A stretch of DNA of 64,000 nucleotides from Gemmatimonadota bacterium (GCA_039591655.1 JBDHDE010000015.1:22259-86258); one strand, 5' to 3'; counted from the first letter of the stretch, positions 1 through 64,000 are shown. Notes: generated from the letters alone by a model not told the origin. Translations and numbers: made by a program.

Positions 1-105
1 ATGCAGGGCATGCACGGACGCATGGAGGGGATGGAGGGCCACATGGAGCGCATGCAGTGCTGCATGGAGGAGCACCGGGAGACGGACCCCGAGCACCGGC
101 AATAG
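1..105 (+). CDS. C-terminal fragment of a Met/His/Cys-rich protein (runs off the window start)
   Basis: Frame 1 reads MQGMHGRMEGMEGHMERMQCCMEEHRETDPEHRQ* with TAG at 103-105. Confidence 0.55.
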   Translation: MQGMHGRMEGMEGHMERMQCCMEEHRETDPEHRQ

Positions 106-115
106 GAAGGGTACG

Positions 116-715
116 GTGCCTGGCATGACTCGGATCTTTCTAGCCGGTCTGGCGCTCGCGGCCCTGGCCGTCACCGCGCCGGCCGCAGCGCAGGAGGGCA
201 CGCCCCAACCGCTGGCCGTGGGGACCGTGGCGCCCGACTTCGAGATCCCCGGCGCCACCCGCTACGGTGTGCTGCGGGATCCCGTGCGACTCAGCGACTT
301 CCGTGGCAAGACCGTGGTTCTGGCCTTCTTCTTCCGCGCCCGGACGCCTGGCTGAACGATCCAGATGCATGCGTACCGTGACCAGTACGCACAGCTGTTT
401 CGGGGCGGGCGCGACGTCGTGCTGATCGCCATCAGCACGGACCCGGCGGAGGCCCTCGCAGCCTGGGCCCGGGACGACCAGCTCCCCTTCCTGTTCGGCA
501 GCGATGAGGGCGCCGCGGTGGGACGGAGCTACGGGGCCTTCATCGACCGGGCCAGCGGCCCTCTGGACAACCGCACCCTCTTCGTGGTGGATCCAGAGGG
601 GCGAATCGCGTACCGGGCAGCCCCGTTCCGGGAGATCGATCCGATGGCCTATGAGGAGTTGGGAGCGGCGATCGGGCGGATCGCGCCGCCGCCGGAGGAC
701 GAGTCGGGGAACTGA
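116..715 (+). CDS. Exported AhpC/TSA (BCP-like) peroxiredoxin, probable selenoprotein (Sec at TGA 353-355)
   Basis: ORFs 116-355 and 365-715 are in the same frame. Read-through gives ...FFFRARTPG-U-TIQM..., matching the BCP motif TPGCT. Signal peptide (AAA-Q), APDF, LSDFRGK, ISTD and RTLFVVD motifs are present. The start may be ATG 125. Confidence 0.85.
370..391 (+). promoter_or_regulatory. Candidate bacterial SECIS hairpin
   Basis: TGCGTAC (370-376) and GTACGCA (385-391) form a perfect 7-bp stem around a G-containing loop (CGTGACCA), beginning 15 nt after the in-frame TGA. Confidence 0.6.
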
Positions 716-745
716 TTCGCGGGGCTGCCGCGCCGGAGGCGGCTG

Positions 746-1264
746 CTACCCGCCGACGATCCGCTCCAACGCCGCCACGAGGTCCTGCTGTTCCCCCACG
801 CCGGTGTAGGCCACCCGGCCGTCGGCATCGAGGATGACGACGTAGCCGGTGGTCGGTGCCCGGTAGGCCCGCACTGCCGCACCCGTGACATCCCAAACCA
901 CCGGGTAGGGTACGGGGTGCTGCTCCAGGTAGCGCCGTACCGAGCGGGGCGTCTGGTTCACCGCCACGGCTACAGCGACGAACTCCACCCGCCCGGCGAA
1001 GCGTGTTGCCGCCTCCCCCAATTGCGGCCGCAGCGCCTCGCACACGGTGCACCACCTGGCCCAGAATTGTAGCAACACCGGTCGCTCCCCGATCGACACC
1101 GCCAGGGAGACGGTGTCCCCATCCAGGCTCTCGACCTCCACCGCGGGGGGCGTGGCACCGATGGGAATCCCCACTTCCTGTGCATCCGCAGGCGGCGCCC
1201 AGCAGACGGTGCAGAGCGCCGCTACCGACACGGAAAACCGGGCGCATGCGCGGTCCGGCGTCAC
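746..1264 (-). CDS. TlpA/ResA-like thiol-disulfide oxidoreductase, exported
   Basis: FWARWCTVC (WAxWCxxC) thioredoxin-fold motif. The GTG start overlaps the ccdA stop. Confidence 0.85.
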   Translation of the reverse strand: MTPDRACARFSVSVAALCTVCWAPPADAQEVGIPIGATPPAVEVESLDGDTVSLAVSIGERPVLLQFWARWCTVCEALRPQLGEAATRFAGRVEFVAVAVAVNQTPRSVRRYLEQHPVPYPVVWDVTGAAVRAYRAPTTGYVVILDADGRVAYTGVGEQQDLVAALERIVGG

Positions 1265-1980
1265 AGCGTCATCCCGGTCTGGATGAAGTAGTACTCGGCC
1301 ATGGCCAGCATCACGACTCCTGCAGCTCTCTTGATCCACGTCATCCATGGTCCTGCCTGGGGCAGTGCCACCAGTGTTCCGGCGGAGAGCCCCACGGCCA
1401 CCAGCAACGCCGTCATCCCCAGGGAGAACACCATCAGATAGATGAACCCCAGCACGACACTCCCCGTCGTGGAAACCCAGGTGAGCACCGCCGCGAAGGC
1501 TGGCGCTCCACAGGGAGCGGCGACGATTCCCGACGTGGCGCCGAGCAGGAAGACTGCCGGGTACGAGCCGCCCCGGAGACCTCCGGCCCAACGCACCACG
1601 CGCCGCGGCGCGGACAGCGGGATGACGTCCAGCATGGCAAGGCCGAACAGCAATAGCAGGTTCCCGATGACGAAGCGGGCCCACGGGCTGGACGACACCG
1701 TCCCGAACAACGAGCCCGTGAGCCCCGCGACGAGCCCCAGGATTGCGTAGAGCAGCGCGAGGCCCGAGACGTAGGCCAGTGTGAGGCCGACGGTGCGACG
1801 GCGTGACTGCCGTGGTCCCGAGCTGCCCGCCAAGATGCCCGCAGTGATGGGAATCATCGGGTAAATGCACGGTGTGAGGCTCGTGATCAGACCTGCCCCG
1901 AACATGGTCACCAGCGCCACGAGCGGTTGGTGCTGCAGCAACTCGGCGATTCCGGACTGGGCGGCGAGCGGGATGATCAT
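1261..1980 (-). CDS. ccdA: Cytochrome c biogenesis protein CcdA / DsbD transmembrane domain
   Basis: SLTPCIYPMIP and APCGAP Cys motifs with about 6 TM segments. Confidence 0.85.
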   Translation of the reverse strand: MIIPLAAQSGIAELLQHQPLVALVTMFGAGLITSLTPCIYPMIPITAGILAGSSGPRQSRRRTVGLTLAYVSGLALLYAILGLVAGLTGSLFGTVSSSPWARFVIGNLLLLFGLAMLDVIPLSAPRRVVRWAGGLRGGSYPAVFLLGATSGIVAAPCGAPAFAAVLTWVSTTGSVVLGFIYLMVFSLGMTALLVAVGLSAGTLVALPQAGPWMTWIKRAAGVVMLAMAEYYFIQTGMTL

Positions 1981-2063
1981 GTCGCCGTAATGATAACCAT
2001 CCGTATATTCTGGGCACCGCGTGACGCTGCACTCTGGGTGGTAGGCAACGGAAAGGAGCGGTA

Positions 2064-2714
2064 GTGCAGGGGACTCATCGAGCAGGAGGGATCGCCGCCC
2101 TCTGTGCCGCAGCCATGCTCCTCGCGCCTGGGCCGGCCCGCGCCCAGGAAGCCTCGGGCTCCGGTTGGTCCGCAGTTGGTGGTGGGGCCTTGGGGCTCTA
2201 CTCCGGCGCCGTGCTGGGTTCCATGGGCTCCTGGGTACCCTGCAATCGAACCTACTACAGCCTCACCTGCGTGCGGGTGGCGACGGCACTGGGAGGCGCC
2301 GTCGGGTTGGCCGGGGGGATCGCCCTGGGGGATGCCGACAGCGAGCGCCTGGGAGACGCGGCCATCGCCGCCGGCGTTGGGGTCCTCGTTGGTGCTGCGG
2401 CCGGGATCGTCATGAAGCCGCACCTTCAGCGGTTCAGCTGGCTCGATGTCGCCGCCGTAGGAGTGATGGGCGGTGCCGTCGGCGCCTCGGCGCCCGGCTC
2501 GGCCATCGGTTTCGGGGCCGGCGCGCTGGTGGGGTTGGTGTTGTGGCGCGCGGCTCCCGGGTTCGAGCTGTCCGACGCCATCGGCCTGAGTCTCGTGGGG
2601 TTGGCAGCGGGCGGCCTCGCGGCCTGGGTGTACCGCGGGATCGACGCGCAGTCCAAGGCCGATGCCCCGAGCCAGCAGCTGTCCGTTCCCATCGGCCTCA
2701 CACTCACGTTCTAG
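2064..2714 (+). CDS. Gly/Ala-rich hypothetical membrane protein
   Basis: Signal peptide (ARA-Q), GxxxG-rich hydrophobic helices, AGGAG RBS upstream. Confidence 0.6.
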   Translation: MQGTHRAGGIAALCAAAMLLAPGPARAQEASGSGWSAVGGGALGLYSGAVLGSMGSWVPCNRTYYSLTCVRVATALGGAVGLAGGIALGDADSERLGDAAIAAGVGVLVGAAAGIVMKPHLQRFSWLDVAAVGVMGGAVGASAPGSAIGFGAGALVGLVLWRAAPGFELSDAIGLSLVGLAAGGLAAWVYRGIDAQSKADAPSQQLSVPIGLTLTF

Positions 2715-2878
2715 GCCCGGCGACGGCGCCACGCGGTGCCGGACCGCCACTCACAGCGACCCGGTCCCGCATACTGGACATTGCCGGGTCCTCGCCGCAT
2801 TAGAGATGGACCCGTACATGGCGAGCAGCGACGCGCTCAACTCCGGTTTCTTGCACAGCCAGAAAGGTGACGAGCCCC

Positions 2879-4270
2879 ATGACACCAGCGTCACGCATCT
2901 CGAGATCCATGGTCGGTCTGTTGGCCCTGCTTGCTGGGGCGGCATCGGCGGCCGCCGCCCAGGACGCCCACTACTGGACCAATCAATACGGCACCCGCGG
3001 CAATCTCTTGGGTGGAGCGGTGGTCGGGAGCGTGGTGGACCTCAGCGCGGTGTACTACAATCCCGGCGCGGTTAGCCTGATCCAGGATCCCGACGTAATA
3101 GCGACCTCGAAGGTGTTCGAGTTGACCGGTGTGCGGGTGAGGGGATCGGGGGATCTCGATATTCGGCTCGACGATCAGACGCTGGGTGTGGCCCCGGGGT
3201 TCTTTGCCGGCCTTGTGCCCCTCAAGCTCTTTGGCAAGCACGTGCTGGGGTACTCGTTCCTCACCCGCTACAAGTTCGACGCGACCCTCCGGGCAGCCGG
3301 TGTTGGAACCGGAGATATCCTCGTTCCCAACCCCCCACCGGAGGACTTCTACGCGGAGTTGATGTTCGACACCAGGCTGAACGAGTCGTGGGGTGGTCTG
3401 ACCTGGTCGTATCCCCTGGGGCAGAGATTCGGTATCGGCGCGACGACGTTTCTCGCGATACGCAGCCAGCGGTCGCGCACTTCGATCACCGGCCAAGCCT
3501 TCGAGCCGGTCACGACAACCGGCGGGATCACTCTCACCGACGTCGGCTACAAGTACAGCCACTACCGGCTGCTGTGGAAGCTAGGCGTCACGTACGACTG
3601 GCTGGGGTTCAGCCTGGGGCTTACGGTCACTACGCCGGAGGTGAGGCTGTTCGGCTCCGGCGAGACGACGGTGAACCGGGTCGTCGTGGGGCAGGATATC
3701 GATGGTGACGCCATCCCCGATCCGCGGTTCATCGCCGACGTACAGCAGGATCTCAAGGCCACGTACAAGTCGCCGCTGTCCATCGCAGGCGGGGCATCGT
3801 ACTTCATCGGGAGGAACACGACCCTCCACGCAGCCGCCGAGTGGTTCGACAAAGTCGAGGGGTACGAGGTCCTGGCGACCGAGCCGTTCATTGGACAGAG
3901 CACCGGCGACACCCTGATTCTCAGGGTCACCCAGCAGCTCAACTCGGTGTTCAACTGGGGCATCGGAGTCGAAGAGCAGTTGACGCCGGGCTTCTCCATG
4001 TCGGCCAGCTTCAGGACCGACCGGACCGCGATCGACAACTCGCAACGCAGCGACGTCTCGGTCGCCGCATGGAACGTCTTCTTCGTGACTGTGGGCACCA
4101 GCTTCCGGCTGGGCGGCGGCGAGTTCACCGTCGGCCTGGCCTACGGCTTCGGGAGTGAGCAGGTCGACACGCTCTTCGAAGACGTAGATGACGAGATCAT
4201 TGAGCCGCTGCCGGACGACGCGGAGCTCAAGTACCGGGCGTTACGGCTCATAATCGCGTTCGGGTTCTAG
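2879..4270 (+). CDS. Outer-membrane beta-barrel, FadL/OmpP1-like
   Basis: Signal peptide, N-terminal YGTRGNLLGGA...SAVYYNPG (NPA/NPG hatch motif), alternating beta-strands and C-terminal Phe. Confidence 0.7.
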   Translation: MTPASRISRSMVGLLALLAGAASAAAAQDAHYWTNQYGTRGNLLGGAVVGSVVDLSAVYYNPGAVSLIQDPDVIATSKVFELTGVRVRGSGDLDIRLDDQTLGVAPGFFAGLVPLKLFGKHVLGYSFLTRYKFDATLRAAGVGTGDILVPNPPPEDFYAELMFDTRLNESWGGLTWSYPLGQRFGIGATTFLAIRSQRSRTSITGQAFEPVTTTGGITLTDVGYKYSHYRLLWKLGVTYDWLGFSLGLTVTTPEVRLFGSGETTVNRVVVGQDIDGDAIPDPRFIADVQQDLKATYKSPLSIAGGASYFIGRNTTLHAAAEWFDKVEGYEVLATEPFIGQSTGDTLILRVTQQLNSVFNWGIGVEEQLTPGFSMSASFRTDRTAIDNSQRSDVSVAAWNVFFVTVGTSFRLGGGEFTVGLAYGFGSEQVDTLFEDVDDEIIEPLPDDAELKYRALRLIIAFGF

Positions 4271-4426
4271 AGGCCACTTGCCTCGCCCTTGTGCCGCCCG
4301 CGGCAGACGGGCGATCATATCTACTGGCCGCCGGCCCGGGCTAGGTGGAGCCGCGGGCAAGCATACCTGCTGACCGCCGCCCCGCGTGAGCCCGTGCAGC
4401 CATCATTTGATTAGTGGGGATCAGAG

Positions 4427-6586
4427 ATGCGGAAAGTCCCGACTGTCACGGGCACACTGCTGGCCGCGGCGCTGCCAATCGTCGCCCTTGCGCTGGCGTT
4501 GGGTGCCAGACAGGGAGAGGAGCCCGAGAATGAGGGTTGGCCGCGCCGGATCGAAACCAACCGAGGGGACGTAGTCATCTACCAGCCCCAACTGGAGGAG
4601 TTCGAGGGAGACCGCCTCTCGAGTCGGTCTGCCGTCTCCGTGACAGCGGCTGAGACTGAGGAGCCTCTGTTCGGCGCCGTGTGGTACGAGGCCCGGGTAG
4701 CCACAGATCGGGACGAGCGCACCGTTGAGATCGTGGATCTCTCCGTCCCCCGGGTGCGATTTCCCAACCTGAGCCCCGAGCAGCAGGACACGCTGGCCCG
4801 CTTCCTCGAGCAGGAGATTCCCAAGTGGGAGCTGACGCTGTCGCTGGATCGCCTGCTCACCAGCCTGGCGCTGGTAGAGGAACGGAGAGCGACGTCCGAG
4901 AACTTGAACAACGATCCGCCGGCCATCCTGGTCGTCAATGAGCCGGCCGTGCTCGTCACGATCGAAGGACCGCCGCGGATGCAGGCCGTCGAGAACTCGG
5001 AGTTGATGCGGGTGCTCAATACGCCATTCACCATCCTCTACTCACCGGACAGCCGGACCTACTACCTCTTTGCCGGTGAGGACAGTTGGTACGTGGCGGA
5101 TGCCATTGATGGTGAGTGGCAGCTGACGGACGCAGTCCCGCGTGAGGTGGTGGCGCTGACGCCCCAGGAGCCTGAGGAGACCGAGCCCGAAGCACAGGAT
5201 AGCGTAGCGGCCGAACCGGGACCCCCGCCGACCATCGTCGTGGCCACCGAGCCCACGGAGTTGATCGTCCTCGAGGGGGATCCCCAGTACACGCCCGTCG
5301 ATGCCACGGACCTGCTGTACGTAGCGAACACGGAGAGCGACGTCCTGCTGGAGATCGACACGCAGCGTTACTTCCTGCTGCTGTCGGGAAGGTGGTACGC
5401 CGGCGAATCCCTGTTCAGTGGACCCTGGTCGTACGTAGCCGGTGAGGATCTGCCGGAGGATTTCGCCAACATCCCGCCGGAGTCCGACGTTGGGCACCTG
5501 TTGGTCTGGGTGCCGGGGACTGAGCTGGCGGAGGAGGCCCTGCTCGACAACCAGATTCCCCAAACGTCTGCCATCAAGCGGAGTGAGGCGCAGCTGGAGG
5601 TCACCTACGACGGGGCACCGGAGTTCGAGCCCATCGAAGACACGGAGATGGAGTACGCTGTCAACACCGCCTCCCAGGTGATCAAGGTCGGCGAGAAGTA
5701 CTACGCCTGCGACCAGGCGGTCTGGTTCGTGGCGGACCGACCCAGCGGCCCCTGGGTGGTGGCCGACTCGGTGCCGCCGGAGATCTACACGATTCCGCCC
5801 ACCAATCCGGCGTACAACGTCACGTACGTGTACGTCTATGAATCGACCCCCGAGGTCGTGTACGTGGGCTATTATCCCGGCTACTCGGGCAGCTACGTGT
5901 ACGGGGGCACCATCGTGTACGGGACCGGCTGGTACTACCCGTCGTGGTACGGCGCGTACTACTACCCGCGGCCCGCGACCTGGGGCTTCCACATGCGCTG
6001 GAACCCGTGGTACGGCTGGAGTTTCGGGTTCAGCTACAGCACGGGGCCCTTCACGTTCCACATCGGCTTCGGAGGTTGGCGCGGTTGGTGGGGGCCCGCG
6101 GGTTACCGCGGCTATCGCCACGGATATCACCGCGGATGGCACCACGGATACCACGCCGGCGCCCGCGCGGGGTATCGGGCGGGGCAGCGGGATGCCTACC
6201 GACGGAACAACATCTACGACAAGGCCGGGAATCGGGCCCGCAACGCCCCGCGGGCGGAGACCCGGGACCGCCAACGCCCCAACGTGGATCGGCAGCGGGA
6301 GAACAACGTCTACACCGACAGGGACGGCAACGTGCACCGGCGGAACCAGGACGGTAGCTGGCAGCAGCGGGACCGCGATGGCTGGGGTGAGCGCCGGGAG
6401 TCTGCTCCCAGCCAGGGAGGCGACCGCGCGGAGGGTCGCCAGCCTTCCACCCGCGATCGGAGCAGCAGCGGGATGAACCGCGACTATCAGGCTCGTCAGC
6501 GGGGATCACAGCGGACGCAGAACTACAGCAGCCAGCGGAGCCGCCCATCCGGTGGGCGGACGGGCGGCCGCCGCGGGCGGCGGTAG
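4427..6586 (+). CDS. Large secreted hypothetical protein with a Tyr/Trp/Gly-rich segment and a disordered Arg/Gln/Gly tail
   Basis: 719-aa ORF with signal peptide, acidic repeated beta-rich core (GEWQ/GPWS/GPWV motifs), YYP/WG-rich region and low-complexity C-terminus. Confidence 0.75.
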   Translation: MRKVPTVTGTLLAAALPIVALALALGARQGEEPENEGWPRRIETNRGDVVIYQPQLEEFEGDRLSSRSAVSVTAAETEEPLFGAVWYEARVATDRDERTVEIVDLSVPRVRFPNLSPEQQDTLARFLEQEIPKWELTLSLDRLLTSLALVEERRATSENLNNDPPAILVVNEPAVLVTIEGPPRMQAVENSELMRVLNTPFTILYSPDSRTYYLFAGEDSWYVADAIDGEWQLTDAVPREVVALTPQEPEETEPEAQDSVAAEPGPPPTIVVATEPTELIVLEGDPQYTPVDATDLLYVANTESDVLLEIDTQRYFLLLSGRWYAGESLFSGPWSYVAGEDLPEDFANIPPESDVGHLLVWVPGTELAEEALLDNQIPQTSAIKRSEAQLEVTYDGAPEFEPIEDTEMEYAVNTASQVIKVGEKYYACDQAVWFVADRPSGPWVVADSVPPEIYTIPPTNPAYNVTYVYVYESTPEVVYVGYYPGYSGSYVYGGTIVYGTGWYYPSWYGAYYYPRPATWGFHMRWNPWYGWSFGFSYSTGPFTFHIGFGGWRGWWGPAGYRGYRHGYHRGWHHGYHAGARAGYRAGQRDAYRRNNIYDKAGNRARNAPRAETRDRQRPNVDRQRENNVYTDRDGNVHRRNQDGSWQQRDRDGWGERRESAPSQGGDRAEGRQPSTRDRSSSGMNRDYQARQRGSQRTQNYSSQRSRPSGGRTGGRRGRR

Positions 6587-6597
6587 AGGGGCAACGG

Positions 6598-7788
6598 ATG
6601 ATCGTGAGACACCCCAGACTCTGGAGAGCCCCGCACAGTTCACTTCTGACGGCCGCGGTCGGCGTGATCACCGTTTCCTGCGTGAGCATTCCCACGCAGA
6701 CGCCCACCATGAAGCGGGTAGGAGTCGAGACGGTCACGGCGACCCAGCTCAGAGAGATGGTGCTGCAGTACGCCACGGACTTCGGTCAGGCCGTGGAGGC
6801 GTTGGCGGACAGCATCCGAAACGCCAGCCCAGATCCCGAGGTTCAGTATCGGGCCCTGCTATGGAAGTCCGTCTCTGTCACGACCATCCGCGAGGCCGCG
6901 CTGCTGTCAGATCCGCTCCTGGCCCTTGTGGATGCCTGGTTGTACACAGTGCAGCTGCACGCGTTCGTCGAGTCGCCGCCGCCGCGCTACGACATCCTCC
7001 CCGGGGGTCATCGAGCCGCTGCGATCCAGTTGATCGCGGAGCAGGAGCGGAAGGCGCGCGATCTGGCCGTCCGGATTGTCGGAGAGGAGAAGGTGGCCGC
7101 ATTCGAGCCGCGGTTGATGCGGTTCGCCGCTGAGCACCCCATCGATCCGATCACGCTCAATCGCACATCGGTGATGGCGGCCGATACGGCGACGCTGCGG
7201 GATGTGGGCGGTGGCATCGGCGGCGCCATCGGGGCGACCTATTGGAGCATGCGGGACGTGGCGGACCGCGCCGGCGCCATCAACGACGCTCTGGGGAAAG
7301 AGCTGCGCTGGAATGTCGAGCTGATCGCCCATGAGATCGCGCGCATGTCGGTGGTGGACAGCACCCTGACCAGCGTCCGCACTTCGCTCGACCGCATCGC
7401 CTCGCTGGCCGACACGCTGCCTACCCTGGTGAGTGGCGAGCGGGCCGTCGTGCTCGAGACGCTGCGCGCGGAGCTGATGACCCTCACCCGTGCCATCGAC
7501 GCGATGCGGCTGGAGACGCTGGACGCGGTTCGGGCTGAGCGGCTCGCGGTGCTGGAGGCCGTCACCCTGGAGCGCATCGCGGTGCTCGGAGCCATCCGCC
7601 AGGAGCGGCTCGCCGTCCTGGCGGCCCTCGACTCCACGCTGTTACGCGCCATCGACCACTCCGAGAATCTCGTGGATCACATCTTCTTGCGTGTGATCCA
7701 GCTGCTCGCGCTGCTCGTGGTGGTGGTGGGCGTGCTCGTTTGGCTGGTGCTGCGCGGGCGGCGTCGGCAGGGAGCGGATCTGGCCTAG
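6598..7788 (+). CDS. Hypothetical lipoprotein with helical repeats and a C-terminal TM anchor
   Basis: Lipobox-like ITVS-C, 11-residue ERxAVL repeats, and a hydrophobic C-terminal helix followed by RGRRR. Confidence 0.7.
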   Translation: MIVRHPRLWRAPHSSLLTAAVGVITVSCVSIPTQTPTMKRVGVETVTATQLREMVLQYATDFGQAVEALADSIRNASPDPEVQYRALLWKSVSVTTIREAALLSDPLLALVDAWLYTVQLHAFVESPPPRYDILPGGHRAAAIQLIAEQERKARDLAVRIVGEEKVAAFEPRLMRFAAEHPIDPITLNRTSVMAADTATLRDVGGGIGGAIGATYWSMRDVADRAGAINDALGKELRWNVELIAHEIARMSVVDSTLTSVRTSLDRIASLADTLPTLVSGERAVVLETLRAELMTLTRAIDAMRLETLDAVRAERLAVLEAVTLERIAVLGAIRQERLAVLAALDSTLLRAIDHSENLVDHIFLRVIQLLALLVVVVGVLVWLVLRGRRRQGADLA

Positions 7789-7898
7789 CGCTCTTCCGGC
7801 GTGCGAGCTTGCGCGCCCCAGTCCCCCGGTGAAGATTCGCGCGGCGCCCTGCCACGGGGCGTGAGGTGGTGCGGCGGATCCGTCCCCGAGGAGTCCCG

Positions 7899-9848
<1,950 letters not shown>

Positions 9849-9856
9849 GTCGGCGG

Positions 9857-10582
9857 TTGGTCCCGCTCACACTCACGCAGATCGCCCTGGCTGCCGGCGC
9901 GGTGACCGTCGGTGCCACGCTGCAGGGCTCCATCGGGTTCGGGCTCGGGCTCGTCGCGGCGCCCCTTCTCGTGCTCATCGATCCTCGGTTCATCCCCGCG
10001 CCGTTGCTGCTCGCGTCCGTCGTCCTGACCGTGCTGCTGACACACAGGGAGTGGCGCTCCGTCCAGTTCCGCGATCTGGGATGGGCTATCGGGGGCCGCA
10101 TGGTCGGCATCGCCGCCGCTATCGCCGCGCTGCTGCTGATCTCCCCGAACCGGATCGCGCTGTTCTTCGGAGTGCTGATCCTCCTGATGGTGGGGCTCAC
10201 CGCATCGGGTCTCCACCTCCCGCCCACGCCGCGCACGCTGCTGGGAGCCGGTATGCTGTCGGGCTTCAGCGGCACCGCGGTGTCCATCGGAGGGCCGCCC
10301 ATGGCGCTCGTGCTCCAGCGGGAGTCCGGCGCCCGGCTCCGGGGCACCCTGTCGGCGTTCTTCGTGGTGGGTATCTCGATGTCGCTGGTCGGTCTGCGCA
10401 TCGCCGGGCGGCTGGGCCGGACCGAGCTCCTGCTCTCCCTGGCGCTCCTTCCGGGCATCCTGCTGGGATATTTGATTAGTCGTCACACGGCCCGCTTGCT
10501 GGACCGCGGGTACACGCGCAGCGCGGTGCTCGCCGTCTCGGGGGCGGCCGGAGTGGTGGTGATCATCAAGCAGCTGATCTGA
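9857..10582 (+). CDS. Sulfite exporter TauE/SafE family protein
   Basis: LQGSIGFGLGLVAAP and SIGGPP motifs with about 8 TM segments; start approximate (TTG). Confidence 0.8.
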   Translation: MVPLTLTQIALAAGAVTVGATLQGSIGFGLGLVAAPLLVLIDPRFIPAPLLLASVVLTVLLTHREWRSVQFRDLGWAIGGRMVGIAAAIAALLLISPNRIALFFGVLILLMVGLTASGLHLPPTPRTLLGAGMLSGFSGTAVSIGGPPMALVLQRESGARLRGTLSAFFVVGISMSLVGLRIAGRLGRTELLLSLALLPGILLGYLISRHTARLLDRGYTRSAVLAVSGAAGVVVIIKQLI

Positions 10583-10590
10583 GGCGGGGA

Positions 10591-11697
10591 GTGTTTCGCA
10601 ACAGAGTAGAGCGGCTGCTGTCCTACGCGGATGTCCGGGTCGACGGAGACCGTCCCTGGGACATCCACGTACACAACGACGCGCTCTACCGCAGGGTGCT
10701 GGCGCACGGGGCCTTGGGCGCGGGCGAGTCGTACGTGGACGGTTGGTGGGACTGCGACCAACTGGACGAGTTCTTCCACCGGGTCGCGGCAGCCGATCTC
10801 GAGACCAAGATCCGGCCGGCAACAGAGCTACTCCGGGTCCTCTGGGCTAAGCTGGCGAACCTCCAGAAGCCGTCGCGGGCCTTCCAGGTTGGGCGGCGGC
10901 ATTATGACATTGGCAACGAGTTGTACCGGCACATGCTCGGGGAGCGCATGATCTACAGCTGCGGCTACTGGAGGGACGCCACGACGCTCGATGAGGCGCA
11001 GGAGGCGAAGCTCGATCTGGTGTGTCGGAAGTTGGGCTTCCAGCCGGGGATGCGGGTCTTGGATATCGGCTGTGGTTGGGGAGGCGCCGCGAAGTTCGCC
11101 GCCGAGCACTACGAAGTGGAAGTTCTCGGCATCACGGTTTCCGAAGAGCAGGCGCGCTACGGGATGGAGCTGTGCCGCGGGCTTCCGGTCGAGATCCGGC
11201 TGCAGGACTACCGTCAGCTGGATGGGTCCTTCGACCGCGTGTTCTCGCTCGGCATGTTCGAGCATGTCGGCCTTAGGAACTATGGTACCTTCATGCGCAT
11301 CGTGCGCGATTGCCTGACACCCGACGGGCTGTTTCTGCTCCACACCATCGGATCGAACCGCTCCGTAAACCGGGTCGATCCGTGGACCGAACGCTACATC
11401 TTCCCCAATTCCATGTTGCCTTCGGCCAAGCAGATCACCTCGACCATTGAAGGACTGTTCGTTCTGGAGGATTGGCACAGCTTCGGCACGGACTACGACA
11501 GGACCTTGATGTGCTGGTTTCGCAATTTCGACGAGCACTGGAGTGAGCTGAGCGCGGACTACGATCGACGATTCTATCGCATGTGGAAGTACTTCTTGCT
11601 GTCCAGCGCCGGCAGCTTCCGCGCGCGGAGAAACCAGCTGTGGCAGATCGTTCTTTCCCCCAAGGGAGTTCCGGGCGGTTATTGCCCGGTGCGCTGA
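10591..11697 (+). CDS. cfa: Cyclopropane-fatty-acyl-phospholipid synthase
   Basis: GESYVDGWWD, HYDIGN, MIYSCGYW, LDIGCGWGG, GMFEHVG and YIFP motifs. Confidence 0.95.
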   Translation: MFRNRVERLLSYADVRVDGDRPWDIHVHNDALYRRVLAHGALGAGESYVDGWWDCDQLDEFFHRVAAADLETKIRPATELLRVLWAKLANLQKPSRAFQVGRRHYDIGNELYRHMLGERMIYSCGYWRDATTLDEAQEAKLDLVCRKLGFQPGMRVLDIGCGWGGAAKFAAEHYEVEVLGITVSEEQARYGMELCRGLPVEIRLQDYRQLDGSFDRVFSLGMFEHVGLRNYGTFMRIVRDCLTPDGLFLLHTIGSNRSVNRVDPWTERYIFPNSMLPSAKQITSTIEGLFVLEDWHSFGTDYDRTLMCWFRNFDEHWSELSADYDRRFYRMWKYFLLSSAGSFRARRNQLWQIVLSPKGVPGGYCPVR

Positions 11698-11708
11698 AGG
11701 AGACGAAG

Positions 11709-13760
11709 ATGCTTCGAGGTATCGCTTCCTGCGTGTGCGTCGTTGTCGCGACCGCGACTCTTCCCCAAGCCGCTGCGGCTCAGCAACGCCACCCCTTCAC
11801 TGTCCACGACCTGGTGTCCATGGACCGCATCGGGGATCCCCAGGTGAGCGCGGACGGCGAGTGGATCGTGTTCGTGAAGAGCTCCCTGGATCTGGAGGCC
11901 AATCGGCGGCGCAGCGATCTGTGGCTGGTGCACGCCGACGGGACGGGGCTGCGTCGGCTCACGACGGATCCAGCCGGGGACTTCAATCCCCGCTGGTCAC
12001 CCACCGGCGATGCCGTCTACTTCCTGTCGACTCGGTCGGGAAGCTCCCAGGCCTGGCGCGTCATGGTCGAGGCTGGCGGGGTCGCGCAGGTAACCGACCT
12101 GCCGTTGAGCGTCGGCAACCTGGCGCTCTCCCCGGACGGCCAGCTGCTGGCCTTCACTCTGGATGTCTTCCCCGACTGCGAGACCATCGACTGCACGGTG
12201 TCGCAGTTGCACGACCGCGAGCAGCTGGTCACCAGCGGCGTGCTGTACGAGCACATCTTCATCCGTCACTGGGACACGTGGAAGGACGGCCGGCGCTCGC
12301 ACCTGTTCGTGATGCCGGCGGCGGGCGGCGATGCGGTGGACGTGATGGCTGGGATGGACGCCGATGCGCCGTCCAAGCCCTTCGGGGGCCCCGAGGAGTT
12401 CACATTCACGCCCGACTCCCGCGGCCTGGTGTTCACCGCCCGGGTGGCCGGTCGCGAGGAGCCGTGGTCCACTGACTTCGATCTGTACTTCGTACCGATC
12501 GACGGCTCGGCGGCCCCAGAGTTGATCACGACCGAGAATCGTGCCTGGGACACGAGCCCGGTGTTCTCACCCGACGGCCGGACGCTGGCCTACCTGGCCA
12601 TGGCCCGGCCGGGGTTCGAGTCGGACCGCTTCCGCATCGTGCTGAAGCGCTGGCCCGATGGGGAGCCGCGAGTGCTCACGGAGAACTGGAACCGCTCGCC
12701 GGGAGGCTTCGTGTGGTCGCCCGACGGGCACGCGCTGTTGGCCACGGCAGGCAACATCGGCAACGTAGCTCTCTTTGCCGTGGATGGGCGCTCGGGTCGG
12801 GTGCGGGCCATCATCGACGAAGGCCATGTCCGCTCGCCCCAGTTCGCCCGGGACCGGATCGTATTCGGGCGGGATCACTTCCAGTCACCGGTGGAGCTCT
12901 ACTCGGCTCGGCCCGACGGCTCGGACATCCGTGCGATAACCCGGGTGAACGCCGATCGTCTCTCCCGGGTGCTATTGGGCGAGTCGGAGCAGTTCTCGTT
13001 CCAGGGCTGGAACGATGAGACGGTGTATGGGTGGCTGGTGAAGCCGGCGAACTTCGACCCGTCGCAGACCTACCCCGTCGCCTTTCTCATCCACGGCGGC
13101 CCCCAGGGCTCGTTCGACAACGACTTCCACTATCGCTGGAACCCGCAGATCTATACCGCGGCCGGCTACGTAGCGGTGATGATCGACTTCCACGGCTCCA
13201 CCGGCTACGGCCAGGCGTTCACCGACGCGATCACCGGCGACTACGGTGGCAAGCCTCTCGAGGACCTGCAGAAGGGACTCGCCGCCGCCCTGGCGCGCTA
13301 TCCCTGGATGGACGGCGCGCGTGTGTGCGCGTTGGGGGCCTCGTACGGTGGGTACATGATCAACTGGATTGCCGGCAACTGGCCGGACCGGTTCCGCTGC
13401 CTGGTGAACCACGACGGCATCTTCGACGAGCGGATGATGTACTACGCCACCGAGGAGCTATGGTTTCCCGAGTGGGACATGGGGGGGCCGTACTGGTTGA
13501 ATCCCGAAGGCTACGAGAAGGACAACCCCGCCAACCACGTCGACGAATGGCGGACTCCGATGCTGGTGATCCACGGGGCGCTGGACTACCGCGTGCCGCT
13601 GGAGCAGGGGATCGCCACGTTCACGGCACTCCAGCGCAAGGGTATACCCAGCCAGTTCCTGTACTATCCGGACGAGAACCACTGGGTCTTGAGCCCGGCG
13701 AACAGCATCCAGTGGCACGAGACGGTGCTGGCGTGGCTGGCGCGCTGGCTCGGAGAATAG
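11709..13760 (+). CDS. S9-family (prolyl oligopeptidase-like) dipeptidyl peptidase, exported
   Basis: Signal peptide, PD40-type propeller repeats, IHGGPQG, GASYGG nucleophile motif, DYRV and ENH. Confidence 0.92.
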   Translation: MLRGIASCVCVVVATATLPQAAAAQQRHPFTVHDLVSMDRIGDPQVSADGEWIVFVKSSLDLEANRRRSDLWLVHADGTGLRRLTTDPAGDFNPRWSPTGDAVYFLSTRSGSSQAWRVMVEAGGVAQVTDLPLSVGNLALSPDGQLLAFTLDVFPDCETIDCTVSQLHDREQLVTSGVLYEHIFIRHWDTWKDGRRSHLFVMPAAGGDAVDVMAGMDADAPSKPFGGPEEFTFTPDSRGLVFTARVAGREEPWSTDFDLYFVPIDGSAAPELITTENRAWDTSPVFSPDGRTLAYLAMARPGFESDRFRIVLKRWPDGEPRVLTENWNRSPGGFVWSPDGHALLATAGNIGNVALFAVDGRSGRVRAIIDEGHVRSPQFARDRIVFGRDHFQSPVELYSARPDGSDIRAITRVNADRLSRVLLGESEQFSFQGWNDETVYGWLVKPANFDPSQTYPVAFLIHGGPQGSFDNDFHYRWNPQIYTAAGYVAVMIDFHGSTGYGQAFTDAITGDYGGKPLEDLQKGLAAALARYPWMDGARVCALGASYGGYMINWIAGNWPDRFRCLVNHDGIFDERMMYYATEELWFPEWDMGGPYWLNPEGYEKDNPANHVDEWRTPMLVIHGALDYRVPLEQGIATFTALQRKGIPSQFLYYPDENHWVLSPANSIQWHETVLAWLARWLGE

Positions 13761-13831
13761 GATCACACCGCGGATGACGCTGGGCTGACCGGGGCGGCCG
13801 GTCTGTCGCAGCAGGGGTGACATAATTGAGA

Positions 13832-13864
13832 GAGCGGGCGGGTCACGCGAAAGACCGCCCGCTC
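13832..13864. terminator. GC-rich intergenic hairpin (possible terminator or RNA leader)
   Basis: GAGCGGGCGG(G)TC...GACCGCCCGCTC inverted repeat with no U-tract. Confidence 0.4.
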
Positions 13865-14039
13865 ATCACGTAGGCTCCGTTCTTGCGTACCCGACGACTA
13901 GAAGCTCAACGTGGCCCGGAGACGCCCTGAAGCAGGGGGGTGAGGGCTAACGAGCTGTGCCAGAGCAGCTTGCGGTATTTGAGGACCCCTGCGTCCCGGA
14001 ACCGATGTCTGCCGACCGTTGTTTCTGGTCGTGGGTCCA

Positions 14040-16400
14040 ATGGCTGACGAATTCGAGCGACTGAGGGCCGCACTGGCCGACCGCTACGCTCTCGAGCGCA
14101 TAGTGGGGCGAGGCGGAATGGCGACCGTGTACCTGGCGGAGGACATCAAGCACCGCCGGCGGGTCGCCGTGAAGGTGCTGCGTCCGGAGGTGGCGGAGGC
14201 CGTGGGCCCCGAGCGCTTTCTGCGTGAGATCGAGATCGCGGCCCAGTTGGCACATCCCCACATCCTCCCCCTGCACGACTCCGGTGGGTCCGGCGGCTTC
14301 CTGTACTACGTCATGCCCTACGTCGAGGGCGAGACCCTGCGCGAAGTTCTGCAACGCGAGCAGCGGGTTCCCCTGGAGGATGCGCTGCGCATCGCCCATC
14401 AGGTGGCGGGCGCCCTCGCCCACGCGCATCGCCAAAACTTCGTGCACCGGGACGTCAAGCCGGAGAACGTGCTGCTCTCCGAGGGCCACGCGCTGGTGGC
14501 GGACTTCGGGATCGGCAAGGCGGCGTGTGCAGCGTGTGAGGACGACCACCTCACGATCGCCGGGGTGTCCATCGGCACGCCAGCGTACATGAGTCCCGAG
14601 CAGGCGATGGGTGAGCCGGTGGATGCCCGCAGTGACATCTACAGCCTCGCGTGCGTCGTCTTCGAGATGCTCACAGGGAATCCGCCCTATCGCGGTCCCA
14701 CGCCGCAGGCCACGCTGATGAAGCACACCGTGAGTCCCATACCATCTGTGCGGGATGTCGACCAGGCGGTTCCCGCGTTCATAGACGAGGCGCTGCAGCG
14801 GGCGCTCGGCAAGGAGCCCGAGGACCGCCATTCCACTGTCGCGGAGTTCGCGGAGGCGTTGGGCACGCTGAGCCCCACCGCCGTCGGGGTCCGAGGGACC
14901 GCGCCGACGCCCATCGTGCGTGAACGGTGGCTGCCTCCATGGCGCGCGGCGGCTCTCGGTGGTGTGGCGGCCGTGGTGGCGATGCTCGGGGCGTGGTGGC
15001 TGGCGAGCGGGCCCGCCGCAGGAGCAGGGCGGGTCCGGTCGCTGGCGGTGCTTCCCCTGGCCAACCTGTCGGCCGACTCCGGGCAGGTTGCCTTCGTGGA
15101 CGGTATGCACGATGCCCTGATCGCGGAGGTAGCCCGGATCCGGGAGTTGGCGGTCATATCCCGCACGTCCGTCATGCGCTACCGGGATACCGCGACCCCG
15201 ATAGCCGAGATCGCCCGGGAGCTGGACGTGGACGCCGTGCTGGAGGGTTCGGTGTTCCGGAGCGGTGATTCCGTGCGGATCACCGCTCAGCTCATCGCGG
15301 TGGCACCGGAGCGCCACCTCTGGAGCGGCAGCTACGAGCGTGAGCTGCGCTACGTGCTCGGAGTGCACGCCGAGGTGGCGGAGGCGATTGCCGGGGAGAT
15401 CGAGGCCGAGCTGCGGCCGGGGGGAGATGCCGTGGCGGCGGACGACCGCAGCGTGGATCCGGTGGTCGTGGACCTCTACCTCGAAGGGCGATTCCACGCC
15501 TCCCGGGGCTCGGTGGACGGGTTCCGCCTTGCGATGCGGTCGTTCGAGCGCGCGATCCATCTAGACCCGCAGTTTGCGCCGGCGTACTCCGCCATCGCGC
15601 TGTCGATCCATCTCCTGGGGTTCTACGGCGGCATGCCGCGGCGGGTGGCGGAGCCCCGGGCAAAGGCCATGGCGCAGCGGGCCCTGGCCCTCGACAGCGG
15701 GCTGGCCGAGGCGCGCGCGGTCCTGGCGGGAATCCGGGCCATGTACGAGTGGGATTTCGCCGGTGCGGAGCGTGACTACCGCTTGGCGGTTGCCCTGGAC
15801 CCCAGCTCTCCCATTGCCCGGCAGTGGCACGCGTACTTCCTGACATCCGTGGCGCAGCACGATGAGGCGGTGGCCGAGGCGGGTCGCGCGCTCGCGCTGG
15901 ATCCCTTCAACCCGACCGCCAGGGTGGTGCTCGCAGACCAGTTGGTGCATGCACGGCGGTACGGTGAAGCCATCATCGAGCTGGAACGGGTGCTCGAGCA
16001 GGCGCCGGATTTCCGGAGGGCCCGTGGGCTACTGGAGGACACGTACGCCCTGGCCGGCGACTACGACGCAGCCGTTGCGGTGCGGCGGGCCGACCCGGAT
16101 GCCGAGGGAGGCGATCCGGCTGCCCTGTCGATGGCCGACCGCGGAGCGGATGCGTCGAGGTACTGGCGCTGGCGACTCGCCGAGCTCGAGCGCACCGCTG
16201 CGCTGCGCTACGTGCCGCCCCACCGGTTCGCCAGGGTGCTGGCGGCCCTGGGGGAGTCTGAGGCTGCCCTGGATTGGCTCGACCAGGCCTACGAGGAGCG
16301 GGATCAGATGGAGCTCTTGAAGGTCTCGCCGTACTACGACTCTCTTCGGTCCCATCCGCGCTTCCGGGAGCTCCTCGAGCGGGTGGGGCTGTCCGACTGA
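14040..16400 (+). CDS. Ser/Thr protein kinase with TM, TolB-N-like and TPR domains
   Basis: GRGGMATVY, VAVK, HRDVKPEN, DFG and GTPAYMSPEQ; then a TM, SLAVLPLANL domain and TPR-like helices. Confidence 0.92.
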   Translation: MADEFERLRAALADRYALERIVGRGGMATVYLAEDIKHRRRVAVKVLRPEVAEAVGPERFLREIEIAAQLAHPHILPLHDSGGSGGFLYYVMPYVEGETLREVLQREQRVPLEDALRIAHQVAGALAHAHRQNFVHRDVKPENVLLSEGHALVADFGIGKAACAACEDDHLTIAGVSIGTPAYMSPEQAMGEPVDARSDIYSLACVVFEMLTGNPPYRGPTPQATLMKHTVSPIPSVRDVDQAVPAFIDEALQRALGKEPEDRHSTVAEFAEALGTLSPTAVGVRGTAPTPIVRERWLPPWRAAALGGVAAVVAMLGAWWLASGPAAGAGRVRSLAVLPLANLSADSGQVAFVDGMHDALIAEVARIRELAVISRTSVMRYRDTATPIAEIARELDVDAVLEGSVFRSGDSVRITAQLIAVAPERHLWSGSYERELRYVLGVHAEVAEAIAGEIEAELRPGGDAVAADDRSVDPVVVDLYLEGRFHASRGSVDGFRLAMRSFERAIHLDPQFAPAYSAIALSIHLLGFYGGMPRRVAEPRAKAMAQRALALDSGLAEARAVLAGIRAMYEWDFAGAERDYRLAVALDPSSPIARQWHAYFLTSVAQHDEAVAEAGRALALDPFNPTARVVLADQLVHARRYGEAIIELERVLEQAPDFRRARGLLEDTYALAGDYDAAVAVRRADPDAEGGDPAALSMADRGADASRYWRWRLAELERTAALRYVPPHRFARVLAALGESEAALDWLDQAYEERDQMELLKVSPYYDSLRSHPRFRELLERVGLSD

Positions 16401-16411
16401 CGGTCCGCCCG

Positions 16412-17005
16412 CTACTGGCCGGGCTCGGCGGCAGGCCGTCCCCGGCCGGTCCAGTACACCAGCGCCACGAAGTCGTACAGGGCGTGCGCCACAATGGCCG
16501 GCAACAGGTTGCCAGTGGCCATGGTGATCGCGCCGAGGTAGAGACCCAGGACCCCCGCCAGCAGGGCATATGTCGGGGTCACCAGGTGTGTGAGCCCGAA
16601 GAGCAAGCTGGCTCCCAGGAGTCCCACCGCGGGGTGAACCGCCTCACCCAACGCCGTCTGGATCACGCCCCGGAAGAGCGCCTCCTCGCCCACGCCCGCG
16701 GCCAGGGACACGAGGGCTAGGGCCAGGGGTGGGCATCCGGCGAAGAGGGGCGCGACGGTCTCCTCGATCTCCCGGGAGAGGCGGCGCAGCGGCTCCCACG
16801 GCAAGTCGGCCACCAGGTGCATGGCGATCAGGAGAGGCACCGTGGCTGCCACACCCCAGGCGGCGGCTCGCCAAGTGAGGCCCAGCGCTCCAAGAGCCGG
16901 AGTGCCGAGGATCCAACCCAGCGCCCATGCCACCCCCAGGAGCCCCCCTTCGAAGGCGACAGCCAGTGGGGCGATTGTGCAAGCGAGCCTGCGAGTTAGC
17001 GACAC
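16412..17005 (-). CDS. CPBP (Abi) family intramembrane metalloprotease
   Basis: EEALFRG, FGLTH and AHALYD motifs. Confidence 0.88.
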   Translation of the reverse strand: MSLTRRLACTIAPLAVAFEGGLLGVAWALGWILGTPALGALGLTWRAAAWGVAATVPLLIAMHLVADLPWEPLRRLSREIEETVAPLFAGCPPLALALVSLAAGVGEEALFRGVIQTALGEAVHPAVGLLGASLLFGLTHLVTPTYALLAGVLGLYLGAITMATGNLLPAIVAHALYDFVALVYWTGRGRPAAEPGQ

Positions 17006-17169
17006 CCCGACACGGTAGCGCGCCGCCCAGGGCTCGGGAAGGCGGAGACCGCGCCGGGGTTGCGGCCCGCCTCCGTGCGGCGAGATTGGAGCGCTGGGAG
17101 TCGTCGTCGTGGGGTGCAGGTTGTCGGGATGGGTGGTCCGAATCCCTTACGCCGGGGAGGGACGCAGAC

Positions 17170-18240
17170 ATGAGGCATGCAGTGGTTCTCATGGTGGTCG
17201 TCGCGGCGCTGGCGCCGGCATCCGCAGGGGCCCAGGAGCAGGCCCCGGACTCCGGTCGCAGGGCGGCGCCCCTCTTTGTCTCGCAGGGCATCCTGGAGTT
17301 GCGACTGGAGGCTCCCCTCACCAGTGTCCTCCGGGACCGCGGCAGCCGTAATCCGCGGGAGGCCACGCTGAGCTACGAGGATCCCGCGTCCGGGCCGGTG
17401 GCGCTCCCCGTCACGGTCCGAATGTATGGCAACTTCCGCGCCGATCCCGACAACTGTGATTTCCCGCCGCTGCGCATGGACCTCGATTCGACCCAGGCCA
17501 CGCAGACGGCGTTCGCCGGCCTGGACAAGCTCAGGCTCGTCGCCCACTGCCGGGACGGTGAACCGGAATATGAGCAGTACGTGCTCCGTGAGTACCTGGC
17601 GTACCGGATCTACAACCTGCTGACCGAGGTGAGCGTGCGCGCGCGCCTCGTCCACGTCACGTACGTGGACACGGAGAGTCGGCGGGCGACGCTCACCCGC
17701 TACGCCTTCTTCGTGGAGGACTACAACGATACCGCGGCGCGGAACGGCTGGCAGGTCCTGCCGGTGAAGAACGTGGCGCCTACTCAGTACGATCAGCAGC
17801 AACTCAGCCTGTTCGAGGTGTTCCAATACCTCATCGCCAACACCGACTGGGCCGTCGTGGCGGGCGAGCCGGGAGCGGACTGGTGCTGTCACAATGCCGT
17901 GCCGGTCGGGACATGGGCGGGCCCGGTGCTGCCCCTGCCGTTCGACTTCGACTGGTCGGGCATCGTGAACGCCCGCTACGCCAGTCCGAGCTCCCGACTC
18001 CGCATCCCGTCGGTGCGGGTGCGGCGTTTCTGGGGCCTGTGCCGGCCGCAGGACGAGCTCGAAGCGGTCTTCCCACTGTTCGAGGATCGTCGGGAAGCGA
18101 TCTACGACCTGTTTCGGAACCAGGACGGCCTCGACTCACGCTATCTGCGGGAGACGCTGGAGTACCTCGACGAGTTCTACGCCGTCCTAGGGGATTCCGA
18201 GGCCGTCAATAAGGAGATGACCCGCCGGTGCCGGGGGTGA
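17170..18240 (+). CDS. Exported CotH-like atypical kinase-fold protein (paralog 1)
   Basis: Signal peptide (AGA-Q); CDFPPLR, KLRLVAHC, EYLAY, FQYLIANTDW, CCHN and PFDFD. ORF is certain; fold assignment is inferred. Confidence 0.65.
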   Translation: MRHAVVLMVVVAALAPASAGAQEQAPDSGRRAAPLFVSQGILELRLEAPLTSVLRDRGSRNPREATLSYEDPASGPVALPVTVRMYGNFRADPDNCDFPPLRMDLDSTQATQTAFAGLDKLRLVAHCRDGEPEYEQYVLREYLAYRIYNLLTEVSVRARLVHVTYVDTESRRATLTRYAFFVEDYNDTAARNGWQVLPVKNVAPTQYDQQQLSLFEVFQYLIANTDWAVVAGEPGADWCCHNAVPVGTWAGPVLPLPFDFDWSGIVNARYASPSSRLRIPSVRVRRFWGLCRPQDELEAVFPLFEDRREAIYDLFRNQDGLDSRYLRETLEYLDEFYAVLGDSEAVNKEMTRRCRG

Positions 18241-18286
18241 AGCGCTGATCCGGGTGGGGAGCGGCCGCCGCCGCGACCGCCGGGCG

Positions 18287-19396
18287 ATGGCCTTCCTGGG
18301 CTGTCGAGGGTGGGGGTGGATGGTCGGATCGGTCCTGTTGCTGGCGGTCGGGACGGCGTGCCCCGTGGCTGGGCAGCAGGTGCAGCGCCCGCTCGAGGGC
18401 GAGACCGCTGCACCGGCTCCGCTGTTCGCGTCGCACGAGGTGCTCACCCTGAATCTCGAGGCGCCACTGGCGTCGCTCCGGGACGACCGGGGTGAGGACC
18501 CTCCGGAGCGGGACGCGGTGTTGATGTACTTCGACGGTCTGGGGCAGCCCGTGCGGCTGGACGTGCAGCTCCGCACACGAGGCCACACCCGACTGCTCCG
18601 CCAGATCTGCGACTTTCCTCCCCTGCGGGTGAACTTCCGCCGGAGCCAGGTCGAGGGCACGGTCTTCGAGGGCCAGAACAAGCTCAAGCTGGTCACCCAC
18701 TGCCAGGATCGCCAACTCGAGTACCAGCAGTACGTGCTGCTGGAGTACCTCGTGTACCGCGCGTATGGCCTCTTCACCGAGGCGGGCTTCCGGGTACGCC
18801 TAGCGTGGATCACGTACCTGGACCCGGATACGGAGCGCGATCCCTACTCCCGGTTCGCCTTCTTCATCGAGGAAGAGGAAGACCTGGCGGAGCGGAACGG
18901 CTGGGAGGTGATCAAGGTCGAGAGGATCCATCCGTACGACCTACAGGCCGGCCAGCTGCGCCTCTTCGAGGTGTTCCAGTACTTGATCGGCAACACCGAT
19001 TGGTCCGTGGTGGCGCGGGAGCGGGGCAAGACCTGGTGCTGCCACAACGCTCGGGTGATCGGCAACCTGGCCGGGGTGGCGCTGCCGGTGCCGTACGACT
19101 TCGACATGGCCGGCATCATCGATACGCGATACGCGACGGCGGATACGAGCCTGGGTATTCACAGCGTGCGGCAGCGCCAGTTCATGGGGTTTTGCGCGCC
19201 GCGGGAGGAGCTCGAGGCGGTTTTCTCGTTGTTCAACGAGCGGCGAGAGGCTGTCTACGCCGTCTTCCGAGATCAGGCCGGGTTGAGCGAGCGGAGCGTG
19301 CGTCGCACGATGGGGTATCTGGACGATTTCTACGACATCATCAACGACCCGGGCGCCGTCACGCGAGAGATGATCGAGCCCTGCCGCGAGCTATGA
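18287..19396 (+). CDS. Exported CotH-like atypical kinase-fold protein (paralog 2)
   Basis: Same motif series as the upstream gene: RG..R, CDFPPLR, KLKLVTHC, EYLVY, FQYLIGNTDW, CCHN, PYDFD. Start may be 18320. Confidence 0.65.
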   Translation: MAFLGCRGWGWMVGSVLLLAVGTACPVAGQQVQRPLEGETAAPAPLFASHEVLTLNLEAPLASLRDDRGEDPPERDAVLMYFDGLGQPVRLDVQLRTRGHTRLLRQICDFPPLRVNFRRSQVEGTVFEGQNKLKLVTHCQDRQLEYQQYVLLEYLVYRAYGLFTEAGFRVRLAWITYLDPDTERDPYSRFAFFIEEEEDLAERNGWEVIKVERIHPYDLQAGQLRLFEVFQYLIGNTDWSVVARERGKTWCCHNARVIGNLAGVALPVPYDFDMAGIIDTRYATADTSLGIHSVRQRQFMGFCAPREELEAVFSLFNERREAVYAVFRDQAGLSERSVRRTMGYLDDFYDIINDPGAVTREMIEPCREL

Positions 19397-20158
19397 TCGG
19401 CCGGCTGCGGCCTCCAGTCCCGACCGGTTGCGGATCGTGATGGTGCGGCGGGAGACCTCCACGAGTTCCTGACCGCCCGAGGGACGCCCCGTGCGCGGGG
19501 ACCGGCGGCGGTTGGGAATAGTCATCGTCTGCCGCGTGACCTCCACGAGCCCCTGAGTGGTCAGATCGCCCATCGCCCGGGATACCGTCTCGCGGCTCGA
19601 GCCCACCATCTGCGCGATGAGGTGGTGGGTGAGCTGCTGGGAGATGTGCACGCCGTCGTTCTGGTCGGCCAGATCGAGGAGCAGGCCGGCCACCCGAGCA
19701 GGCACGTCCTGGAGCACGAGGCTGCTGATCTTGCTGTCCGCCTGGCGGAGGCGCTTGCAGAATGCCCGCAGGAGACCGAACGCCACTTGCGGCATCTCCT
19801 CCAGACACCGCTGGAAGTCCTCACGGTGCAGAATCAGCAACTCGGAGTCTTCCATGGCGATGACGTTGGCCGAGACCGGCTGGTCGTCGATCAGCGACAT
19901 CTCGCCAAAGAAGTCCCCTTTGGTGCGGGTGGAGAGGATGACCTCCCGCCCGTCCTCGGCCGTGAGCACGATCTTGACCTGACCCGACAGCACCACGTAG
20001 AGCGCCTCACCAGGGCGGTCCTCGAACGCGATGATGCTGTTGCGGGCGTACGCGCGGGTATGGGCTGCCTCGGCGATCTTTTGAAGATCGCCTCCGCGGA
20101 GCTGTGTGAACAGCGGAACGTCTCGTAGAGCGTCGGAGACTGTAGCAGTGTTCGTCAT
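19391..20158 (-). CDS. Crp/Fnr family transcriptional regulator
   Basis: cNMP domain (GDFFGEMSL) and HTH (IAQMVGSSRETVSR). Confidence 0.9.
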   Translation of the reverse strand: MTNTATVSDALRDVPLFTQLRGGDLQKIAEAAHTRAYARNSIIAFEDRPGEALYVVLSGQVKIVLTAEDGREVILSTRTKGDFFGEMSLIDDQPVSANVIAMEDSELLILHREDFQRCLEEMPQVAFGLLRAFCKRLRQADSKISSLVLQDVPARVAGLLLDLADQNDGVHISQQLTHHLIAQMVGSSRETVSRAMGDLTTQGLVEVTRQTMTIPNRRRSPRTGRPSGGQELVEVSRRTITIRNRSGLEAAAGRS

Positions 20159-20314
20159 AGTAGACTCGGCTGCTGTCGCGTCAAGCTAAAGCGAGCCGGG
20201 CCGTAGGTCAATCACCTCGGCGGCGGATGTTGCCCCGGCGCATCACCGGGGCTCGACATCGAGCCCCTCAATCTGAATAATGGGGCGGCTCACCAGGGAG
20301 GGGGGAGGCCCAGC

Positions 20315-20755
20315 ATGACCGAGATCAAGTTCCGGGTCACCGGGTGGAAGGCCGTCATCGTGCTGATCGCCGTGGCGGCCTTCCTTGGCTACCGGTACAA
20401 TGCGCTGCGGACTACGCTCGCCACGGAGGCTGCCGATGAGCTGCGGTTTTGGCTCGCCGCCGAGTACATGGCGCAGGGCCTCCCGACGCTGGAGGAGGCC
20501 CTGGAGCGCGGCGACGAAGCCGCAGCCGAGCTCCAGGCGCGGGAAATCGTTGCCCGGGACCGTATCGAGTTTCCCCAGCTCAGCGCCCGGGGAGACCCGG
20601 AGGACGTGGTGGTCCGGGCCGAGATCCTGGTGGATGGCGGGACCCCTCCGGATGGCCGGAGCGTGCGCTACTTTCGCATGCGGCACTCGATGGTGACCGG
20701 GTGGCGCATGCGGTACGAAGCACACGCGGTCTCGTACTACCTGAAGTTCTTCTAG
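20315..20755 (+). CDS. Hypothetical membrane-anchored protein
   Basis: 146-aa ORF with strong GGAGG RBS and one N-terminal TM. Confidence 0.7.
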   Translation: MTEIKFRVTGWKAVIVLIAVAAFLGYRYNALRTTLATEAADELRFWLAAEYMAQGLPTLEEALERGDEAAAELQAREIVARDRIEFPQLSARGDPEDVVVRAEILVDGGTPPDGRSVRYFRMRHSMVTGWRMRYEAHAVSYYLKFF

Positions 20756-20773
20756 CGGTCGGACCGCCCCGCC

Positions 20774-23700
20774 TCACTTGCAGGGCAGGAAGCGAACCGT
20801 CGTTTCCATCTCTTCGAGTACCTGAGCCAGGGCGGACACCGTCTCGTCGATGTCATGCTCCGTGGTTTCTGACGAGAGGGAGAAACGCACTGCGCAGTGC
20901 ACCGCCTCCTCATCGCGGCCCATCGCGATGAGCACGTGCGTGGGTTCGGGCGAGCCGGACTTGCAGGCCGACCCGGAGGACAGCGAGATCCCGTGCTGAT
21001 CGAGAGCCACGACGAGTGACTCGCCCCTGAGACCGGGCAGGGTCAGGTTGAGGGTGTTGGCGAGCCGTTCGTCGGCGTGGCCGTTCAAGACCGCCTGGGG
21101 GATCAGCATCCGAATGCCGGCGGCCAGCTTGTCCCGCAGCCGCTTCGTCTCCTCGCTGTCCCGCACCGCCTGCAGGGCGAGCTGGGCGGCCTTCCCCATC
21201 CCCACGATGGCCGGCACATTCTCGGTCCCTGCGCGCAGCCCCGCCTCCTGCTTCCCGCCATGGACGAGCGGCGCCAGCTTCACGCCGCGCCTCACGTACA
21301 GGGCCCCGACCCCCTTGGGTCCGTGGAACTTGTGCCCGGAGAGGGTCAAGAGGTCGGCCCCGAGGGCGTTCACGTCGATGGGGATCTTCCCCGCCGCCTG
21401 CACGGCGTCGGTGTGGAACAGGGCGCCGTGCTCGTGGGCGATTGCGCGGAGATCGGCAATCGGCTGGATCGTCCCGACCTCATTGTTGGCCATCATTACG
21501 GAGACGAGAACGGTGTCGGCAGTGAGGGCCCGGCGCAGCGTCTCGGGATGCAGCACTCCGTCTCGGTCCACCTCACAGTAGGTCACACGGTAGCCGATAT
21601 CCTCCAGAAACCGGCACGTCTCCAGGACTGCGGGGTGCTCGATCGCACTCGTGACGATGTGGCTCCCGGGGCCGCCGTTCGCGAATGCAATCCCCTTGAT
21701 GGCGAGGTTGTCGCCTTCGGAGCCGCCGCCGGTGAAGATGATACGCCGGGGGCGGGCGTTGATGAGTCGCGCCACGTGGCGCCGGGCGGTTTCGATGCCC
21801 TCCCGGGCGTCCCGGCCCACCCCGTGGATGCTCGAGGGGTTCCCGTGGCTGGCTGCGAGGTAGGGGAGCATCGCCTCCCGGGCCGCGTCGGCCACACGGG
21901 TCGTGGCGTTGTTGTCGAGATAGATCCGCCGCGGCGGTGCCTTGGCCCGGGCTGGCGCGCCCAGCACGACGGGTCCGCAGGCCTCGGCGGCGCGGTCGGC
22001 GCTGCGGCGGGTGGACGGCGTCCCCGCCTCGACCTTCGCCACGTCGCACAGCAGCGCCTTGTAGACGGGGAAGCCTGAAATCTCGTCGCAGTTGTCGAGG
22101 TCGGTGAGCTCGTTGACGTTCCAGTCCTGCCACGCCTTGGATCCCACGGGCGTGCCGCCTCCCATGTTGCACTCGATGGCGCCGGCAACGATGTCGTCGG
22201 TCACCCGCGCCCTGAACGGCACGCTGCCGCGGAGGGTGCGCACCTCGACCAAGTCCCCGGTGCGGATGTCGCGCCGGGCGGCATCGGCGGCGCTCAGCTC
22301 CACCGTGGGCTCCGGGTTGTCCTTGGCCAGGCCCGCGATGCCGTGATGCTGGGACCGGAAGTCGGTGTGAGGCCTGGCGCCGGAGTTGAACACCAGTGGG
22401 AACTGCTCGCCGAGGTCTGGCCGGCTGACTGGGCCTTCGGTTGGCTCGGTGTACTTCGGGAGCGGCTCGTGGCCGTACTCCTCCAACAATGTGGACCAGA
22501 TCTCGAACTTGCCGGTGGGGGTGTCGAAGCCGGACTCGCCGTCCTGCCGCAGGCCGCCCTTCTCCCACTTCCTGTAATCCATCATGGGGGTGGGGGTCTT
22601 CACCCAACCACCGGATTCCCTGACGTCTTCCAGAGTGTGGCCCGAGCCCTCCAGGGCGAAGCGGATCATCTCCTCCTCGCTCTGGGGGTAGAGTTGGCCG
22701 TACCCGAGGCGCCGGGCCAGCTCGGCCATGATGAGGTAGTCGTTGCGGGCCTCTCCCACCGGCTCGACGAGCTTCTCCCGCAGGCGGAATATCGGGCCGT
22801 ACACCATGTACGAATCGATCTCGAACATGGTGGTGGCGGGCAGCACGACGTCGGCGTAGGCAGCGTCGGCGGTGAGCTGCCGGTCGATGCAAACCAGGAA
22901 GTCCAACGCGCGCAGCGTGTCGCGCCACAGCGCTGTCTGCGGCCAGGAGGTGAGCAGGGACGCCCCGTGCACGATCAGCCCCCGGATGCGGTAGGGTTTG
23001 CCCTCGAGCACGGATGTGACCAGGCCGCTGGCGTGCGACTCGCCCCGGAGGTTGCTGTAGATGGGGAACTTCTCCCGAGCGACCGCGCGGTCCAGGTCGG
23101 GGTTCTCCTGGTTGCAGGATCGGTTGATCGGAAAGTGCGAGCCCAGCATCGCCAGGCCGATGCCGCCCGGGACATCCAGCTGCCCCGCCAGCGCGAACAG
23201 GGTCAGGACAGCGCGGATGGCCTGGATGCCGCTGTTGGAGTACTCCAGGCCGGTGTACATGACGGGGCAGGCGCCCGTTGCGTTGCAGATGCGCCGCGCC
23301 AGCTCCCGAATGGTATCCGCCGGCACCCCGGTGATCGACTCGGCAACCTCGGGGCGGAAGTGTTGCACATAGGTCCGGAGCTCCTCGAAGCCGTGACACC
23401 ACTGCTCGGCGAACGGTTCGTCGTAGAGTTCCTCGTCGATCATGACCTCGATCAGGCTGAGCGCGAGGGCGCCGTCGGTTCCCGGGCGGATGGGGACCCA
23501 TTGGGCTCCAGTCCGCGCGACCGTCTCCGTGCGGCGGGGATCGATCACGACGATGTCGGCGCCCCGCCTGGCGGCCGCCTCCAGCCGATGCATGTCCAGA
23601 GGCGGGGAGTCTGTGGCCGGATTCGCCCCCCACACCACCAGCATTTCCGCGTTCTCCATGTCTGTGAACATGTTGACCAGCATCCGTCCCATGGTGACGA

Positions 23701-24181
23701 AGGGTGCGATCATGGCGAAGGACACGTAACAGAGCGCGCCCACACCCATGGTGTTGGGAGAGCCGAACGGGAACAGCATGTTGGAGGCCGAGGATACCGC
23801 CACGCCCTTGGGTTGGAACATGTCGCACAGGGAGAGTTCGAAGGCCCCACGGCCTGTGTAGATCGAGACGGCCTCCGGACCGGATTCGTGCTTGATCGTG
23901 TTGAGGCGCTCGACGATGAGGTCGTACGCCTCGTCCCACGTGATGCGCTCGAACTCGAGCGTCCCCTTCGGGCCGACGCGCCTCAGGGGATGCCTGAGGC
24001 GGTGCTCCGAGTAGATGATCTCGGGGGCGTGGGACCCGCGCCGGCAGATCATGCCGAGCGGGTGACCGGTGTCCGCCCGGATGTCCTCGATCTTCCTGTT
24101 CCGCATCCCCACCTCGACCCAGCATCCCGCGGGACAGATGCCGCAGATTCCCTTCTTCCAGTCGAGCTGCTGCTGAGCCAT
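20774..24181 (-). CDS. Fusion of a molybdopterin (bis-MGD) oxidoreductase and an IscS/NifS-type cysteine desulfurase
   Basis: N-terminus: CGICPAGC...C Fe-S motif, WGANP, VIDPR, IRPGTD, ADVVLPA and dinucleotide-binding domain. C-terminus: YLDNNATT, GNPSSIH, NNEVG, HTDAVQ, SGHKFHGPKG, RAGTEN and SSGSAC. One uninterrupted 1135-aa ORF. Confidence 0.9.
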   Translation of the reverse strand: MAQQQLDWKKGICGICPAGCWVEVGMRNRKIEDIRADTGHPLGMICRRGSHAPEIIYSEHRLRHPLRRVGPKGTLEFERITWDEAYDLIVERLNTIKHESGPEAVSIYTGRGAFELSLCDMFQPKGVAVSSASNMLFPFGSPNTMGVGALCYVSFAMIAPFVTMGRMLVNMFTDMENAEMLVVWGANPATDSPPLDMHRLEAAARRGADIVVIDPRRTETVARTGAQWVPIRPGTDGALALSLIEVMIDEELYDEPFAEQWCHGFEELRTYVQHFRPEVAESITGVPADTIRELARRICNATGACPVMYTGLEYSNSGIQAIRAVLTLFALAGQLDVPGGIGLAMLGSHFPINRSCNQENPDLDRAVAREKFPIYSNLRGESHASGLVTSVLEGKPYRIRGLIVHGASLLTSWPQTALWRDTLRALDFLVCIDRQLTADAAYADVVLPATTMFEIDSYMVYGPIFRLREKLVEPVGEARNDYLIMAELARRLGYGQLYPQSEEEMIRFALEGSGHTLEDVRESGGWVKTPTPMMDYRKWEKGGLRQDGESGFDTPTGKFEIWSTLLEEYGHEPLPKYTEPTEGPVSRPDLGEQFPLVFNSGARPHTDFRSQHHGIAGLAKDNPEPTVELSAADAARRDIRTGDLVEVRTLRGSVPFRARVTDDIVAGAIECNMGGGTPVGSKAWQDWNVNELTDLDNCDEISGFPVYKALLCDVAKVEAGTPSTRRSADRAAEACGPVVLGAPARAKAPPRRIYLDNNATTRVADAAREAMLPYLAASHGNPSSIHGVGRDAREGIETARRHVARLINARPRRIIFTGGGSEGDNLAIKGIAFANGGPGSHIVTSAIEHPAVLETCRFLEDIGYRVTYCEVDRDGVLHPETLRRALTADTVLVSVMMANNEVGTIQPIADLRAIAHEHGALFHTDAVQAAGKIPIDVNALGADLLTLSGHKFHGPKGVGALYVRRGVKLAPLVHGGKQEAGLRAGTENVPAIVGMGKAAQLALQAVRDSEETKRLRDKLAAGIRMLIPQAVLNGHADERLANTLNLTLPGLRGESLVVALDQHGISLSSGSACKSGSPEPTHVLIAMGRDEEAVHCAVRFSLSSETTEHDIDETVSALAQVLEEMETTVRFLPCK

Positions 24182-24344
24182 CGAGCCGTCCAGTGAGCTG
24201 CGAGGTATGTCTTGGCTAGGGTGCGTCTAGCCGTACCGGCCGGTGCACGGCCTGCCGGCCGGTCCTGCTCTCGAGCCTGCGTTGCACGGTGGTTTCCTGC
24301 CTAGTACTCCGCCGCAGGGTGGCGGATCCCCCGGCGGCGGACCG

Positions 24345-24971
24345 TCACTCGTCTGCCACGTAGGCGCGGGTGATGATCACGGGCTCCACTGGCACCGCTT
24401 CGTGCCGGCCTCGGCGCTGAGTGGGCACCGCGGCGATTGCATCCACGGCATCCATGCCCTCCACGACCCGTCCAAACACGGCGTAGCCCCAGCGCCCCGC
24501 GGCGCTGTCGTAGTCGAGTCCGGCGTTGTCCACGAGGTTGATGAAGAACTGCGTCGTGGCGCTATGAGGATCGTTGAGCCGGGCCATAGCGACGGTTCCG
24601 CGAAGATTCCTGAGCCCGTTGGCAGCCTCGTTGTGCACTGAGCCTGCGGAGCTCGAGCGCCCCCCCATCTCGGCGGTGTATTTCCCTGCCTGGATCATGA
24701 ACCCCGGCCTGACGCGGTGGAACGTCAGGCTGTCGTAGAAGCCGACCTCCACGTGGCCCACGAAGTTGGCGACGCTGAGCGGCGCCCTCTCGCGATCGAG
24801 CTCAACCACGATCCGGCCCTTGGTCGTCTCCAGCACGACGGTGGGGGAGGGATCGGCCGCCCGTTCGGCGGCGGTTCCGCGCTCCCCGTCGCCGTTCCCG
24901 TCGGTGGACTGGCACGCGGCCAGCAACAGGATGAGCGGCATCCCGGCGGATATGCGGCGAACGGCTCTCAC
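24345..24971 (-). CDS. Cyclophilin-type peptidyl-prolyl isomerase (lipoprotein)
   Basis: LAAC lipobox; FHRV, FMIQ, GTVAMAR, SATTQFFIN and YAVFG motifs. Confidence 0.92.
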   Translation of the reverse strand: MRAVRRISAGMPLILLLAACQSTDGNGDGERGTAAERAADPSPTVVLETTKGRIVVELDRERAPLSVANFVGHVEVGFYDSLTFHRVRPGFMIQAGKYTAEMGGRSSSAGSVHNEAANGLRNLRGTVAMARLNDPHSATTQFFINLVDNAGLDYDSAAGRWGYAVFGRVVEGMDAVDAIAAVPTQRRGRHEAVPVEPVIITRAYVADE

Positions 24972-25134
24972 GTGATGCCCCCTTGTGGTGATGCCCGGGC
25001 GGGTTCGCTGCGCTGCCCCGGATGCGGCAACAGCAAGGGTTCGCCACCGGACCCCGGCTCGTCAAGGGGCCCGGGGGAGCCGCTCGCGCCCTGCCGCGGA
25101 TCGACTAGTTTATATGATCTCGTGAGGGGGTGAT

Positions 25135-27420
25135 TTGAGCCCGACCGATCGCGCGACCAATACGGCCTTCATCGCCGCGGTGGTGACCGCAACCGCGATG
25201 ATCGCCTTCCAGATGGCGGCCAAGGCGACGAGGGATGCGCTGTTCCTGTCCACCTTCGACGTCTCCGCCCTTCCCCGGATGGTGATCGTCGCGGCGTTGG
25301 TCGCGGTGGGCGTGGCCCTACTGGCATCCCGGTGGATGACGGCAGTCGGGCCCGGACGTCTGGTGCCCGCAGCGTTCGCACTGAGCGCCGCATTACTGTT
25401 GGCGGAGTGGGCCCTGATTGGCCCGTTTCGCCGCGGGGTGGCCATCGCCCTCTACCTGCACTATGCGGCGCTGGGCGCGGTGCTGATCTCCGGCTTCTGG
25501 TCCGTCGTGAACGAGCGTTTCGATCCGCGCACCGCGAAGCGCTACGTGGGCCGGATCGCCGCGGGCGCAACCGTGGGCGGTGTGCTGGGCGGCCTCCTGG
25601 CTGAGCGGGTCGGTGCGACCCTCTCCATGGCGGCAATGCTGCCGATCCTCGCGGGCATCCACTTCCTCTGTGCCTTCGTGGTGAACGGTGTGCCGGCAGA
25701 GCGCCGACCGGCGCCGCAGCGGCGCTCGCGCCGGAGCGTCGGACGGCCCCCGGAGCGCTCGGGGCTCAAGACGCTGGCCAATACCCCCTATCTCCGTGGA
25801 TTGGTGGCGCTGGTCCTCCTCGCCACGATCACGGAGGTCCTGATCGACTACGTCTTCAAGGCACGAGCCACGGGGGCGTTGGGGAGCGGCGAGTCGCTGC
25901 TGCGGTTCTTCGCCGCCTTCTACACCGGTGTTTCCCTGCTCACCGTGCTGGTCCAGGCGGCAGCCAGCCGGGTGACGCTGCAGCACCTGGGGCTGACCCG
26001 CACAGTGGCCCTGTTGCCGGCGGTCACGGGCCTGGGGAGTGTGGGGGCGCTGGCCTTCCCTGGGCTTGCCAGTGCGTCTGCGGCGCGGGGATCGGAGCAG
26101 GTCCTCCGCAACGGGCTCTACCGCTCTGGCTATGAGCTGCTGTTCACCCCGCTGCAGCCGGAGCAGAAGCGCGCCACGAAGACTCTGGTGGACGTTGGCG
26201 TCGTGCGATTGGGAGACATCCTCGGGGGGGCGATCGTTCAGGTGCTGCTCCTGGTGGCGGTAGCCGGGGTGAGCCGCTTGCTCCTGGGTCTCGCCGCGGT
26301 GATCTCCGTGGTGGCCGTGGTCGTCGCACTGGGGCTGCGCCGGGGGTACATGAACACCCTGGAACGCAGCCTGCTGTCGCGGGCCGTGGAGCTCGACCTG
26401 GAAGAGGTGGACGACATCACCACCCGTACCGCGGTGCTCCACAGCACGGGGACGTTGGCGTTGGGCCTGACGGCGGCTCACCCGACCCCGACGCTTGATC
26501 ATGCGATCCCGACGCCCGCGATGGGCGTCAAATCGCCGGTTGCCGCGGCGGAAGTGCCGGGGCGGGAAAAGGTAGCGACGCCGGCGACCCCGCTGGACCC
26601 GGAGGTGGCCTTGATCGTGGAGCTTCGGTCACGGGACGCCCCCCGCGTGATCGCCGCGTTGGGAGCGGGGCGTCTCACGCCGACCGTTGTGCCCCACGTG
26701 ATCCCGCTGCTCGCCTGGGACGAGGTCGTGGCGGACGCGCTCGCGGCACTGCGTGAGGTGGCGCACCAGGTCACGGGGCAGCTGGCGGACCGCCTGCTCG
26801 ATCACGGCGAGGAGTTTGCCGTGCGCCGGCGTCTCCCCCTCGCGCTCGTGGCCAGCCCGACGGAGCGCGCGCTCGACACCCTCTTCCGGGGGCTCGACGA
26901 TCCGCGGTTCGAGGTGCGCTATCGTTGCGGGCGGGCGCTGGTTCGCCTACTGGAGCTCAACCCCAAGCTCCGGGTGGAAGAAGAGCGCGCCTACGCTGCG
27001 GTGCTGGGGGAAGTGGCAGTGGACAAGGGTGTGTGGGAGAGCCACCGGTTGCTCGACAAGATGGAGGACGAGGAATGGTCCCCTGTGATGGACGAGGTGT
27101 TGCGCGAACGGGCGAACCGCAGCCTGGAGCACGTGTTTACCGTGTTGTCCCTGGTCCTGCCGCGCCAACCTCTCAAGATCGCGTTCCGCGGACTTCACGC
27201 CAAGGACGCGATCCTTCGAGGTACGGCGCTGGAGTATCTGGAGAGTGCGTTGCCGGAGCATGTACGGGTGCAGCTCTGGCCCTTTCTCGAGGATACCCGT
27301 CCCCGCCGGCGGGAGTCCCGGACCACGGATGAGGTGCTGCAGGACCTGTTCCAGTCCAACCAGTCCATCGTGATGAACCTCAAGGAGCTGCGGAAGCAAA
27401 AGAAGGAGGAGTCGGGGTAG
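25135..27420 (+). CDS. Npt1/Npt2 (TLC ATP/ADP translocase-like) transporter fused to a HEAT-repeat domain
   Basis: KATRDALFL, FW...FDPRTAKR, DYVFK, ELLFTP, K...D...R.GD; C-terminal HEAT-like helices (LDDPRFEVRY, RGTALEYLE). Confidence 0.8.
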   Translation: MSPTDRATNTAFIAAVVTATAMIAFQMAAKATRDALFLSTFDVSALPRMVIVAALVAVGVALLASRWMTAVGPGRLVPAAFALSAALLLAEWALIGPFRRGVAIALYLHYAALGAVLISGFWSVVNERFDPRTAKRYVGRIAAGATVGGVLGGLLAERVGATLSMAAMLPILAGIHFLCAFVVNGVPAERRPAPQRRSRRSVGRPPERSGLKTLANTPYLRGLVALVLLATITEVLIDYVFKARATGALGSGESLLRFFAAFYTGVSLLTVLVQAAASRVTLQHLGLTRTVALLPAVTGLGSVGALAFPGLASASAARGSEQVLRNGLYRSGYELLFTPLQPEQKRATKTLVDVGVVRLGDILGGAIVQVLLLVAVAGVSRLLLGLAAVISVVAVVVALGLRRGYMNTLERSLLSRAVELDLEEVDDITTRTAVLHSTGTLALGLTAAHPTPTLDHAIPTPAMGVKSPVAAAEVPGREKVATPATPLDPEVALIVELRSRDAPRVIAALGAGRLTPTVVPHVIPLLAWDEVVADALAALREVAHQVTGQLADRLLDHGEEFAVRRRLPLALVASPTERALDTLFRGLDDPRFEVRYRCGRALVRLLELNPKLRVEEERAYAAVLGEVAVDKGVWESHRLLDKMEDEEWSPVMDEVLRERANRSLEHVFTVLSLVLPRQPLKIAFRGLHAKDAILRGTALEYLESALPEHVRVQLWPFLEDTRPRRRESRTTDEVLQDLFQSNQSIVMNLKELRKQKKEESG

Positions 27421-27444
27421 GGGCCCCCTTGGGCACAACGGGCA

Positions 27445-27480
27445 CCGGCCCTCAGCGCCCGTCGGGGTGCTGAGGGCCGG
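27445..27480. terminator. Hairpin between convergent transporter genes (probable bidirectional terminator)
   Basis: CCGGCCCTCAGCGCCC-GTCG-GGGTGCTGAGGGCCGG: 16-bp stem with one G-T pair. Confidence 0.7.
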
Positions 27481-27488
27481 CCTCGTTT

Positions 27489-28979
27489 CTAGAGCGTGGC
27501 TGCCGTCAGCCGGTCGTAGCGGCGGCCGATGAACACCGCCAGCGTGAGCCAGCAGAGCACCAGCACGACGTTCACCATGGCGAAGCCACCCGTGCTCAGC
27601 ACGAGCAGATTGGCGCCCGCCGCGACGACGGCTGCCGATAGCAGGTCGCCGGCGCGCCAGAAGAACGAGTCGATGGCCTGCTTGGCCTTGTATTTCTCTT
27701 CCCGCGTGGTGGGCAGGAAGAGCGCGTGCCGCACGGTGTTGTTGAGCGAGTAGTCGGTAGCGTTCTCGGCGGTCTTGATCCAGCGGATGACGCCGAGGAT
27801 CGGCACGAAGGCGATCGCCGCATACCCCAGGAGTGCGATCACCGGCAGGAAGAGCAGAGCGCGGCGAACGCCGGCGTACTTGAAGACCCGGGAGACCACG
27901 AACGCCTGGAGCAGCAGCCCCAGGACGTTGACAACCGTGAAGAAGTTCGAGTAGAAAGCGGCGATGCGGTCCGTGACTTCCGCCGCGCCACCCCCCTCGG
28001 CTGCCACCGTCTGCTCCGTGAGGGCCTCCACGGCACGCCCCAGGATGTACTCGCCGTTGGTATTGACCCAGTTCAACAACATGATCAGTACGGCGATCGC
28101 CAGCAGGTAGCGGCTGCGCAGCACCAGCTGGAACGCGCCGCCCTCCGACTCGGGTTCCGGCGGTTCGACCTCGGGCTCCGGCGGTTCGACCTCGAGCTCC
28201 TCGCCGGGCTCCACCTTGAACACGCCGCTCTCCCGCTTGTACTCCGGTTCCGGGATCTTGAACTCTCCGGTGGCGGCCCGGAACTGCCCGGTGGCCGCCG
28301 GTATCGTACCGGTGGTGAACGGGCCGGGCAGGTATGCCTCGGTGCGGCGCCGCTCCCGCGTGTCCACCACGTTCGTCATGACGGCCGCGATGATCAGGAA
28401 CACGCCTGCGAGGATGAAGAGCTGGTAGATCCCGATGCCGCTCATGAGGTTGGGGATGTAGCTGCCGACCACCGCCCCGGCCGACGCGCCGACCCCCACG
28501 ATGGGGAACAGCCGCTTGCCCTCGTCAGTCGTGTACACGTCGTTGGCGAACGCCCAGAACTGGGCGATCATCATGTTGTTGAAGATCCCGACCCACACGA
28601 AGAACGCGACGCCCAGGCCGAACCCGGACACCCCGATCTGCGCCACGATGTAGAACACCGCGAGGCAGGCGACGAAGAACGCCGTCACCCAGTTGATCAG
28701 CGTGCGCCGCGGAACACGGGCCGCTATGGCGCCGTAAGTGGGTACCATGACCGCCAGCAGCAGCACCATGCCGGCGGACGTGTAGCTCTTCACCTCCGCC
28801 GTGGCCCCGCCGAGGATCAGGGCCTCCCGCACCACCTTCAGCACGTAGTAGGCGCTCAGGATGAGGAACACATTGAGCGTGAGGAGCAGCGCGTTGACGC
28901 TCTCTCCCGGGTGTACCTCGGTGAAGAGGCGCAGGAACCGGTCGACGGGACCCGGACGGTACGAGTTGGTCATGGTCAC
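27489..28979 (-). CDS. Npt1/Npt2 (TLC ATP/ADP translocase-like) nucleotide transporter
   Basis: YYVLKVVREAL, QFWAFANDVY...GKRLFP, KTAENATDYSLNNT and KYKAKQAIDSFFWRAGD. Confidence 0.85.
   Translation of the reverse strand: MTMTNSYRPGPVDRFLRLFTEVHPGESVNALLLTLNVFLILSAYYVLKVVREALILGGATAEVKSYTSAGMVLLLAVMVPTYGAIAARVPRRTLINWVTAFFVACLAVFYIVAQIGVSGFGLGVAFFVWVGIFNNMMIAQFWAFANDVYTTDEGKRLFPIVGVGASAGAVVGSYIPNLMSGIGIYQLFILAGVFLIIAAVMTNVVDTRERRRTEAYLPGPFTTGTIPAATGQFRAATGEFKIPEPEYKRESGVFKVEPGEELEVEPPEPEVEPPEPESEGGAFQLVLRSRYLLAIAVLIMLLNWVNTNGEYILGRAVEALTEQTVAAEGGGAAEVTDRIAAFYSNFFTVVNVLGLLLQAFVVSRVFKYAGVRRALLFLPVIALLGYAAIAFVPILGVIRWIKTAENATDYSLNNTVRHALFLPTTREEKYKAKQAIDSFFWRAGDLLSAAVVAAGANLLVLSTGGFAMVNVVLVLCWLTLAVFIGRRYDRLTAATL
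28149..28200. repeat. 21-bp tandem repeat (about 2.5 copies) encoding VEPPEPE in the transporter loop
   Basis: ctcgggttccggcggttcgac / ctcgggctccggcggttcgac / ctcgagctcc. Confidence 0.85.
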
Positions 28980-28989
28980 CGACTCCTAA

Positions 28990-30540
28990 TCAGTGATTGC
29001 CACTCGGCGGCGCATGGACGGGCGCGCCCACCCAGAGCTTGGTAGAGGACTCCACCACGCTCTCGGTCGTGCCGACGACCGCGGCGGGTTGTTGCGCCGG
29101 GAGCAGAAGGCGTCCGCCCACGAATGCCAAGGTAGCGGCCACGGCCGTGGCGGCCAGCACGCCGAGCTTGGCGACGCCCAGGAGGTCGGGGTCCTGGAAG
29201 GCCAGCTCGGCGATGAAGATGGCCATGGTGAACCCGATGGCTGCGGCGAAGCCGACTACCATCATGCCGCGCCAATCCACGCCCTGGGGCAGCACGCACA
29301 GCCGGAGTTTGATGGCGAGCCAGCTGAACGCCAGCACGCCGACGGTCTTCCCGACCAGCAGCCCCAGGATGATCCCACCGAGCACCGCCATCCCACCGGG
29401 CTCGGCAAAATCGATGCCGCCGAGCCGCACGCCTGCGTTGGCCAGGGCGAAGAGCGGCATGACCCCGAAGGCCGTCCACGGATGCAGCAGCGCCTCCAGG
29501 CGCACTGCGGGAGCGATGGCCTCCCGCTGGGCAACGGCGATCTGCTGCAGCGGCTCGATCAGCTCGGGGTCGGACTTGCCGTCCGCGGCTCGCTCGCGGA
29601 ACTCGTCGAGGGCCCGGTGCGCCGTCATGAGAAAGCCCTCTCGCCCGTACCACGCCCGGGCCGGCGCCAGGAGGCCGATCATCACGCCGGCAATCGTGGG
29701 GTGGATGCCGGCCCAGTAGAGCCCCGCCCACGCCAGCAGGAAGGGCAGGGGTGCGACCCCGGGCTTCACACCCATCTTCAGGAGCAGCCACCCCAGGCCC
29801 AGTCCCGCCAGCGCCAATAGCAGTCCATTGACCGCGAAGCCGCTGGCGTAGAAGATGGCGATCACCAGGATTGCCCCGATGTCGTCGATGATCGCAAAGG
29901 CCAGCAGCAGCACCCTCAGGGCGGGGGGAACCCGCTTGCCCAGGAGAGTGAGCACGCCCACCGCGAAAGCGATGTCGGTGGCCATGGGCACGCCCCAGCC
30001 GTCGGCACCGGGCCCCGACACGTTCATGGCGGCGTAGATCGTCGCCGGGACCAGCATCCCACCCACTGCTGCGGCGAGGGGGAGGGCGGCCCGCTTCACG
30101 TCCGACAGGGCGCCGTCCACGATCTCCCGTTTGATCTCCAGGCCGACCACCAGGAAGAACACCGCCATGAGGAGGTCGTTGATCCAGAAGTGGAGCGACT
30201 TCTCCATGGTCCAGTCGCCGATCCCGATGCGGAACGGCGTATGCCACAGTGCGTCGTAGCTGTCGGCCCAGGGGGAGTTGGCCCAGATGAGAGCCACGGC
30301 GGCGGCCCCGATGAGTATGATCCCACTCGCCGCTTCGATGTGAAGGAAACGCTCGATGGGCCGGCGCACGGCCACTGCGACACGCCGGGCGGGTAGCCAG
30401 GCCCAAGGTGGGATGGTGGGAGTACCGCTCGTGGACTCGGGGTCCTTCACGCCGCTTGTCCTCAGGGATTTGCGGGGAGGAATGGCGTCGGCCGGTGGAC
30501 CGCCCCGCCGGCGGTCCACGACAGAGACAATACCCGTCAC
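28990..30540 (-). CDS. nhaA: Na+/H+ antiporter NhaA
   Basis: WINDLLMAVFFLVVGLEIKRE, MATDIAF, AIIDD, GIHPTIAG, FALANAG and GFTMAIFI; start uncertain. Confidence 0.92.
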   Translation of the reverse strand: MTGIVSVVDRRRGGPPADAIPPRKSLRTSGVKDPESTSGTPTIPPWAWLPARRVAVAVRRPIERFLHIEAASGIILIGAAAVALIWANSPWADSYDALWHTPFRIGIGDWTMEKSLHFWINDLLMAVFFLVVGLEIKREIVDGALSDVKRAALPLAAAVGGMLVPATIYAAMNVSGPGADGWGVPMATDIAFAVGVLTLLGKRVPPALRVLLLAFAIIDDIGAILVIAIFYASGFAVNGLLLALAGLGLGWLLLKMGVKPGVAPLPFLLAWAGLYWAGIHPTIAGVMIGLLAPARAWYGREGFLMTAHRALDEFRERAADGKSDPELIEPLQQIAVAQREAIAPAVRLEALLHPWTAFGVMPLFALANAGVRLGGIDFAEPGGMAVLGGIILGLLVGKTVGVLAFSWLAIKLRLCVLPQGVDWRGMMVVGFAAAIGFTMAIFIAELAFQDPDLLGVAKLGVLAATAVAATLAFVGGRLLLPAQQPAAVVGTTESVVESSTKLWVGAPVHAPPSGNH

Positions 30541-30608
30541 CCGGGAGCGCGCAACCCGCCGCCGGTTCCCCTGTCCGGCCGAGGGGTGCTACTCTTGATG
30601 CACCAGCC

Positions 30609-32213
30609 ATGACCGCCCCGCCCTTGCTCGACGCGCAAATACGGACGACGCCCGGAGGCGCCGGCACGCTGCCTCTCGATATGATCCAGGCCGCGTCACG
30701 CCGCCTCGGGATCGCGGCTCTGGTGTGGGCATTCCTGTGGGCCTTCTCCCTGGTGATGAACAACCTGGTGAGCCCCATCCTCTCGCCAGGTACGCCGCTG
30801 GACGACGCATGGCCGTGGCCCGGCAACCCGGTGGCACTGGCGGTCATTCTGGTGTCCCTCGGTCTGTTTGCGTACACCCGCTGGCACGCGTGCGACTGCC
30901 AGTTCTCCCTGGACCTCGGGCTGGCGTACGAGGTCTTCCTGGCCTTCGCCATCGGGCTCGTGAACCAGTGGACCCCCAACACCGTGGGGCTGTCGTGGAT
31001 CTGCGTGCTGGTTCTCGTGCACGCGATGATAGTGCCGAATACCCGGGGCAAGACGCTGGCGGCAGCCCTATTGGCAGCGTCGATGGATCCGGTGGGCCTC
31101 GCCATTACCGCCGCGCGGGGAGTACCCGTGCCGTCGGCTCCCGTCATCCTCTGGACGTATCTGCCCAACTACATCTGCGCACTGCTGGCCGTGATCCCGG
31201 CGCAGATCATCACCAGGCTCGGCAGCCAGGTGCGGGACGCCCGCGCGCTGGGGAGCTACCAGTTGGATGAGCTGCTGGGGCGGGGTGGGATGGGAGAAGT
31301 CTACAGCGCGCGGCATCGGCTGCTCCATCGCCCGGCGGCGGTCAAGCTGATCCGGCCGGATACGCTGAGCTCCCGCGACGGTGAGAGAGCCGACACCATC
31401 GTGGCCCGGTTCAAGCGAGAGGCGGAGGCGGTCTCGAGCCTGCACTCGCCGCACACCATCGCCCTGTACGACTTCGGGGTTACGGACGAAGGCAATCTGT
31501 ACTACGTGATGGAGTTGCTGCGGGGGCTCGACCTGGACTCGCTGGTGGAGCAGTTCGGGCCGGTGCGTCCCCCCCGCGCGGTGCACCTGCTGCGGCAGGC
31601 CTGCCACTCCCTAGCCGAGGCGCACGCCGGGGGACTCATCCACCGGGACGTCAAGCCGGCAAACCTCTACTCCTGTTGGGTGGGGTTGGAGGCGGACTTC
31701 GTGAAGGTCTTGGACTTCGGCCTGGTGAAGCCACCTGCGGAGCAGGAGGCGGAACAGGTCAGGCTCACTGCCCCCGACCTGACCACCGGCACGCCGGCGT
31801 ACATGGCTCCCGAGCTGGCCCTGCGCCAGGATCCGGACTGGCGGGCCGACATCTACTCCTTGGGCTGCGTGGCGTACTGGTTGCTCACCGGTCGGTTGGT
31901 GTTCGATGCGCCGACTCCCATGAAGATGATGGTCCAGCACATCGAGACGCGGCCCCTGCCGCCGTCGCGCTACAGCGAGTTCCAGATCGGGGCCGATCTG
32001 GACGAGCTGGTGCTCGCCTGCCTCGAGAAGGACCGACGCCGGCGCCCGTCCGACGCTCGCCAACTGGCCCGGCGGCTGGCCGAGTGCGAGGTGGGAGAGT
32101 CGTGGACGCCGGAAGTTGCCGAGCGTTGGTGGCGTGCCCACCTGCCCGAGCTCGTGCCGGCGCAGGCGCGGCGGGCGTCGCAACCGGGCGTGCCGGTGAC
32201 GGAAGAGGTCTGA
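30609..32213 (+). CDS. Membrane Ser/Thr protein kinase (N-terminal multi-TM domain, C-terminal kinase)
   Basis: GRGGMGEVY, AAVK, HRDVKPANL, DFG and GTPAYMAPE after about 6 TM helices. Confidence 0.92.
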   Translation: MTAPPLLDAQIRTTPGGAGTLPLDMIQAASRRLGIAALVWAFLWAFSLVMNNLVSPILSPGTPLDDAWPWPGNPVALAVILVSLGLFAYTRWHACDCQFSLDLGLAYEVFLAFAIGLVNQWTPNTVGLSWICVLVLVHAMIVPNTRGKTLAAALLAASMDPVGLAITAARGVPVPSAPVILWTYLPNYICALLAVIPAQIITRLGSQVRDARALGSYQLDELLGRGGMGEVYSARHRLLHRPAAVKLIRPDTLSSRDGERADTIVARFKREAEAVSSLHSPHTIALYDFGVTDEGNLYYVMELLRGLDLDSLVEQFGPVRPPRAVHLLRQACHSLAEAHAGGLIHRDVKPANLYSCWVGLEADFVKVLDFGLVKPPAEQEAEQVRLTAPDLTTGTPAYMAPELALRQDPDWRADIYSLGCVAYWLLTGRLVFDAPTPMKMMVQHIETRPLPPSRYSEFQIGADLDELVLACLEKDRRRRPSDARQLARRLAECEVGESWTPEVAERWWRAHLPELVPAQARRASQPGVPVTEEV

Positions 32214-32221
32214 CTGGCCGC

Positions 32222-33937
32222 CTAGCGCTCCACCGCCACCACCCGCCCGCTGGCCCGGGCGAGATAGACCACCACTGACGAGCTCCAGCCCTCTCCACGA
32301 TCCACCTGCAGCTCGATCTCCAAGAAGGGGTGATCCCCCAGCGATGCCGTTCCAACTGTGGGGCCGCCGGCGGCATCCAGGTCGATGGCCCGTTCCGCGG
32401 TCTCCAACCACTGGGTGCGGCCCGCCGGCTGGCGCTCCGGGGTCACCGCTGCGACTCGGTAGCGATACCGTGCGGTCTGTCCGGGGTAGACTCCCCGCTC
32501 GGCGCCGAGGTCGTGGAATCGCATGATCCCCTCGGCATGAGTGAAGAAGTCCAGCGGGACCACCCGGTCGAAGAAGAACCGTCCGATCCGGTCGCGGCGC
32601 TCCCCCAGGATCCGCGTGATGTAACGGGCCACCTCCGGCCGCGGATAATGGCCCTCGGCCACGATGGTCTCGAGGTGCCGGTCGGTGAAGGCCGTGATGA
32701 TCTTGGCCGCCCAGTAGGCGTCCCGTTTGGTGAGGTTAGCGAAGGCCGTGTTCGGCTCCAGCGGCTTGAAGGCCATGGGCTCGAACCTCTCGCTCTCGAA
32801 GTAGCCCACTTCCTCGAGCCCCTCCGGGGGATCGAGCCGCCGCCAGACGTCCTGCTGCGTACCGAGTGCCACGGCGCGTGCCAGGATGCGGACCAGGTCC
32901 AACGTGTACTCGTGACACGCCATGGGGTACGGGCCCAGTGCCCCGGCCCCCAGGCTGCTGGCGAAGTCGATCAGGTAGTGTCGGATGAAACGCCGCCCGT
33001 CCTCCTCCACGTACATGTCCAGCGTGTTGCCCTGCTTCGTGTCATAGTGACACAGCCACGCAGAGAGAATCCGCAGGCCCCGGAGCTCGCGGCGGTCCTC
33101 GTGGTTCACGCGGTCGTTGGGGTCGTCCTGGCGTCGCCCCTTCCAGTCGAACGGTCCCATCCAGTTCCCGCCGAGGAGCCGGCTCGCCAGGGCGCGCCAG
33201 GAGCCGTCGGGCAGCCGATCAACGCGGGCCAGCACGCTATCCAGATCGGCCGCCGTCATGATGCGCTCGTTCCCGTCCGGGTCCGTGAAGTCCACATCGT
33301 CGGCGAGCACGAGCCGCTCCCGGGCGAACGTCACCACGAAATCCTCCGGAACGTTGTAGCCCGCGGTGTGGAAGATGCGGCCGGAGATGACACCTGCCGC
33401 CGATGCCATGCCGAGGTAGCCCGGCGGATCGAACTTGATGAAGTAGGTGTCCCCCCTTCCGTCCTCGATGGTGAACCCCGGCGTCACACCCTCCGTCTTG
33501 GCGCCCACCACCGTCCAGGACGTCGAAACGTCGGGCCCCGCCACAGTGAGTGGCCCGCGCGCTGCCGTCTCCGGATCCATGGGGAAGAGACCGATCCGGT
33601 TGGTGAACCACGCGGAGTTCGGTACCTCGTCCAGCGTGTTCACGTTGACGGCCGGAGCCACGTGATCGCCGCCGGCGATGCCGCCGAGGCCTCGTACGAG
33701 CCGCGCTGGGTTGAGCATGCGGTCCAGCGGCCGGAAGATGGAGGCCTCGGCCCCCGAGCGGATGATGTTGGGGTCTCGCGGCTCGGGGGCCGGGATGTCC
33801 CGGCGGTCATCGGCGTGCCACGTCACCGGTGCATCCCGCAGCGGCGGCCCGCCGCCCGAGGCGGCCAGGCCCGCGAGGGCGCACAGGGCTACGGCGCTCG
33901 CGCGCCGGCTACCGCGGCGGAACCGGATCCTTCCCAT
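32222..33937 (-). CDS. Exported hypothetical protein with HipA/PI3K-like kinase motifs
   Basis: Basic and hydrophobic leader; KTEGVTPGF, YFIKFD, GYNVPE, WLCHYDTKQGNTLD and HYLIDFA. Start overlaps the upstream Omp85 gene. Confidence 0.65.
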   Translation of the reverse strand: MGRIRFRRGSRRASAVALCALAGLAASGGGPPLRDAPVTWHADDRRDIPAPEPRDPNIIRSGAEASIFRPLDRMLNPARLVRGLGGIAGGDHVAPAVNVNTLDEVPNSAWFTNRIGLFPMDPETAARGPLTVAGPDVSTSWTVVGAKTEGVTPGFTIEDGRGDTYFIKFDPPGYLGMASAAGVISGRIFHTAGYNVPEDFVVTFARERLVLADDVDFTDPDGNERIMTAADLDSVLARVDRLPDGSWRALASRLLGGNWMGPFDWKGRRQDDPNDRVNHEDRRELRGLRILSAWLCHYDTKQGNTLDMYVEEDGRRFIRHYLIDFASSLGAGALGPYPMACHEYTLDLVRILARAVALGTQQDVWRRLDPPEGLEEVGYFESERFEPMAFKPLEPNTAFANLTKRDAYWAAKIITAFTDRHLETIVAEGHYPRPEVARYITRILGERRDRIGRFFFDRVVPLDFFTHAEGIMRFHDLGAERGVYPGQTARYRYRVAAVTPERQPAGRTQWLETAERAIDLDAAGGPTVGTASLGDHPFLEIELQVDRGEGWSSSVVVYLARASGRVVAVER

Positions 33938-35363
33938 GAAACAGCCCCTTGGTCCACTGGAAGATCTGCTCGCTCTTGAGCCGGAACATCGATTGCTCAC
34001 TGCTCCGGGCGAACTCCACCCGCAGCAGGAACCCCTGTCCGTCCACCAGTCGCAGACCCAGGCCGTAGGAGAACGTCAGGTTGTCCAGGTTGATCTGGTC
34101 GAGCTCGTCGAAAACCTGACCTAAGTCGGCCAGGATGTAGATGTCGAGCCCTGCCGCCGCGGCGTGCTGGAACGCCCACAGCGGCCAGCGATACTCCGCG
34201 CTGAGCACGGTGATTCCCCTGTCCCGCCACCGGAAGTCGTTGTAACCCCGCATGAGATCGGGGTCGTCGTTGGTGAGGAGCCGCTGAAACGGGATATCCG
34301 TCGTCTGCCCCATCGGCTCGATCCACGACAGGTACCACCGCAGGGCCAGTGCATGGTAGTTGTACCATAGAGGAATGAACTGCTGCAGCTCCGCCCGAAA
34401 GGTCCAGAAGTCAATGTTGTCCTCGGGGTCCGTGCCGAGGAAGTACGACGCGCGGAGCTGACGCAGGCCTCCGCGGGTCGGCCGGCCCGTCTCCTCGAAA
34501 TCCGCGTGACCCAGGAGAACCTCCAGGCTCACACCGTCGGAGCGCTCACCGAAGCCGGAAGGCAGATCGTCGGCGAACCGCTGGCTGAGCGAGGGCTCGA
34601 AATCCCCACCCGGCTCGCCGGCGCTCACTCCGGTGTAGAGTAGCTTCCCCCGAAGCAGGAAGTTGCCGATGCGTTGCCGGTAGCTCGTGCCGAGCCAGGT
34701 GAGCCTCTGCCGGTAGAACGATTCGTCGAACCGGCTGGTCTCCGGCCCGTTGCCGAAGTAGCGGGCGTTGGCCCGGTCGCGGAACCCGGCGCCGAAGCCC
34801 AGCATGCCGCCCCGGCCGATGGGGAACTGCGCGCCGCCCGTGATTCTCTGGTCGCCCCGCACTGTGGTGTAGGCGCGGAGGCGCAGCTCGTTCCCCGGAG
34901 CGCCGACGTGATTGTGTTGGATCGAGAGGCCACCGCCGAACCCCGAGAGCCCGCCGGCGGTGATCTCCGGAAAGAGCTGGATGTTCCCCGGTGGGCGGAT
35001 GAAGATGTCGAGTATCTGTTTGTCGTCCATGAACTCGACGGTCGCGAGGATCCCGGCACCTACGGCTCTGAAGGGGAAGGTGATCACGCGATAGGGGGAG
35101 ACCAGCACGGCCTCCCAGAAAGACGCCGGACGGTTGGCGAACCGGGCGGTGGCCGAGTCGGTGGGTGCCGGGATCTCGCCCCAGTAGCTCACCCCGATGC
35201 CGGTGCCCTGGAGCCGTGCCGCACTGTCGGGAACCTGGGAGCGCTCCTGCGCCGCCGCCGTGTCGACACTAGCCGAGCCAGCCAGCGTGGCACTGGTGAG
35301 AGCGAGGAGTCGCAGGCGGCGGTGCCAGCTCGCACCGCACGGCCGGGAGGGAAGGCGGTGCAC
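33909..35363 (-). CDS. Omp85 (BamA/TamA-like) outer-membrane barrel without recognisable POTRA domains
   Basis: Signal peptide; LMRGYNDFRWRD (loop-6 RGY/F motif), SAEYRWPL, DLGQVF and SYGLGLR. Confidence 0.8.
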   Translation of the reverse strand: MHRLPSRPCGASWHRRLRLLALTSATLAGSASVDTAAAQERSQVPDSAARLQGTGIGVSYWGEIPAPTDSATARFANRPASFWEAVLVSPYRVITFPFRAVGAGILATVEFMDDKQILDIFIRPPGNIQLFPEITAGGLSGFGGGLSIQHNHVGAPGNELRLRAYTTVRGDQRITGGAQFPIGRGGMLGFGAGFRDRANARYFGNGPETSRFDESFYRQRLTWLGTSYRQRIGNFLLRGKLLYTGVSAGEPGGDFEPSLSQRFADDLPSGFGERSDGVSLEVLLGHADFEETGRPTRGGLRQLRASYFLGTDPEDNIDFWTFRAELQQFIPLWYNYHALALRWYLSWIEPMGQTTDIPFQRLLTNDDPDLMRGYNDFRWRDRGITVLSAEYRWPLWAFQHAAAAGLDIYILADLGQVFDELDQINLDNLTFSYGLGLRLVDGQGFLLRVEFARSSEQSMFRLKSEQIFQWTKGLFHGKDPVPPR

Positions 35364-35376
35364 GGTCGGCCTCGGA

Positions 35377-36810
35377 TCACTCCATTTCGAAGACCACGAA
35401 CCGGAGCTCGCCGCGTCGGTCCACATGGAGGACGACCGGGTCGCCCCGCGCGAGAGAGCCCAGCATGTTGGAGAGCTGCCCCACACTCACCACGTCTTGT
35501 CCGTTTACCGAGTAGATCACGTCGGCGATCTGCAGGCCGGAGGCCACCGACGGGACCCCGGCTGCCTGCGCGACCACAGCCACGCCGCCACGCTGCCTGA
35601 GCCAGGGTAGCATTGCCGAGATCTCGTCGTCCACCTCGACGGCCAGGATACCGAGCTCGCGAATGAGGTTGCGCTCCCGGCCCACCACTTCGGCGAAGGC
35701 ACTGGGGTCGTTGGCCCGCTCGGCGACGGACACCTGCATGGTCAGGCGGTTGAGGCCCCGCCGCACTTCCAGCGTGACGACATCGCCGACCCGGCGCTGG
35801 TAGACGTTGACGTCGAACTGCCGGGCGTTCTCCATTGGCTTGCCGTCCAGCGACACGATGACGTCTCCCACTTGGAGGCCGGCGCGCGCCCCCGGCGAAC
35901 GGGGATAGACGTCGGACACGACGACGCCCCAGGTGCGGGTGAGACGCAACCCCACCGCCAGGGTCGGCGTGATGGTCTGTGCGTTCACCCCGATCACGCC
36001 GCGGCGGACCCGGCCGCTCTCCCGGATCTGCTCGAACACGGCGCGCACGATGTTGCTGGGCGAGGCGAAGCCGATGCCCTCGCTCCCTCCGGACTGGGAC
36101 AGGATCAGGGTGTTGATCCCGATGACGTGACCGCGGGAGTTCACCAGCGGCCCCCCGGAACTGCCGGGGTTGATGGGAGCGTCGGTCTGGATGTAGGCCA
36201 TCGGATGGTCGGGCTGGAGCTGCCGTCCCACGGCGCTCACCACCCCCATCGTCACGGACGCCTCGAGGCCGAGGGGGCTGCCGAACGCAAACACGATGTT
36301 CCCCGGGCGCACCTCGTCTGAGTCGCCCAGCTCGAGGTAGGGCAGGTCGGTACCCTCGATCTTGATCACCGCCAGGTCGGTCTCGATATCCGTGCCCACT
36401 ATGCTCCCCTCGGCCCGCCGGCCCACCGGTTTCACCAGCGACCGAGCTGGGACGTCGTCAGCAGCGGGCACGGCCAACACCACGTCGAGCTGCCGGGCGC
36501 CCTCAACGACGTGGTTGTTGGTGACGATGTACCCGTCGGCGGAGACGATGACCCCGGATCCACCGCGGCGCTGGCGTCCGAGAGCCGGCGTCACACCCCG
36601 CGCTTGGCCCTCCACGGGGCCGATGGCGGTGACGTAGATCTCCACCACTGCGCGGCCCACTTGCTCCGTGAGCGCGCCGACGTACGCGCTCATATCAACC
36701 AGCACCGCCGGCGGCTCGACGGTCGGTTCCTGTGCCAGGCCCGGCGCCGACCAACCCAGGAGAGCGGCGGCGGCGAGCCACGTGGCGGTGTGGGCGGTCC
36801 TGAACTGCAT
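35377..36810 (-). CDS. HtrA/DegP-like serine protease (trypsin domain plus two PDZ domains)
   Basis: GSGVI, TNNHVV, DLAVIK, QTDAPINPGSSGGPL and two PDZ domains; signal peptide. Confidence 0.92.
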   Translation of the reverse strand: MQFRTAHTATWLAAAALLGWSAPGLAQEPTVEPPAVLVDMSAYVGALTEQVGRAVVEIYVTAIGPVEGQARGVTPALGRQRRGGSGVIVSADGYIVTNNHVVEGARQLDVVLAVPAADDVPARSLVKPVGRRAEGSIVGTDIETDLAVIKIEGTDLPYLELGDSDEVRPGNIVFAFGSPLGLEASVTMGVVSAVGRQLQPDHPMAYIQTDAPINPGSSGGPLVNSRGHVIGINTLILSQSGGSEGIGFASPSNIVRAVFEQIRESGRVRRGVIGVNAQTITPTLAVGLRLTRTWGVVVSDVYPRSPGARAGLQVGDVIVSLDGKPMENARQFDVNVYQRRVGDVVTLEVRRGLNRLTMQVSVAERANDPSAFAEVVGRERNLIRELGILAVEVDDEISAMLPWLRQRGGVAVVAQAAGVPSVASGLQIADVIYSVNGQDVVSVGQLSNMLGSLARGDPVVLHVDRRGELRFVVFEME

Positions 36811-36857
36811 CTGGTGAGTCCTCTCGAAGCTTCTGGTTTCGGAGTCGCGCCCGGTCA

Positions 36858-38468
36858 TCAGGCGGAGATGGCGGGTGCCAGCTCCCCCTTGTCGCACGCA
36901 GCGAGCTCGGGGCCCTCGGGAAGATGCGCGTCCCACCAGCTGCGGGCCCGCTCGGCCGTCCACCGCTCCGGGAGATCGAGCGCGTCGAGCCTCCCGCCCA
37001 CCTCCTCCGCCCCTGCCGGTCGGTCGCTCGGGTCCTTTGCGAGGCACTGCAGCACGAGCTCATCGAAGGCCGGCGGGATGGCGAGCTCGGAGCGCTTGGA
37101 CGGCGCCTCCGGCTCGTCCGAGATGTGTCGGTGCATCATCTTGATGGGGTTGTCCGCCTCGAACACGAGCCGTCCGCTGACGAGCCAGTAGAGCACGCAG
37201 CCCAGCGCATACACATCCACCTGTTGATCCGCGCTACGCTCGCCCATGGCGAGCTCCGGCGCCATGAATGCCGGCGTCCCAGTCGTCATGTGGGGCTGCG
37301 TGAGCATCGTCTGCTCCCGGCTCTGATCAGCCTTGACCAGCCCGAAATCGAGCACCTTCACGAAGTCCAGGGAAAAGCCCATGCGGCACGTGTGGAGGTT
37401 CGACGGCTTTATGTCACGGTGGATCAGCCCTTTGGCGTGCGCCTCCGCCAGGGACTCGCACGCCTGGCGCGCCAGGTGCGCCGCCCGCTCCGGGGGAATC
37501 GGTCCGAACCGGTTCACCAGCTCCTCGAACCCGGCGCCGTCCAACAGCTCCATCACGTAGTAGAACGCACCGTCCTCGGCGACGCCGAAGTCGTACAGCT
37601 CGATGGTGTGCGGCGACCGGAGGGTCGCGGCGGCCTGCGCCTCCCGCTTGAACCGCTCCACCGCTACGTGCTGTTGAGCGGCTGTGCTCGCCCCGAGCAC
37701 CTCTGGCCGGATCAGCTTGATCGCCGCCGGCCGCGCCAGGAGACGGTGCTCGGCGTGGAACACCTCTCCCATTCCGCCGGCTCCCAGGCGATCACCCAGT
37801 TTGTAGCTGCCCAGCTCCCGTGCCTGGCGCACCTGGCGGCCGAGTCCGCGAATGATCTTCGCGGGAAGGACGGCCAGCGCCGCGGTGAAGTACGTGGGTG
37901 CGAACGCGAAGACGGCCTCGGCTGCGCCCATGGTGATCTCCACGCCGCGCAGCTTGGCGATGGCGAGACCCACGGGATCCATCGACGCCGCGAGCAACGA
38001 GGCGACGAAGATCTTGTGGGGTGTGTTGGGCGCGATGCTCGGGTAGACCAGGATGACGATCGCGATCCAGGACAGTCCGTCAGTTGGGGAGGGGGCCCAC
38101 ATTTGGAGGACCCCGATCAGGAAGGCGGTCACCACCTCGAACCCCAGGCCCAGGTCGAGCAGCAGGTTGGGCCGGTGGTGCAGCCGCGCGGCAACAAACA
38201 CCATCGCCACCGACAGGACGAGCCCGGTGCCGGCGATCGCATTGCCCGGCATGGGCCACGGTCGGTCGCTCATGAGCATGGGGGTGTCGACGAACCGCGT
38301 AACGGCGTTTGCCAGGAATAGGCCGAACGCCCACAGCGAGGCGACTGCCAGGCTCGCGATGCCGACCCGCCTGCACGACTGGGAGAGCAACTCGGTGGGC
38401 AGGGACATGCGCCCGCTGCGGGTGGAGCCCGACGGCGTCGCCGCCGCGTGGATTCTCTCAGCACTCAT
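36858..38468 (-). CDS. Membrane Ser/Thr protein kinase, paralog of 30609-32213
   Basis: GAGGMGEVF, AAIK, HRDIKPSNL, DFG and GTPAFMAPE; shares WPxPGN and ASMDPVGLAI in the TM domain. Confidence 0.92.
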   Translation of the reverse strand: MSAERIHAAATPSGSTRSGRMSLPTELLSQSCRRVGIASLAVASLWAFGLFLANAVTRFVDTPMLMSDRPWPMPGNAIAGTGLVLSVAMVFVAARLHHRPNLLLDLGLGFEVVTAFLIGVLQMWAPSPTDGLSWIAIVILVYPSIAPNTPHKIFVASLLAASMDPVGLAIAKLRGVEITMGAAEAVFAFAPTYFTAALAVLPAKIIRGLGRQVRQARELGSYKLGDRLGAGGMGEVFHAEHRLLARPAAIKLIRPEVLGASTAAQQHVAVERFKREAQAAATLRSPHTIELYDFGVAEDGAFYYVMELLDGAGFEELVNRFGPIPPERAAHLARQACESLAEAHAKGLIHRDIKPSNLHTCRMGFSLDFVKVLDFGLVKADQSREQTMLTQPHMTTGTPAFMAPELAMGERSADQQVDVYALGCVLYWLVSGRLVFEADNPIKMMHRHISDEPEAPSKRSELAIPPAFDELVLQCLAKDPSDRPAGAEEVGGRLDALDLPERWTAERARSWWDAHLPEGPELAACDKGELAPAISA

Positions 38469-38587
38469 GGATGGGCCTTCCCGGACGAACCTTACGGGAT
38501 GATCTCGAAGACTATCATACGGCTGGGGGGTTGGAAAGTTCGAGCGTTGCGGCCGGGTGGGTAGAGCGCAAAGAATCGAGCGGTGGG

Positions 38588-39436
38588 CTAGCCTGCCTTC
38601 CGCCGCTTCGCTGCCGTCTTCTTCTTGGCAGCGCGCTTGACCTGCTTCGGCGCAGGCGCCGCGTCGCCCTTGGCCAGGCTCGCCTTCAGCGCCTCCATGA
38701 GATCGATGATCTGTGTTTGAGGCTCCTCCGCCGGCGCGGCGGTGATCTCCTCGCCCTCGATCTTGCGCTGGATCTGCTCCAGCATGCGCTTGCGGACGTC
38801 GTCCTCGTAGTTCTCGGGCTTGAACTCGTCGGAGGCCGCCTGCCGGATGAGCTGCACTGCCAGCGTGAGCTCCTCATCCTTCACGCTGCCCTCCCCGATG
38901 GGGACCTCCGAGAACGAGCGCAGCTCGTCGGCGTAGTGCAGCTGTTCCATCACGAGGCCCTCGCCCATGGGCCGCACCAGGACGAGGTACTGCTTGCCGC
39001 GGGCCGCGTAGCGGGCGAGGGCCGAGAGGCCGGCTTCCTGCATCGCCTTGCTCAACAGCCGGTAGGCCCGCTCGCCGCCCTTGTCGGGACCCAGGTAGTA
39101 GATCTTGCTGAGATAGCGCCGCTCCACCTGCTCGGCGGGGACGAACTCGGCGATGTCGACCGACTCAGTGGCCTTCTCCTCCACCGCCTTGAGCTCCTCG
39201 GGCGTGAACAGGACGTACTGATCCTTGGCGAACTCGTAGCCCTTGACCATGCCCTCCCGGTCCACGATCTCGCCGTCGGTCTTGCAGACGTATTGCTGCT
39301 TGAGGCGGGAGCCGCAGTCCCTGTGGACCCAGTTGAAGCTGACCTTGGTCTTGGGCTCGGCCGACGAGTAGAGCTTCACCGGGACCGAGACCAGGCCGAA
39401 TGACACCGTGGCAGAGCCGATGGGGCGTGCACTCAT
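38588..39436 (-). CDS. ku: Non-homologous end-joining protein Ku
   Basis: VSFGLVSVPVKLY, VKGYE, YYLGP, Y.LL..AM, IIDLMEALKASL and a basic tail. Confidence 0.95.
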   Translation of the reverse strand: MSARPIGSATVSFGLVSVPVKLYSSAEPKTKVSFNWVHRDCGSRLKQQYVCKTDGEIVDREGMVKGYEFAKDQYVLFTPEELKAVEEKATESVDIAEFVPAEQVERRYLSKIYYLGPDKGGERAYRLLSKAMQEAGLSALARYAARGKQYLVLVRPMGEGLVMEQLHYADELRSFSEVPIGEGSVKDEELTLAVQLIRQAASDEFKPENYEDDVRKRMLEQIQRKIEGEEITAAPAEEPQTQIIDLMEALKASLAKGDAAPAPKQVKRAAKKKTAAKRRKAG

Positions 39437-39623
39437 GGGGTACCTTGCCAACCCGTAAGGGGCGGAACTATAAGGACTTCCGGCCCGTGTCGCAAGCCGC
39501 CGCACCGGCGCGATACGAGCTAACCCGATGTGCCGTAAGCCGTTAGAATGCGCAACTTGATGGGGAGCGTTCCACTCGGGTAATTGCGACGTGCCAGTTG
39601 GCCTGCGTATGATACGCCGTCAC

Positions 39624-42152
39624 ATGCCCAAGAAACCAAGCGCCGCCACCGGCTCCAACCGCCTGGGTGCCTATCGCGCAAAGCGCTCGGCCGACCGAAC
39701 GCCCGAGCCCTCGGGCGCGGTCGTCGAGGGCGGGAGCCGGCTCTTCGTGGTCCACAAGCACGCGGCCCGGCGGCTGCACTACGACCTGCGCCTCGAGATG
39801 GGGGGCGTGCTGGAGTCGTGGGCCGTGCCCAAGGGCCCCTCGAAGAACCCCACGGACAAGCGCCTGGCAGTGAAGGTCGAGGACCACCCCCTGGAGTACG
39901 GCGATTTCGAGGGCGTGATCCCGGAAGGCAACTACGGGGCTGGGGCGGTGATCCTGTGGGACCGTGGTGTGTGGGTCCCGGTGGAGGACGTCGGGGAGGG
40001 ATTCGAGAAGGGCAAGCTCCTGTTCGAGCTCCGCGGCTACAAGCTGCGCGGGCGCTGGACACTGGTGAAGATCAAGAAGAGCGAGAAGGAATGGCTCTTG
40101 ATCAAGGAGCGGGACGGGTTGGTCTCGGAGGAGGGCGACGACTTTCCCCAGGACTCCGTGCTCTCGGGGCTCACCGTCGAGGAGCTGCGGGACGGCAGCG
40201 ACCCGGCAGCGGCGATCGTGGCCGATCTCGCAGGCTCCGGCGTGAAGCGCCGGGCCGTGCAGCCGGCGGAGGTGAAGCCGATGCTGGCCGAGACCCGCGA
40301 GAAGCCGTTCTCGAAGGCAGGCTGGATCTTCGAGATCAAGTACGACGGCTACCGCATGATCGCCGGGCTGGAGCGCGGCGAGGCGCACCTCATCACCCGC
40401 AACGGGCACGATGCCACGGCGAGCTTTCCCGAGGTTGCGCGGGCGCTCGAGGCGCTGCCGTTCGAGCGGCTGGTTCTCGACGGAGAGGTGGTGGTACATG
40501 ACGAGTCAGGCCGGCCGAACTTTCAGCGCCTGCAGAAGCGGGCGCGCCTCACCCGTGCCGTCGACATCCGACACGCCTCGGTCGAGCTGCCGGCGACCCT
40601 CTATCTGTTCGATCTCCTGGGACTCGCCGAGTGGGACCTGCGCCAGCTTCACCTCGTGGAGCGCAAGGCGGCCCTCCGGCGGGTGCTCCCCAGCGTGGGG
40701 CCGTTGCGCTACTCGGACCACATCGAGGAGCAGGGCGAGGCGTTCTTCGCCAGCGTGAGCGAGATGGGGCTCGAGGGGCTGATTGCGAAGAAGGCCGACA
40801 GCACGTACCGCATGGGCCGGTCGAGTCATTGGGTGAAGGTGCGGGCAGACAAGACGGGCGACTTCGTGGTGGTCGGGTTCACGGCGCCCAAGGGCTCGCG
40901 GGGCGGCTTTGGGGCGCTGCACCTCGCGGCCCACACCGGTGGCAAGCTGGTGTACGTGGGGCGGGTGGGGAGCGGGTTCACGACGGCCGAGCTGAAGGCG
41001 GTCGGCGAGGTGTTGGAAGCGGCGCGACGCGACGATGCGCAGTGCAGCGGGGTGCCGGTGGGCAGCGAACACCGGTGGGTGGCGCCGGCGCTCGTGTGCG
41101 AGGTGCGCTACCGCGAGTGGACCGAGGACGGTCTGCTGCGCCACCCCGTGTTCTTGCGGTTCCGGGACGATAAGCCGGCGGCGGAGTGCGAACACCCGGG
41201 GAAGGGGGAAGGGGGAAGGGAAGAGTTCCCGGAGCCGGCCCTTGCCGCTTCTTCCTCCACGCCTCCCGATCTCCAGCTCACCAACCTCGACAAGGTCTTC
41301 TGGCCCGATGAGGGCTACACCAAGGGCGACCTGATCGAGTACTACCGGGCGATCGCGCCATGGATCTTGCCCTACCTCCGGGATCGCCCCGTCGTGATGA
41401 CGCGATTTCCCGACGGCATTGACGGGAAGTCCTTCTTCCAGAAGGACGCGCCGGGGTTCGCTCCGGATTGGATACGCCGGGAGCGGATGTGGAGCGAGGA
41501 CACGGAGCGCGAGCTGAGCTATTTCATCGCCGACGACGAAGCCTCGCTGCTCTACATCATCAATCTGGCGTCGATCCCGCTGCACGTGTGGGCGAGCCGC
41601 GCGGAGTCACTGGAGCGCCCCGACTGGTGCATCCTCGATCTGGATCCCAAGGATGCTCCCTTCGCCCACGTGGTGCAGATCGCACGGGCGCTCAACCGGC
41701 TGTGCGAGGAGATCGAGCTGCCCAGCTTCATCAAGACCAGCGGCCGGTCAGGGCTCCACGTCATGCTGCCCCTGGGCCGGCAGGTCACCCACGAGCAGTC
41801 CCGCACGTTGGGGGAGCTGCTCGCTCGGGTGGTGGCTGCGGAGCTGCCCGAGATCGCGACCATCGCGAGGCTGCCGGCGCAACGCGAGGGGAAGGTATAC
41901 ATCGACTACCTGCAGAATGGGCACGGCAAGCTCCTGGTGGCGCCGTTCTGTGTGCGGCCCTATCCGGGTGCCCGCGTGTCCATGCCGCTGCGGTGGCGCG
42001 AGGTGAACGCCAAGCTCGACTTGGGGAAACACACGATTCGCAATGCTGCGGCGCGGATGAAACGCCTGGGCGAGGATCCCCTGCTCGCGGTGCTCCATCT
42101 CAAGCCGGACCTGGCACAGGCGCTGGAGCGGCTGCAGGAGCGCGGTTCGTGA
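39624..42152 (+). CDS. ligD: DNA ligase D (phosphoesterase-ligase-polymerase)
   Basis: HAARRLHYDLRLE and SWAVPKGP (PE); EIKYDGYR, EGLIAK and LRHP (ligase); TNLDKVFWP, DLDP and KTSG..GLH (polymerase). Confidence 0.95.
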   Translation: MPKKPSAATGSNRLGAYRAKRSADRTPEPSGAVVEGGSRLFVVHKHAARRLHYDLRLEMGGVLESWAVPKGPSKNPTDKRLAVKVEDHPLEYGDFEGVIPEGNYGAGAVILWDRGVWVPVEDVGEGFEKGKLLFELRGYKLRGRWTLVKIKKSEKEWLLIKERDGLVSEEGDDFPQDSVLSGLTVEELRDGSDPAAAIVADLAGSGVKRRAVQPAEVKPMLAETREKPFSKAGWIFEIKYDGYRMIAGLERGEAHLITRNGHDATASFPEVARALEALPFERLVLDGEVVVHDESGRPNFQRLQKRARLTRAVDIRHASVELPATLYLFDLLGLAEWDLRQLHLVERKAALRRVLPSVGPLRYSDHIEEQGEAFFASVSEMGLEGLIAKKADSTYRMGRSSHWVKVRADKTGDFVVVGFTAPKGSRGGFGALHLAAHTGGKLVYVGRVGSGFTTAELKAVGEVLEAARRDDAQCSGVPVGSEHRWVAPALVCEVRYREWTEDGLLRHPVFLRFRDDKPAAECEHPGKGEGGREEFPEPALAASSSTPPDLQLTNLDKVFWPDEGYTKGDLIEYYRAIAPWILPYLRDRPVVMTRFPDGIDGKSFFQKDAPGFAPDWIRRERMWSEDTERELSYFIADDEASLLYIINLASIPLHVWASRAESLERPDWCILDLDPKDAPFAHVVQIARALNRLCEEIELPSFIKTSGRSGLHVMLPLGRQVTHEQSRTLGELLARVVAAELPEIATIARLPAQREGKVYIDYLQNGHGKLLVAPFCVRPYPGARVSMPLRWREVNAKLDLGKHTIRNAAARMKRLGEDPLLAVLHLKPDLAQALERLQERGS

Positions 42153-42175
42153 CCGCGCGTGGAGTCGACTGACGA

Positions 42176-42773
42176 ATGCCCGGAGAGATTGGGTTCGAGG
42201 TCCAAGGCGCAGGGCGCGTCTCGGCGCTTCTCGCGGTGCCCGACGACGCCCGCTGTCTCTTCGTCGTGGCCCACGGCGCTGGAGCGGGCATGCGCCATCC
42301 CTTTCTGGAACGCGTGGCGCAGTCTCTGGCGGGGCAGGGGATTGCCACGTTCCGCTACCAATTCCCTTACATGGAGCAGGGAAGGAAGCGGCCCGATCCG
42401 CCGCGCGTCGCCGAGGCCACAGTGCGCGCGGCGGTGCACGCGGCGCGCGCAGCGGCACCGGACCTGCCCCTCATAGCCGGCGGCAAGTCGTTCGGCGGGC
42501 GCATGACGTCGAGCGCGCAGGCCCGGTGTGGGGCGCGCGGCGCACCTCCAGGACGTCGCGGTGCCGATGCTGTTCCTGCAAGGCACGCGGGACACCTTCG
42601 CCGAGCTGGACCTGTTGCGCCCGCTGTGCGCGAACCTCGGCTCACGCGCCACGCTACACGTGGTAGAGGGCAGTGACCACTCGTTCAAGGTGCTCAAGCG
42701 CTCGGGGCGCGCCGAGGCCGACGTGATTGAAGAGCTGGCGCAGACGATTGCCGATTGGGCTGCCACCCTGTGA
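42176..42773 (+). pseudogene. Alpha/beta hydrolase (KANL3/Tex30-like), disrupted by an apparent deletion and frameshift near 42525
   Basis: Frame A gives AHGAGAGM...[11 protein letters not shown]; frame B gives RAAHL...MLFLQGTRD...DHSF. The strand that normally lies between them (GFPLH-type) is absent. Confidence 0.8.
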
Positions 42774-42780
42774 GCACACC

Positions 42781-43191
42781 ATGCCGAGCTATTGGATTCT
42801 CAAGACCGAACCCACCACCTACAGCTACGGCGACTTGGCCCGCGAGAAGAGCACCACTTGGGATGGCGTGAAGAACGCCGTGGCGCTGAAGCACATCCGC
42901 GCGATGCGCTCTGGGGACCAGGCGCTGATCTATCACTCGGGCAAGGAGAAGGCGGTGGTGGGGCTCGCCCGGATCACCTCCGGGCCCTACGGCGACCCCG
43001 AACAGGACGATCCCAAGCTCGTCGTCGTGGACCTAGCGGCTGCGGAACGGCTCCCCCGGCCCGTGGAGCTGAAGACGATCAAGGCCGATCCGGCGTTCAA
43101 GGACCTGGCGCTGGTGCGGATGGGACGGCTCTCGGTGATGCCCGCGACCGCTGCCCAGTGGAGACGCTTGCTGAAGCTCGCCGGACGATAG
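42781..43191 (+). CDS. EVE domain-containing protein
   Basis: YWILKTEP..YS, WDGVKN, GD...IYHS and RLSV.P. Confidence 0.9.
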   Translation: MPSYWILKTEPTTYSYGDLAREKSTTWDGVKNAVALKHIRAMRSGDQALIYHSGKEKAVVGLARITSGPYGDPEQDDPKLVVVDLAAAERLPRPVELKTIKADPAFKDLALVRMGRLSVMPATAAQWRRLLKLAGR

Positions 43192-43194
43192 TCC

Positions 43195-43893
43195 TCAGGT
43201 GGGGAGGACATCGAGGAAGCGCCGAGCCAGAGCCGGTCCCGCCCCTTCGTCTTCGTGCTTGAAGAACACGAAGGCCTCCTCCCATGGCTGGCTCGCGATG
43301 CGCTCCCCCCACCCGCGGAGCGCGTTGTCGTCGTAGCTCTCGCGGCGCAGCCGGAGGTATCCGCGCGTGCCCGTTGCAACGAGCGGTGTCTCACCCTCCG
43401 CGGTGTCCGCCACGCACAGTGCCGCGCCGCTCGATCGCAGCGCGTCGTATACCTCGTCATCGAACCAGGAATCGTGTCGGAACTCCAGCGCGGCGGGCCA
43501 GCCGTCAGGCAGCAGCGCCAGGAAAGTAGTGAGTCGCTCCAGGTTCTTCTTCATATTGGGTGGGAGCTGGAATAGCATGGCGCCCAACTTGGACCCCAGC
43601 AGCGAAGCGTTGTTGATCAGGTAGGAGAGGGGATCCTCCACGTTCTTGAGCCGCTGCATGTGCGTGATGCGGCGGGAGGCCTTGAGCACGAACCGGAATC
43701 CGTCGGGTACCTGCTCGGCCCACTGGACGAGCACCCTCTCCGAAGGCATGCGATAGAACGTGTTGTTGATCTCCACCGTGCCGAACTTCCCGGCGTAGAA
43801 GGAGAGCATGCTGTCGTTGGATTGGTCCTTGGGATAGAAGCTGCCCTTCCATTCCTTGTAGGCGTAGCCACTGGTGCCGGCGAGTAGCCGCAT
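43195..43893 (-). CDS. DUF72 family protein
   Basis: GTSGYAYKEW.G.FYP, VEINNTFYRMP, KA.RRITH, LFQLPP and EFRH.SW. Confidence 0.92.
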   Translation of the reverse strand: MRLLAGTSGYAYKEWKGSFYPKDQSNDSMLSFYAGKFGTVEINNTFYRMPSERVLVQWAEQVPDGFRFVLKASRRITHMQRLKNVEDPLSYLINNASLLGSKLGAMLFQLPPNMKKNLERLTTFLALLPDGWPAALEFRHDSWFDDEVYDALRSSGAALCVADTAEGETPLVATGTRGYLRLRRESYDDNALRGWGERIASQPWEEAFVFFKHEDEGAGPALARRFLDVLPT

Positions 43894-44020
43894 CGTTCCC
43901 TCGGGAGGTTGGGGCACTCCAATTGATCGCCGCGGGCTCAGCCGAATGCAAGCCGACGGGTTGCCGCCGCCGGGACAACGGTGTATTTGGGACGGGACAT
44001 CTCACGCTCGAGCGAGTCTA

Positions 44021-45685
44021 ATGTCTGACCGTATGCGCCTCTCCGATGCGCTGCTGATGGCTGCCGGGGCTGCCGGCCTGGTGGCCTTCCTCCTGCTGTA
44101 TCGTTCGGCCACACCGCAGGCGGCGGTGACCCTCGAGGTCACGCGTGGGGAGGCGCTGGCCACGGCCCGAGACCTCCTCGAGACACGGGGAGCCTCCCCC
44201 GGCTCCTTCAAGGAAGCTGTTCAGTTCCGCGGCAACAGCGCGGGGCTGGTGTTCCTCCAGCGCACGCTGGGGCTGGACGAGGCCAGTCGCTGGGCCCGGG
44301 AGGAGGTCCCGATCTGGTCGTGGATCATGCGGTGGTTCCAGCCGGGAGAGAAGGAAGAGTGGCTGGTCCGGGTGGCGGTAGATGGGACCGTGGTCGGCCT
44401 GGCGCACCTAGTCGAGGAGGCCGCTGCAGGGGCGGACCTTGAGCAGGAGGAGGCGGCGGCCGTCGCCGAAGCCTTCCTCGAGGGGCAGGGGTGGGAGCTC
44501 ACCACTCTGGAGCGCGTGGAGGCGTCCAGTGAGAAGTTGGACAACCGCACGGACCATCACTTCACCTGGGAGAAGGCGGGCTCGGATGTGGCCTGGCGCC
44601 CTGACTCCGCCCAGGCCGGGTCGGGTGCGGTGCGCGTGGCGGTGGACGTGCAGGGCGACCAGGTCGGTCGCTACCGGCACTACCTGCACGTGCCGGAGGG
44701 ATTCTCCCGCGACCTCGATCAGACACTCAGCGTGGGGACGTTCATTGCCATCGGCAGCCTCGGGCTCACGTTCGTGCTCGTAGTGGCAGCCCTGGCCATC
44801 ACGATCGCGCGCCACCGCCGGGACGACATCCGTTGGGGGCCGGCGGCGCGGCTGGCGGCCCTGGTCACGGTGCTGTTCCTGGGGCAGGGCGTCGCCTCGT
44901 GGCCCGCCGTGAAGTTCGTGTACGAGACCGAGTTCCAATGGGTTGCGTACCTGGGGGTGCTCGTCATCGGGGCGCTGTTCGTGGCGGCGATCTACGGCAT
45001 GTGGGTGCTCTTCACGGCGACGGCGGGGGAGTCTCTGGCCCGAGAGACCTTCCCCAAGAGCCTGGTGGGGTTCGTCGAGGCCGCCCGCGGCCGACTGCTC
45101 GACACGAGCGTGGCGCGTGCCAGCGTCCGGGGCTACGCCCTGGGATTCCTGATCCTGGGGTACCTCACGGTGTTCTACGTGGTGGCGCGGCGTTACCTAG
45201 GTGCGTGGCTCCCGGCCGAAGGTCCCTACTCGGAGATCTTCAACACCTACCTGCCGTTCCTGGTGCCGCTCACCGTGAGCGTGGTGGCGGCGCTCACCGA
45301 GGAGCTCACCTACAGACTCTTTGGAATATCGCTCTTCAAGCGCTATCTGCGTTCCACCGCTCTGGCGCTCCTGATTCCGGCGGTGATCTGGGCCTTTGCG
45401 CACTCCAACTATCCGGTCTTCCCCATCTACCTGCGGGGCATCGAGCTGACGATCGCCGGTGTCATCCTCGGGATCGGGTTCCTCCGCCTGGGGCTCTTGG
45501 CCTGCATCATTGCCCACTTCGTGGTGGACGCGGTGATCTTCGGAATGCCGCTCCTCACGTCGGGCAACGGAGCCTACGTGCTGTCGGGTGTCATCGTGGT
45601 CGGGATCGCCTTGGCGCCGGCGATCCTGGGAGTGGTGGCGCGCATCCGAGCCCCCGCGGCGTCGCCCCCCCAGCAGGCAGGATAG
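44021..45685 (+). CDS. CPBP family intramembrane metalloprotease with a large extracytoplasmic domain
   Basis: N-terminal TM plus soluble domain, then multi-TM region with EELTYR, WAFAH and AHFVVD. Confidence 0.8.
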   Translation: MSDRMRLSDALLMAAGAAGLVAFLLLYRSATPQAAVTLEVTRGEALATARDLLETRGASPGSFKEAVQFRGNSAGLVFLQRTLGLDEASRWAREEVPIWSWIMRWFQPGEKEEWLVRVAVDGTVVGLAHLVEEAAAGADLEQEEAAAVAEAFLEGQGWELTTLERVEASSEKLDNRTDHHFTWEKAGSDVAWRPDSAQAGSGAVRVAVDVQGDQVGRYRHYLHVPEGFSRDLDQTLSVGTFIAIGSLGLTFVLVVAALAITIARHRRDDIRWGPAARLAALVTVLFLGQGVASWPAVKFVYETEFQWVAYLGVLVIGALFVAAIYGMWVLFTATAGESLARETFPKSLVGFVEAARGRLLDTSVARASVRGYALGFLILGYLTVFYVVARRYLGAWLPAEGPYSEIFNTYLPFLVPLTVSVVAALTEELTYRLFGISLFKRYLRSTALALLIPAVIWAFAHSNYPVFPIYLRGIELTIAGVILGIGFLRLGLLACIIAHFVVDAVIFGMPLLTSGNGAYVLSGVIVVGIALAPAILGVVARIRAPAASPPQQAG

Positions 45686-45691
45686 CCGACT

Positions 45692-47377
45692 GTGGCCGGA
45701 AGCGCCTCCTCACTGCTGCGGCGGCTGCTGCGCTTGAAAGAGGTCTACGGCAGTGATGCTGCGGACCGGAAGCGGGAGCTGCTGAGCGAGCTGGAACGGC
45801 GACGCCTGCAGACGGCGTCGGAGGTACACCGGCTGCACGAATTCCTCTGCTTCGCCCACGCATACCCGGACGACGCACGAGTGCTCGCTCAGGTCGAGGG
45901 AATGCTCGAGGCCTTCGGTGAGCGAGGCGACCTGCACCGCTTCCACAAGGCGCTTGCCGACACCGGCATCGCAGGGACCGCTACTCACTACGCCTTCTAC
46001 TGGTTCACGGCCCAGTGGCTGGCCCGGCGCTGGCCGGAGGCACTCACCATCGAATGGGACCTGTTCGAGCACGCCTCCCGCCTGCAGGATCTCCTGCATC
46101 TCCTGCTGCCGTACACTGAGACTCTGACGGTTGACGAGGTGGAGCTCTCGACGCGTGAGTGGATCGAGGCGCTGAAGGGACCGCACGAAACGGACGCGGC
46201 ATTCCTGATCCGGCGGTTCGCGGACCTGAAGGCGGATGCGTTCGGGCGGGAAACGGTCTTCGAGTCGCTGGACGTCCCGCTCCGCATCGCGCCGGGCGCC
46301 GACACTCCCTCCCGAACCGGCGCGAAGTATCGCAAGGGCCCGGTGGTGTACCAGGCGAAGCCGCTATCCCGTGCCCGGCCCGACCTCAAACGGGAGGTGG
46401 AGCGTCCGCCGCTGGCCGTGAGGGACGTCTCGCCCTTGGAGGGACGGAAGCTCATCGACCTCGCCCGGGAGGCGATGGTCACACGCAGCCGGGATCTCGA
46501 CATCTTCGTACACGCCGACAAGCGCGACGTACGGATGGTGGACTGCGGGGATGGGCTGCAGTTCGCCTGCTTCGGGGCCGTTCCCGAGCGCCGCCTGATG
46601 CTGGATGCGGTGTACGGCTTGCTCACGCTCAAGAACGGGGTCCCGATTGGCTACGTATTGGTGAGCACGCTGTACAACTCCGCGGAAGTCGCCTACAACG
46701 TGTTCGACACGTACCGCGGCGGGGAGGCGGCGCTGATCTACGCGCGCGTGCTGGCCCTGGTGCGCCATCTCTTCTGCGTCGATGCCCTCACGGTCCCGCC
46801 CTACCAGCTCGGCCTCGACAACGAAGAGGGACTCAAGTCGGGCGCCTGGTGGTTCTATTACAAGCTCGGCTTCCGGCCCCACGACGCGCAGGTGCGGCGA
46901 GTCCTGCGGACCGAGCTGCGGCGGATGAAGAGGAACCCGGCCCATCGCTCCAGCCTCGCCACCCTGGAGGAGCTGGTGCAGGCAAATGTGTTCCTCTATT
47001 TGGGAAAGCCCCGCACGGATGTCCGCGGCCGGATCTCGCTGGGAAACATCGGGCTCAGGGTCAGCCGCTATATGGCCGACCGCTTCGGCGGCGATCGGGA
47101 AGGTGGGATGCAGGCCTGCTCCCGGGACGCGGCCCGGCTCTTGGGTGTGCGATCCGTGGGTAGGTGGTCGCCCGGCGAGCGGCTCTGGTGGGAGCGCTGG
47201 AGCCCCCTCATCCTTGCCCTCCCCGACATCCGGCGCTGGAGCACGCCCGCCAGGCGGGCGTTGGTCCGGGTGGTCCGCGCCAAGGGTGGGCGGCGGGAAT
47301 CCGAGTTCGTGCGCTTGTTCGACGCCCACCGGCGGTTGCGAGCGGCGGTGCTGAAGCTGGCGGCGGACGCTGGGTAG
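45692..47377 (+). CDS. Hypothetical 561-aa protein containing a GNAT-like segment
   Basis: Long ORF 6 nt after the CPBP stop; contains VFDTYRGGE and AWWFYYKLGF. Confidence 0.7.
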   Translation: MAGSASSLLRRLLRLKEVYGSDAADRKRELLSELERRRLQTASEVHRLHEFLCFAHAYPDDARVLAQVEGMLEAFGERGDLHRFHKALADTGIAGTATHYAFYWFTAQWLARRWPEALTIEWDLFEHASRLQDLLHLLLPYTETLTVDEVELSTREWIEALKGPHETDAAFLIRRFADLKADAFGRETVFESLDVPLRIAPGADTPSRTGAKYRKGPVVYQAKPLSRARPDLKREVERPPLAVRDVSPLEGRKLIDLAREAMVTRSRDLDIFVHADKRDVRMVDCGDGLQFACFGAVPERRLMLDAVYGLLTLKNGVPIGYVLVSTLYNSAEVAYNVFDTYRGGEAALIYARVLALVRHLFCVDALTVPPYQLGLDNEEGLKSGAWWFYYKLGFRPHDAQVRRVLRTELRRMKRNPAHRSSLATLEELVQANVFLYLGKPRTDVRGRISLGNIGLRVSRYMADRFGGDREGGMQACSRDAARLLGVRSVGRWSPGERLWWERWSPLILALPDIRRWSTPARRALVRVVRAKGGRRESEFVRLFDAHRRLRAAVLKLAADAG

Positions 47378-47523
47378 CCTCCGGCCCCGTCGCGCTCGTC
47401 CTCACAGACTCTTATTCTTAATGTTCCGCCTCCGGAGGACGGCGCTGCCGGCCCCGGCCGCCGGACCTCAAAGGGGGCGAGGTATGGGGCTCGGCAAGGG
47501 GGGGTCATGTCGGGGGTGCACGC

Positions 47524-47991
47524 ATGAGGATACAGGTGATTGCCCGGTTGCTGGTGGTGCTACTCGTGGCGTCCGCCGCGTTTTCCACGGCGTGGGCGCA
47601 GGACCAGGCAGTGGATACGAAGGCGAACGAGCTGTTCGACGAAGTGATGAGCCCGTTCTGCCCCGGTCGGACGCTGGCCAACTGCCCGTCGCCGCAGGCT
47701 GCGGCGCTGCGGGATCAGATAAGAGAGCGACTGGTCGCCGGCGCCACCGGTGAGGAGATCGTCGACACGCTGTACGCCGCGTATGGCGACATCGTGCTGG
47801 GTGCGCCCCGCCCCCGGGGCTTCGGGTTGCTGGCGTGGATTGCGCCGGGTGCCTTCGTCTTGGCGGGCGGTGCGGTGTTGGTGTGGTGGATAACCTCAAA
47901 CAGGAATCTCGCCGCCCTGGAGACCTCGGCCGATCCCGAGCTCGATCCGGAGATGCGGGCGCGACTGGAATCGGAGCTGTCCGAGTTGTGA
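47524..47991 (+). CDS. CcmH-like cytochrome c biogenesis protein
   Basis: VMSPFCPGRTLANCPS..A..LR..I...L..G....I......YG..VL..P, then a TM (LLAWIAP). Confidence 0.75.
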   Translation: MRIQVIARLLVVLLVASAAFSTAWAQDQAVDTKANELFDEVMSPFCPGRTLANCPSPQAAALRDQIRERLVAGATGEEIVDTLYAAYGDIVLGAPRPRGFGLLAWIAPGAFVLAGGAVLVWWITSNRNLAALETSADPELDPEMRARLESELSEL

Positions 47992-48061
47992 GTTACCCAC
48001 TGCCGGCCGAGCTGTCGGGCGCGGCAACCTGAACCCGCACTCCTGAGGAGAACCGTCCCCC

Positions 48062-49057
48062 ATGCCATGCAGACTCCCGCGGCTTCTCGGTCTGGTGTCC
48101 CTGGCGCTCGCCGTGGTCGTCTCATGCACGGTCGCGCCGGAGACGGCGGTGGCGCAGAAGCTCGTTGTGGTCAACAAGAGCGCCAGCACGCTGTCGATCG
48201 TGGATCCCGCTACTCGCACGGAGCTCGCCAGCGTGCCGACGGGGTTCGCGCCACACGAGGTAGCCGTCTCACCCGACGGGCGCCATGCGTACGTGAGCGA
48301 CTACGGCACCGGCCCGCAGGCGGGTAACACGATCACCATCGTTGACATCGCAGAGGCACGCTCCCTCGGTACCGTCTCCCTCGGCGCCCACACCAGGCCC
48401 CACGGCATCACCGTGGCGAGCGATGGCACCGTCTGGGTCACGACCGAGGGCTCGCGGCACGTGCTTCACGTGGATCCCGTCGAGCGCCGGATCCTCCGGG
48501 CGATCGAGACCATGCAACAGGTTACGCACATGGTGGTCGTGGCCGAGGGCGTAGGCCGGGTGTACACCGCGAACATCGGGAGCGGGAACGTGACCTCCGC
48601 CGATGCCGTGACTGGGGAAGTCCTCTCACACATCGCCACGGGCGAGGGTGCGGAGGGCATCGATCTGTCTCCCGACGGCCAGCGTCTCTACGTCACAAAC
48701 CGCACGGCGGGGACGCTCTCCGAGATCGACGTAGCCACCAACACGGTGACCCGCGCGCTGCAGGTCGGTGACTTCCCCATCCGGGTGAAGGTGCGCCCCG
48801 ACGGCAGCGAGGCGCTGGTCTCCAACGCCCGCGGCAACGAGGTCGTTGCGGTGGACCTCGCGGCATGGACTGTGGCACGCCGGCTCCCCGTGGGGGCGAT
48901 TCCCGTAGGCATTCTCGTCGCACCGGACAACCACACCGCCTACGTAGCCAACACCCGCGACGACAAGATCTCGGTCATAGATCTTGAGGCGTGGGCGCTG
49001 GACGGCGAGATCATCGCCGGCGACGAGCCGGACGGGATGGCCTGGGTCGGCCGGTAG
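48062..49057 (+). CDS. YVTN/YncE-type beta-propeller protein (probable lipoprotein)
   Basis: Repeated P.G...SPDG...YVTN/YVAN blades; VVSC lipobox-like motif. Confidence 0.85.
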   Translation: MPCRLPRLLGLVSLALAVVVSCTVAPETAVAQKLVVVNKSASTLSIVDPATRTELASVPTGFAPHEVAVSPDGRHAYVSDYGTGPQAGNTITIVDIAEARSLGTVSLGAHTRPHGITVASDGTVWVTTEGSRHVLHVDPVERRILRAIETMQQVTHMVVVAEGVGRVYTANIGSGNVTSADAVTGEVLSHIATGEGAEGIDLSPDGQRLYVTNRTAGTLSEIDVATNTVTRALQVGDFPIRVKVRPDGSEALVSNARGNEVVAVDLAAWTVARRLPVGAIPVGILVAPDNHTAYVANTRDDKISVIDLEAWALDGEIIAGDEPDGMAWVGR

Positions 49058-49082
49058 GTCGCACCGACGAGCTTGCGCTCCC

Positions 49083-51165
49083 ATGAGCCTGCTGAACTTC
49101 ACGCGCCTGAAGAAGGAGCTCTCGCTCCTCGACGTCTACGTCATCGCCACCGGTGCGATGATCAGCTCGGGTTTCTTCCTGCTCCCGGGCATCGCGACGT
49201 CGCACACGGGGCCCAGCGTGGTGCTGGCCTATGCACTCGCCGGCGTGTTGATCGTGCCGGCGATGCTCAGCCAGGCGGAGTTGGCCACCGCCATGCCGCG
49301 GGCGGGAGGAGCGTACTACTTTCTGGACCGCACCCTCGGGCCGCTGGTCGGGACGATCGGGGGAGTCGGAACCTGGCTCGCCCTGATTCTCAAGAGCGCG
49401 TTCGCGTTGATCGGCATGGGTGCCTATCTCGGGCTGGTATTCCACGTACCGGTGATGGGTACCGCGATCGTGTTCACGATTCTGTTCGCCGTCTTGAACA
49501 TCGTCGGCGCCAAGGAGTCGAGTGGGCTGCTCCGCGTGCTCGTGATCGTCCTGCTCACCATCCTCACGTTCTTCCTCCTGTACGGCCTTTCGGACGTGCT
49601 GGTTGGCGGCGGCGACGTGAGGGCCCAGTTCACACCCTTCCTCAGCGACGGCACCGACGGGCTCTTGGGGACGGTCGGGCTCGTGTTCGTGTCGTACATT
49701 GGACTCACCAAGGTGGCCAGCCTCGCGGAGGAGGTGAAGAATCCCGATCGCAACATCCCGCTGGGGATGGGCCTCACCCTCGCTACGGTGACCGGTGTTT
49801 ATGTCGTCGGCGTCTTCATAATGGTGGCGGTGCTGGGCGTCGGGCCGTTGAGCGAGAGCCTCACGCCCGTGGCCGACACGGCGGCGCATCGTGGCGGCGG
49901 CGGTGGTCGCCTTCGCGTCGATGTCGAATGCCGGGATCCTGGCGGCGTCGCGCTATCCCCTCGCCATGGGGCGGGATCGCATCTTCCCGGATGGCTTTGC
50001 CACCACAGGACGCCTGGGGACCCCGGTTCCGGCGATCCTCCTGACGTGCTCACTCCTCGTGCTCTTCCTGCTGGTGCTCGACGTCGAGGGCGTGGCCAAG
50101 CTCGCCAGCGCGCTGCAGCTCTTGCTGTTCGGGCTCATCAACCTGGCTGTGATCGTGATGCGGGAGAGCCATATAGAGGCGTACGATCCAGGGTTCCGCT
50201 CGCCGCTGTATCCCTGGGTGCAGCTCGTCGGGCTGTTCGTCCCCGTGGTGCTCGTGGCGGAGATGGGCTGGCTACCGGTGCTGGCGACCTTAGGGGTGAC
50301 CGCGCTCTGCTTCGGCTGGTACACCTACTACGCTCAGCCCCGGATCGCGCGCGAGGGGGCCATCTACCACGTCTTCGAGCGGCTGGGGCGGCGGCGCTTC
50401 GCCGGGCTCGACCGGGAGTTGCGAGACCTGATGAAGGAAAAGGGCCTCCGGGCGGAGGATCCCTTTGATCAGGTGGTGGCCCGGGGCTTCGTCGTCGACC
50501 TCGGAGGATCCGCCGAGCTGGAGGCCGTAATCCGCTCGGCGTCGGACCTCCTGGAGCGAAGGCTGCCGGTGACGGCCGGGACGCTGGTGGAGAGTTTCGG
50601 GCGCGGTGTGCGGATGGGCGGCACGCCGGTGTCCCACGGCGCGGCGCTGCTCCACACCAGGCTGCCGGAGTTCGATGCGTCGGAGATAGTGCTGGTGCGT
50701 TGCCGGGGCGGCCTCCAGGTCGAAGGCGTGGACGAGGAGATGGCGCGCCAGGCAGCGCAGGTCCCGATCCGTGCGGTGTTCTTCCTCGTGAGCGGTGAGG
50801 CGGATCCCGGTCGCCACCTCCGAATCCTCGCGCAGCTCGCCGGCCGGGTAGAGGACCCCGACTTCATGCCGGAGTGGCTGGACGGTAGGCACGAGCAGGA
50901 TCTCAAGGAGACACTGCTGCGCGACGACCGCTTCCTCTCCCTCCGGCTCGAGTCCGGGACCAAGAGCGAGAGCCTCATCGGTCATGCCCTCAGGCAATTG
51001 GACCTCCCGCCAGGCTGCCTCGTCGCGCTGATCCGCCGCTATGGGTCCACCATCGTGCCTCGGGGCCAGACGGTTCTGCGGGAGGGCGACCGCCTCACCA
51101 TAATCGGCGAGCCCGCCGGCCTGCGGCAGATCGCCGAGCGCTACGGCGCGGCCCACCTGACGTGA
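49083..51165 (+). pseudogene. APC amino-acid permease with PTS-IIA-like and TrkA-C domains, frameshifted near 49888
   Basis: Frame A: GAMISSGFFLLPG, ELATAMP.AGG and AEEVKNP. Frame B from about 49888: AFASMSNAGILAASRYP, HLRILAQLA and LREGDRLTIIG. Confidence 0.8.
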
Positions 51166-51257
51166 GCCCACTTGTGACCCGCTCCCTTGCCTGAGGCGAT
51201 GGAGCGTCCCAGCTTAGCACAAGCTCACTTGCCAATAGCGATATCCCGGGAGGGACC

Positions 51258-52580
51258 GTGACGACCAACGCTTGGCGCCGCCTGGCGGGTGCCCTGGCCA
51301 TTGTTGGCCTGCTCGCCGCCCCACAGCAGCCCGTCGGGGCGCAGGAGGTCGACGACCTCTCCAGCCTACCCATCGAGGGCCGCGACCTGGCGGTCGGCTC
51401 CGAGAGCCCCGGGGAGCTCACCGACGCCGACGTCGTGTGGACCGATGACTCCTACGTGCAGGCCTGGGCCCTGGAGCTCGAGCGCGGCGCCACGGTCACG
51501 GTGGACCTCCTCTCCGACGACTTCGACGCCTACCTCATGGTGACCGGGCCGGGGATTGCCGGCACTCTGTACGACGACGACGGGGCAGGCGCGTGCAATG
51601 CGCGGGTCACTCTCACCGCTTCCCAGGACGGTACGTATCGGGTGGTGGTCAACACGATCTCCCCCGGGTCGATGGGTCGCTTCCGGTTGCGGGTGACGGA
51701 CGAGCCCGGTCCGGTGACGGCCGGGGAGTGCGACATCTTCGGCGAGGGCTTGGACGAGATAGAGGACCTGGACCAGCTCCTCGCTCTGCCCTTGGGGGAG
51801 CGGATTCTTGCCCTGGGCGAGGAAGTCCGGGGAGATCTGGCCGACGGAGACCACGAGCGGTGGGACGGGAGCTACGCCCAGGCGTGGGGGCTCGAGCTCG
51901 AGTTCGGGGAGGAAGCCACCGTGGATCTCCGCTCCGACGACTTCGACTCCTACCTACTCATCATCGGGCCAGGTATGGACTCACCCCTGTCGGATGACGA
52001 CGGCGCGGGAAGGTGCGACTCCCGCATCACGTTTACCGCTCGGGAGCCCGGCCTACACCGGATCATCGTCAACACGTTGTCCGAAGGTGAGACAGGCCGT
52101 TTCCGGCTCAGCGCGACGGAGAAGCCGGGTCCGGTGACGGAGGGCGAGTGCGACATCTTCGGCGACCTCGACCTGGACATGGAGCTCGGGGGCCTGCTGG
52201 AGACGTCGCCGGTGGCCGGGCGGATAACCGTGGGTGAGGAGGTCACCGGAGAGCTCACCACGGGCGACGATCTCAGTTGGGACGACACGTACCTGCAGGT
52301 ATGGGAACTCGAGCTTCGGACCGGTGAGCAGGCCTCGGTGGACCTCATCTCCAGGGATTTCGATGCCTATCTCATGATCACCGGGCCGGGACTCAGCGAG
52401 GTGTTGATCGACGACGATGGGGCGGGGGCGTGCGACGCCCGTATCGTCTTCACCGCGGCGGACAGCGGCACCTACCGGATCGGGGTCAACACCATCAGCG
52501 AGGGTGAGGTTGGCGCCTTCCGGCTGCGGGTGACGGAGCAACCCGGCCCACAGACCCCGGGGGAATGCAGCGAGTTCTGA
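51258..52580 (+). CDS. Secreted acidic protein with three tandem PPC-like (pre-peptidase C-terminal) domains
   Basis: Signal peptide; three copies of VDL.S.DFD.YL...GPG......DDDGAG.C..R...G.FRL......PGP.T.GEC. Confidence 0.85.
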   Translation: MTTNAWRRLAGALAIVGLLAAPQQPVGAQEVDDLSSLPIEGRDLAVGSESPGELTDADVVWTDDSYVQAWALELERGATVTVDLLSDDFDAYLMVTGPGIAGTLYDDDGAGACNARVTLTASQDGTYRVVVNTISPGSMGRFRLRVTDEPGPVTAGECDIFGEGLDEIEDLDQLLALPLGERILALGEEVRGDLADGDHERWDGSYAQAWGLELEFGEEATVDLRSDDFDSYLLIIGPGMDSPLSDDDGAGRCDSRITFTAREPGLHRIIVNTLSEGETGRFRLSATEKPGPVTEGECDIFGDLDLDMELGGLLETSPVAGRITVGEEVTGELTTGDDLSWDDTYLQVWELELRTGEQASVDLISRDFDAYLMITGPGLSEVLIDDDGAGACDARIVFTAADSGTYRIGVNTISEGEVGAFRLRVTEQPGPQTPGECSEF

Positions 52581-52963
52581 CCTGCGCGGGGGCGCACATG
52601 TGAATCACCACTAGTGCCATCCCGTTTGTGTGACGCGCCGGCTCCTTCGCCGACGCACGTCCCCTGATGCAGTAGATCGTAGTGGTGGGTTCCCCGAGAC
52701 GAATACGAAGCGGCGGCGCACTGGGCCGAGAGCAGCGGTGTTCTTCGCTCGCCCCCTCCGGCGAGACCTTGCCGGGCGGCAAGATGCCCAATACGCCGCC
52801 GACCCCAACCCTCTCCAGCAGGCACAGAGGCACACGACGCCTGGCCAAGCATCGTGGCGCGTCCTTGAAGCGATCGTGAACTGGGAATGAAGGCCCGGGG
52901 GCGCCTTGCCCCGACCCGTCCGCTGGTACGAGCATTAGGAGGGGAAACGGCAAGGGGGACGCC

Positions 52964-53437
52964 ATGGCGGTGAGCAAGCTCAAGGACTACCTCGACGAGC
53001 ACAAGATCCGCTACGTGACCATCACGCACTCGCCGGCCTACACGTCGCAGAAGACGGCGGCGACGGCACACGTTCCGGGGAAGGAACTGGCCAAGACCGT
53101 CATCGTGAAGATCGACGGCGAGCTGGCCATGGCCGTGCTCCCGGGATACATGCAGGTCGACTTCCAGGCGTTGGCCGGGGCGGTGGGGGGATCCAAGGTC
53201 GAGCTGGCGACCGAGAGTGACTTCCGGGATCGGTTCCCCGACTGCGAGCTGGGCGCCATGCCGCCGTTTGGGAACCTCTACGGCATGCCGGTCTACGTCG
53301 CGGAGGCCCTCGCGGCGGACGAAGAGATCGCCTTCAATGCCTGCTCGCACACGGAGCTGATCAAGCTCGCCTACGAGGACTTCCAGCGGCTGGTCAAGCC
53401 GAAGGTCCTGAAGTTCGCCGCCGGCGCCGGGTCCTGA
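52964..53437 (+). CDS. YbaK/ProX-family aminoacyl-tRNA deacylase
   Basis: LAKTV, LATE.F...FPDCELGAMPPFG and FNA.SH. Confidence 0.9.
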   Translation: MAVSKLKDYLDEHKIRYVTITHSPAYTSQKTAATAHVPGKELAKTVIVKIDGELAMAVLPGYMQVDFQALAGAVGGSKVELATESDFRDRFPDCELGAMPPFGNLYGMPVYVAEALAADEEIAFNACSHTELIKLAYEDFQRLVKPKVLKFAAGAGS

Positions 53438-53605
53438 CCGGCGGCGGGCAGGCATAGGACGTGCTCACGTGCCTCGCGGCGCGGGGCACGGTCGTTGGGC
53501 CGCCTCGGTTCCTACGAGGCGGCCCGTGCGTATCTAGCCGTCCCGGGGGCTCCCCTTGCGGGGCAACCCATTAGATTGCGCCAACTTTTCCGGCAGGTGG
53601 ACTCC

Positions 53606-55207
53606 ATGGGCCGTGCATGCAGCATATGGCTGGCGATGCTGGCCGCCAGCGCCTGTCTGGCGAGCGAGACTGCCCAGGCCCAACAGGCCTCCGACTGGAT
53701 GGCGCCCCGGACCCGCGGCGAGCGCAGCGGCTTCCGGGAGACGTCCACCTATGCCGACGTGATGGGGTTCGTGGAGGCAGTTGCCGCGGCATCGTCGAGG
53801 ATCCACCTGACCAGCTTCGGTTACTCCGTCGAGGGACGGAGCCTGCCGCTCGTCGTGGTGGGCGACGTGGCCGATGCGAGTGCGGAGGCGGTGCGGGCTG
53901 CTGGGAAGACCAGGGTGTTCGTGCAGGCGAACATCCACGCCGGGGAGGTGTGCGGCAAGGAGGCCACCCAGCTACTGCTAAGGGACCTGGCCAACGGGGC
54001 CCACGGCGAGTGGCTCGACTCGCTGGTCCTGCTCATCGCCCCGATCTACAACGCAGACGGCAATGAGCGAGTGCGTCTCACCAACCGGCCGCGGCAGCAT
54101 GGGCCGGTAGGAGGCATGGGACAGCGAGCCAACGCCCAGGGGCTGGATCTGAACCGGGACCACATGAAACTGGAGTCACCGGAGGCCCGCTCCCTGGTGG
54201 GGCTCATGCGCCGGTACGACCCCCACGTGCTCATGGACCTGCACACCACCAACGGCACGCGCCGGGCGTACCACCTGCTCTATGCGCCGCCGCTCCATCC
54301 CACTACCGATTTGGGGATCGTGGCGCTCCTGCGCCGCGACTGGCTTCCGGCCGTCACGCGAGTGATGAGGGAGAAGCATGGGTGGGAGACCTACTTCTAC
54401 GGCAACCTCCCCTGGCCCGGGAGCAGGGCGGAGCGCGGCTGGTACACCTACGACGCCCGGCCGCGCTACAACACCAACTACGTCGGGCTGCGCAACCGGT
54501 TCGGGATCCTGAGCGAGGCCTATGCCTATGCGCCCTTCGAGGAGCGTGTGCTGGCAACGCTGTCCTTCGTGGAGCAGGTGGTGGACTACGCCTACCGCCA
54601 CGCCTCCACCGTCCGGCGTCTTGCGGCGGAGGCCGACGCGGCGGATCTCACCGGCGTGATGCTCGCCCTGCGGGCCACCCGCGAGCGCTCCCGGGACTCC
54701 GTGGAGGTCCTGCTGGGGGAGGTCGTCGAGGAGCGGAACCCGTACAGCGGCGAGGTGATGCTGCGGATGGCGGACGTGCGGCACCCCGAGCTGCTGCCGG
54801 AGTACGGCACGTTCCGAGCTACGGAGTCGGAGCGGGCCCCGGCGTTCTACTTCGTGCCGCCGGAGCTCACCGGGGTGCTCCACCTCCTGAGCGACCACGG
54901 GATCGAGTGGCGTCGCCTCGAGCGGGCGGAGTCCCGGACCGTGCAGCAGTTCGTGATCGACTCGGCAGTCGTGGCGGAGCGGGAGTACCAGGGCCACCAG
55001 CAGCGCACGCTCTTCGGTCGGTATGTCGAGGCGGAGGTGACGCTGCCGGCCGGCACGGCGGTGGTGCCCGTAGCGCAGCCCCTGGGCCGCCTCGCCTTTG
55101 CCCTGCTGGAGCCCCGGTCGGACGACGGAGCGGTCAATTGGAACGTGCTGGACGAGTGGCTGGAGGAGTCCAGCCGTTATCCGATTCTCAGGGGCCTGGA
55201 GCCCTGA
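53606..55207 (+). CDS. M14 zinc carboxypeptidase family protein
   Basis: GYSVEGR, NIHAGE, NADG, DLNRD and DLHT; signal peptide. Confidence 0.88.
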   Translation: MGRACSIWLAMLAASACLASETAQAQQASDWMAPRTRGERSGFRETSTYADVMGFVEAVAAASSRIHLTSFGYSVEGRSLPLVVVGDVADASAEAVRAAGKTRVFVQANIHAGEVCGKEATQLLLRDLANGAHGEWLDSLVLLIAPIYNADGNERVRLTNRPRQHGPVGGMGQRANAQGLDLNRDHMKLESPEARSLVGLMRRYDPHVLMDLHTTNGTRRAYHLLYAPPLHPTTDLGIVALLRRDWLPAVTRVMREKHGWETYFYGNLPWPGSRAERGWYTYDARPRYNTNYVGLRNRFGILSEAYAYAPFEERVLATLSFVEQVVDYAYRHASTVRRLAAEADAADLTGVMLALRATRERSRDSVEVLLGEVVEERNPYSGEVMLRMADVRHPELLPEYGTFRATESERAPAFYFVPPELTGVLHLLSDHGIEWRRLERAESRTVQQFVIDSAVVAEREYQGHQQRTLFGRYVEAEVTLPAGTAVVPVAQPLGRLAFALLEPRSDDGAVNWNVLDEWLEESSRYPILRGLEP

Positions 55208-55277
55208 GCGCAGCGCCTCACCGGTCACGCAGCCCGTTGGCGTCGAGCGCCGCAACCCCAAAGAGCAAGGAGATCCC

Positions 55278-56678
55278 GTGCCCGTGAGTTCGAGAGCATG
55301 CTCCACCCGCCGGATTGCGGCTGCCCTGGCCGTTGCGCTGCTCGCCGTGCCGGCCGCCGCCTCCGCCCAGGACGGATCGATCGTAGAGCGGTACCGCGAC
55401 GCCGCGAATCGCATCATCGACGCCGCGCTGGCCGACAGCTCGGCATACCAGAGGTTGGCGCTCCTGGTAGACGACTTCGGACACCGCTTCAGCGGGTCGG
55501 AGAGTCTCGAGCGGGCCCTCGACTGGATAGTGGAGGAGATGCGGCGGGATGGCCTGCAGAACGTGCACGGAGAGGAGGTCATGGTTCCCCGATGGGTGCG
55601 GGGCCAAGAGTCGGCGGAGCTGCTCCAGCCGCGCCTCAGGCCACTCCCGATGCTCAGCCTGGGCAATAGCGTCGGCACGCCGCCCGAGGGTATCACGGCT
55701 GAGGTCATCGTGGTTCGGACCTTCGAGGAGCTCGAGGCCCGCGCCGAGGAAGCTCGGGGCAAGATCGTGCTGTTCAATGCGCCGTTCACCTCCTATGGCC
55801 AGACTGTGCGCTACCGGCTGCGCGGCGCCATCGCGGCAGCCCAGGCGGGCGCCGTGGCCAGCATGATCCGCTCGGTGACGTCGCAATCCTTGTCCACGCC
55901 CCATACCGGCGCAATGTCGTACAGCGACACCGTTCCGCGGATCCCGCACGTTGCCATCACCGTGGAGGATGCCGAGTTGCTCCAGCGGTTGGCGGATCGG
56001 GGGGAACGCATCGTGGTGCGGCTCACTCTGGAAGCGCAGCAGTTCCCCGATGTGCCGTCGCGCAACGTCGTGGGCGAGTTCGTGGGCACCGAGCTGCCGC
56101 ACGAGGTGGTGGTGCTGGGCGGGCACATCGACTCGTGGGACGTGGGACAGGGGGCGATGGACGACGGCGGCGGGTGCGTGGCGGCCTGGGAGGCGGTGCG
56201 CCTGCTGCAGCGGCTGGGGCTGCGACCTCGGCGCACCGTCAGGGTCGTGATGTGGACCAACGAAGAGAACGGTCTCCGCGGCGGTCGCGCCTACCGTGAC
56301 GCTCATCGCCACGAGCTCGACCGCTTCGTGGCGGCCATCGAGTCGGACGCCGGAGTCTTCAAGCCCCAGGGGTTCAGCTTCGGCGGCGCTGACGCGGCGT
56401 ACGCCATCGTGTCCGAGATCGGCCGCTTGCTGGACCGCATCGACGCCGGTTCGGTGACCACACCGGGTGGCGGCGCAGACATATGGCCGCTGATGCGGGA
56501 GGGCGTGCCCGGTCTGGGGCTCAGGGTGGAGGGCTCCCGCTACTTCTGGTACCACCACACCGACGCCGACACCATCGATAAGTTGGACCCGCGGGAGATG
56601 GCGCTGTGCGTTGCGGCCATGGCGGTCATGGCGTACGTTCTCGCCGATCTGGAGGATGCCTTGCCCCGGGCGGGTTGA
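55278..56678 (+). CDS. M28 family peptidase (carboxypeptidase Q-like)
   Basis: GHIDSWDVGQGAMDDGGG, NEENG, ESD.G and HHT.ADT; AGGAG RBS. Confidence 0.92.
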   Translation: MPVSSRACSTRRIAAALAVALLAVPAAASAQDGSIVERYRDAANRIIDAALADSSAYQRLALLVDDFGHRFSGSESLERALDWIVEEMRRDGLQNVHGEEVMVPRWVRGQESAELLQPRLRPLPMLSLGNSVGTPPEGITAEVIVVRTFEELEARAEEARGKIVLFNAPFTSYGQTVRYRLRGAIAAAQAGAVASMIRSVTSQSLSTPHTGAMSYSDTVPRIPHVAITVEDAELLQRLADRGERIVVRLTLEAQQFPDVPSRNVVGEFVGTELPHEVVVLGGHIDSWDVGQGAMDDGGGCVAAWEAVRLLQRLGLRPRRTVRVVMWTNEENGLRGGRAYRDAHRHELDRFVAAIESDAGVFKPQGFSFGGADAAYAIVSEIGRLLDRIDAGSVTTPGGGADIWPLMREGVPGLGLRVEGSRYFWYHHTDADTIDKLDPREMALCVAAMAVMAYVLADLEDALPRAG

Positions 56679-56738
56679 GGAACCAATAGGCCGGTAGGAG
56701 CGTTCCCCGTACTGCGTTCCGAATCTCGAGGAGGAGTC

Positions 56739-57266
56739 ATGAAGTTTCGCACTTTGGGCCGGGTGATGATCGCCACCTTACTGGCCAGTGGCTTGGCCTG
56801 CGCCGCCGAGCAGGAGGAAGGGGGCGAGGCCGCGATGCAGATGGCAGCGCCCGACACGACGGCCGAGGCGCTCTGGGCGCACATGGAGCAGGCCGGCTAC
56901 GCGGAGAACTGGACGCTGTGGCCCGACAAGGGAGCGCTCTACGAGGGCACCGAGCCCCACGGTATGCTGCTCACCACCTATCTCAACGAGCCGGCCCTCG
57001 AAGCCCTGACGAACATGGCGGGTGCCATGCCCGTCGGCGCGATCGTGGTCAAGGAGAACTACATGCCGGATAGCACCCTGGCGGCCATCACCATCATGTA
57101 CAAGGCCGAAGGGTACAATCCGGATTTCAATGACTGGTTCTTCGTGAAGCGCTTGGCGGACGGCACGGTCGAGGCCTCGGGCCGCGTGGGGGGGTGCCAG
57201 GGCTGTCACGCGCAGCGGGCGGACAACGACTACCTGTTCACCGGTTCGCTCAGCGAGAGCATGTAG
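56739..57266 (+). CDS. Cytochrome P460 / c'-beta family lipoprotein
   Basis: LAC lipobox; GAIVVKEN, IMYK, DWFF, C-terminal CQGCH and DYLF. Confidence 0.8.
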   Translation: MKFRTLGRVMIATLLASGLACAAEQEEGGEAAMQMAAPDTTAEALWAHMEQAGYAENWTLWPDKGALYEGTEPHGMLLTTYLNEPALEALTNMAGAMPVGAIVVKENYMPDSTLAAITIMYKAEGYNPDFNDWFFVKRLADGTVEASGRVGGCQGCHAQRADNDYLFTGSLSESM

Positions 57267-57341
57267 GCTCGCTCGTCGTGTCCCAGCCAGCCCGGGGGGC
57301 GAATGGGCAGCTGCCGGAGAGCCGCAGTCACTCCCCGCGAC

Positions 57342-58775
57342 TCAACGCGCTGCTCCTGGTCCCTTCTGGCTGCCCCAGTCTGCCGGCTTAGCGCCACCTG
57401 GATCGTCGAGACCGTGCTTTTCGAGGCGGTAACGCAGCGTGTCCCGACTGAGGCCCAGCAACTTCGCGGCTCGGGTCACGTTGCCGCCGGTGCGGCCCAG
57501 CGCCTGCCGAATCAGCTGGCGTTCGAGCTCGTCGAGTCGGATCCCTTCGGCCGGAAGCGCCACTGCGTAGTCGTCAGTGCTCCGTGCGCTGCGGTGACCT
57601 CGGATCTCAGGCGGCAGGTGTTCTGGACGGATCTCCTGCGTGTCTTCCAAGATCAGTGCACGTTCGAGCACGTTGCGCAGTTCGCGAACGTTCCCCGGCC
57701 ATGAGTAGGCCTGGAGGATCTCGACGGCCTCTGCGGAGAGAGTGGGTGAGCCGCGCTTCAGATCCCGTGCGAGGCGTTCGACGAAGTACAGCGCGAGTGG
57801 AGCGACGTCTTCGGCCCGCTCACGCAACGGCGTGAGGTGTATCGGCACGACGTTGAGCCGGTAGTAGAGATCCTCCCGAAACGTCTTTGCCTTGACCGCG
57901 GCGTCGAGATCCCGATTCGTCGCGGCGATGACGCGTACGTCCACGCTGACGTCCGTCGTGCCCCCGAGCCGCTTGAACTTGGAGTCCTCGAGGAATCGCA
58001 GAAGCTTCGCCTGTGCGCCGCGCGGCATATCACCGATCTCGTCCAGGAACAAGGTCCCGCCGTCTGCCAGCTCTGCGAGTCCCTTCTTCCGTTGGCGGGC
58101 ATCGGTGAACGCACCCGGTTCGTGGCCGAAGAGTTCCGACTCGACGAGATGCTCGGGTAAGGCCGTGCAGTTGATCTCGAGCATCGGGCGCTCGCTACGA
58201 CGGCTTCGGGCGTGGATCGCCCGGGCGACAAGGTCCTTACCAGTGCCGCTCTCACCCAGTAGGAGCACGGTTGCCGACTCGGTGGCGGCGATTCGCTCAA
58301 CGTCGCCCGCGAGCTTCCGCGTAACCAGCGACCGACCAACCAGCTCGACGGTGGCGAACCGCCAGCGGTGGAGCTCCCGTAAGCCCGCGACCTGCTGGCG
58401 GAGATCTCTGGTCTCGAGGCCCTTCTCGATCGTGATGAGCAGATCTTCCAGGTCGAGCGGTTTCTCGAGGAACTGGTAGGCTCCTGCCTTCACCGCTCGG
58501 ACCGCGACGTCGATCTCGCCGTGGGCTGTGACCATGATGATGATGAGGTCGCGATCCACCTCTCTCAGTTGCGGCAGGAGCTCGAGGCCGTCGATGTCCG
58601 GGAGCCGCAGGTCGAGTAGCACCAGCTCCGGGTTCGCTCCTGGCAGGGCGCGCAACGCCTCCGCGCCCGTCTCGGCCGTCTCGACGTCGTAGCCCGCGGC
58701 TGCGAGGTGCTCGCTGAACCACGCCCGGATCAGGGGTTCGTCGTCAACGACGAGGATGCGTGATCGTCTGGTCAT
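57342..58775 (-). CDS. Sigma-54-dependent response regulator (NtrC/AtoC family)
   Basis: Receiver (VVDDE, LLD), GESGTGK, ESELFGHE.GAFTDA, LDEIG, WPGNVREL and Fis-type HTH. Confidence 0.95.
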   Translation of the reverse strand: MTRRSRILVVDDEPLIRAWFSEHLAAAGYDVETAETGAEALRALPGANPELVLLDLRLPDIDGLELLPQLREVDRDLIIIMVTAHGEIDVAVRAVKAGAYQFLEKPLDLEDLLITIEKGLETRDLRQQVAGLRELHRWRFATVELVGRSLVTRKLAGDVERIAATESATVLLLGESGTGKDLVARAIHARSRRSERPMLEINCTALPEHLVESELFGHEPGAFTDARQRKKGLAELADGGTLFLDEIGDMPRGAQAKLLRFLEDSKFKRLGGTTDVSVDVRVIAATNRDLDAAVKAKTFREDLYYRLNVVPIHLTPLRERAEDVAPLALYFVERLARDLKRGSPTLSAEAVEILQAYSWPGNVRELRNVLERALILEDTQEIRPEHLPPEIRGHRSARSTDDYAVALPAEGIRLDELERQLIRQALGRTGGNVTRAAKLLGLSRDTLRYRLEKHGLDDPGGAKPADWGSQKGPGAAR

Positions 58776-60622
58776 GGCGCACCGATGTGTTGGTCGGCGG
58801 CGGGAAGAACGAGGGTGAATGTGGCGCCCTCTCCGAGCTCGCTCTCGACCTCGATGCGGCCACCGTGTCGCTCGACGATCCCGCGACTGATCGCGAGTCC
58901 CAATCCCGTGCCCTGGTGCTTCGTGGTGTAGAACGGTCGGAAGATCGTCTCCTGCTGTTTCGCAGGAAGACCGGGTCCCGTGTCGGAGATCGAGACGCGG
59001 ATCTCGCCGTTCGCGGCCTCCGCCGAAATCGTGAGTGTCCCTCCCGGCTCCATTGCCTGAATCCCATTGAGCGCCAGGTTGACCAGTGCTTGCGTCATGA
59101 GTTCCGGGTCTACTCTCAGCCGGTCATCGCTTCTGGATGTGCGGGCTGCGATCCGTATGCGGGCTGCTTCGGCCTGGGGGCCGACGAGATCAGCGACCCG
59201 TTTGACGAGGTCGTGAGGCGCGGCCACCACCAGCCGCGGCTCCTTTGGCCGCGCGTAACTCAACAGGTCTCGGATGGCAGATTCAATGCGGCGGAGCTGC
59301 GCCTGCATTTGGGAGAGCAGGCCTTCCGCTCTTGGATCCGTCTCGAGTCGGCTGGCCAGCAGATCCATCCCGCTGACCATCCCCGCCAGCGGGTTCTTGA
59401 TCTCGTGTGCGATCCCGGCCGCCAGCTCGCCCACGGAGGCCAGCTGGGCGGCCCGCCGCAGTTCCTGGTGATGAAGTTCCTCGATCTGGTCTGCCGATGT
59501 CCGTAGCTCGTTCGACATCTGATTGAACGTGCGACCGAGTTCCCCCAGCTCGTCGTCCCGATCGATCTGGACCTCGACGCCGAACTCGCCGCCTCGAATG
59601 CGGTCTGCTGCGGCCACGAGCCCACGCAGAGGTGCGACGATCGATCGGGCGACGACCCACACGACTGCAACCAGCAGGAGGGCGAACACTACCTCGAGCG
59701 CTGCCGCCAAGGCCGCGAGAGAGCGGAGCTGCCCGAAAGCGCTGGTCACCGGCAGCTCCGCGACGTACAGCCAGGGGAGGCCGGGTACGGTGACCGATGT
59801 GGCCAGCACATCGACACCCTCGTAGTTCGCATAGCGTACGACGCCACCGGGAGGCTGATTCACCAGGGGCGAAGGGAATGGAGCGTTGAACTCGAACATG
59901 GGGTGGGGGTGTGGTACAATCACGGGATACCCCAGCTCGTCGAGCACATAGATGTGTACGTCTTTCGCGAGGTAAGGGGGGATCCGAAAGAAGTCGCTCT
60001 CGCTCTCCAGGCCGACGACGGCAGCGAGCACCCCTGTGCGAGTCTGCGCGCGGTCGCGGACTGGTGTCGCAAGGAGGTGGACCGGTCCTGCAAGCGCGCC
60101 TCCACCCCAACCCTTCGCGAAGTAGCGGCGTTCACGACCGGCCCGGAACAGTCGCGAATCGGACCAGTCCGTGCCCATTAGATCGGGCCGGGTCGAGGCC
60201 ACAACCTGCCCGGTCGAGTCGAACACGAGGAGCTGGCCCAGCGACTGGAGTTGCATGAGGGCTCTGGCGAGGTGCCGGCTGAGCGCCGCGCTCGCCGAGT
60301 CCTGCCGCTGTCCGACCCCACCAGCGGCATTCGCCGCGGAAATCACACGCGCAAGTTCGTTGTCCGCCGCCAGCGCATCCAGGTACAGCCGGTGCCGTTC
60401 CACCTGGTCGGCGATGAGCTGTGCCTGTATTTGCGCAATCGCGGTGAGGTAACTCCGTACCTGGCCCTCGATAATCCGCCGCGTCACGATGTACCCCACG
60501 GTGTTCGACACGAAGAGCGGCACGAGGGAGAGTACCAGGAACCAGAGCAGGATGCGCCGCCGGAGCCCGCTGCGGGGCGGGTCTGCGCGGTGCAGGTCTT
60601 CGACTCGCCGATTCTGTCGCAC
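58772..60622 (-). CDS. Sensor histidine kinase (Cache-like periplasmic domain, HAMP)
   Basis: TM-periplasmic-TM, DELGEL..FN.M, AHEIKNPL, NGIQAM, DTGPG and GTGLGL; start approximate. Confidence 0.9.
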   Translation of the reverse strand: MRQNRRVEDLHRADPPRSGLRRRILLWFLVLSLVPLFVSNTVGYIVTRRIIEGQVRSYLTAIAQIQAQLIADQVERHRLYLDALAADNELARVISAANAAGGVGQRQDSASAALSRHLARALMQLQSLGQLLVFDSTGQVVASTRPDLMGTDWSDSRLFRAGRERRYFAKGWGGGALAGPVHLLATPVRDRAQTRTGVLAAVVGLESESDFFRIPPYLAKDVHIYVLDELGYPVIVPHPHPMFEFNAPFPSPLVNQPPGGVVRYANYEGVDVLATSVTVPGLPWLYVAELPVTSAFGQLRSLAALAAALEVVFALLLVAVVWVVARSIVAPLRGLVAAADRIRGGEFGVEVQIDRDDELGELGRTFNQMSNELRTSADQIEELHHQELRRAAQLASVGELAAGIAHEIKNPLAGMVSGMDLLASRLETDPRAEGLLSQMQAQLRRIESAIRDLLSYARPKEPRLVVAAPHDLVKRVADLVGPQAEAARIRIAARTSRSDDRLRVDPELMTQALVNLALNGIQAMEPGGTLTISAEAANGEIRVSISDTGPGLPAKQQETIFRPFYTTKHQGTGLGLAISRGIVERHGGRIEVESELGEGATFTLVLPAADQHIGAP

Positions 60623-60732
60623 CGGTTGGCCCCATTTGAGATCTGCAACGTGACCTGCGGCGCTCGGCGTGCCGCCGACCGCGTGTCGGCGGTCGGGGCA
60701 CTGCAGGTCTTGCCTCGCGCCCGTGGACGCGA

Positions 60733-60891
60733 TGGGGGATTTCCCCCAGAGATTGTGTCCCGTTTGCAGAATGCGCAAGAACGGTACCCCCCGCCGGAAA
60801 CTGCCGAGAGGTAAGTACTTCCGCCCCCCCGCCGTGGCTCGCGCTCCGGCGGCTGGGTGAGATGCCCCACTTCGCTGGGGGATATCACCCG
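60733..60891. promoter_or_regulatory. Three copies of a 16-bp palindromic motif (candidate enhancer sites for the sigma-54 activator)
   Basis: TGGGGGATTTCCCCCA (60733-60748), TGGGTGAGATGCCCCA (60854-60869) and TGGGGGATATCACCCG (60876-60891). Confidence 0.6.
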
Positions 60892-60966
60892 GATACCTGC
60901 TCCTCGGCTGCGTCGCCGCATGCCGTAAGTGTCAGCGTCACAATTGGTTAGACGTTAGGAGCAGGA

Positions 60967-60981
60967 TGGTACGCAACCTGC
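60967..60981 (+). promoter_or_regulatory. Sigma-54 (-24/-12) promoter
   Basis: TGGTAC-GCAAC-CTGC; GG 60968-60969 and GC 60980-60981 are exactly 10 nt apart, upstream of the porin gene. Confidence 0.65.
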
Positions 60982-61058
60982 CAGTAGGGACGCAGCGGTT
61001 GCTGGAAAGCTGGTGCTCATGTTGCAGGTAGTCGCGGGCCAACGATACCAGCAGGAGA

Positions 61059-62114
61059 GTGCTTATGGGGCGTAAACCGTTGTTCTCGCTCGTGGTGGGT
61101 GCAGCGCTGGGTATTGCGCTCGTGACCGCACCACAACCGGTGTTCGGTCAGGGCCTGATGGTGACGGGCTACGCGGACATCGAGTTCACTGTGGCGGGCG
61201 TGGGCTCAGGCGATGAGGAGCTGTTCTTCGACAACCACCACTTCAACCTCATCTTCATGGGAAGCCTGATCAAGAACGTCTTCGCCGCTGCGGAGGTCGA
61301 GTACGAGCACGCCGGCGAGGAGATAGCCCTCGAGTACGGGTACATCTCCTACACGGGCTTCAAGAACTTCCGCATCATGGGTGGCAAGTTCATCGTCCCG
61401 TTCGGGCGATTCAACAAGGACTTGCACCCGACGTGGATCAACAAGATTCCTGGCCGGCCGCACGGTTTCCGGAACGTGTTCCCGCAGACCTACAGTGACG
61501 TGGGGCTGTGGGTCTCCGGTGGTGTCCCCGTGGGCCGATCTGGAGCTCGCGTGGTGTACGACGCATGGGTCGTCAACGGCCTCATGGGTGCCGACAGCGG
61601 GGACATCCGCGGCATGCGGGGCAACGACCGCGACAGGCTCTCAGCCGGTGGCATCGACAACCAGAAGTCATTCGGCGGCCGCCTCGGCGTGGAACTGGGC
61701 CCGCAGGGCTTCGACATCGGGGTCTCCGCCTACGCCGGGAACTACCTCGACGATCCGACGGTCAACCAGACGCTGACGCTGTATGGCGTAGATGCTGCGT
61801 GGCGCTACCGTGGCTTTGAGGTGCGAGCCGAAGGTGTGCTGGCGGACCAGACAGTGAGCGGTGGGGATCTCACCAAGAAGGGCGGGTACGCGCAGGCAGC
61901 CTACCTGATCCAGAGCGTGTTTGAACCTGCCGCGAGGTTCAGTATTCGTGACATGCCGGGCGAGGCAGATGACGCCAGCCGGCTTGCGCTGGGGGCGAGC
62001 TACTACGTGTCGGCCAACTCGGCGGTGCGGGTTGCGTACCACTTAAATTGGGAGAAGACCGGCTTCGAGGTTGAGAACAACAACCTCATTCTCCAATGGG
62101 CTATGGCATTCTAG
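61059..62114 (+). CDS. Outer-membrane beta-barrel (porin-like)
   Basis: Signal peptide, EVEYEH, GKFIVPFGRFN, amphipathic strands and C-terminal Phe; AGGAG RBS. Confidence 0.75.
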   Translation: MLMGRKPLFSLVVGAALGIALVTAPQPVFGQGLMVTGYADIEFTVAGVGSGDEELFFDNHHFNLIFMGSLIKNVFAAAEVEYEHAGEEIALEYGYISYTGFKNFRIMGGKFIVPFGRFNKDLHPTWINKIPGRPHGFRNVFPQTYSDVGLWVSGGVPVGRSGARVVYDAWVVNGLMGADSGDIRGMRGNDRDRLSAGGIDNQKSFGGRLGVELGPQGFDIGVSAYAGNYLDDPTVNQTLTLYGVDAAWRYRGFEVRAEGVLADQTVSGGDLTKKGGYAQAAYLIQSVFEPAARFSIRDMPGEADDASRLALGASYYVSANSAVRVAYHLNWEKTGFEVENNNLILQWAMAF

Positions 62115-62125
62115 GAGCGCCGACC

Positions 62126-62728
62126 ATGAAAACGATTATGAAGGGGTTGTTTGCGGCCGGCGTCATGGCCATCGTGGCCGTCGCCAGCCCGGCAGACCTG
62201 GTGGGGCAGCGTTCAGGCGTGGAGATCTGGTCACAGAACTGTGGGAGCTGCCACATGATCCAGCCCGCCAATCGGTACACGGCGGGGAAGTGGGAGTCGA
62301 TCATGATGCACATGCGGATCGCCGCCCGCATGACCGACGACGAGGCCAATGCCGTACTGGAGTTCCTCAGGGGCGGTGCAAAGCCGCTGGCTTCGGAGGA
62401 GCAGGCAGATGAGCCGGAGGTGCTGGCGCACCTGGCGTCTGGCGATCCGCGCGCCGCGTGGACTACCGTGCCCGACGGCGCCGAGCTCTATGGTAGGGAA
62501 TGCGTCGCCTGCCACGGTGACACGGGCTTGGGCGACGGTCCTGTTGCGAACGCACTCAATCCCAGGCCGGTCGACTTGACCGAATCAGTATTCAAGACGG
62601 CCTCGGACGACCAGCTAGCTGAGATGATCGCCGGAGGCAAGGATACCATGCCTGGGTTCGGTGAGCGGCTCAGCTCCGATCAGATAGCGGCACTGGTCCG
62701 CTACGTCAGGGAGCTGCAAGCTAGATGA
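62126..62728 (+). CDS. Periplasmic dihaem cytochrome c
   Basis: Signal peptide; CGSCH and CVACH haem motifs; distal MPGF. Confidence 0.85.
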   Translation: MKTIMKGLFAAGVMAIVAVASPADLVGQRSGVEIWSQNCGSCHMIQPANRYTAGKWESIMMHMRIAARMTDDEANAVLEFLRGGAKPLASEEQADEPEVLAHLASGDPRAAWTTVPDGAELYGRECVACHGDTGLGDGPVANALNPRPVDLTESVFKTASDDQLAEMIAGGKDTMPGFGERLSSDQIAALVRYVRELQAR

Positions 62729-62925
62729 ATCAGTGACGGCGTCCCGGAGGGGGCATGAGGACTTACCTGCCCTCCGGGATGTCGTTGTGTTAGCGAGCGC
62801 GGGGAAGGTCGGAAAGGGCCTGCGAACGGTCACTAGGGCTGGTTCCACCCAGAAAAGACTCTCCTACAGCCACCGGCCTCACCCCGCGCTCGCTGCTCGC
62901 CCCCTCAGGTCGGCAGCAACCGCCA

Positions 62926-63963
62926 TCACGCTTCCCCTCCAGCCAGCCGGCTCAGCGTCTCCAACTGTGAACGGGTGCCTAATGCGATGAGCACGTCGCC
63001 GGGCTCGAATCGCATCTCGGCCGGGGGATTGGTGAGGATGGTGCCCTGATCGTGGCGTCGCACCGCAAGGACATTGGCGCCGGTGCGGCTCCGCACCTCT
63101 GCATCGCTGACGGTCTTGTCGTCCAGATCGCTGTCCGTCCTCACCCGGCACTCCTCCAGCCACAGCTCGAGATCTCCCGAGTGCATCACGACGTCCAGGA
63201 AATCGGTGACCGAGGGAAAGAGGAGCTGGCGCGCCATGCGCCGGCCGCTCAGCCGGTAGGGGGAAATCACATGCGTCGCCCCGGCACGGATCAGCTTGGG
63301 CTCGCTGGCGGGCTGGTTGGCCCGGGCCACGATGGGGAGGTCCAGGTTCAGCGTGTGAGCGCTGAGGGCGACGAACAGGTTGGTGGCGTCGTCGCCGGTG
63401 GCGGCCACCAGACCGCCGGCGCGCTCGATGCCGGCCTGCCGCAGGGTCTCATCATCGGCCGCATCCCCGATCACGGAGAGCGTGCTCGCCGGTGCGTCCG
63501 CCATGGCGTCGCTATTCTCCTCGACGATCACGCACTGCTTGCCCTTGCTGAGAAGATCGAGGTGCACCTGCTGGCCGACCCGGCCGTACCCGCAGATGAC
63601 GTAGTGCCTACTCATGTCGTCGATGTGCTGCTGCATGCGTGCCTTCCGTAGGGAGCCGGTGAGCTCACCGCTGATGATGTACTGCGAGATGGCGGCGAAG
63701 AGATAGGTCACCGCGCCGACACCGGAGAAAATGAGGCCGGCCGTGAAGATGCGGCCCACGGGCGAGAGAGGCCGGACCTCGCTGAAGCCGACCGTGGAGA
63801 GCGTGATCACGGTCATGTAGAGGGACTCGATGACATTCCAGTCCTCGAGGACCATGTAGCCTGCCGTGCCGACCGCGACCACGGTGAGGAGTATGATGCC
63901 GAACCTCAGCAGCCGCCGGCGAATGCGGCGGCGGGAGTCGCTGACCAGCCGGTGGGGTGCCAC
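62926..63963 (-). CDS. Two-TM potassium channel protein with RCK (TrkA-N/TrkA-C) domains
   Basis: YMTVITLSTVGFS pore loop, HYVICGYGRVG, GDA.D..L..AG and C-terminal GDVLIALG. Confidence 0.9.
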   Translation of the reverse strand: MAPHRLVSDSRRRIRRRLLRFGIILLTVVAVGTAGYMVLEDWNVIESLYMTVITLSTVGFSEVRPLSPVGRIFTAGLIFSGVGAVTYLFAAISQYIISGELTGSLRKARMQQHIDDMSRHYVICGYGRVGQQVHLDLLSKGKQCVIVEENSDAMADAPASTLSVIGDAADDETLRQAGIERAGGLVAATGDDATNLFVALSAHTLNLDLPIVARANQPASEPKLIRAGATHVISPYRLSGRRMARQLLFPSVTDFLDVVMHSGDLELWLEECRVRTDSDLDDKTVSDAEVRSRTGANVLAVRRHDQGTILTNPPAEMRFEPGDVLIALGTRSQLETLSRLAGGEA

Positions 63964-64000
63964 GTCAGTCTGCCATTGTCATGGTCGTGCCAAAGTTGCG

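Follow-up and report, generated by a model that had tools for sequence, protein, structure and literature searches.

A conserved core of genes at positions 25135-38468 encodes an Omp85 barrel, the exported atypical kinase-fold protein K3, two NTT-family carriers, multi-TM Ser/Thr kinases and HtrA. The window analysed here is a stretch of 64,000 nt from a Gemmatimonadota bacterium (GCA_039591655.1 JBDHDE010000015.1:22259-86258), and positions are counted from its first letter. We recognise the core as an envelope cassette by the genes that it contains and their linkage, by the folds and signal-like leaders of the products, and by the way its parts are exchanged, and we propose, with a probability of about 0.45, that its NTT carriers supply the phosphoryl donor for the Omp85-linked K3. 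The periplasm is treated as ATP-free, and relatives in which polyphosphate-making genes take the place of the carriers suggest that the conserved set of this free-living sediment bacterium could provide an extracytoplasmic enzyme with high-energy phosphate. With named carriers and a named exported enzyme, the cassette offers a direct test both of the ATP-free periplasm and of the role of NTTs in free-living bacteria. The latter have no known job according to the available part of PMC5381601. The features are collected in the table below, and every ORF named in the first-pass annotation of this DNA is present in a coding frame and matches its expected family, the HtrA, cyclophilin, Crp and NhaA genes included.

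Table. Features of the locus, in window positions
Feature	Positions	Strand	Basis or remark
K1, exported CotH-fold protein	17170..18240	+	AF2 pLDDT 95.4; Foldseek CotH
K2, tandem paralog of K1 (50%)	18287..19396	+	sequence identity
Mo/W-pterin enzyme-cysteine desulfurase fusion, unrelated passenger	20774..24181	-	matches metallopterin-dependent ergothioneine synthase
NTT-HEAT fusion carrier, without cNMP-binding domain	25135..27420	+	TLC E 6e-10, HEAT_2 E 2.5e-4
16-bp hairpin between convergent carrier genes, terminator-like	27445..27480	.	3 such sites vs 4.8 expected by chance: no enrichment
NTT2, single-domain NTT/TLC-family carrier, kinase-linked clade	27489..28979	-	TLC E 2e-12
Thr-rich insert, NTT2 central loop, conserved PAA[TS][GT] motif	28116..28367	-	motif in 22/27 orthologues
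NhaA, passenger, only in close kin	28990..30540	-	TIGR00773 above cut-off; start probably near 30375
STK_A, paralogous multi-TM Ser/Thr kinase, convergent with K3	30609..32213	+	start uncertain; longest ORF from 30408
K3, exported atypical kinase-fold protein, C-terminal FnIII-like domain	32222..33937	-	fold search, structure prediction
Omp85 barrel, no room for POTRA domains	33909..35363	-	NF047779 E 1.5e-15; likely start GTG 35363
HtrA/DegP protease with signal peptide, optional member	35377..36858	-	family matches
STK_B, multi-TM Hanks-type Ser/Thr kinase, first gene of STK_B-HtrA-Omp85-K3 row	36858..38468	-	Pkinase E 1e-41; 5 TM

The AF2 model of K3 (pLDDT 92.7) finds its best Foldseek matches in Fam20C and CtkA, and structural comparison (VIA) returned CtkA at Z 13.7 (rmsd 4.0, 225 aligned), Fam20 at 13.5 and CotH at 12.1, with an FnIII match to model residues 430-534 (Z about 8, VIA); the model thus places K3 in the Fam20/CtkA/PI4K2/CotH fold group. 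No Pfam or NCBIfam family matched K3, neither K3 nor K1 matched PDB sequences, and the nearest named Atlas cluster, Fam20C (0.81), is a lead only. Five residues (K147, K168, D299, N304 and D324) are jointly kept in 104 of 106 alignment rows, with roles as beta3 Lys, catalytic Asp/Asn and metal-binding Asp assigned by position rather than by superposition. A candidate column for the alphaC Glu, itself a putative assignment, holds E in 25 and G in 13 of 44 K3 genome rows, the window's clade having Gly and the majority of distant rows Glu. Three exported kinase-type proteins had been claimed from the DNA: a kinase fold was found for 33937 (Fam20C/CtkA) and 17170 (CotH 5jda), and 18287 can be included only as a 50% paralog of the latter. 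Their export leaders were assessed with a crude signal-peptide test, which was passed by 93/104 K3 homologues (13/1317 internal control segments) and 91/111 K1 homologues (16/724 control segments); only Met-starting homologues were taken, so that 16 K3 and 9 K1 proteins of 120 each were dropped. Profile comparisons of K3, K1 and the N-terminal domain of the kinase-barrel fusions described below showed no similarity, and a weak search for longer K3 forms found four proteins, none of them containing a barrel. K3 is conserved end to end.

K3 is tied to the Omp85 barrel, whose 3' end overlaps the start of the kinase gene as had been noted before, the Omp85 stop at 33909 and the K3 start at 33937 sharing 29 nt. 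The Omp85 family profile meets E. coli BamA from residue ~421, the start of the barrel, at profile position ~102 of 454. No POTRA or TPS domain was matched in this gene, which by sequence alone places it in the noNterm class of Omp85; with no POTRA/TPS match and no barrel in the longer K3 proteins, it does not group with two-partner secretion or type Vd systems. Conservation of the neighbourhood, an expectation of the first-pass annotation, is borne out for this pair: Omp85 adjoins K3 in 42/45 loci from several phyla when the window's Omp85 is the query and in 43/45 when queries are added, and both loci without it have at most 203 nt upstream. A further 13/13 loci, partly from the same genomes as the 45, show the same adjacency. 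Exported phosphoesterases occur in 16/45 K3 loci, and on another contig of this genome (C5) an exported metallophosphoesterase is encoded beside a kinase-barrel fusion.

The link between K3 and the carriers was assessed in 151 Gemmatimonadota genomes, 61 Acidobacteriota genomes and the 45 K3 loci with 10-kb flanks. An NTT-like gene is present in 17/17 Gemmatimonadota genomes with K3 vs 57/134 others, and in 11/13 vs 11/48 in Acidobacteriota, a count that leaves out four weak K3 matches (G191, G208, G224 and G225; E 4e-7 to 4e-4, <90 aa), none with NTT. As kin are not independent, these counts overstate the association. NTT lies within 10 kb of K3 in 20/45 loci and elsewhere in the genome in the remaining 25/25, and it stands beside K3 in 3/13 sampled-genome loci, with gene order and strand varying. 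Two Acidobacteriota genomes (G203 and G219) have full-length K3 and Omp85 with no NTT or DUF4956 match, in assemblies that may be incomplete, and in 30 of the 74 genomes positive for NTT all three exported kinase families are absent. Different NTT subtypes adjoin K3 in different phyla.

Parts of the cassette are also interchanged. K3 or a kinase-Omp85 fusion is found in 24/25 Gemmatimonadota genomes with an NTT2 orthologue vs 33/126 others, and 13 of 20 NTT2-orthologue loci lacking K3 encode a fusion of a kinase-like domain with a homologous Omp85 barrel (E 1e-6 to 1e-17 for the barrel), usually in the order STK-(HtrA)-NTT2-(phosphoesterase)-fusion-NTT-HEAT. On motifs and weak Atlas leads (0.77), the N-terminal domain of these fusions is a candidate kinase. 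The donor genes are exchanged in turn: in 20 other fusion loci NTT is found in none, DUF4956 in 14 and PPK1 in 7, whereas DUF4956 and PPK1 are found in 0/45 K3 loci and 0/20 NTT2 loci. Within one genus (g4), five fusion genomes carry NTT without matching DUF4956, and five show the opposite. The NTT-linked fusions form one clade (92/91), and the donor swap is therefore a single event on the tree. Neither donor gene was found in four fusion genomes (genus g16, weak matches) or in five K1 genomes. Judged from gene content, the phosphoryl donor seems to be supplied either by NTT carriers or by polyphosphate genes, each able to stand in for the other. This natural exchange of an NTT pair for polyphosphate genes predicts the donor accepted by each kinase: ATP for K3 and the fusions linked to NTT, polyphosphate for K1/K2 and the fusions linked to DUF4956.

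Both carriers had been described as Npt1/Npt2-like translocases, which agrees with their TLC matches and with PF03219 scores above cut-off, TIGR00769 being far below its own. NTT2 has 11 predicted TM segments, within the 11-12 of the TLC family; its profile matches the solved NTT1 carriers 9j3n (E 5e-14) and 9j3j, for which our literature search found no paper, and its clade (26 rows) has support of 100. The HEAT_2 match of the second carrier is below cut-off, and HEAT is strongly matched in its relatives, identifying it as an NTT-HEAT fusion. The residues of AtNTT1 (AtAATP1) are not conserved in NTT2, K155, E245 and K527 corresponding to S/A68, G131 and D445 (27/27) in an alignment with a chain offset of 84 inferred from 9j3j. 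K64 and the invariant R442 of NTT2 lie one turn away from the canonical positions, and E310 (24/27) is a candidate counterpart of E385, where the alignment is gapped. K527 is held important for triphosphate transport in the available part of PMC4256464. In 7/20 loci, a sister NTT clade adjoins NAD(P)-dependent enzymes whose leaders are twin-Arg-like, which fits carriers supplying cofactors outward.

We therefore favour, tentatively, a model in which the two inner-membrane carriers would export a phosphoryl donor to the periplasm, most likely ATP in exchange for ADP, and K3, probably held there under the Omp85 barrel, would phosphorylate an envelope substrate. Exported metallophosphoesterases, frequent in relatives, may reverse the modification or recycle its product. 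In what is the weakest step, the membrane Ser/Thr kinases might gate export by phosphorylating the cytoplasmic Thr-rich loop or the HEAT arm of the carriers; the loop motif of NTT2 resembles the TTGTPA activation loops of STK_A and STK_B, and the loop may be a phosphorylation site. These two kinases were correctly described as multi-TM paralogs, both matching Pkinase with 5-6 predicted TM segments and 50% mutual identity, and STK_B is joined to HtrA by TGA/ATG coupling. The TM-domain family of STK_B is found in 18/18 genomes with an NTT-HEAT orthologue vs 17/133 others, and HtrA in 6/45 K3 loci and 4/20 NTT2-orthologue loci. The more general idea of a modular diderm system is rather doubtful: an Omp85-anchored atypical kinase would be fed by an ATP-exporting NTT or a polyphosphate-exporting DUF4956/PPK1, with membrane Ser/Thr kinases gating ATP leak through the carrier loop, which would make it the bacterial equivalent of Fam20C signalling in the Golgi and give free-living NTTs their missing role.

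The same cassette may run on another currency or in another direction, with the carriers moving ADP/AMP, NAD, another nucleotide or the K3 product, possibly as inward salvage, and K3 using another donor. We consider this unlikely though credible, given that the NTT2 counterparts of K527 and E245 are Asp and Gly, that the sister clade adjoins NAD(P) enzymes and that the phosphoesterases of the 16 loci could feed uptake. The available parts of the literature add that NTT substrate is unreadable from sequence (PMC4256464), that a NAD carrier lies outside the canonical clade and that one NTT moved no nucleotide in assays (PMC5381601). However, this explanation leaves the replacement of polyphosphate-making genes by carriers beside the kinase-barrel fusion unaccounted for, and K3 keeps its five nucleotide/metal-binding residues. 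Fam20A, a pseudokinase, is among the fold matches of K3, and the Gly in place of the alphaC Glu in the window's clade could likewise indicate that K3 binds nucleotide on the barrel as a pseudokinase or sensor. The barrel, K3, HtrA, the carriers as sensors and the membrane kinases would then form a trans-envelope signalling chain with no extracytoplasmic phosphoryl transfer, in keeping with the tight link of the TM kinases to the NTT-HEAT genomes and with the cNMP-binding domains borne by NTT-HEAT proteins elsewhere (PMC5381601, available part). However, almost no variation is seen at the catalytic-loop Asp/Asn or the DFG-like Asp, and TM kinases occur in only 12/45 K3 loci, nearly all from Gemmatimonadota, so we regard such a chain as quite improbable.

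We give still less credence to secretion of K3 by the barrel in a type V-like manner, as a surface or contact effector using the ATP of prey or neighbours while the carriers scavenge released nucleotides. The likeness of the K3 fold to HipA/MavQ and the secreted kinase CtkA, the FnIII-like tail of K3 and the existence of enzyme-barrel fusions such as PlpD (PMC4104836, available part) favour this, but the Omp85 is without POTRA domains, no immunity-like gene or polymorphic tip was seen in the 45 loci, the conservation of K3 extends over its whole length, and having polyphosphate genes as the alternative partner accords with a donor that the cell makes for itself. It is very improbable that Omp85 and K3 are the sole unit, with carriers and membrane kinases merely hitch-hiking: NTT is indeed beside K3 in a minority of loci with variable order and strand, but the dependence holds at genome level in two phyla, different subtypes lie beside K3 in different phyla, and NTT is retained where the fusion replaces K3 and Omp85.

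The earlier proposal of an NTT-fed extracytoplasmic kinase tied to Omp85 is supported for K3, through gene neighbourhood, shared occurrence in two phyla and the replacement of NTT by polyphosphate genes next to the analogous fusion, but not for the CotH-like pair. K1 matches CotH (5jda E 1.7e-8, 5jda/5jd9 about 2e-8; TM 0.49), with Pfam CotH PF08757 at 13.1 bits, below the cut-off of 23.8, and weak matches (E<=0.1) in 18/117 homologues. Although the 17170 family had been expected to co-occur with NTT, its genomes carry NTT in 24/48, equal to the background of 50/103, and DUF4956 in 43/48; within about 1.5 kb in 30 K1 loci, DUF4956 is found 12 times, PPK1 four times and NTT never. On the genome profile and these loci, we reject one system spanning all 21 kb (17170..38468): 17170/18287 track DUF4956 rather than NTT, and the match of the Mo-NifS fusion is to ergothioneine synthase. 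About 13 kb separates K1/K2 from K3, which puts them outside the 10-kb flanks, so that their co-location count of 1/45 is unfair as a test; they share a block with K3 only in close kin (G061, G107, G110 and G147) and in locus L007. By these associations K1/K2 belong to a separate DUF4956/polyphosphate-linked module, a parallel system probably supplied with polyphosphate through DUF4956/PPK1, and a fusion of DUF4956 with PPK1 is encoded on a different contig of this genome.

Several known systems bear comparison. K3 resembles Fam20C/Fam20, H. pylori CtkA, PI4KII and HipA in fold (Z 10-13.7) and, by our inference, in acting outside the cytoplasm, but shares only 8-12% identity with them and is bacterial, barrel-linked and provided with an FnIII-like tail. 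Fam20C relies on luminal ATP import. The carriers resemble the NTT/TLC (AAA) family, including the free-living NTT-HEAT(-cNBD) clade (Major, Embley & Williams 2017, PMC5381601), in their TLC matches, in pairing a single-domain with a HEAT-fused carrier and in homology to NTT1 9j3n/9j3j; they differ in being without a cNBD and in not keeping the canonical ATP residues, and the available part of that paper makes no mention of the exported kinases, Omp85 or TM kinases to which the carriers here are linked. The barrel is POTRA-less like the 'noNterm' Omp85 subfamily, and PF00149 genes adjoin it in relatives, recalling the 'Metallo' (PF00149-Omp85) subfamily (Heinz & Lithgow 2014, PMC4104836); here, by contrast, it is accompanied by a kinase-like domain, either as a partner or within one fusion protein, and 'kinase' is absent from the available main text of that work. 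K1/K2 share the CotH fold, and their family tracks DUF4956 (43/48) and PPK1, as in the CotH kinase, polyphosphate polymerase and DUF4956 set beside pel loci (bioRxiv 10.1101/768473), but no pel genes were seen and PPK1 replaces the VTC-type polymerase of that source's available part. Our literature search found no description of an Omp85-kinase-NTT module.

The Mo-NifS fusion and nhaA had been flagged as possibly unrelated, and this proved right. The fusion (1135 aa, Cys13/16/20/46/151/1073/1096/1134) matches CaMES (1136 aa, Cys14/17/21/48/153/1074/1097/1135; PMC9516567, available part) in length, in its two modules and in all eight named Cys; a CaMES-type fusion is a passenger in this locus. 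NhaA (5/45 loci), cyclophilin, MES, Ku and LigD are each found in 5-6/45 K3 loci, NhaA being confined to close kin, and nhaA, cyclophilin and Crp are passengers. Promoter and terminator scans gave chance level only, and no RNA runs matching the locus were among the matches listed. The host genome encodes atpD, purH and cox1, and so has no need of ATP import, and the strong DNA-run matches for the locus are marine sediment runs from one study.

Every ORF listed in the first-pass annotation was recovered by ORF calling in the window (GC 65-69%), which lies on contig C15 of a 3.3 Mb, 95% complete genome, and these ORFs were annotated against Pfam and NCBIfam. The genes for STK_B (a multi-TM Ser/Thr kinase), HtrA, an Omp85 barrel and the exported protein K3 form a single close-packed row on the minus strand, with TGA/ATG coupling (at 36858), a gap of 13 nt and a 29-nt overlap at its junctions. 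K3 is convergent with the gene for STK_A, a second membrane kinase. A 16-bp hairpin lies between NhaA-NTT2 and NTT-HEAT, which are likewise convergent. Profile and structure-database matches place NTT2 and NTT-HEAT in the NTT family, and a genome search found them to be the only NTT-like genes of the host, which also encodes atpD, purH and cox1. The Omp85 profile matches BamA solely from the barrel start, and so POTRA domains have no space there. Immediately next to this cassette stand divergent genes for Ku and LigD (NHEJ); Ku/LigD also adjoin K3 in a distant myxobacterial record.

Features of the window and of two further contigs of the host genome (G000)
Feature	Location	Strand
Four successive ORFs	window 2064-7788	+
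K1, CotH-fold paralog	window 17170-18240	+
146-aa membrane-anchored protein, no family	window 20315-20755	+
Metallopterin-dependent ergothioneine synthase-like fusion	window 20774-24181	-
STK_A	window 30609-32213	+
STK_B	window 36858-38468	-
Ku and LigD	window 38588-42152	
DUF4956 in-frame with PPK1, 940 aa	G000:C31:1465-4287	+
Lipoprotein-like metallophosphoesterase then kinase-like-Omp85 fusion (NTT-linked clade)	G000:C5:32510-36246	+

K3 (33937) has no family match in Pfam or NCBIfam. Its predicted structure (pLDDT 92.7) has Fam20C, CtkA, Fam20A and PI4KII as top Foldseek ranks, bearing out the kinase fold proposed earlier, and VIA-align gave Z 13.7 against CtkA (rmsd 4.0, 225 aligned), 13.5 against Hydra Fam20 and 12.1 against CotH, with an FnIII-like C-terminal domain. 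The candidate catalytic residues K147, K168, D299, N304 and D324 are retained together in 104/106 K3 rows, and Gly replaces the likely alphaC Glu in the window's clade (of 44 genome rows, 25 have E and 13 have G). Of 8000 candidates scored, at least 3279 are relatives of K3. In P0241-P0243 (one record named Acidobacteriota) K3 is fused to a C-terminal region of ~600 aa without a Pfam family. The K3 N-lobe also has brief, weak matches within 346-725-aa frames (G224:C4, G224:C2, G208, G191, G225), perhaps a further kinase family.

Our preferred reading, with a probability of roughly 0.45, is that the NTT carriers would pass a phosphoryl donor (probably ATP) outwards to a periplasmic kinase linked to the barrel, with the membrane kinases gating this export. 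Among the alternatives, a role of K3 as a secreted effector seems improbable, a sensor chain only slightly less so, and hitch-hiking by the carriers is very improbable. PMC5381601 and PMC4104836 describe the components singly, and our literature search found no account of the barrel, kinase and NTT combination. Across 45 K3 loci from several phyla, Omp85 adjoins K3 in 42 with the window protein as query and in 43 with queries added, and a crude leader test was passed by 93/104 K3 homologues vs about 1-2% of internal segments. The same 45 loci include NTT (20), a metallophosphoesterase (16), a TM kinase (12) and HtrA (6), with DUF4956 or PPK1 in none. All 25 K3 genomes lacking an adjoining NTT encode one elsewhere. 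Among 151 Gemmatimonadota genomes an NTT-like gene occurs in 17/17 with K3 vs 57/134 others (a close NTT2 orthologue, defined by a cut-off of >=49% identity placed at a gap in the hit list, in 13 of the 17), and a TM kinase in 18/18 with an NTT-HEAT orthologue vs 17/133 others. Among 61 Acidobacteriota genomes NTT occurs in 11/13 with full-length K3 vs 11/48 others, G203 and G219 having neither an NTT nor a DUF4956 match. The locus and genome sets overlap in part, and related genomes are non-independent. The proposed co-occurrence of carriers with kinases is supported for K3.

A different substrate or direction of transport for the carriers is unlikely, yet carries the most weight of the alternatives. 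NTT2 aligns S/A, G and D with K155, E245 and K527 of AtAATP1 (positions given in PMC10654386 and PMC4256464); conserved K64 and R442 lie one turn away from the replaced positions, and the RxGD motif is also present in distant carriers of these genomes. The three kinase families are absent from all 20 distant-carrier loci, 7 of which adjoin genes for NAD(P)-dependent enzymes whose leaders are twin-Arg-like. NTT2 orthologues have a Thr-rich loop, with PAA[TS][GT] in 22/27, which resembles the activation loops of STK_A/B and may be a kinase substrate.

The 7 distant-carrier loci with such NAD(P) neighbours (L152, L153, L154, L160, L161, L162, L165) belong to a sister NTT clade; the neighbours are epimerase-like or aldo-keto reductase genes, and the carriers there may move NAD(P) outwards to enzymes of the periplasm. 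The multi-TM sensor domain of STK_A and STK_B has no Pfam match; it has 7 copies in the host genome and occurs in 35/151 sampled genomes, mostly of one family.

The slot-exchange set comprised 20 NTT2-orthologue loci away from K3. Thirteen encode a signal-bearing fusion of ~850 aa, in which a kinase-like N-terminal part precedes a barrel that is a homologue of the Omp85 in the window (in one, L114, the NTT is present only as a broken copy). A TM kinase is present in 12 and a PF00149 enzyme resembling a lipoprotein in 7; 7 loci have the NTT alone. The N-terminal domain is termed kinase-like from motifs and weak Atlas leads, and showed no relation to K3 by profile. The fusion occurs in 49/151 Gemmatimonadota genomes, and 20 more fusion loci, taken from the larger number found, include DUF4956 in 14, PPK1 in 7 and NTT in none. 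DUF4956 or an NTT2 orthologue is present in 45/49 fusion genomes vs 36/102 others, and in genus g4 five fusion genomes have NTT and five DUF4956, with zero overlap. When 38 fusion domains were placed on a tree, those linked to NTT fell into one clade (92/91) amid DUF4956-linked ones, so that there was one switch. The host's own fusion on C5, adjoining a phosphoesterase, falls inside this clade; NTT is not adjacent, and the carriers in the window could supply this fusion in trans.

The CotH-fold tandem pair K1 (17170) and K2 (18287) had been counted in the NTT-fed kinase system, and here the proposal is not supported. Neither has a Pfam or NCBIfam match; the K1 model (pLDDT 95.4) has CotH as its best Foldseek match (E 1.7e-8), and 91/111 K1 homologues pass the crude leader test vs about 1-2% of internal segments. 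The pair occurs in 48/151 genomes, with NTT at background (24/48 vs 50/103) and DUF4956 enriched instead (43/48 vs 23/103), and we rejected its membership of the K3/NTT cassette. This pattern agrees with the CotH-polyphosphate polymerase-DUF4956 group noted in bioRxiv 10.1101/768473. The host encodes a DUF4956-PPK1 fusion on C31, which faces ppx-like, ppk1, sixA-like and CHAD-like genes (named by eye); comparably long DUF4956 frames occur in G061, G107, G110, G147, G038 and G091. K1 has Arg at the likely beta3 Lys position (Lys in 96/117 family rows) and Tyr where 113/117 have Arg; since K2 retains both residues, K1 may be an altered paralog.

The Mo-NifS fusion agrees with ergothioneine synthase in length and eight Cys, and is a passenger outside the kinase system, which had been raised earlier as a possibility. 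The adjacent 146-aa protein stays beside it in close kin. The four successive ORFs near the window's start have absent or weak Pfam matches, with one FadL-like barrel hint.
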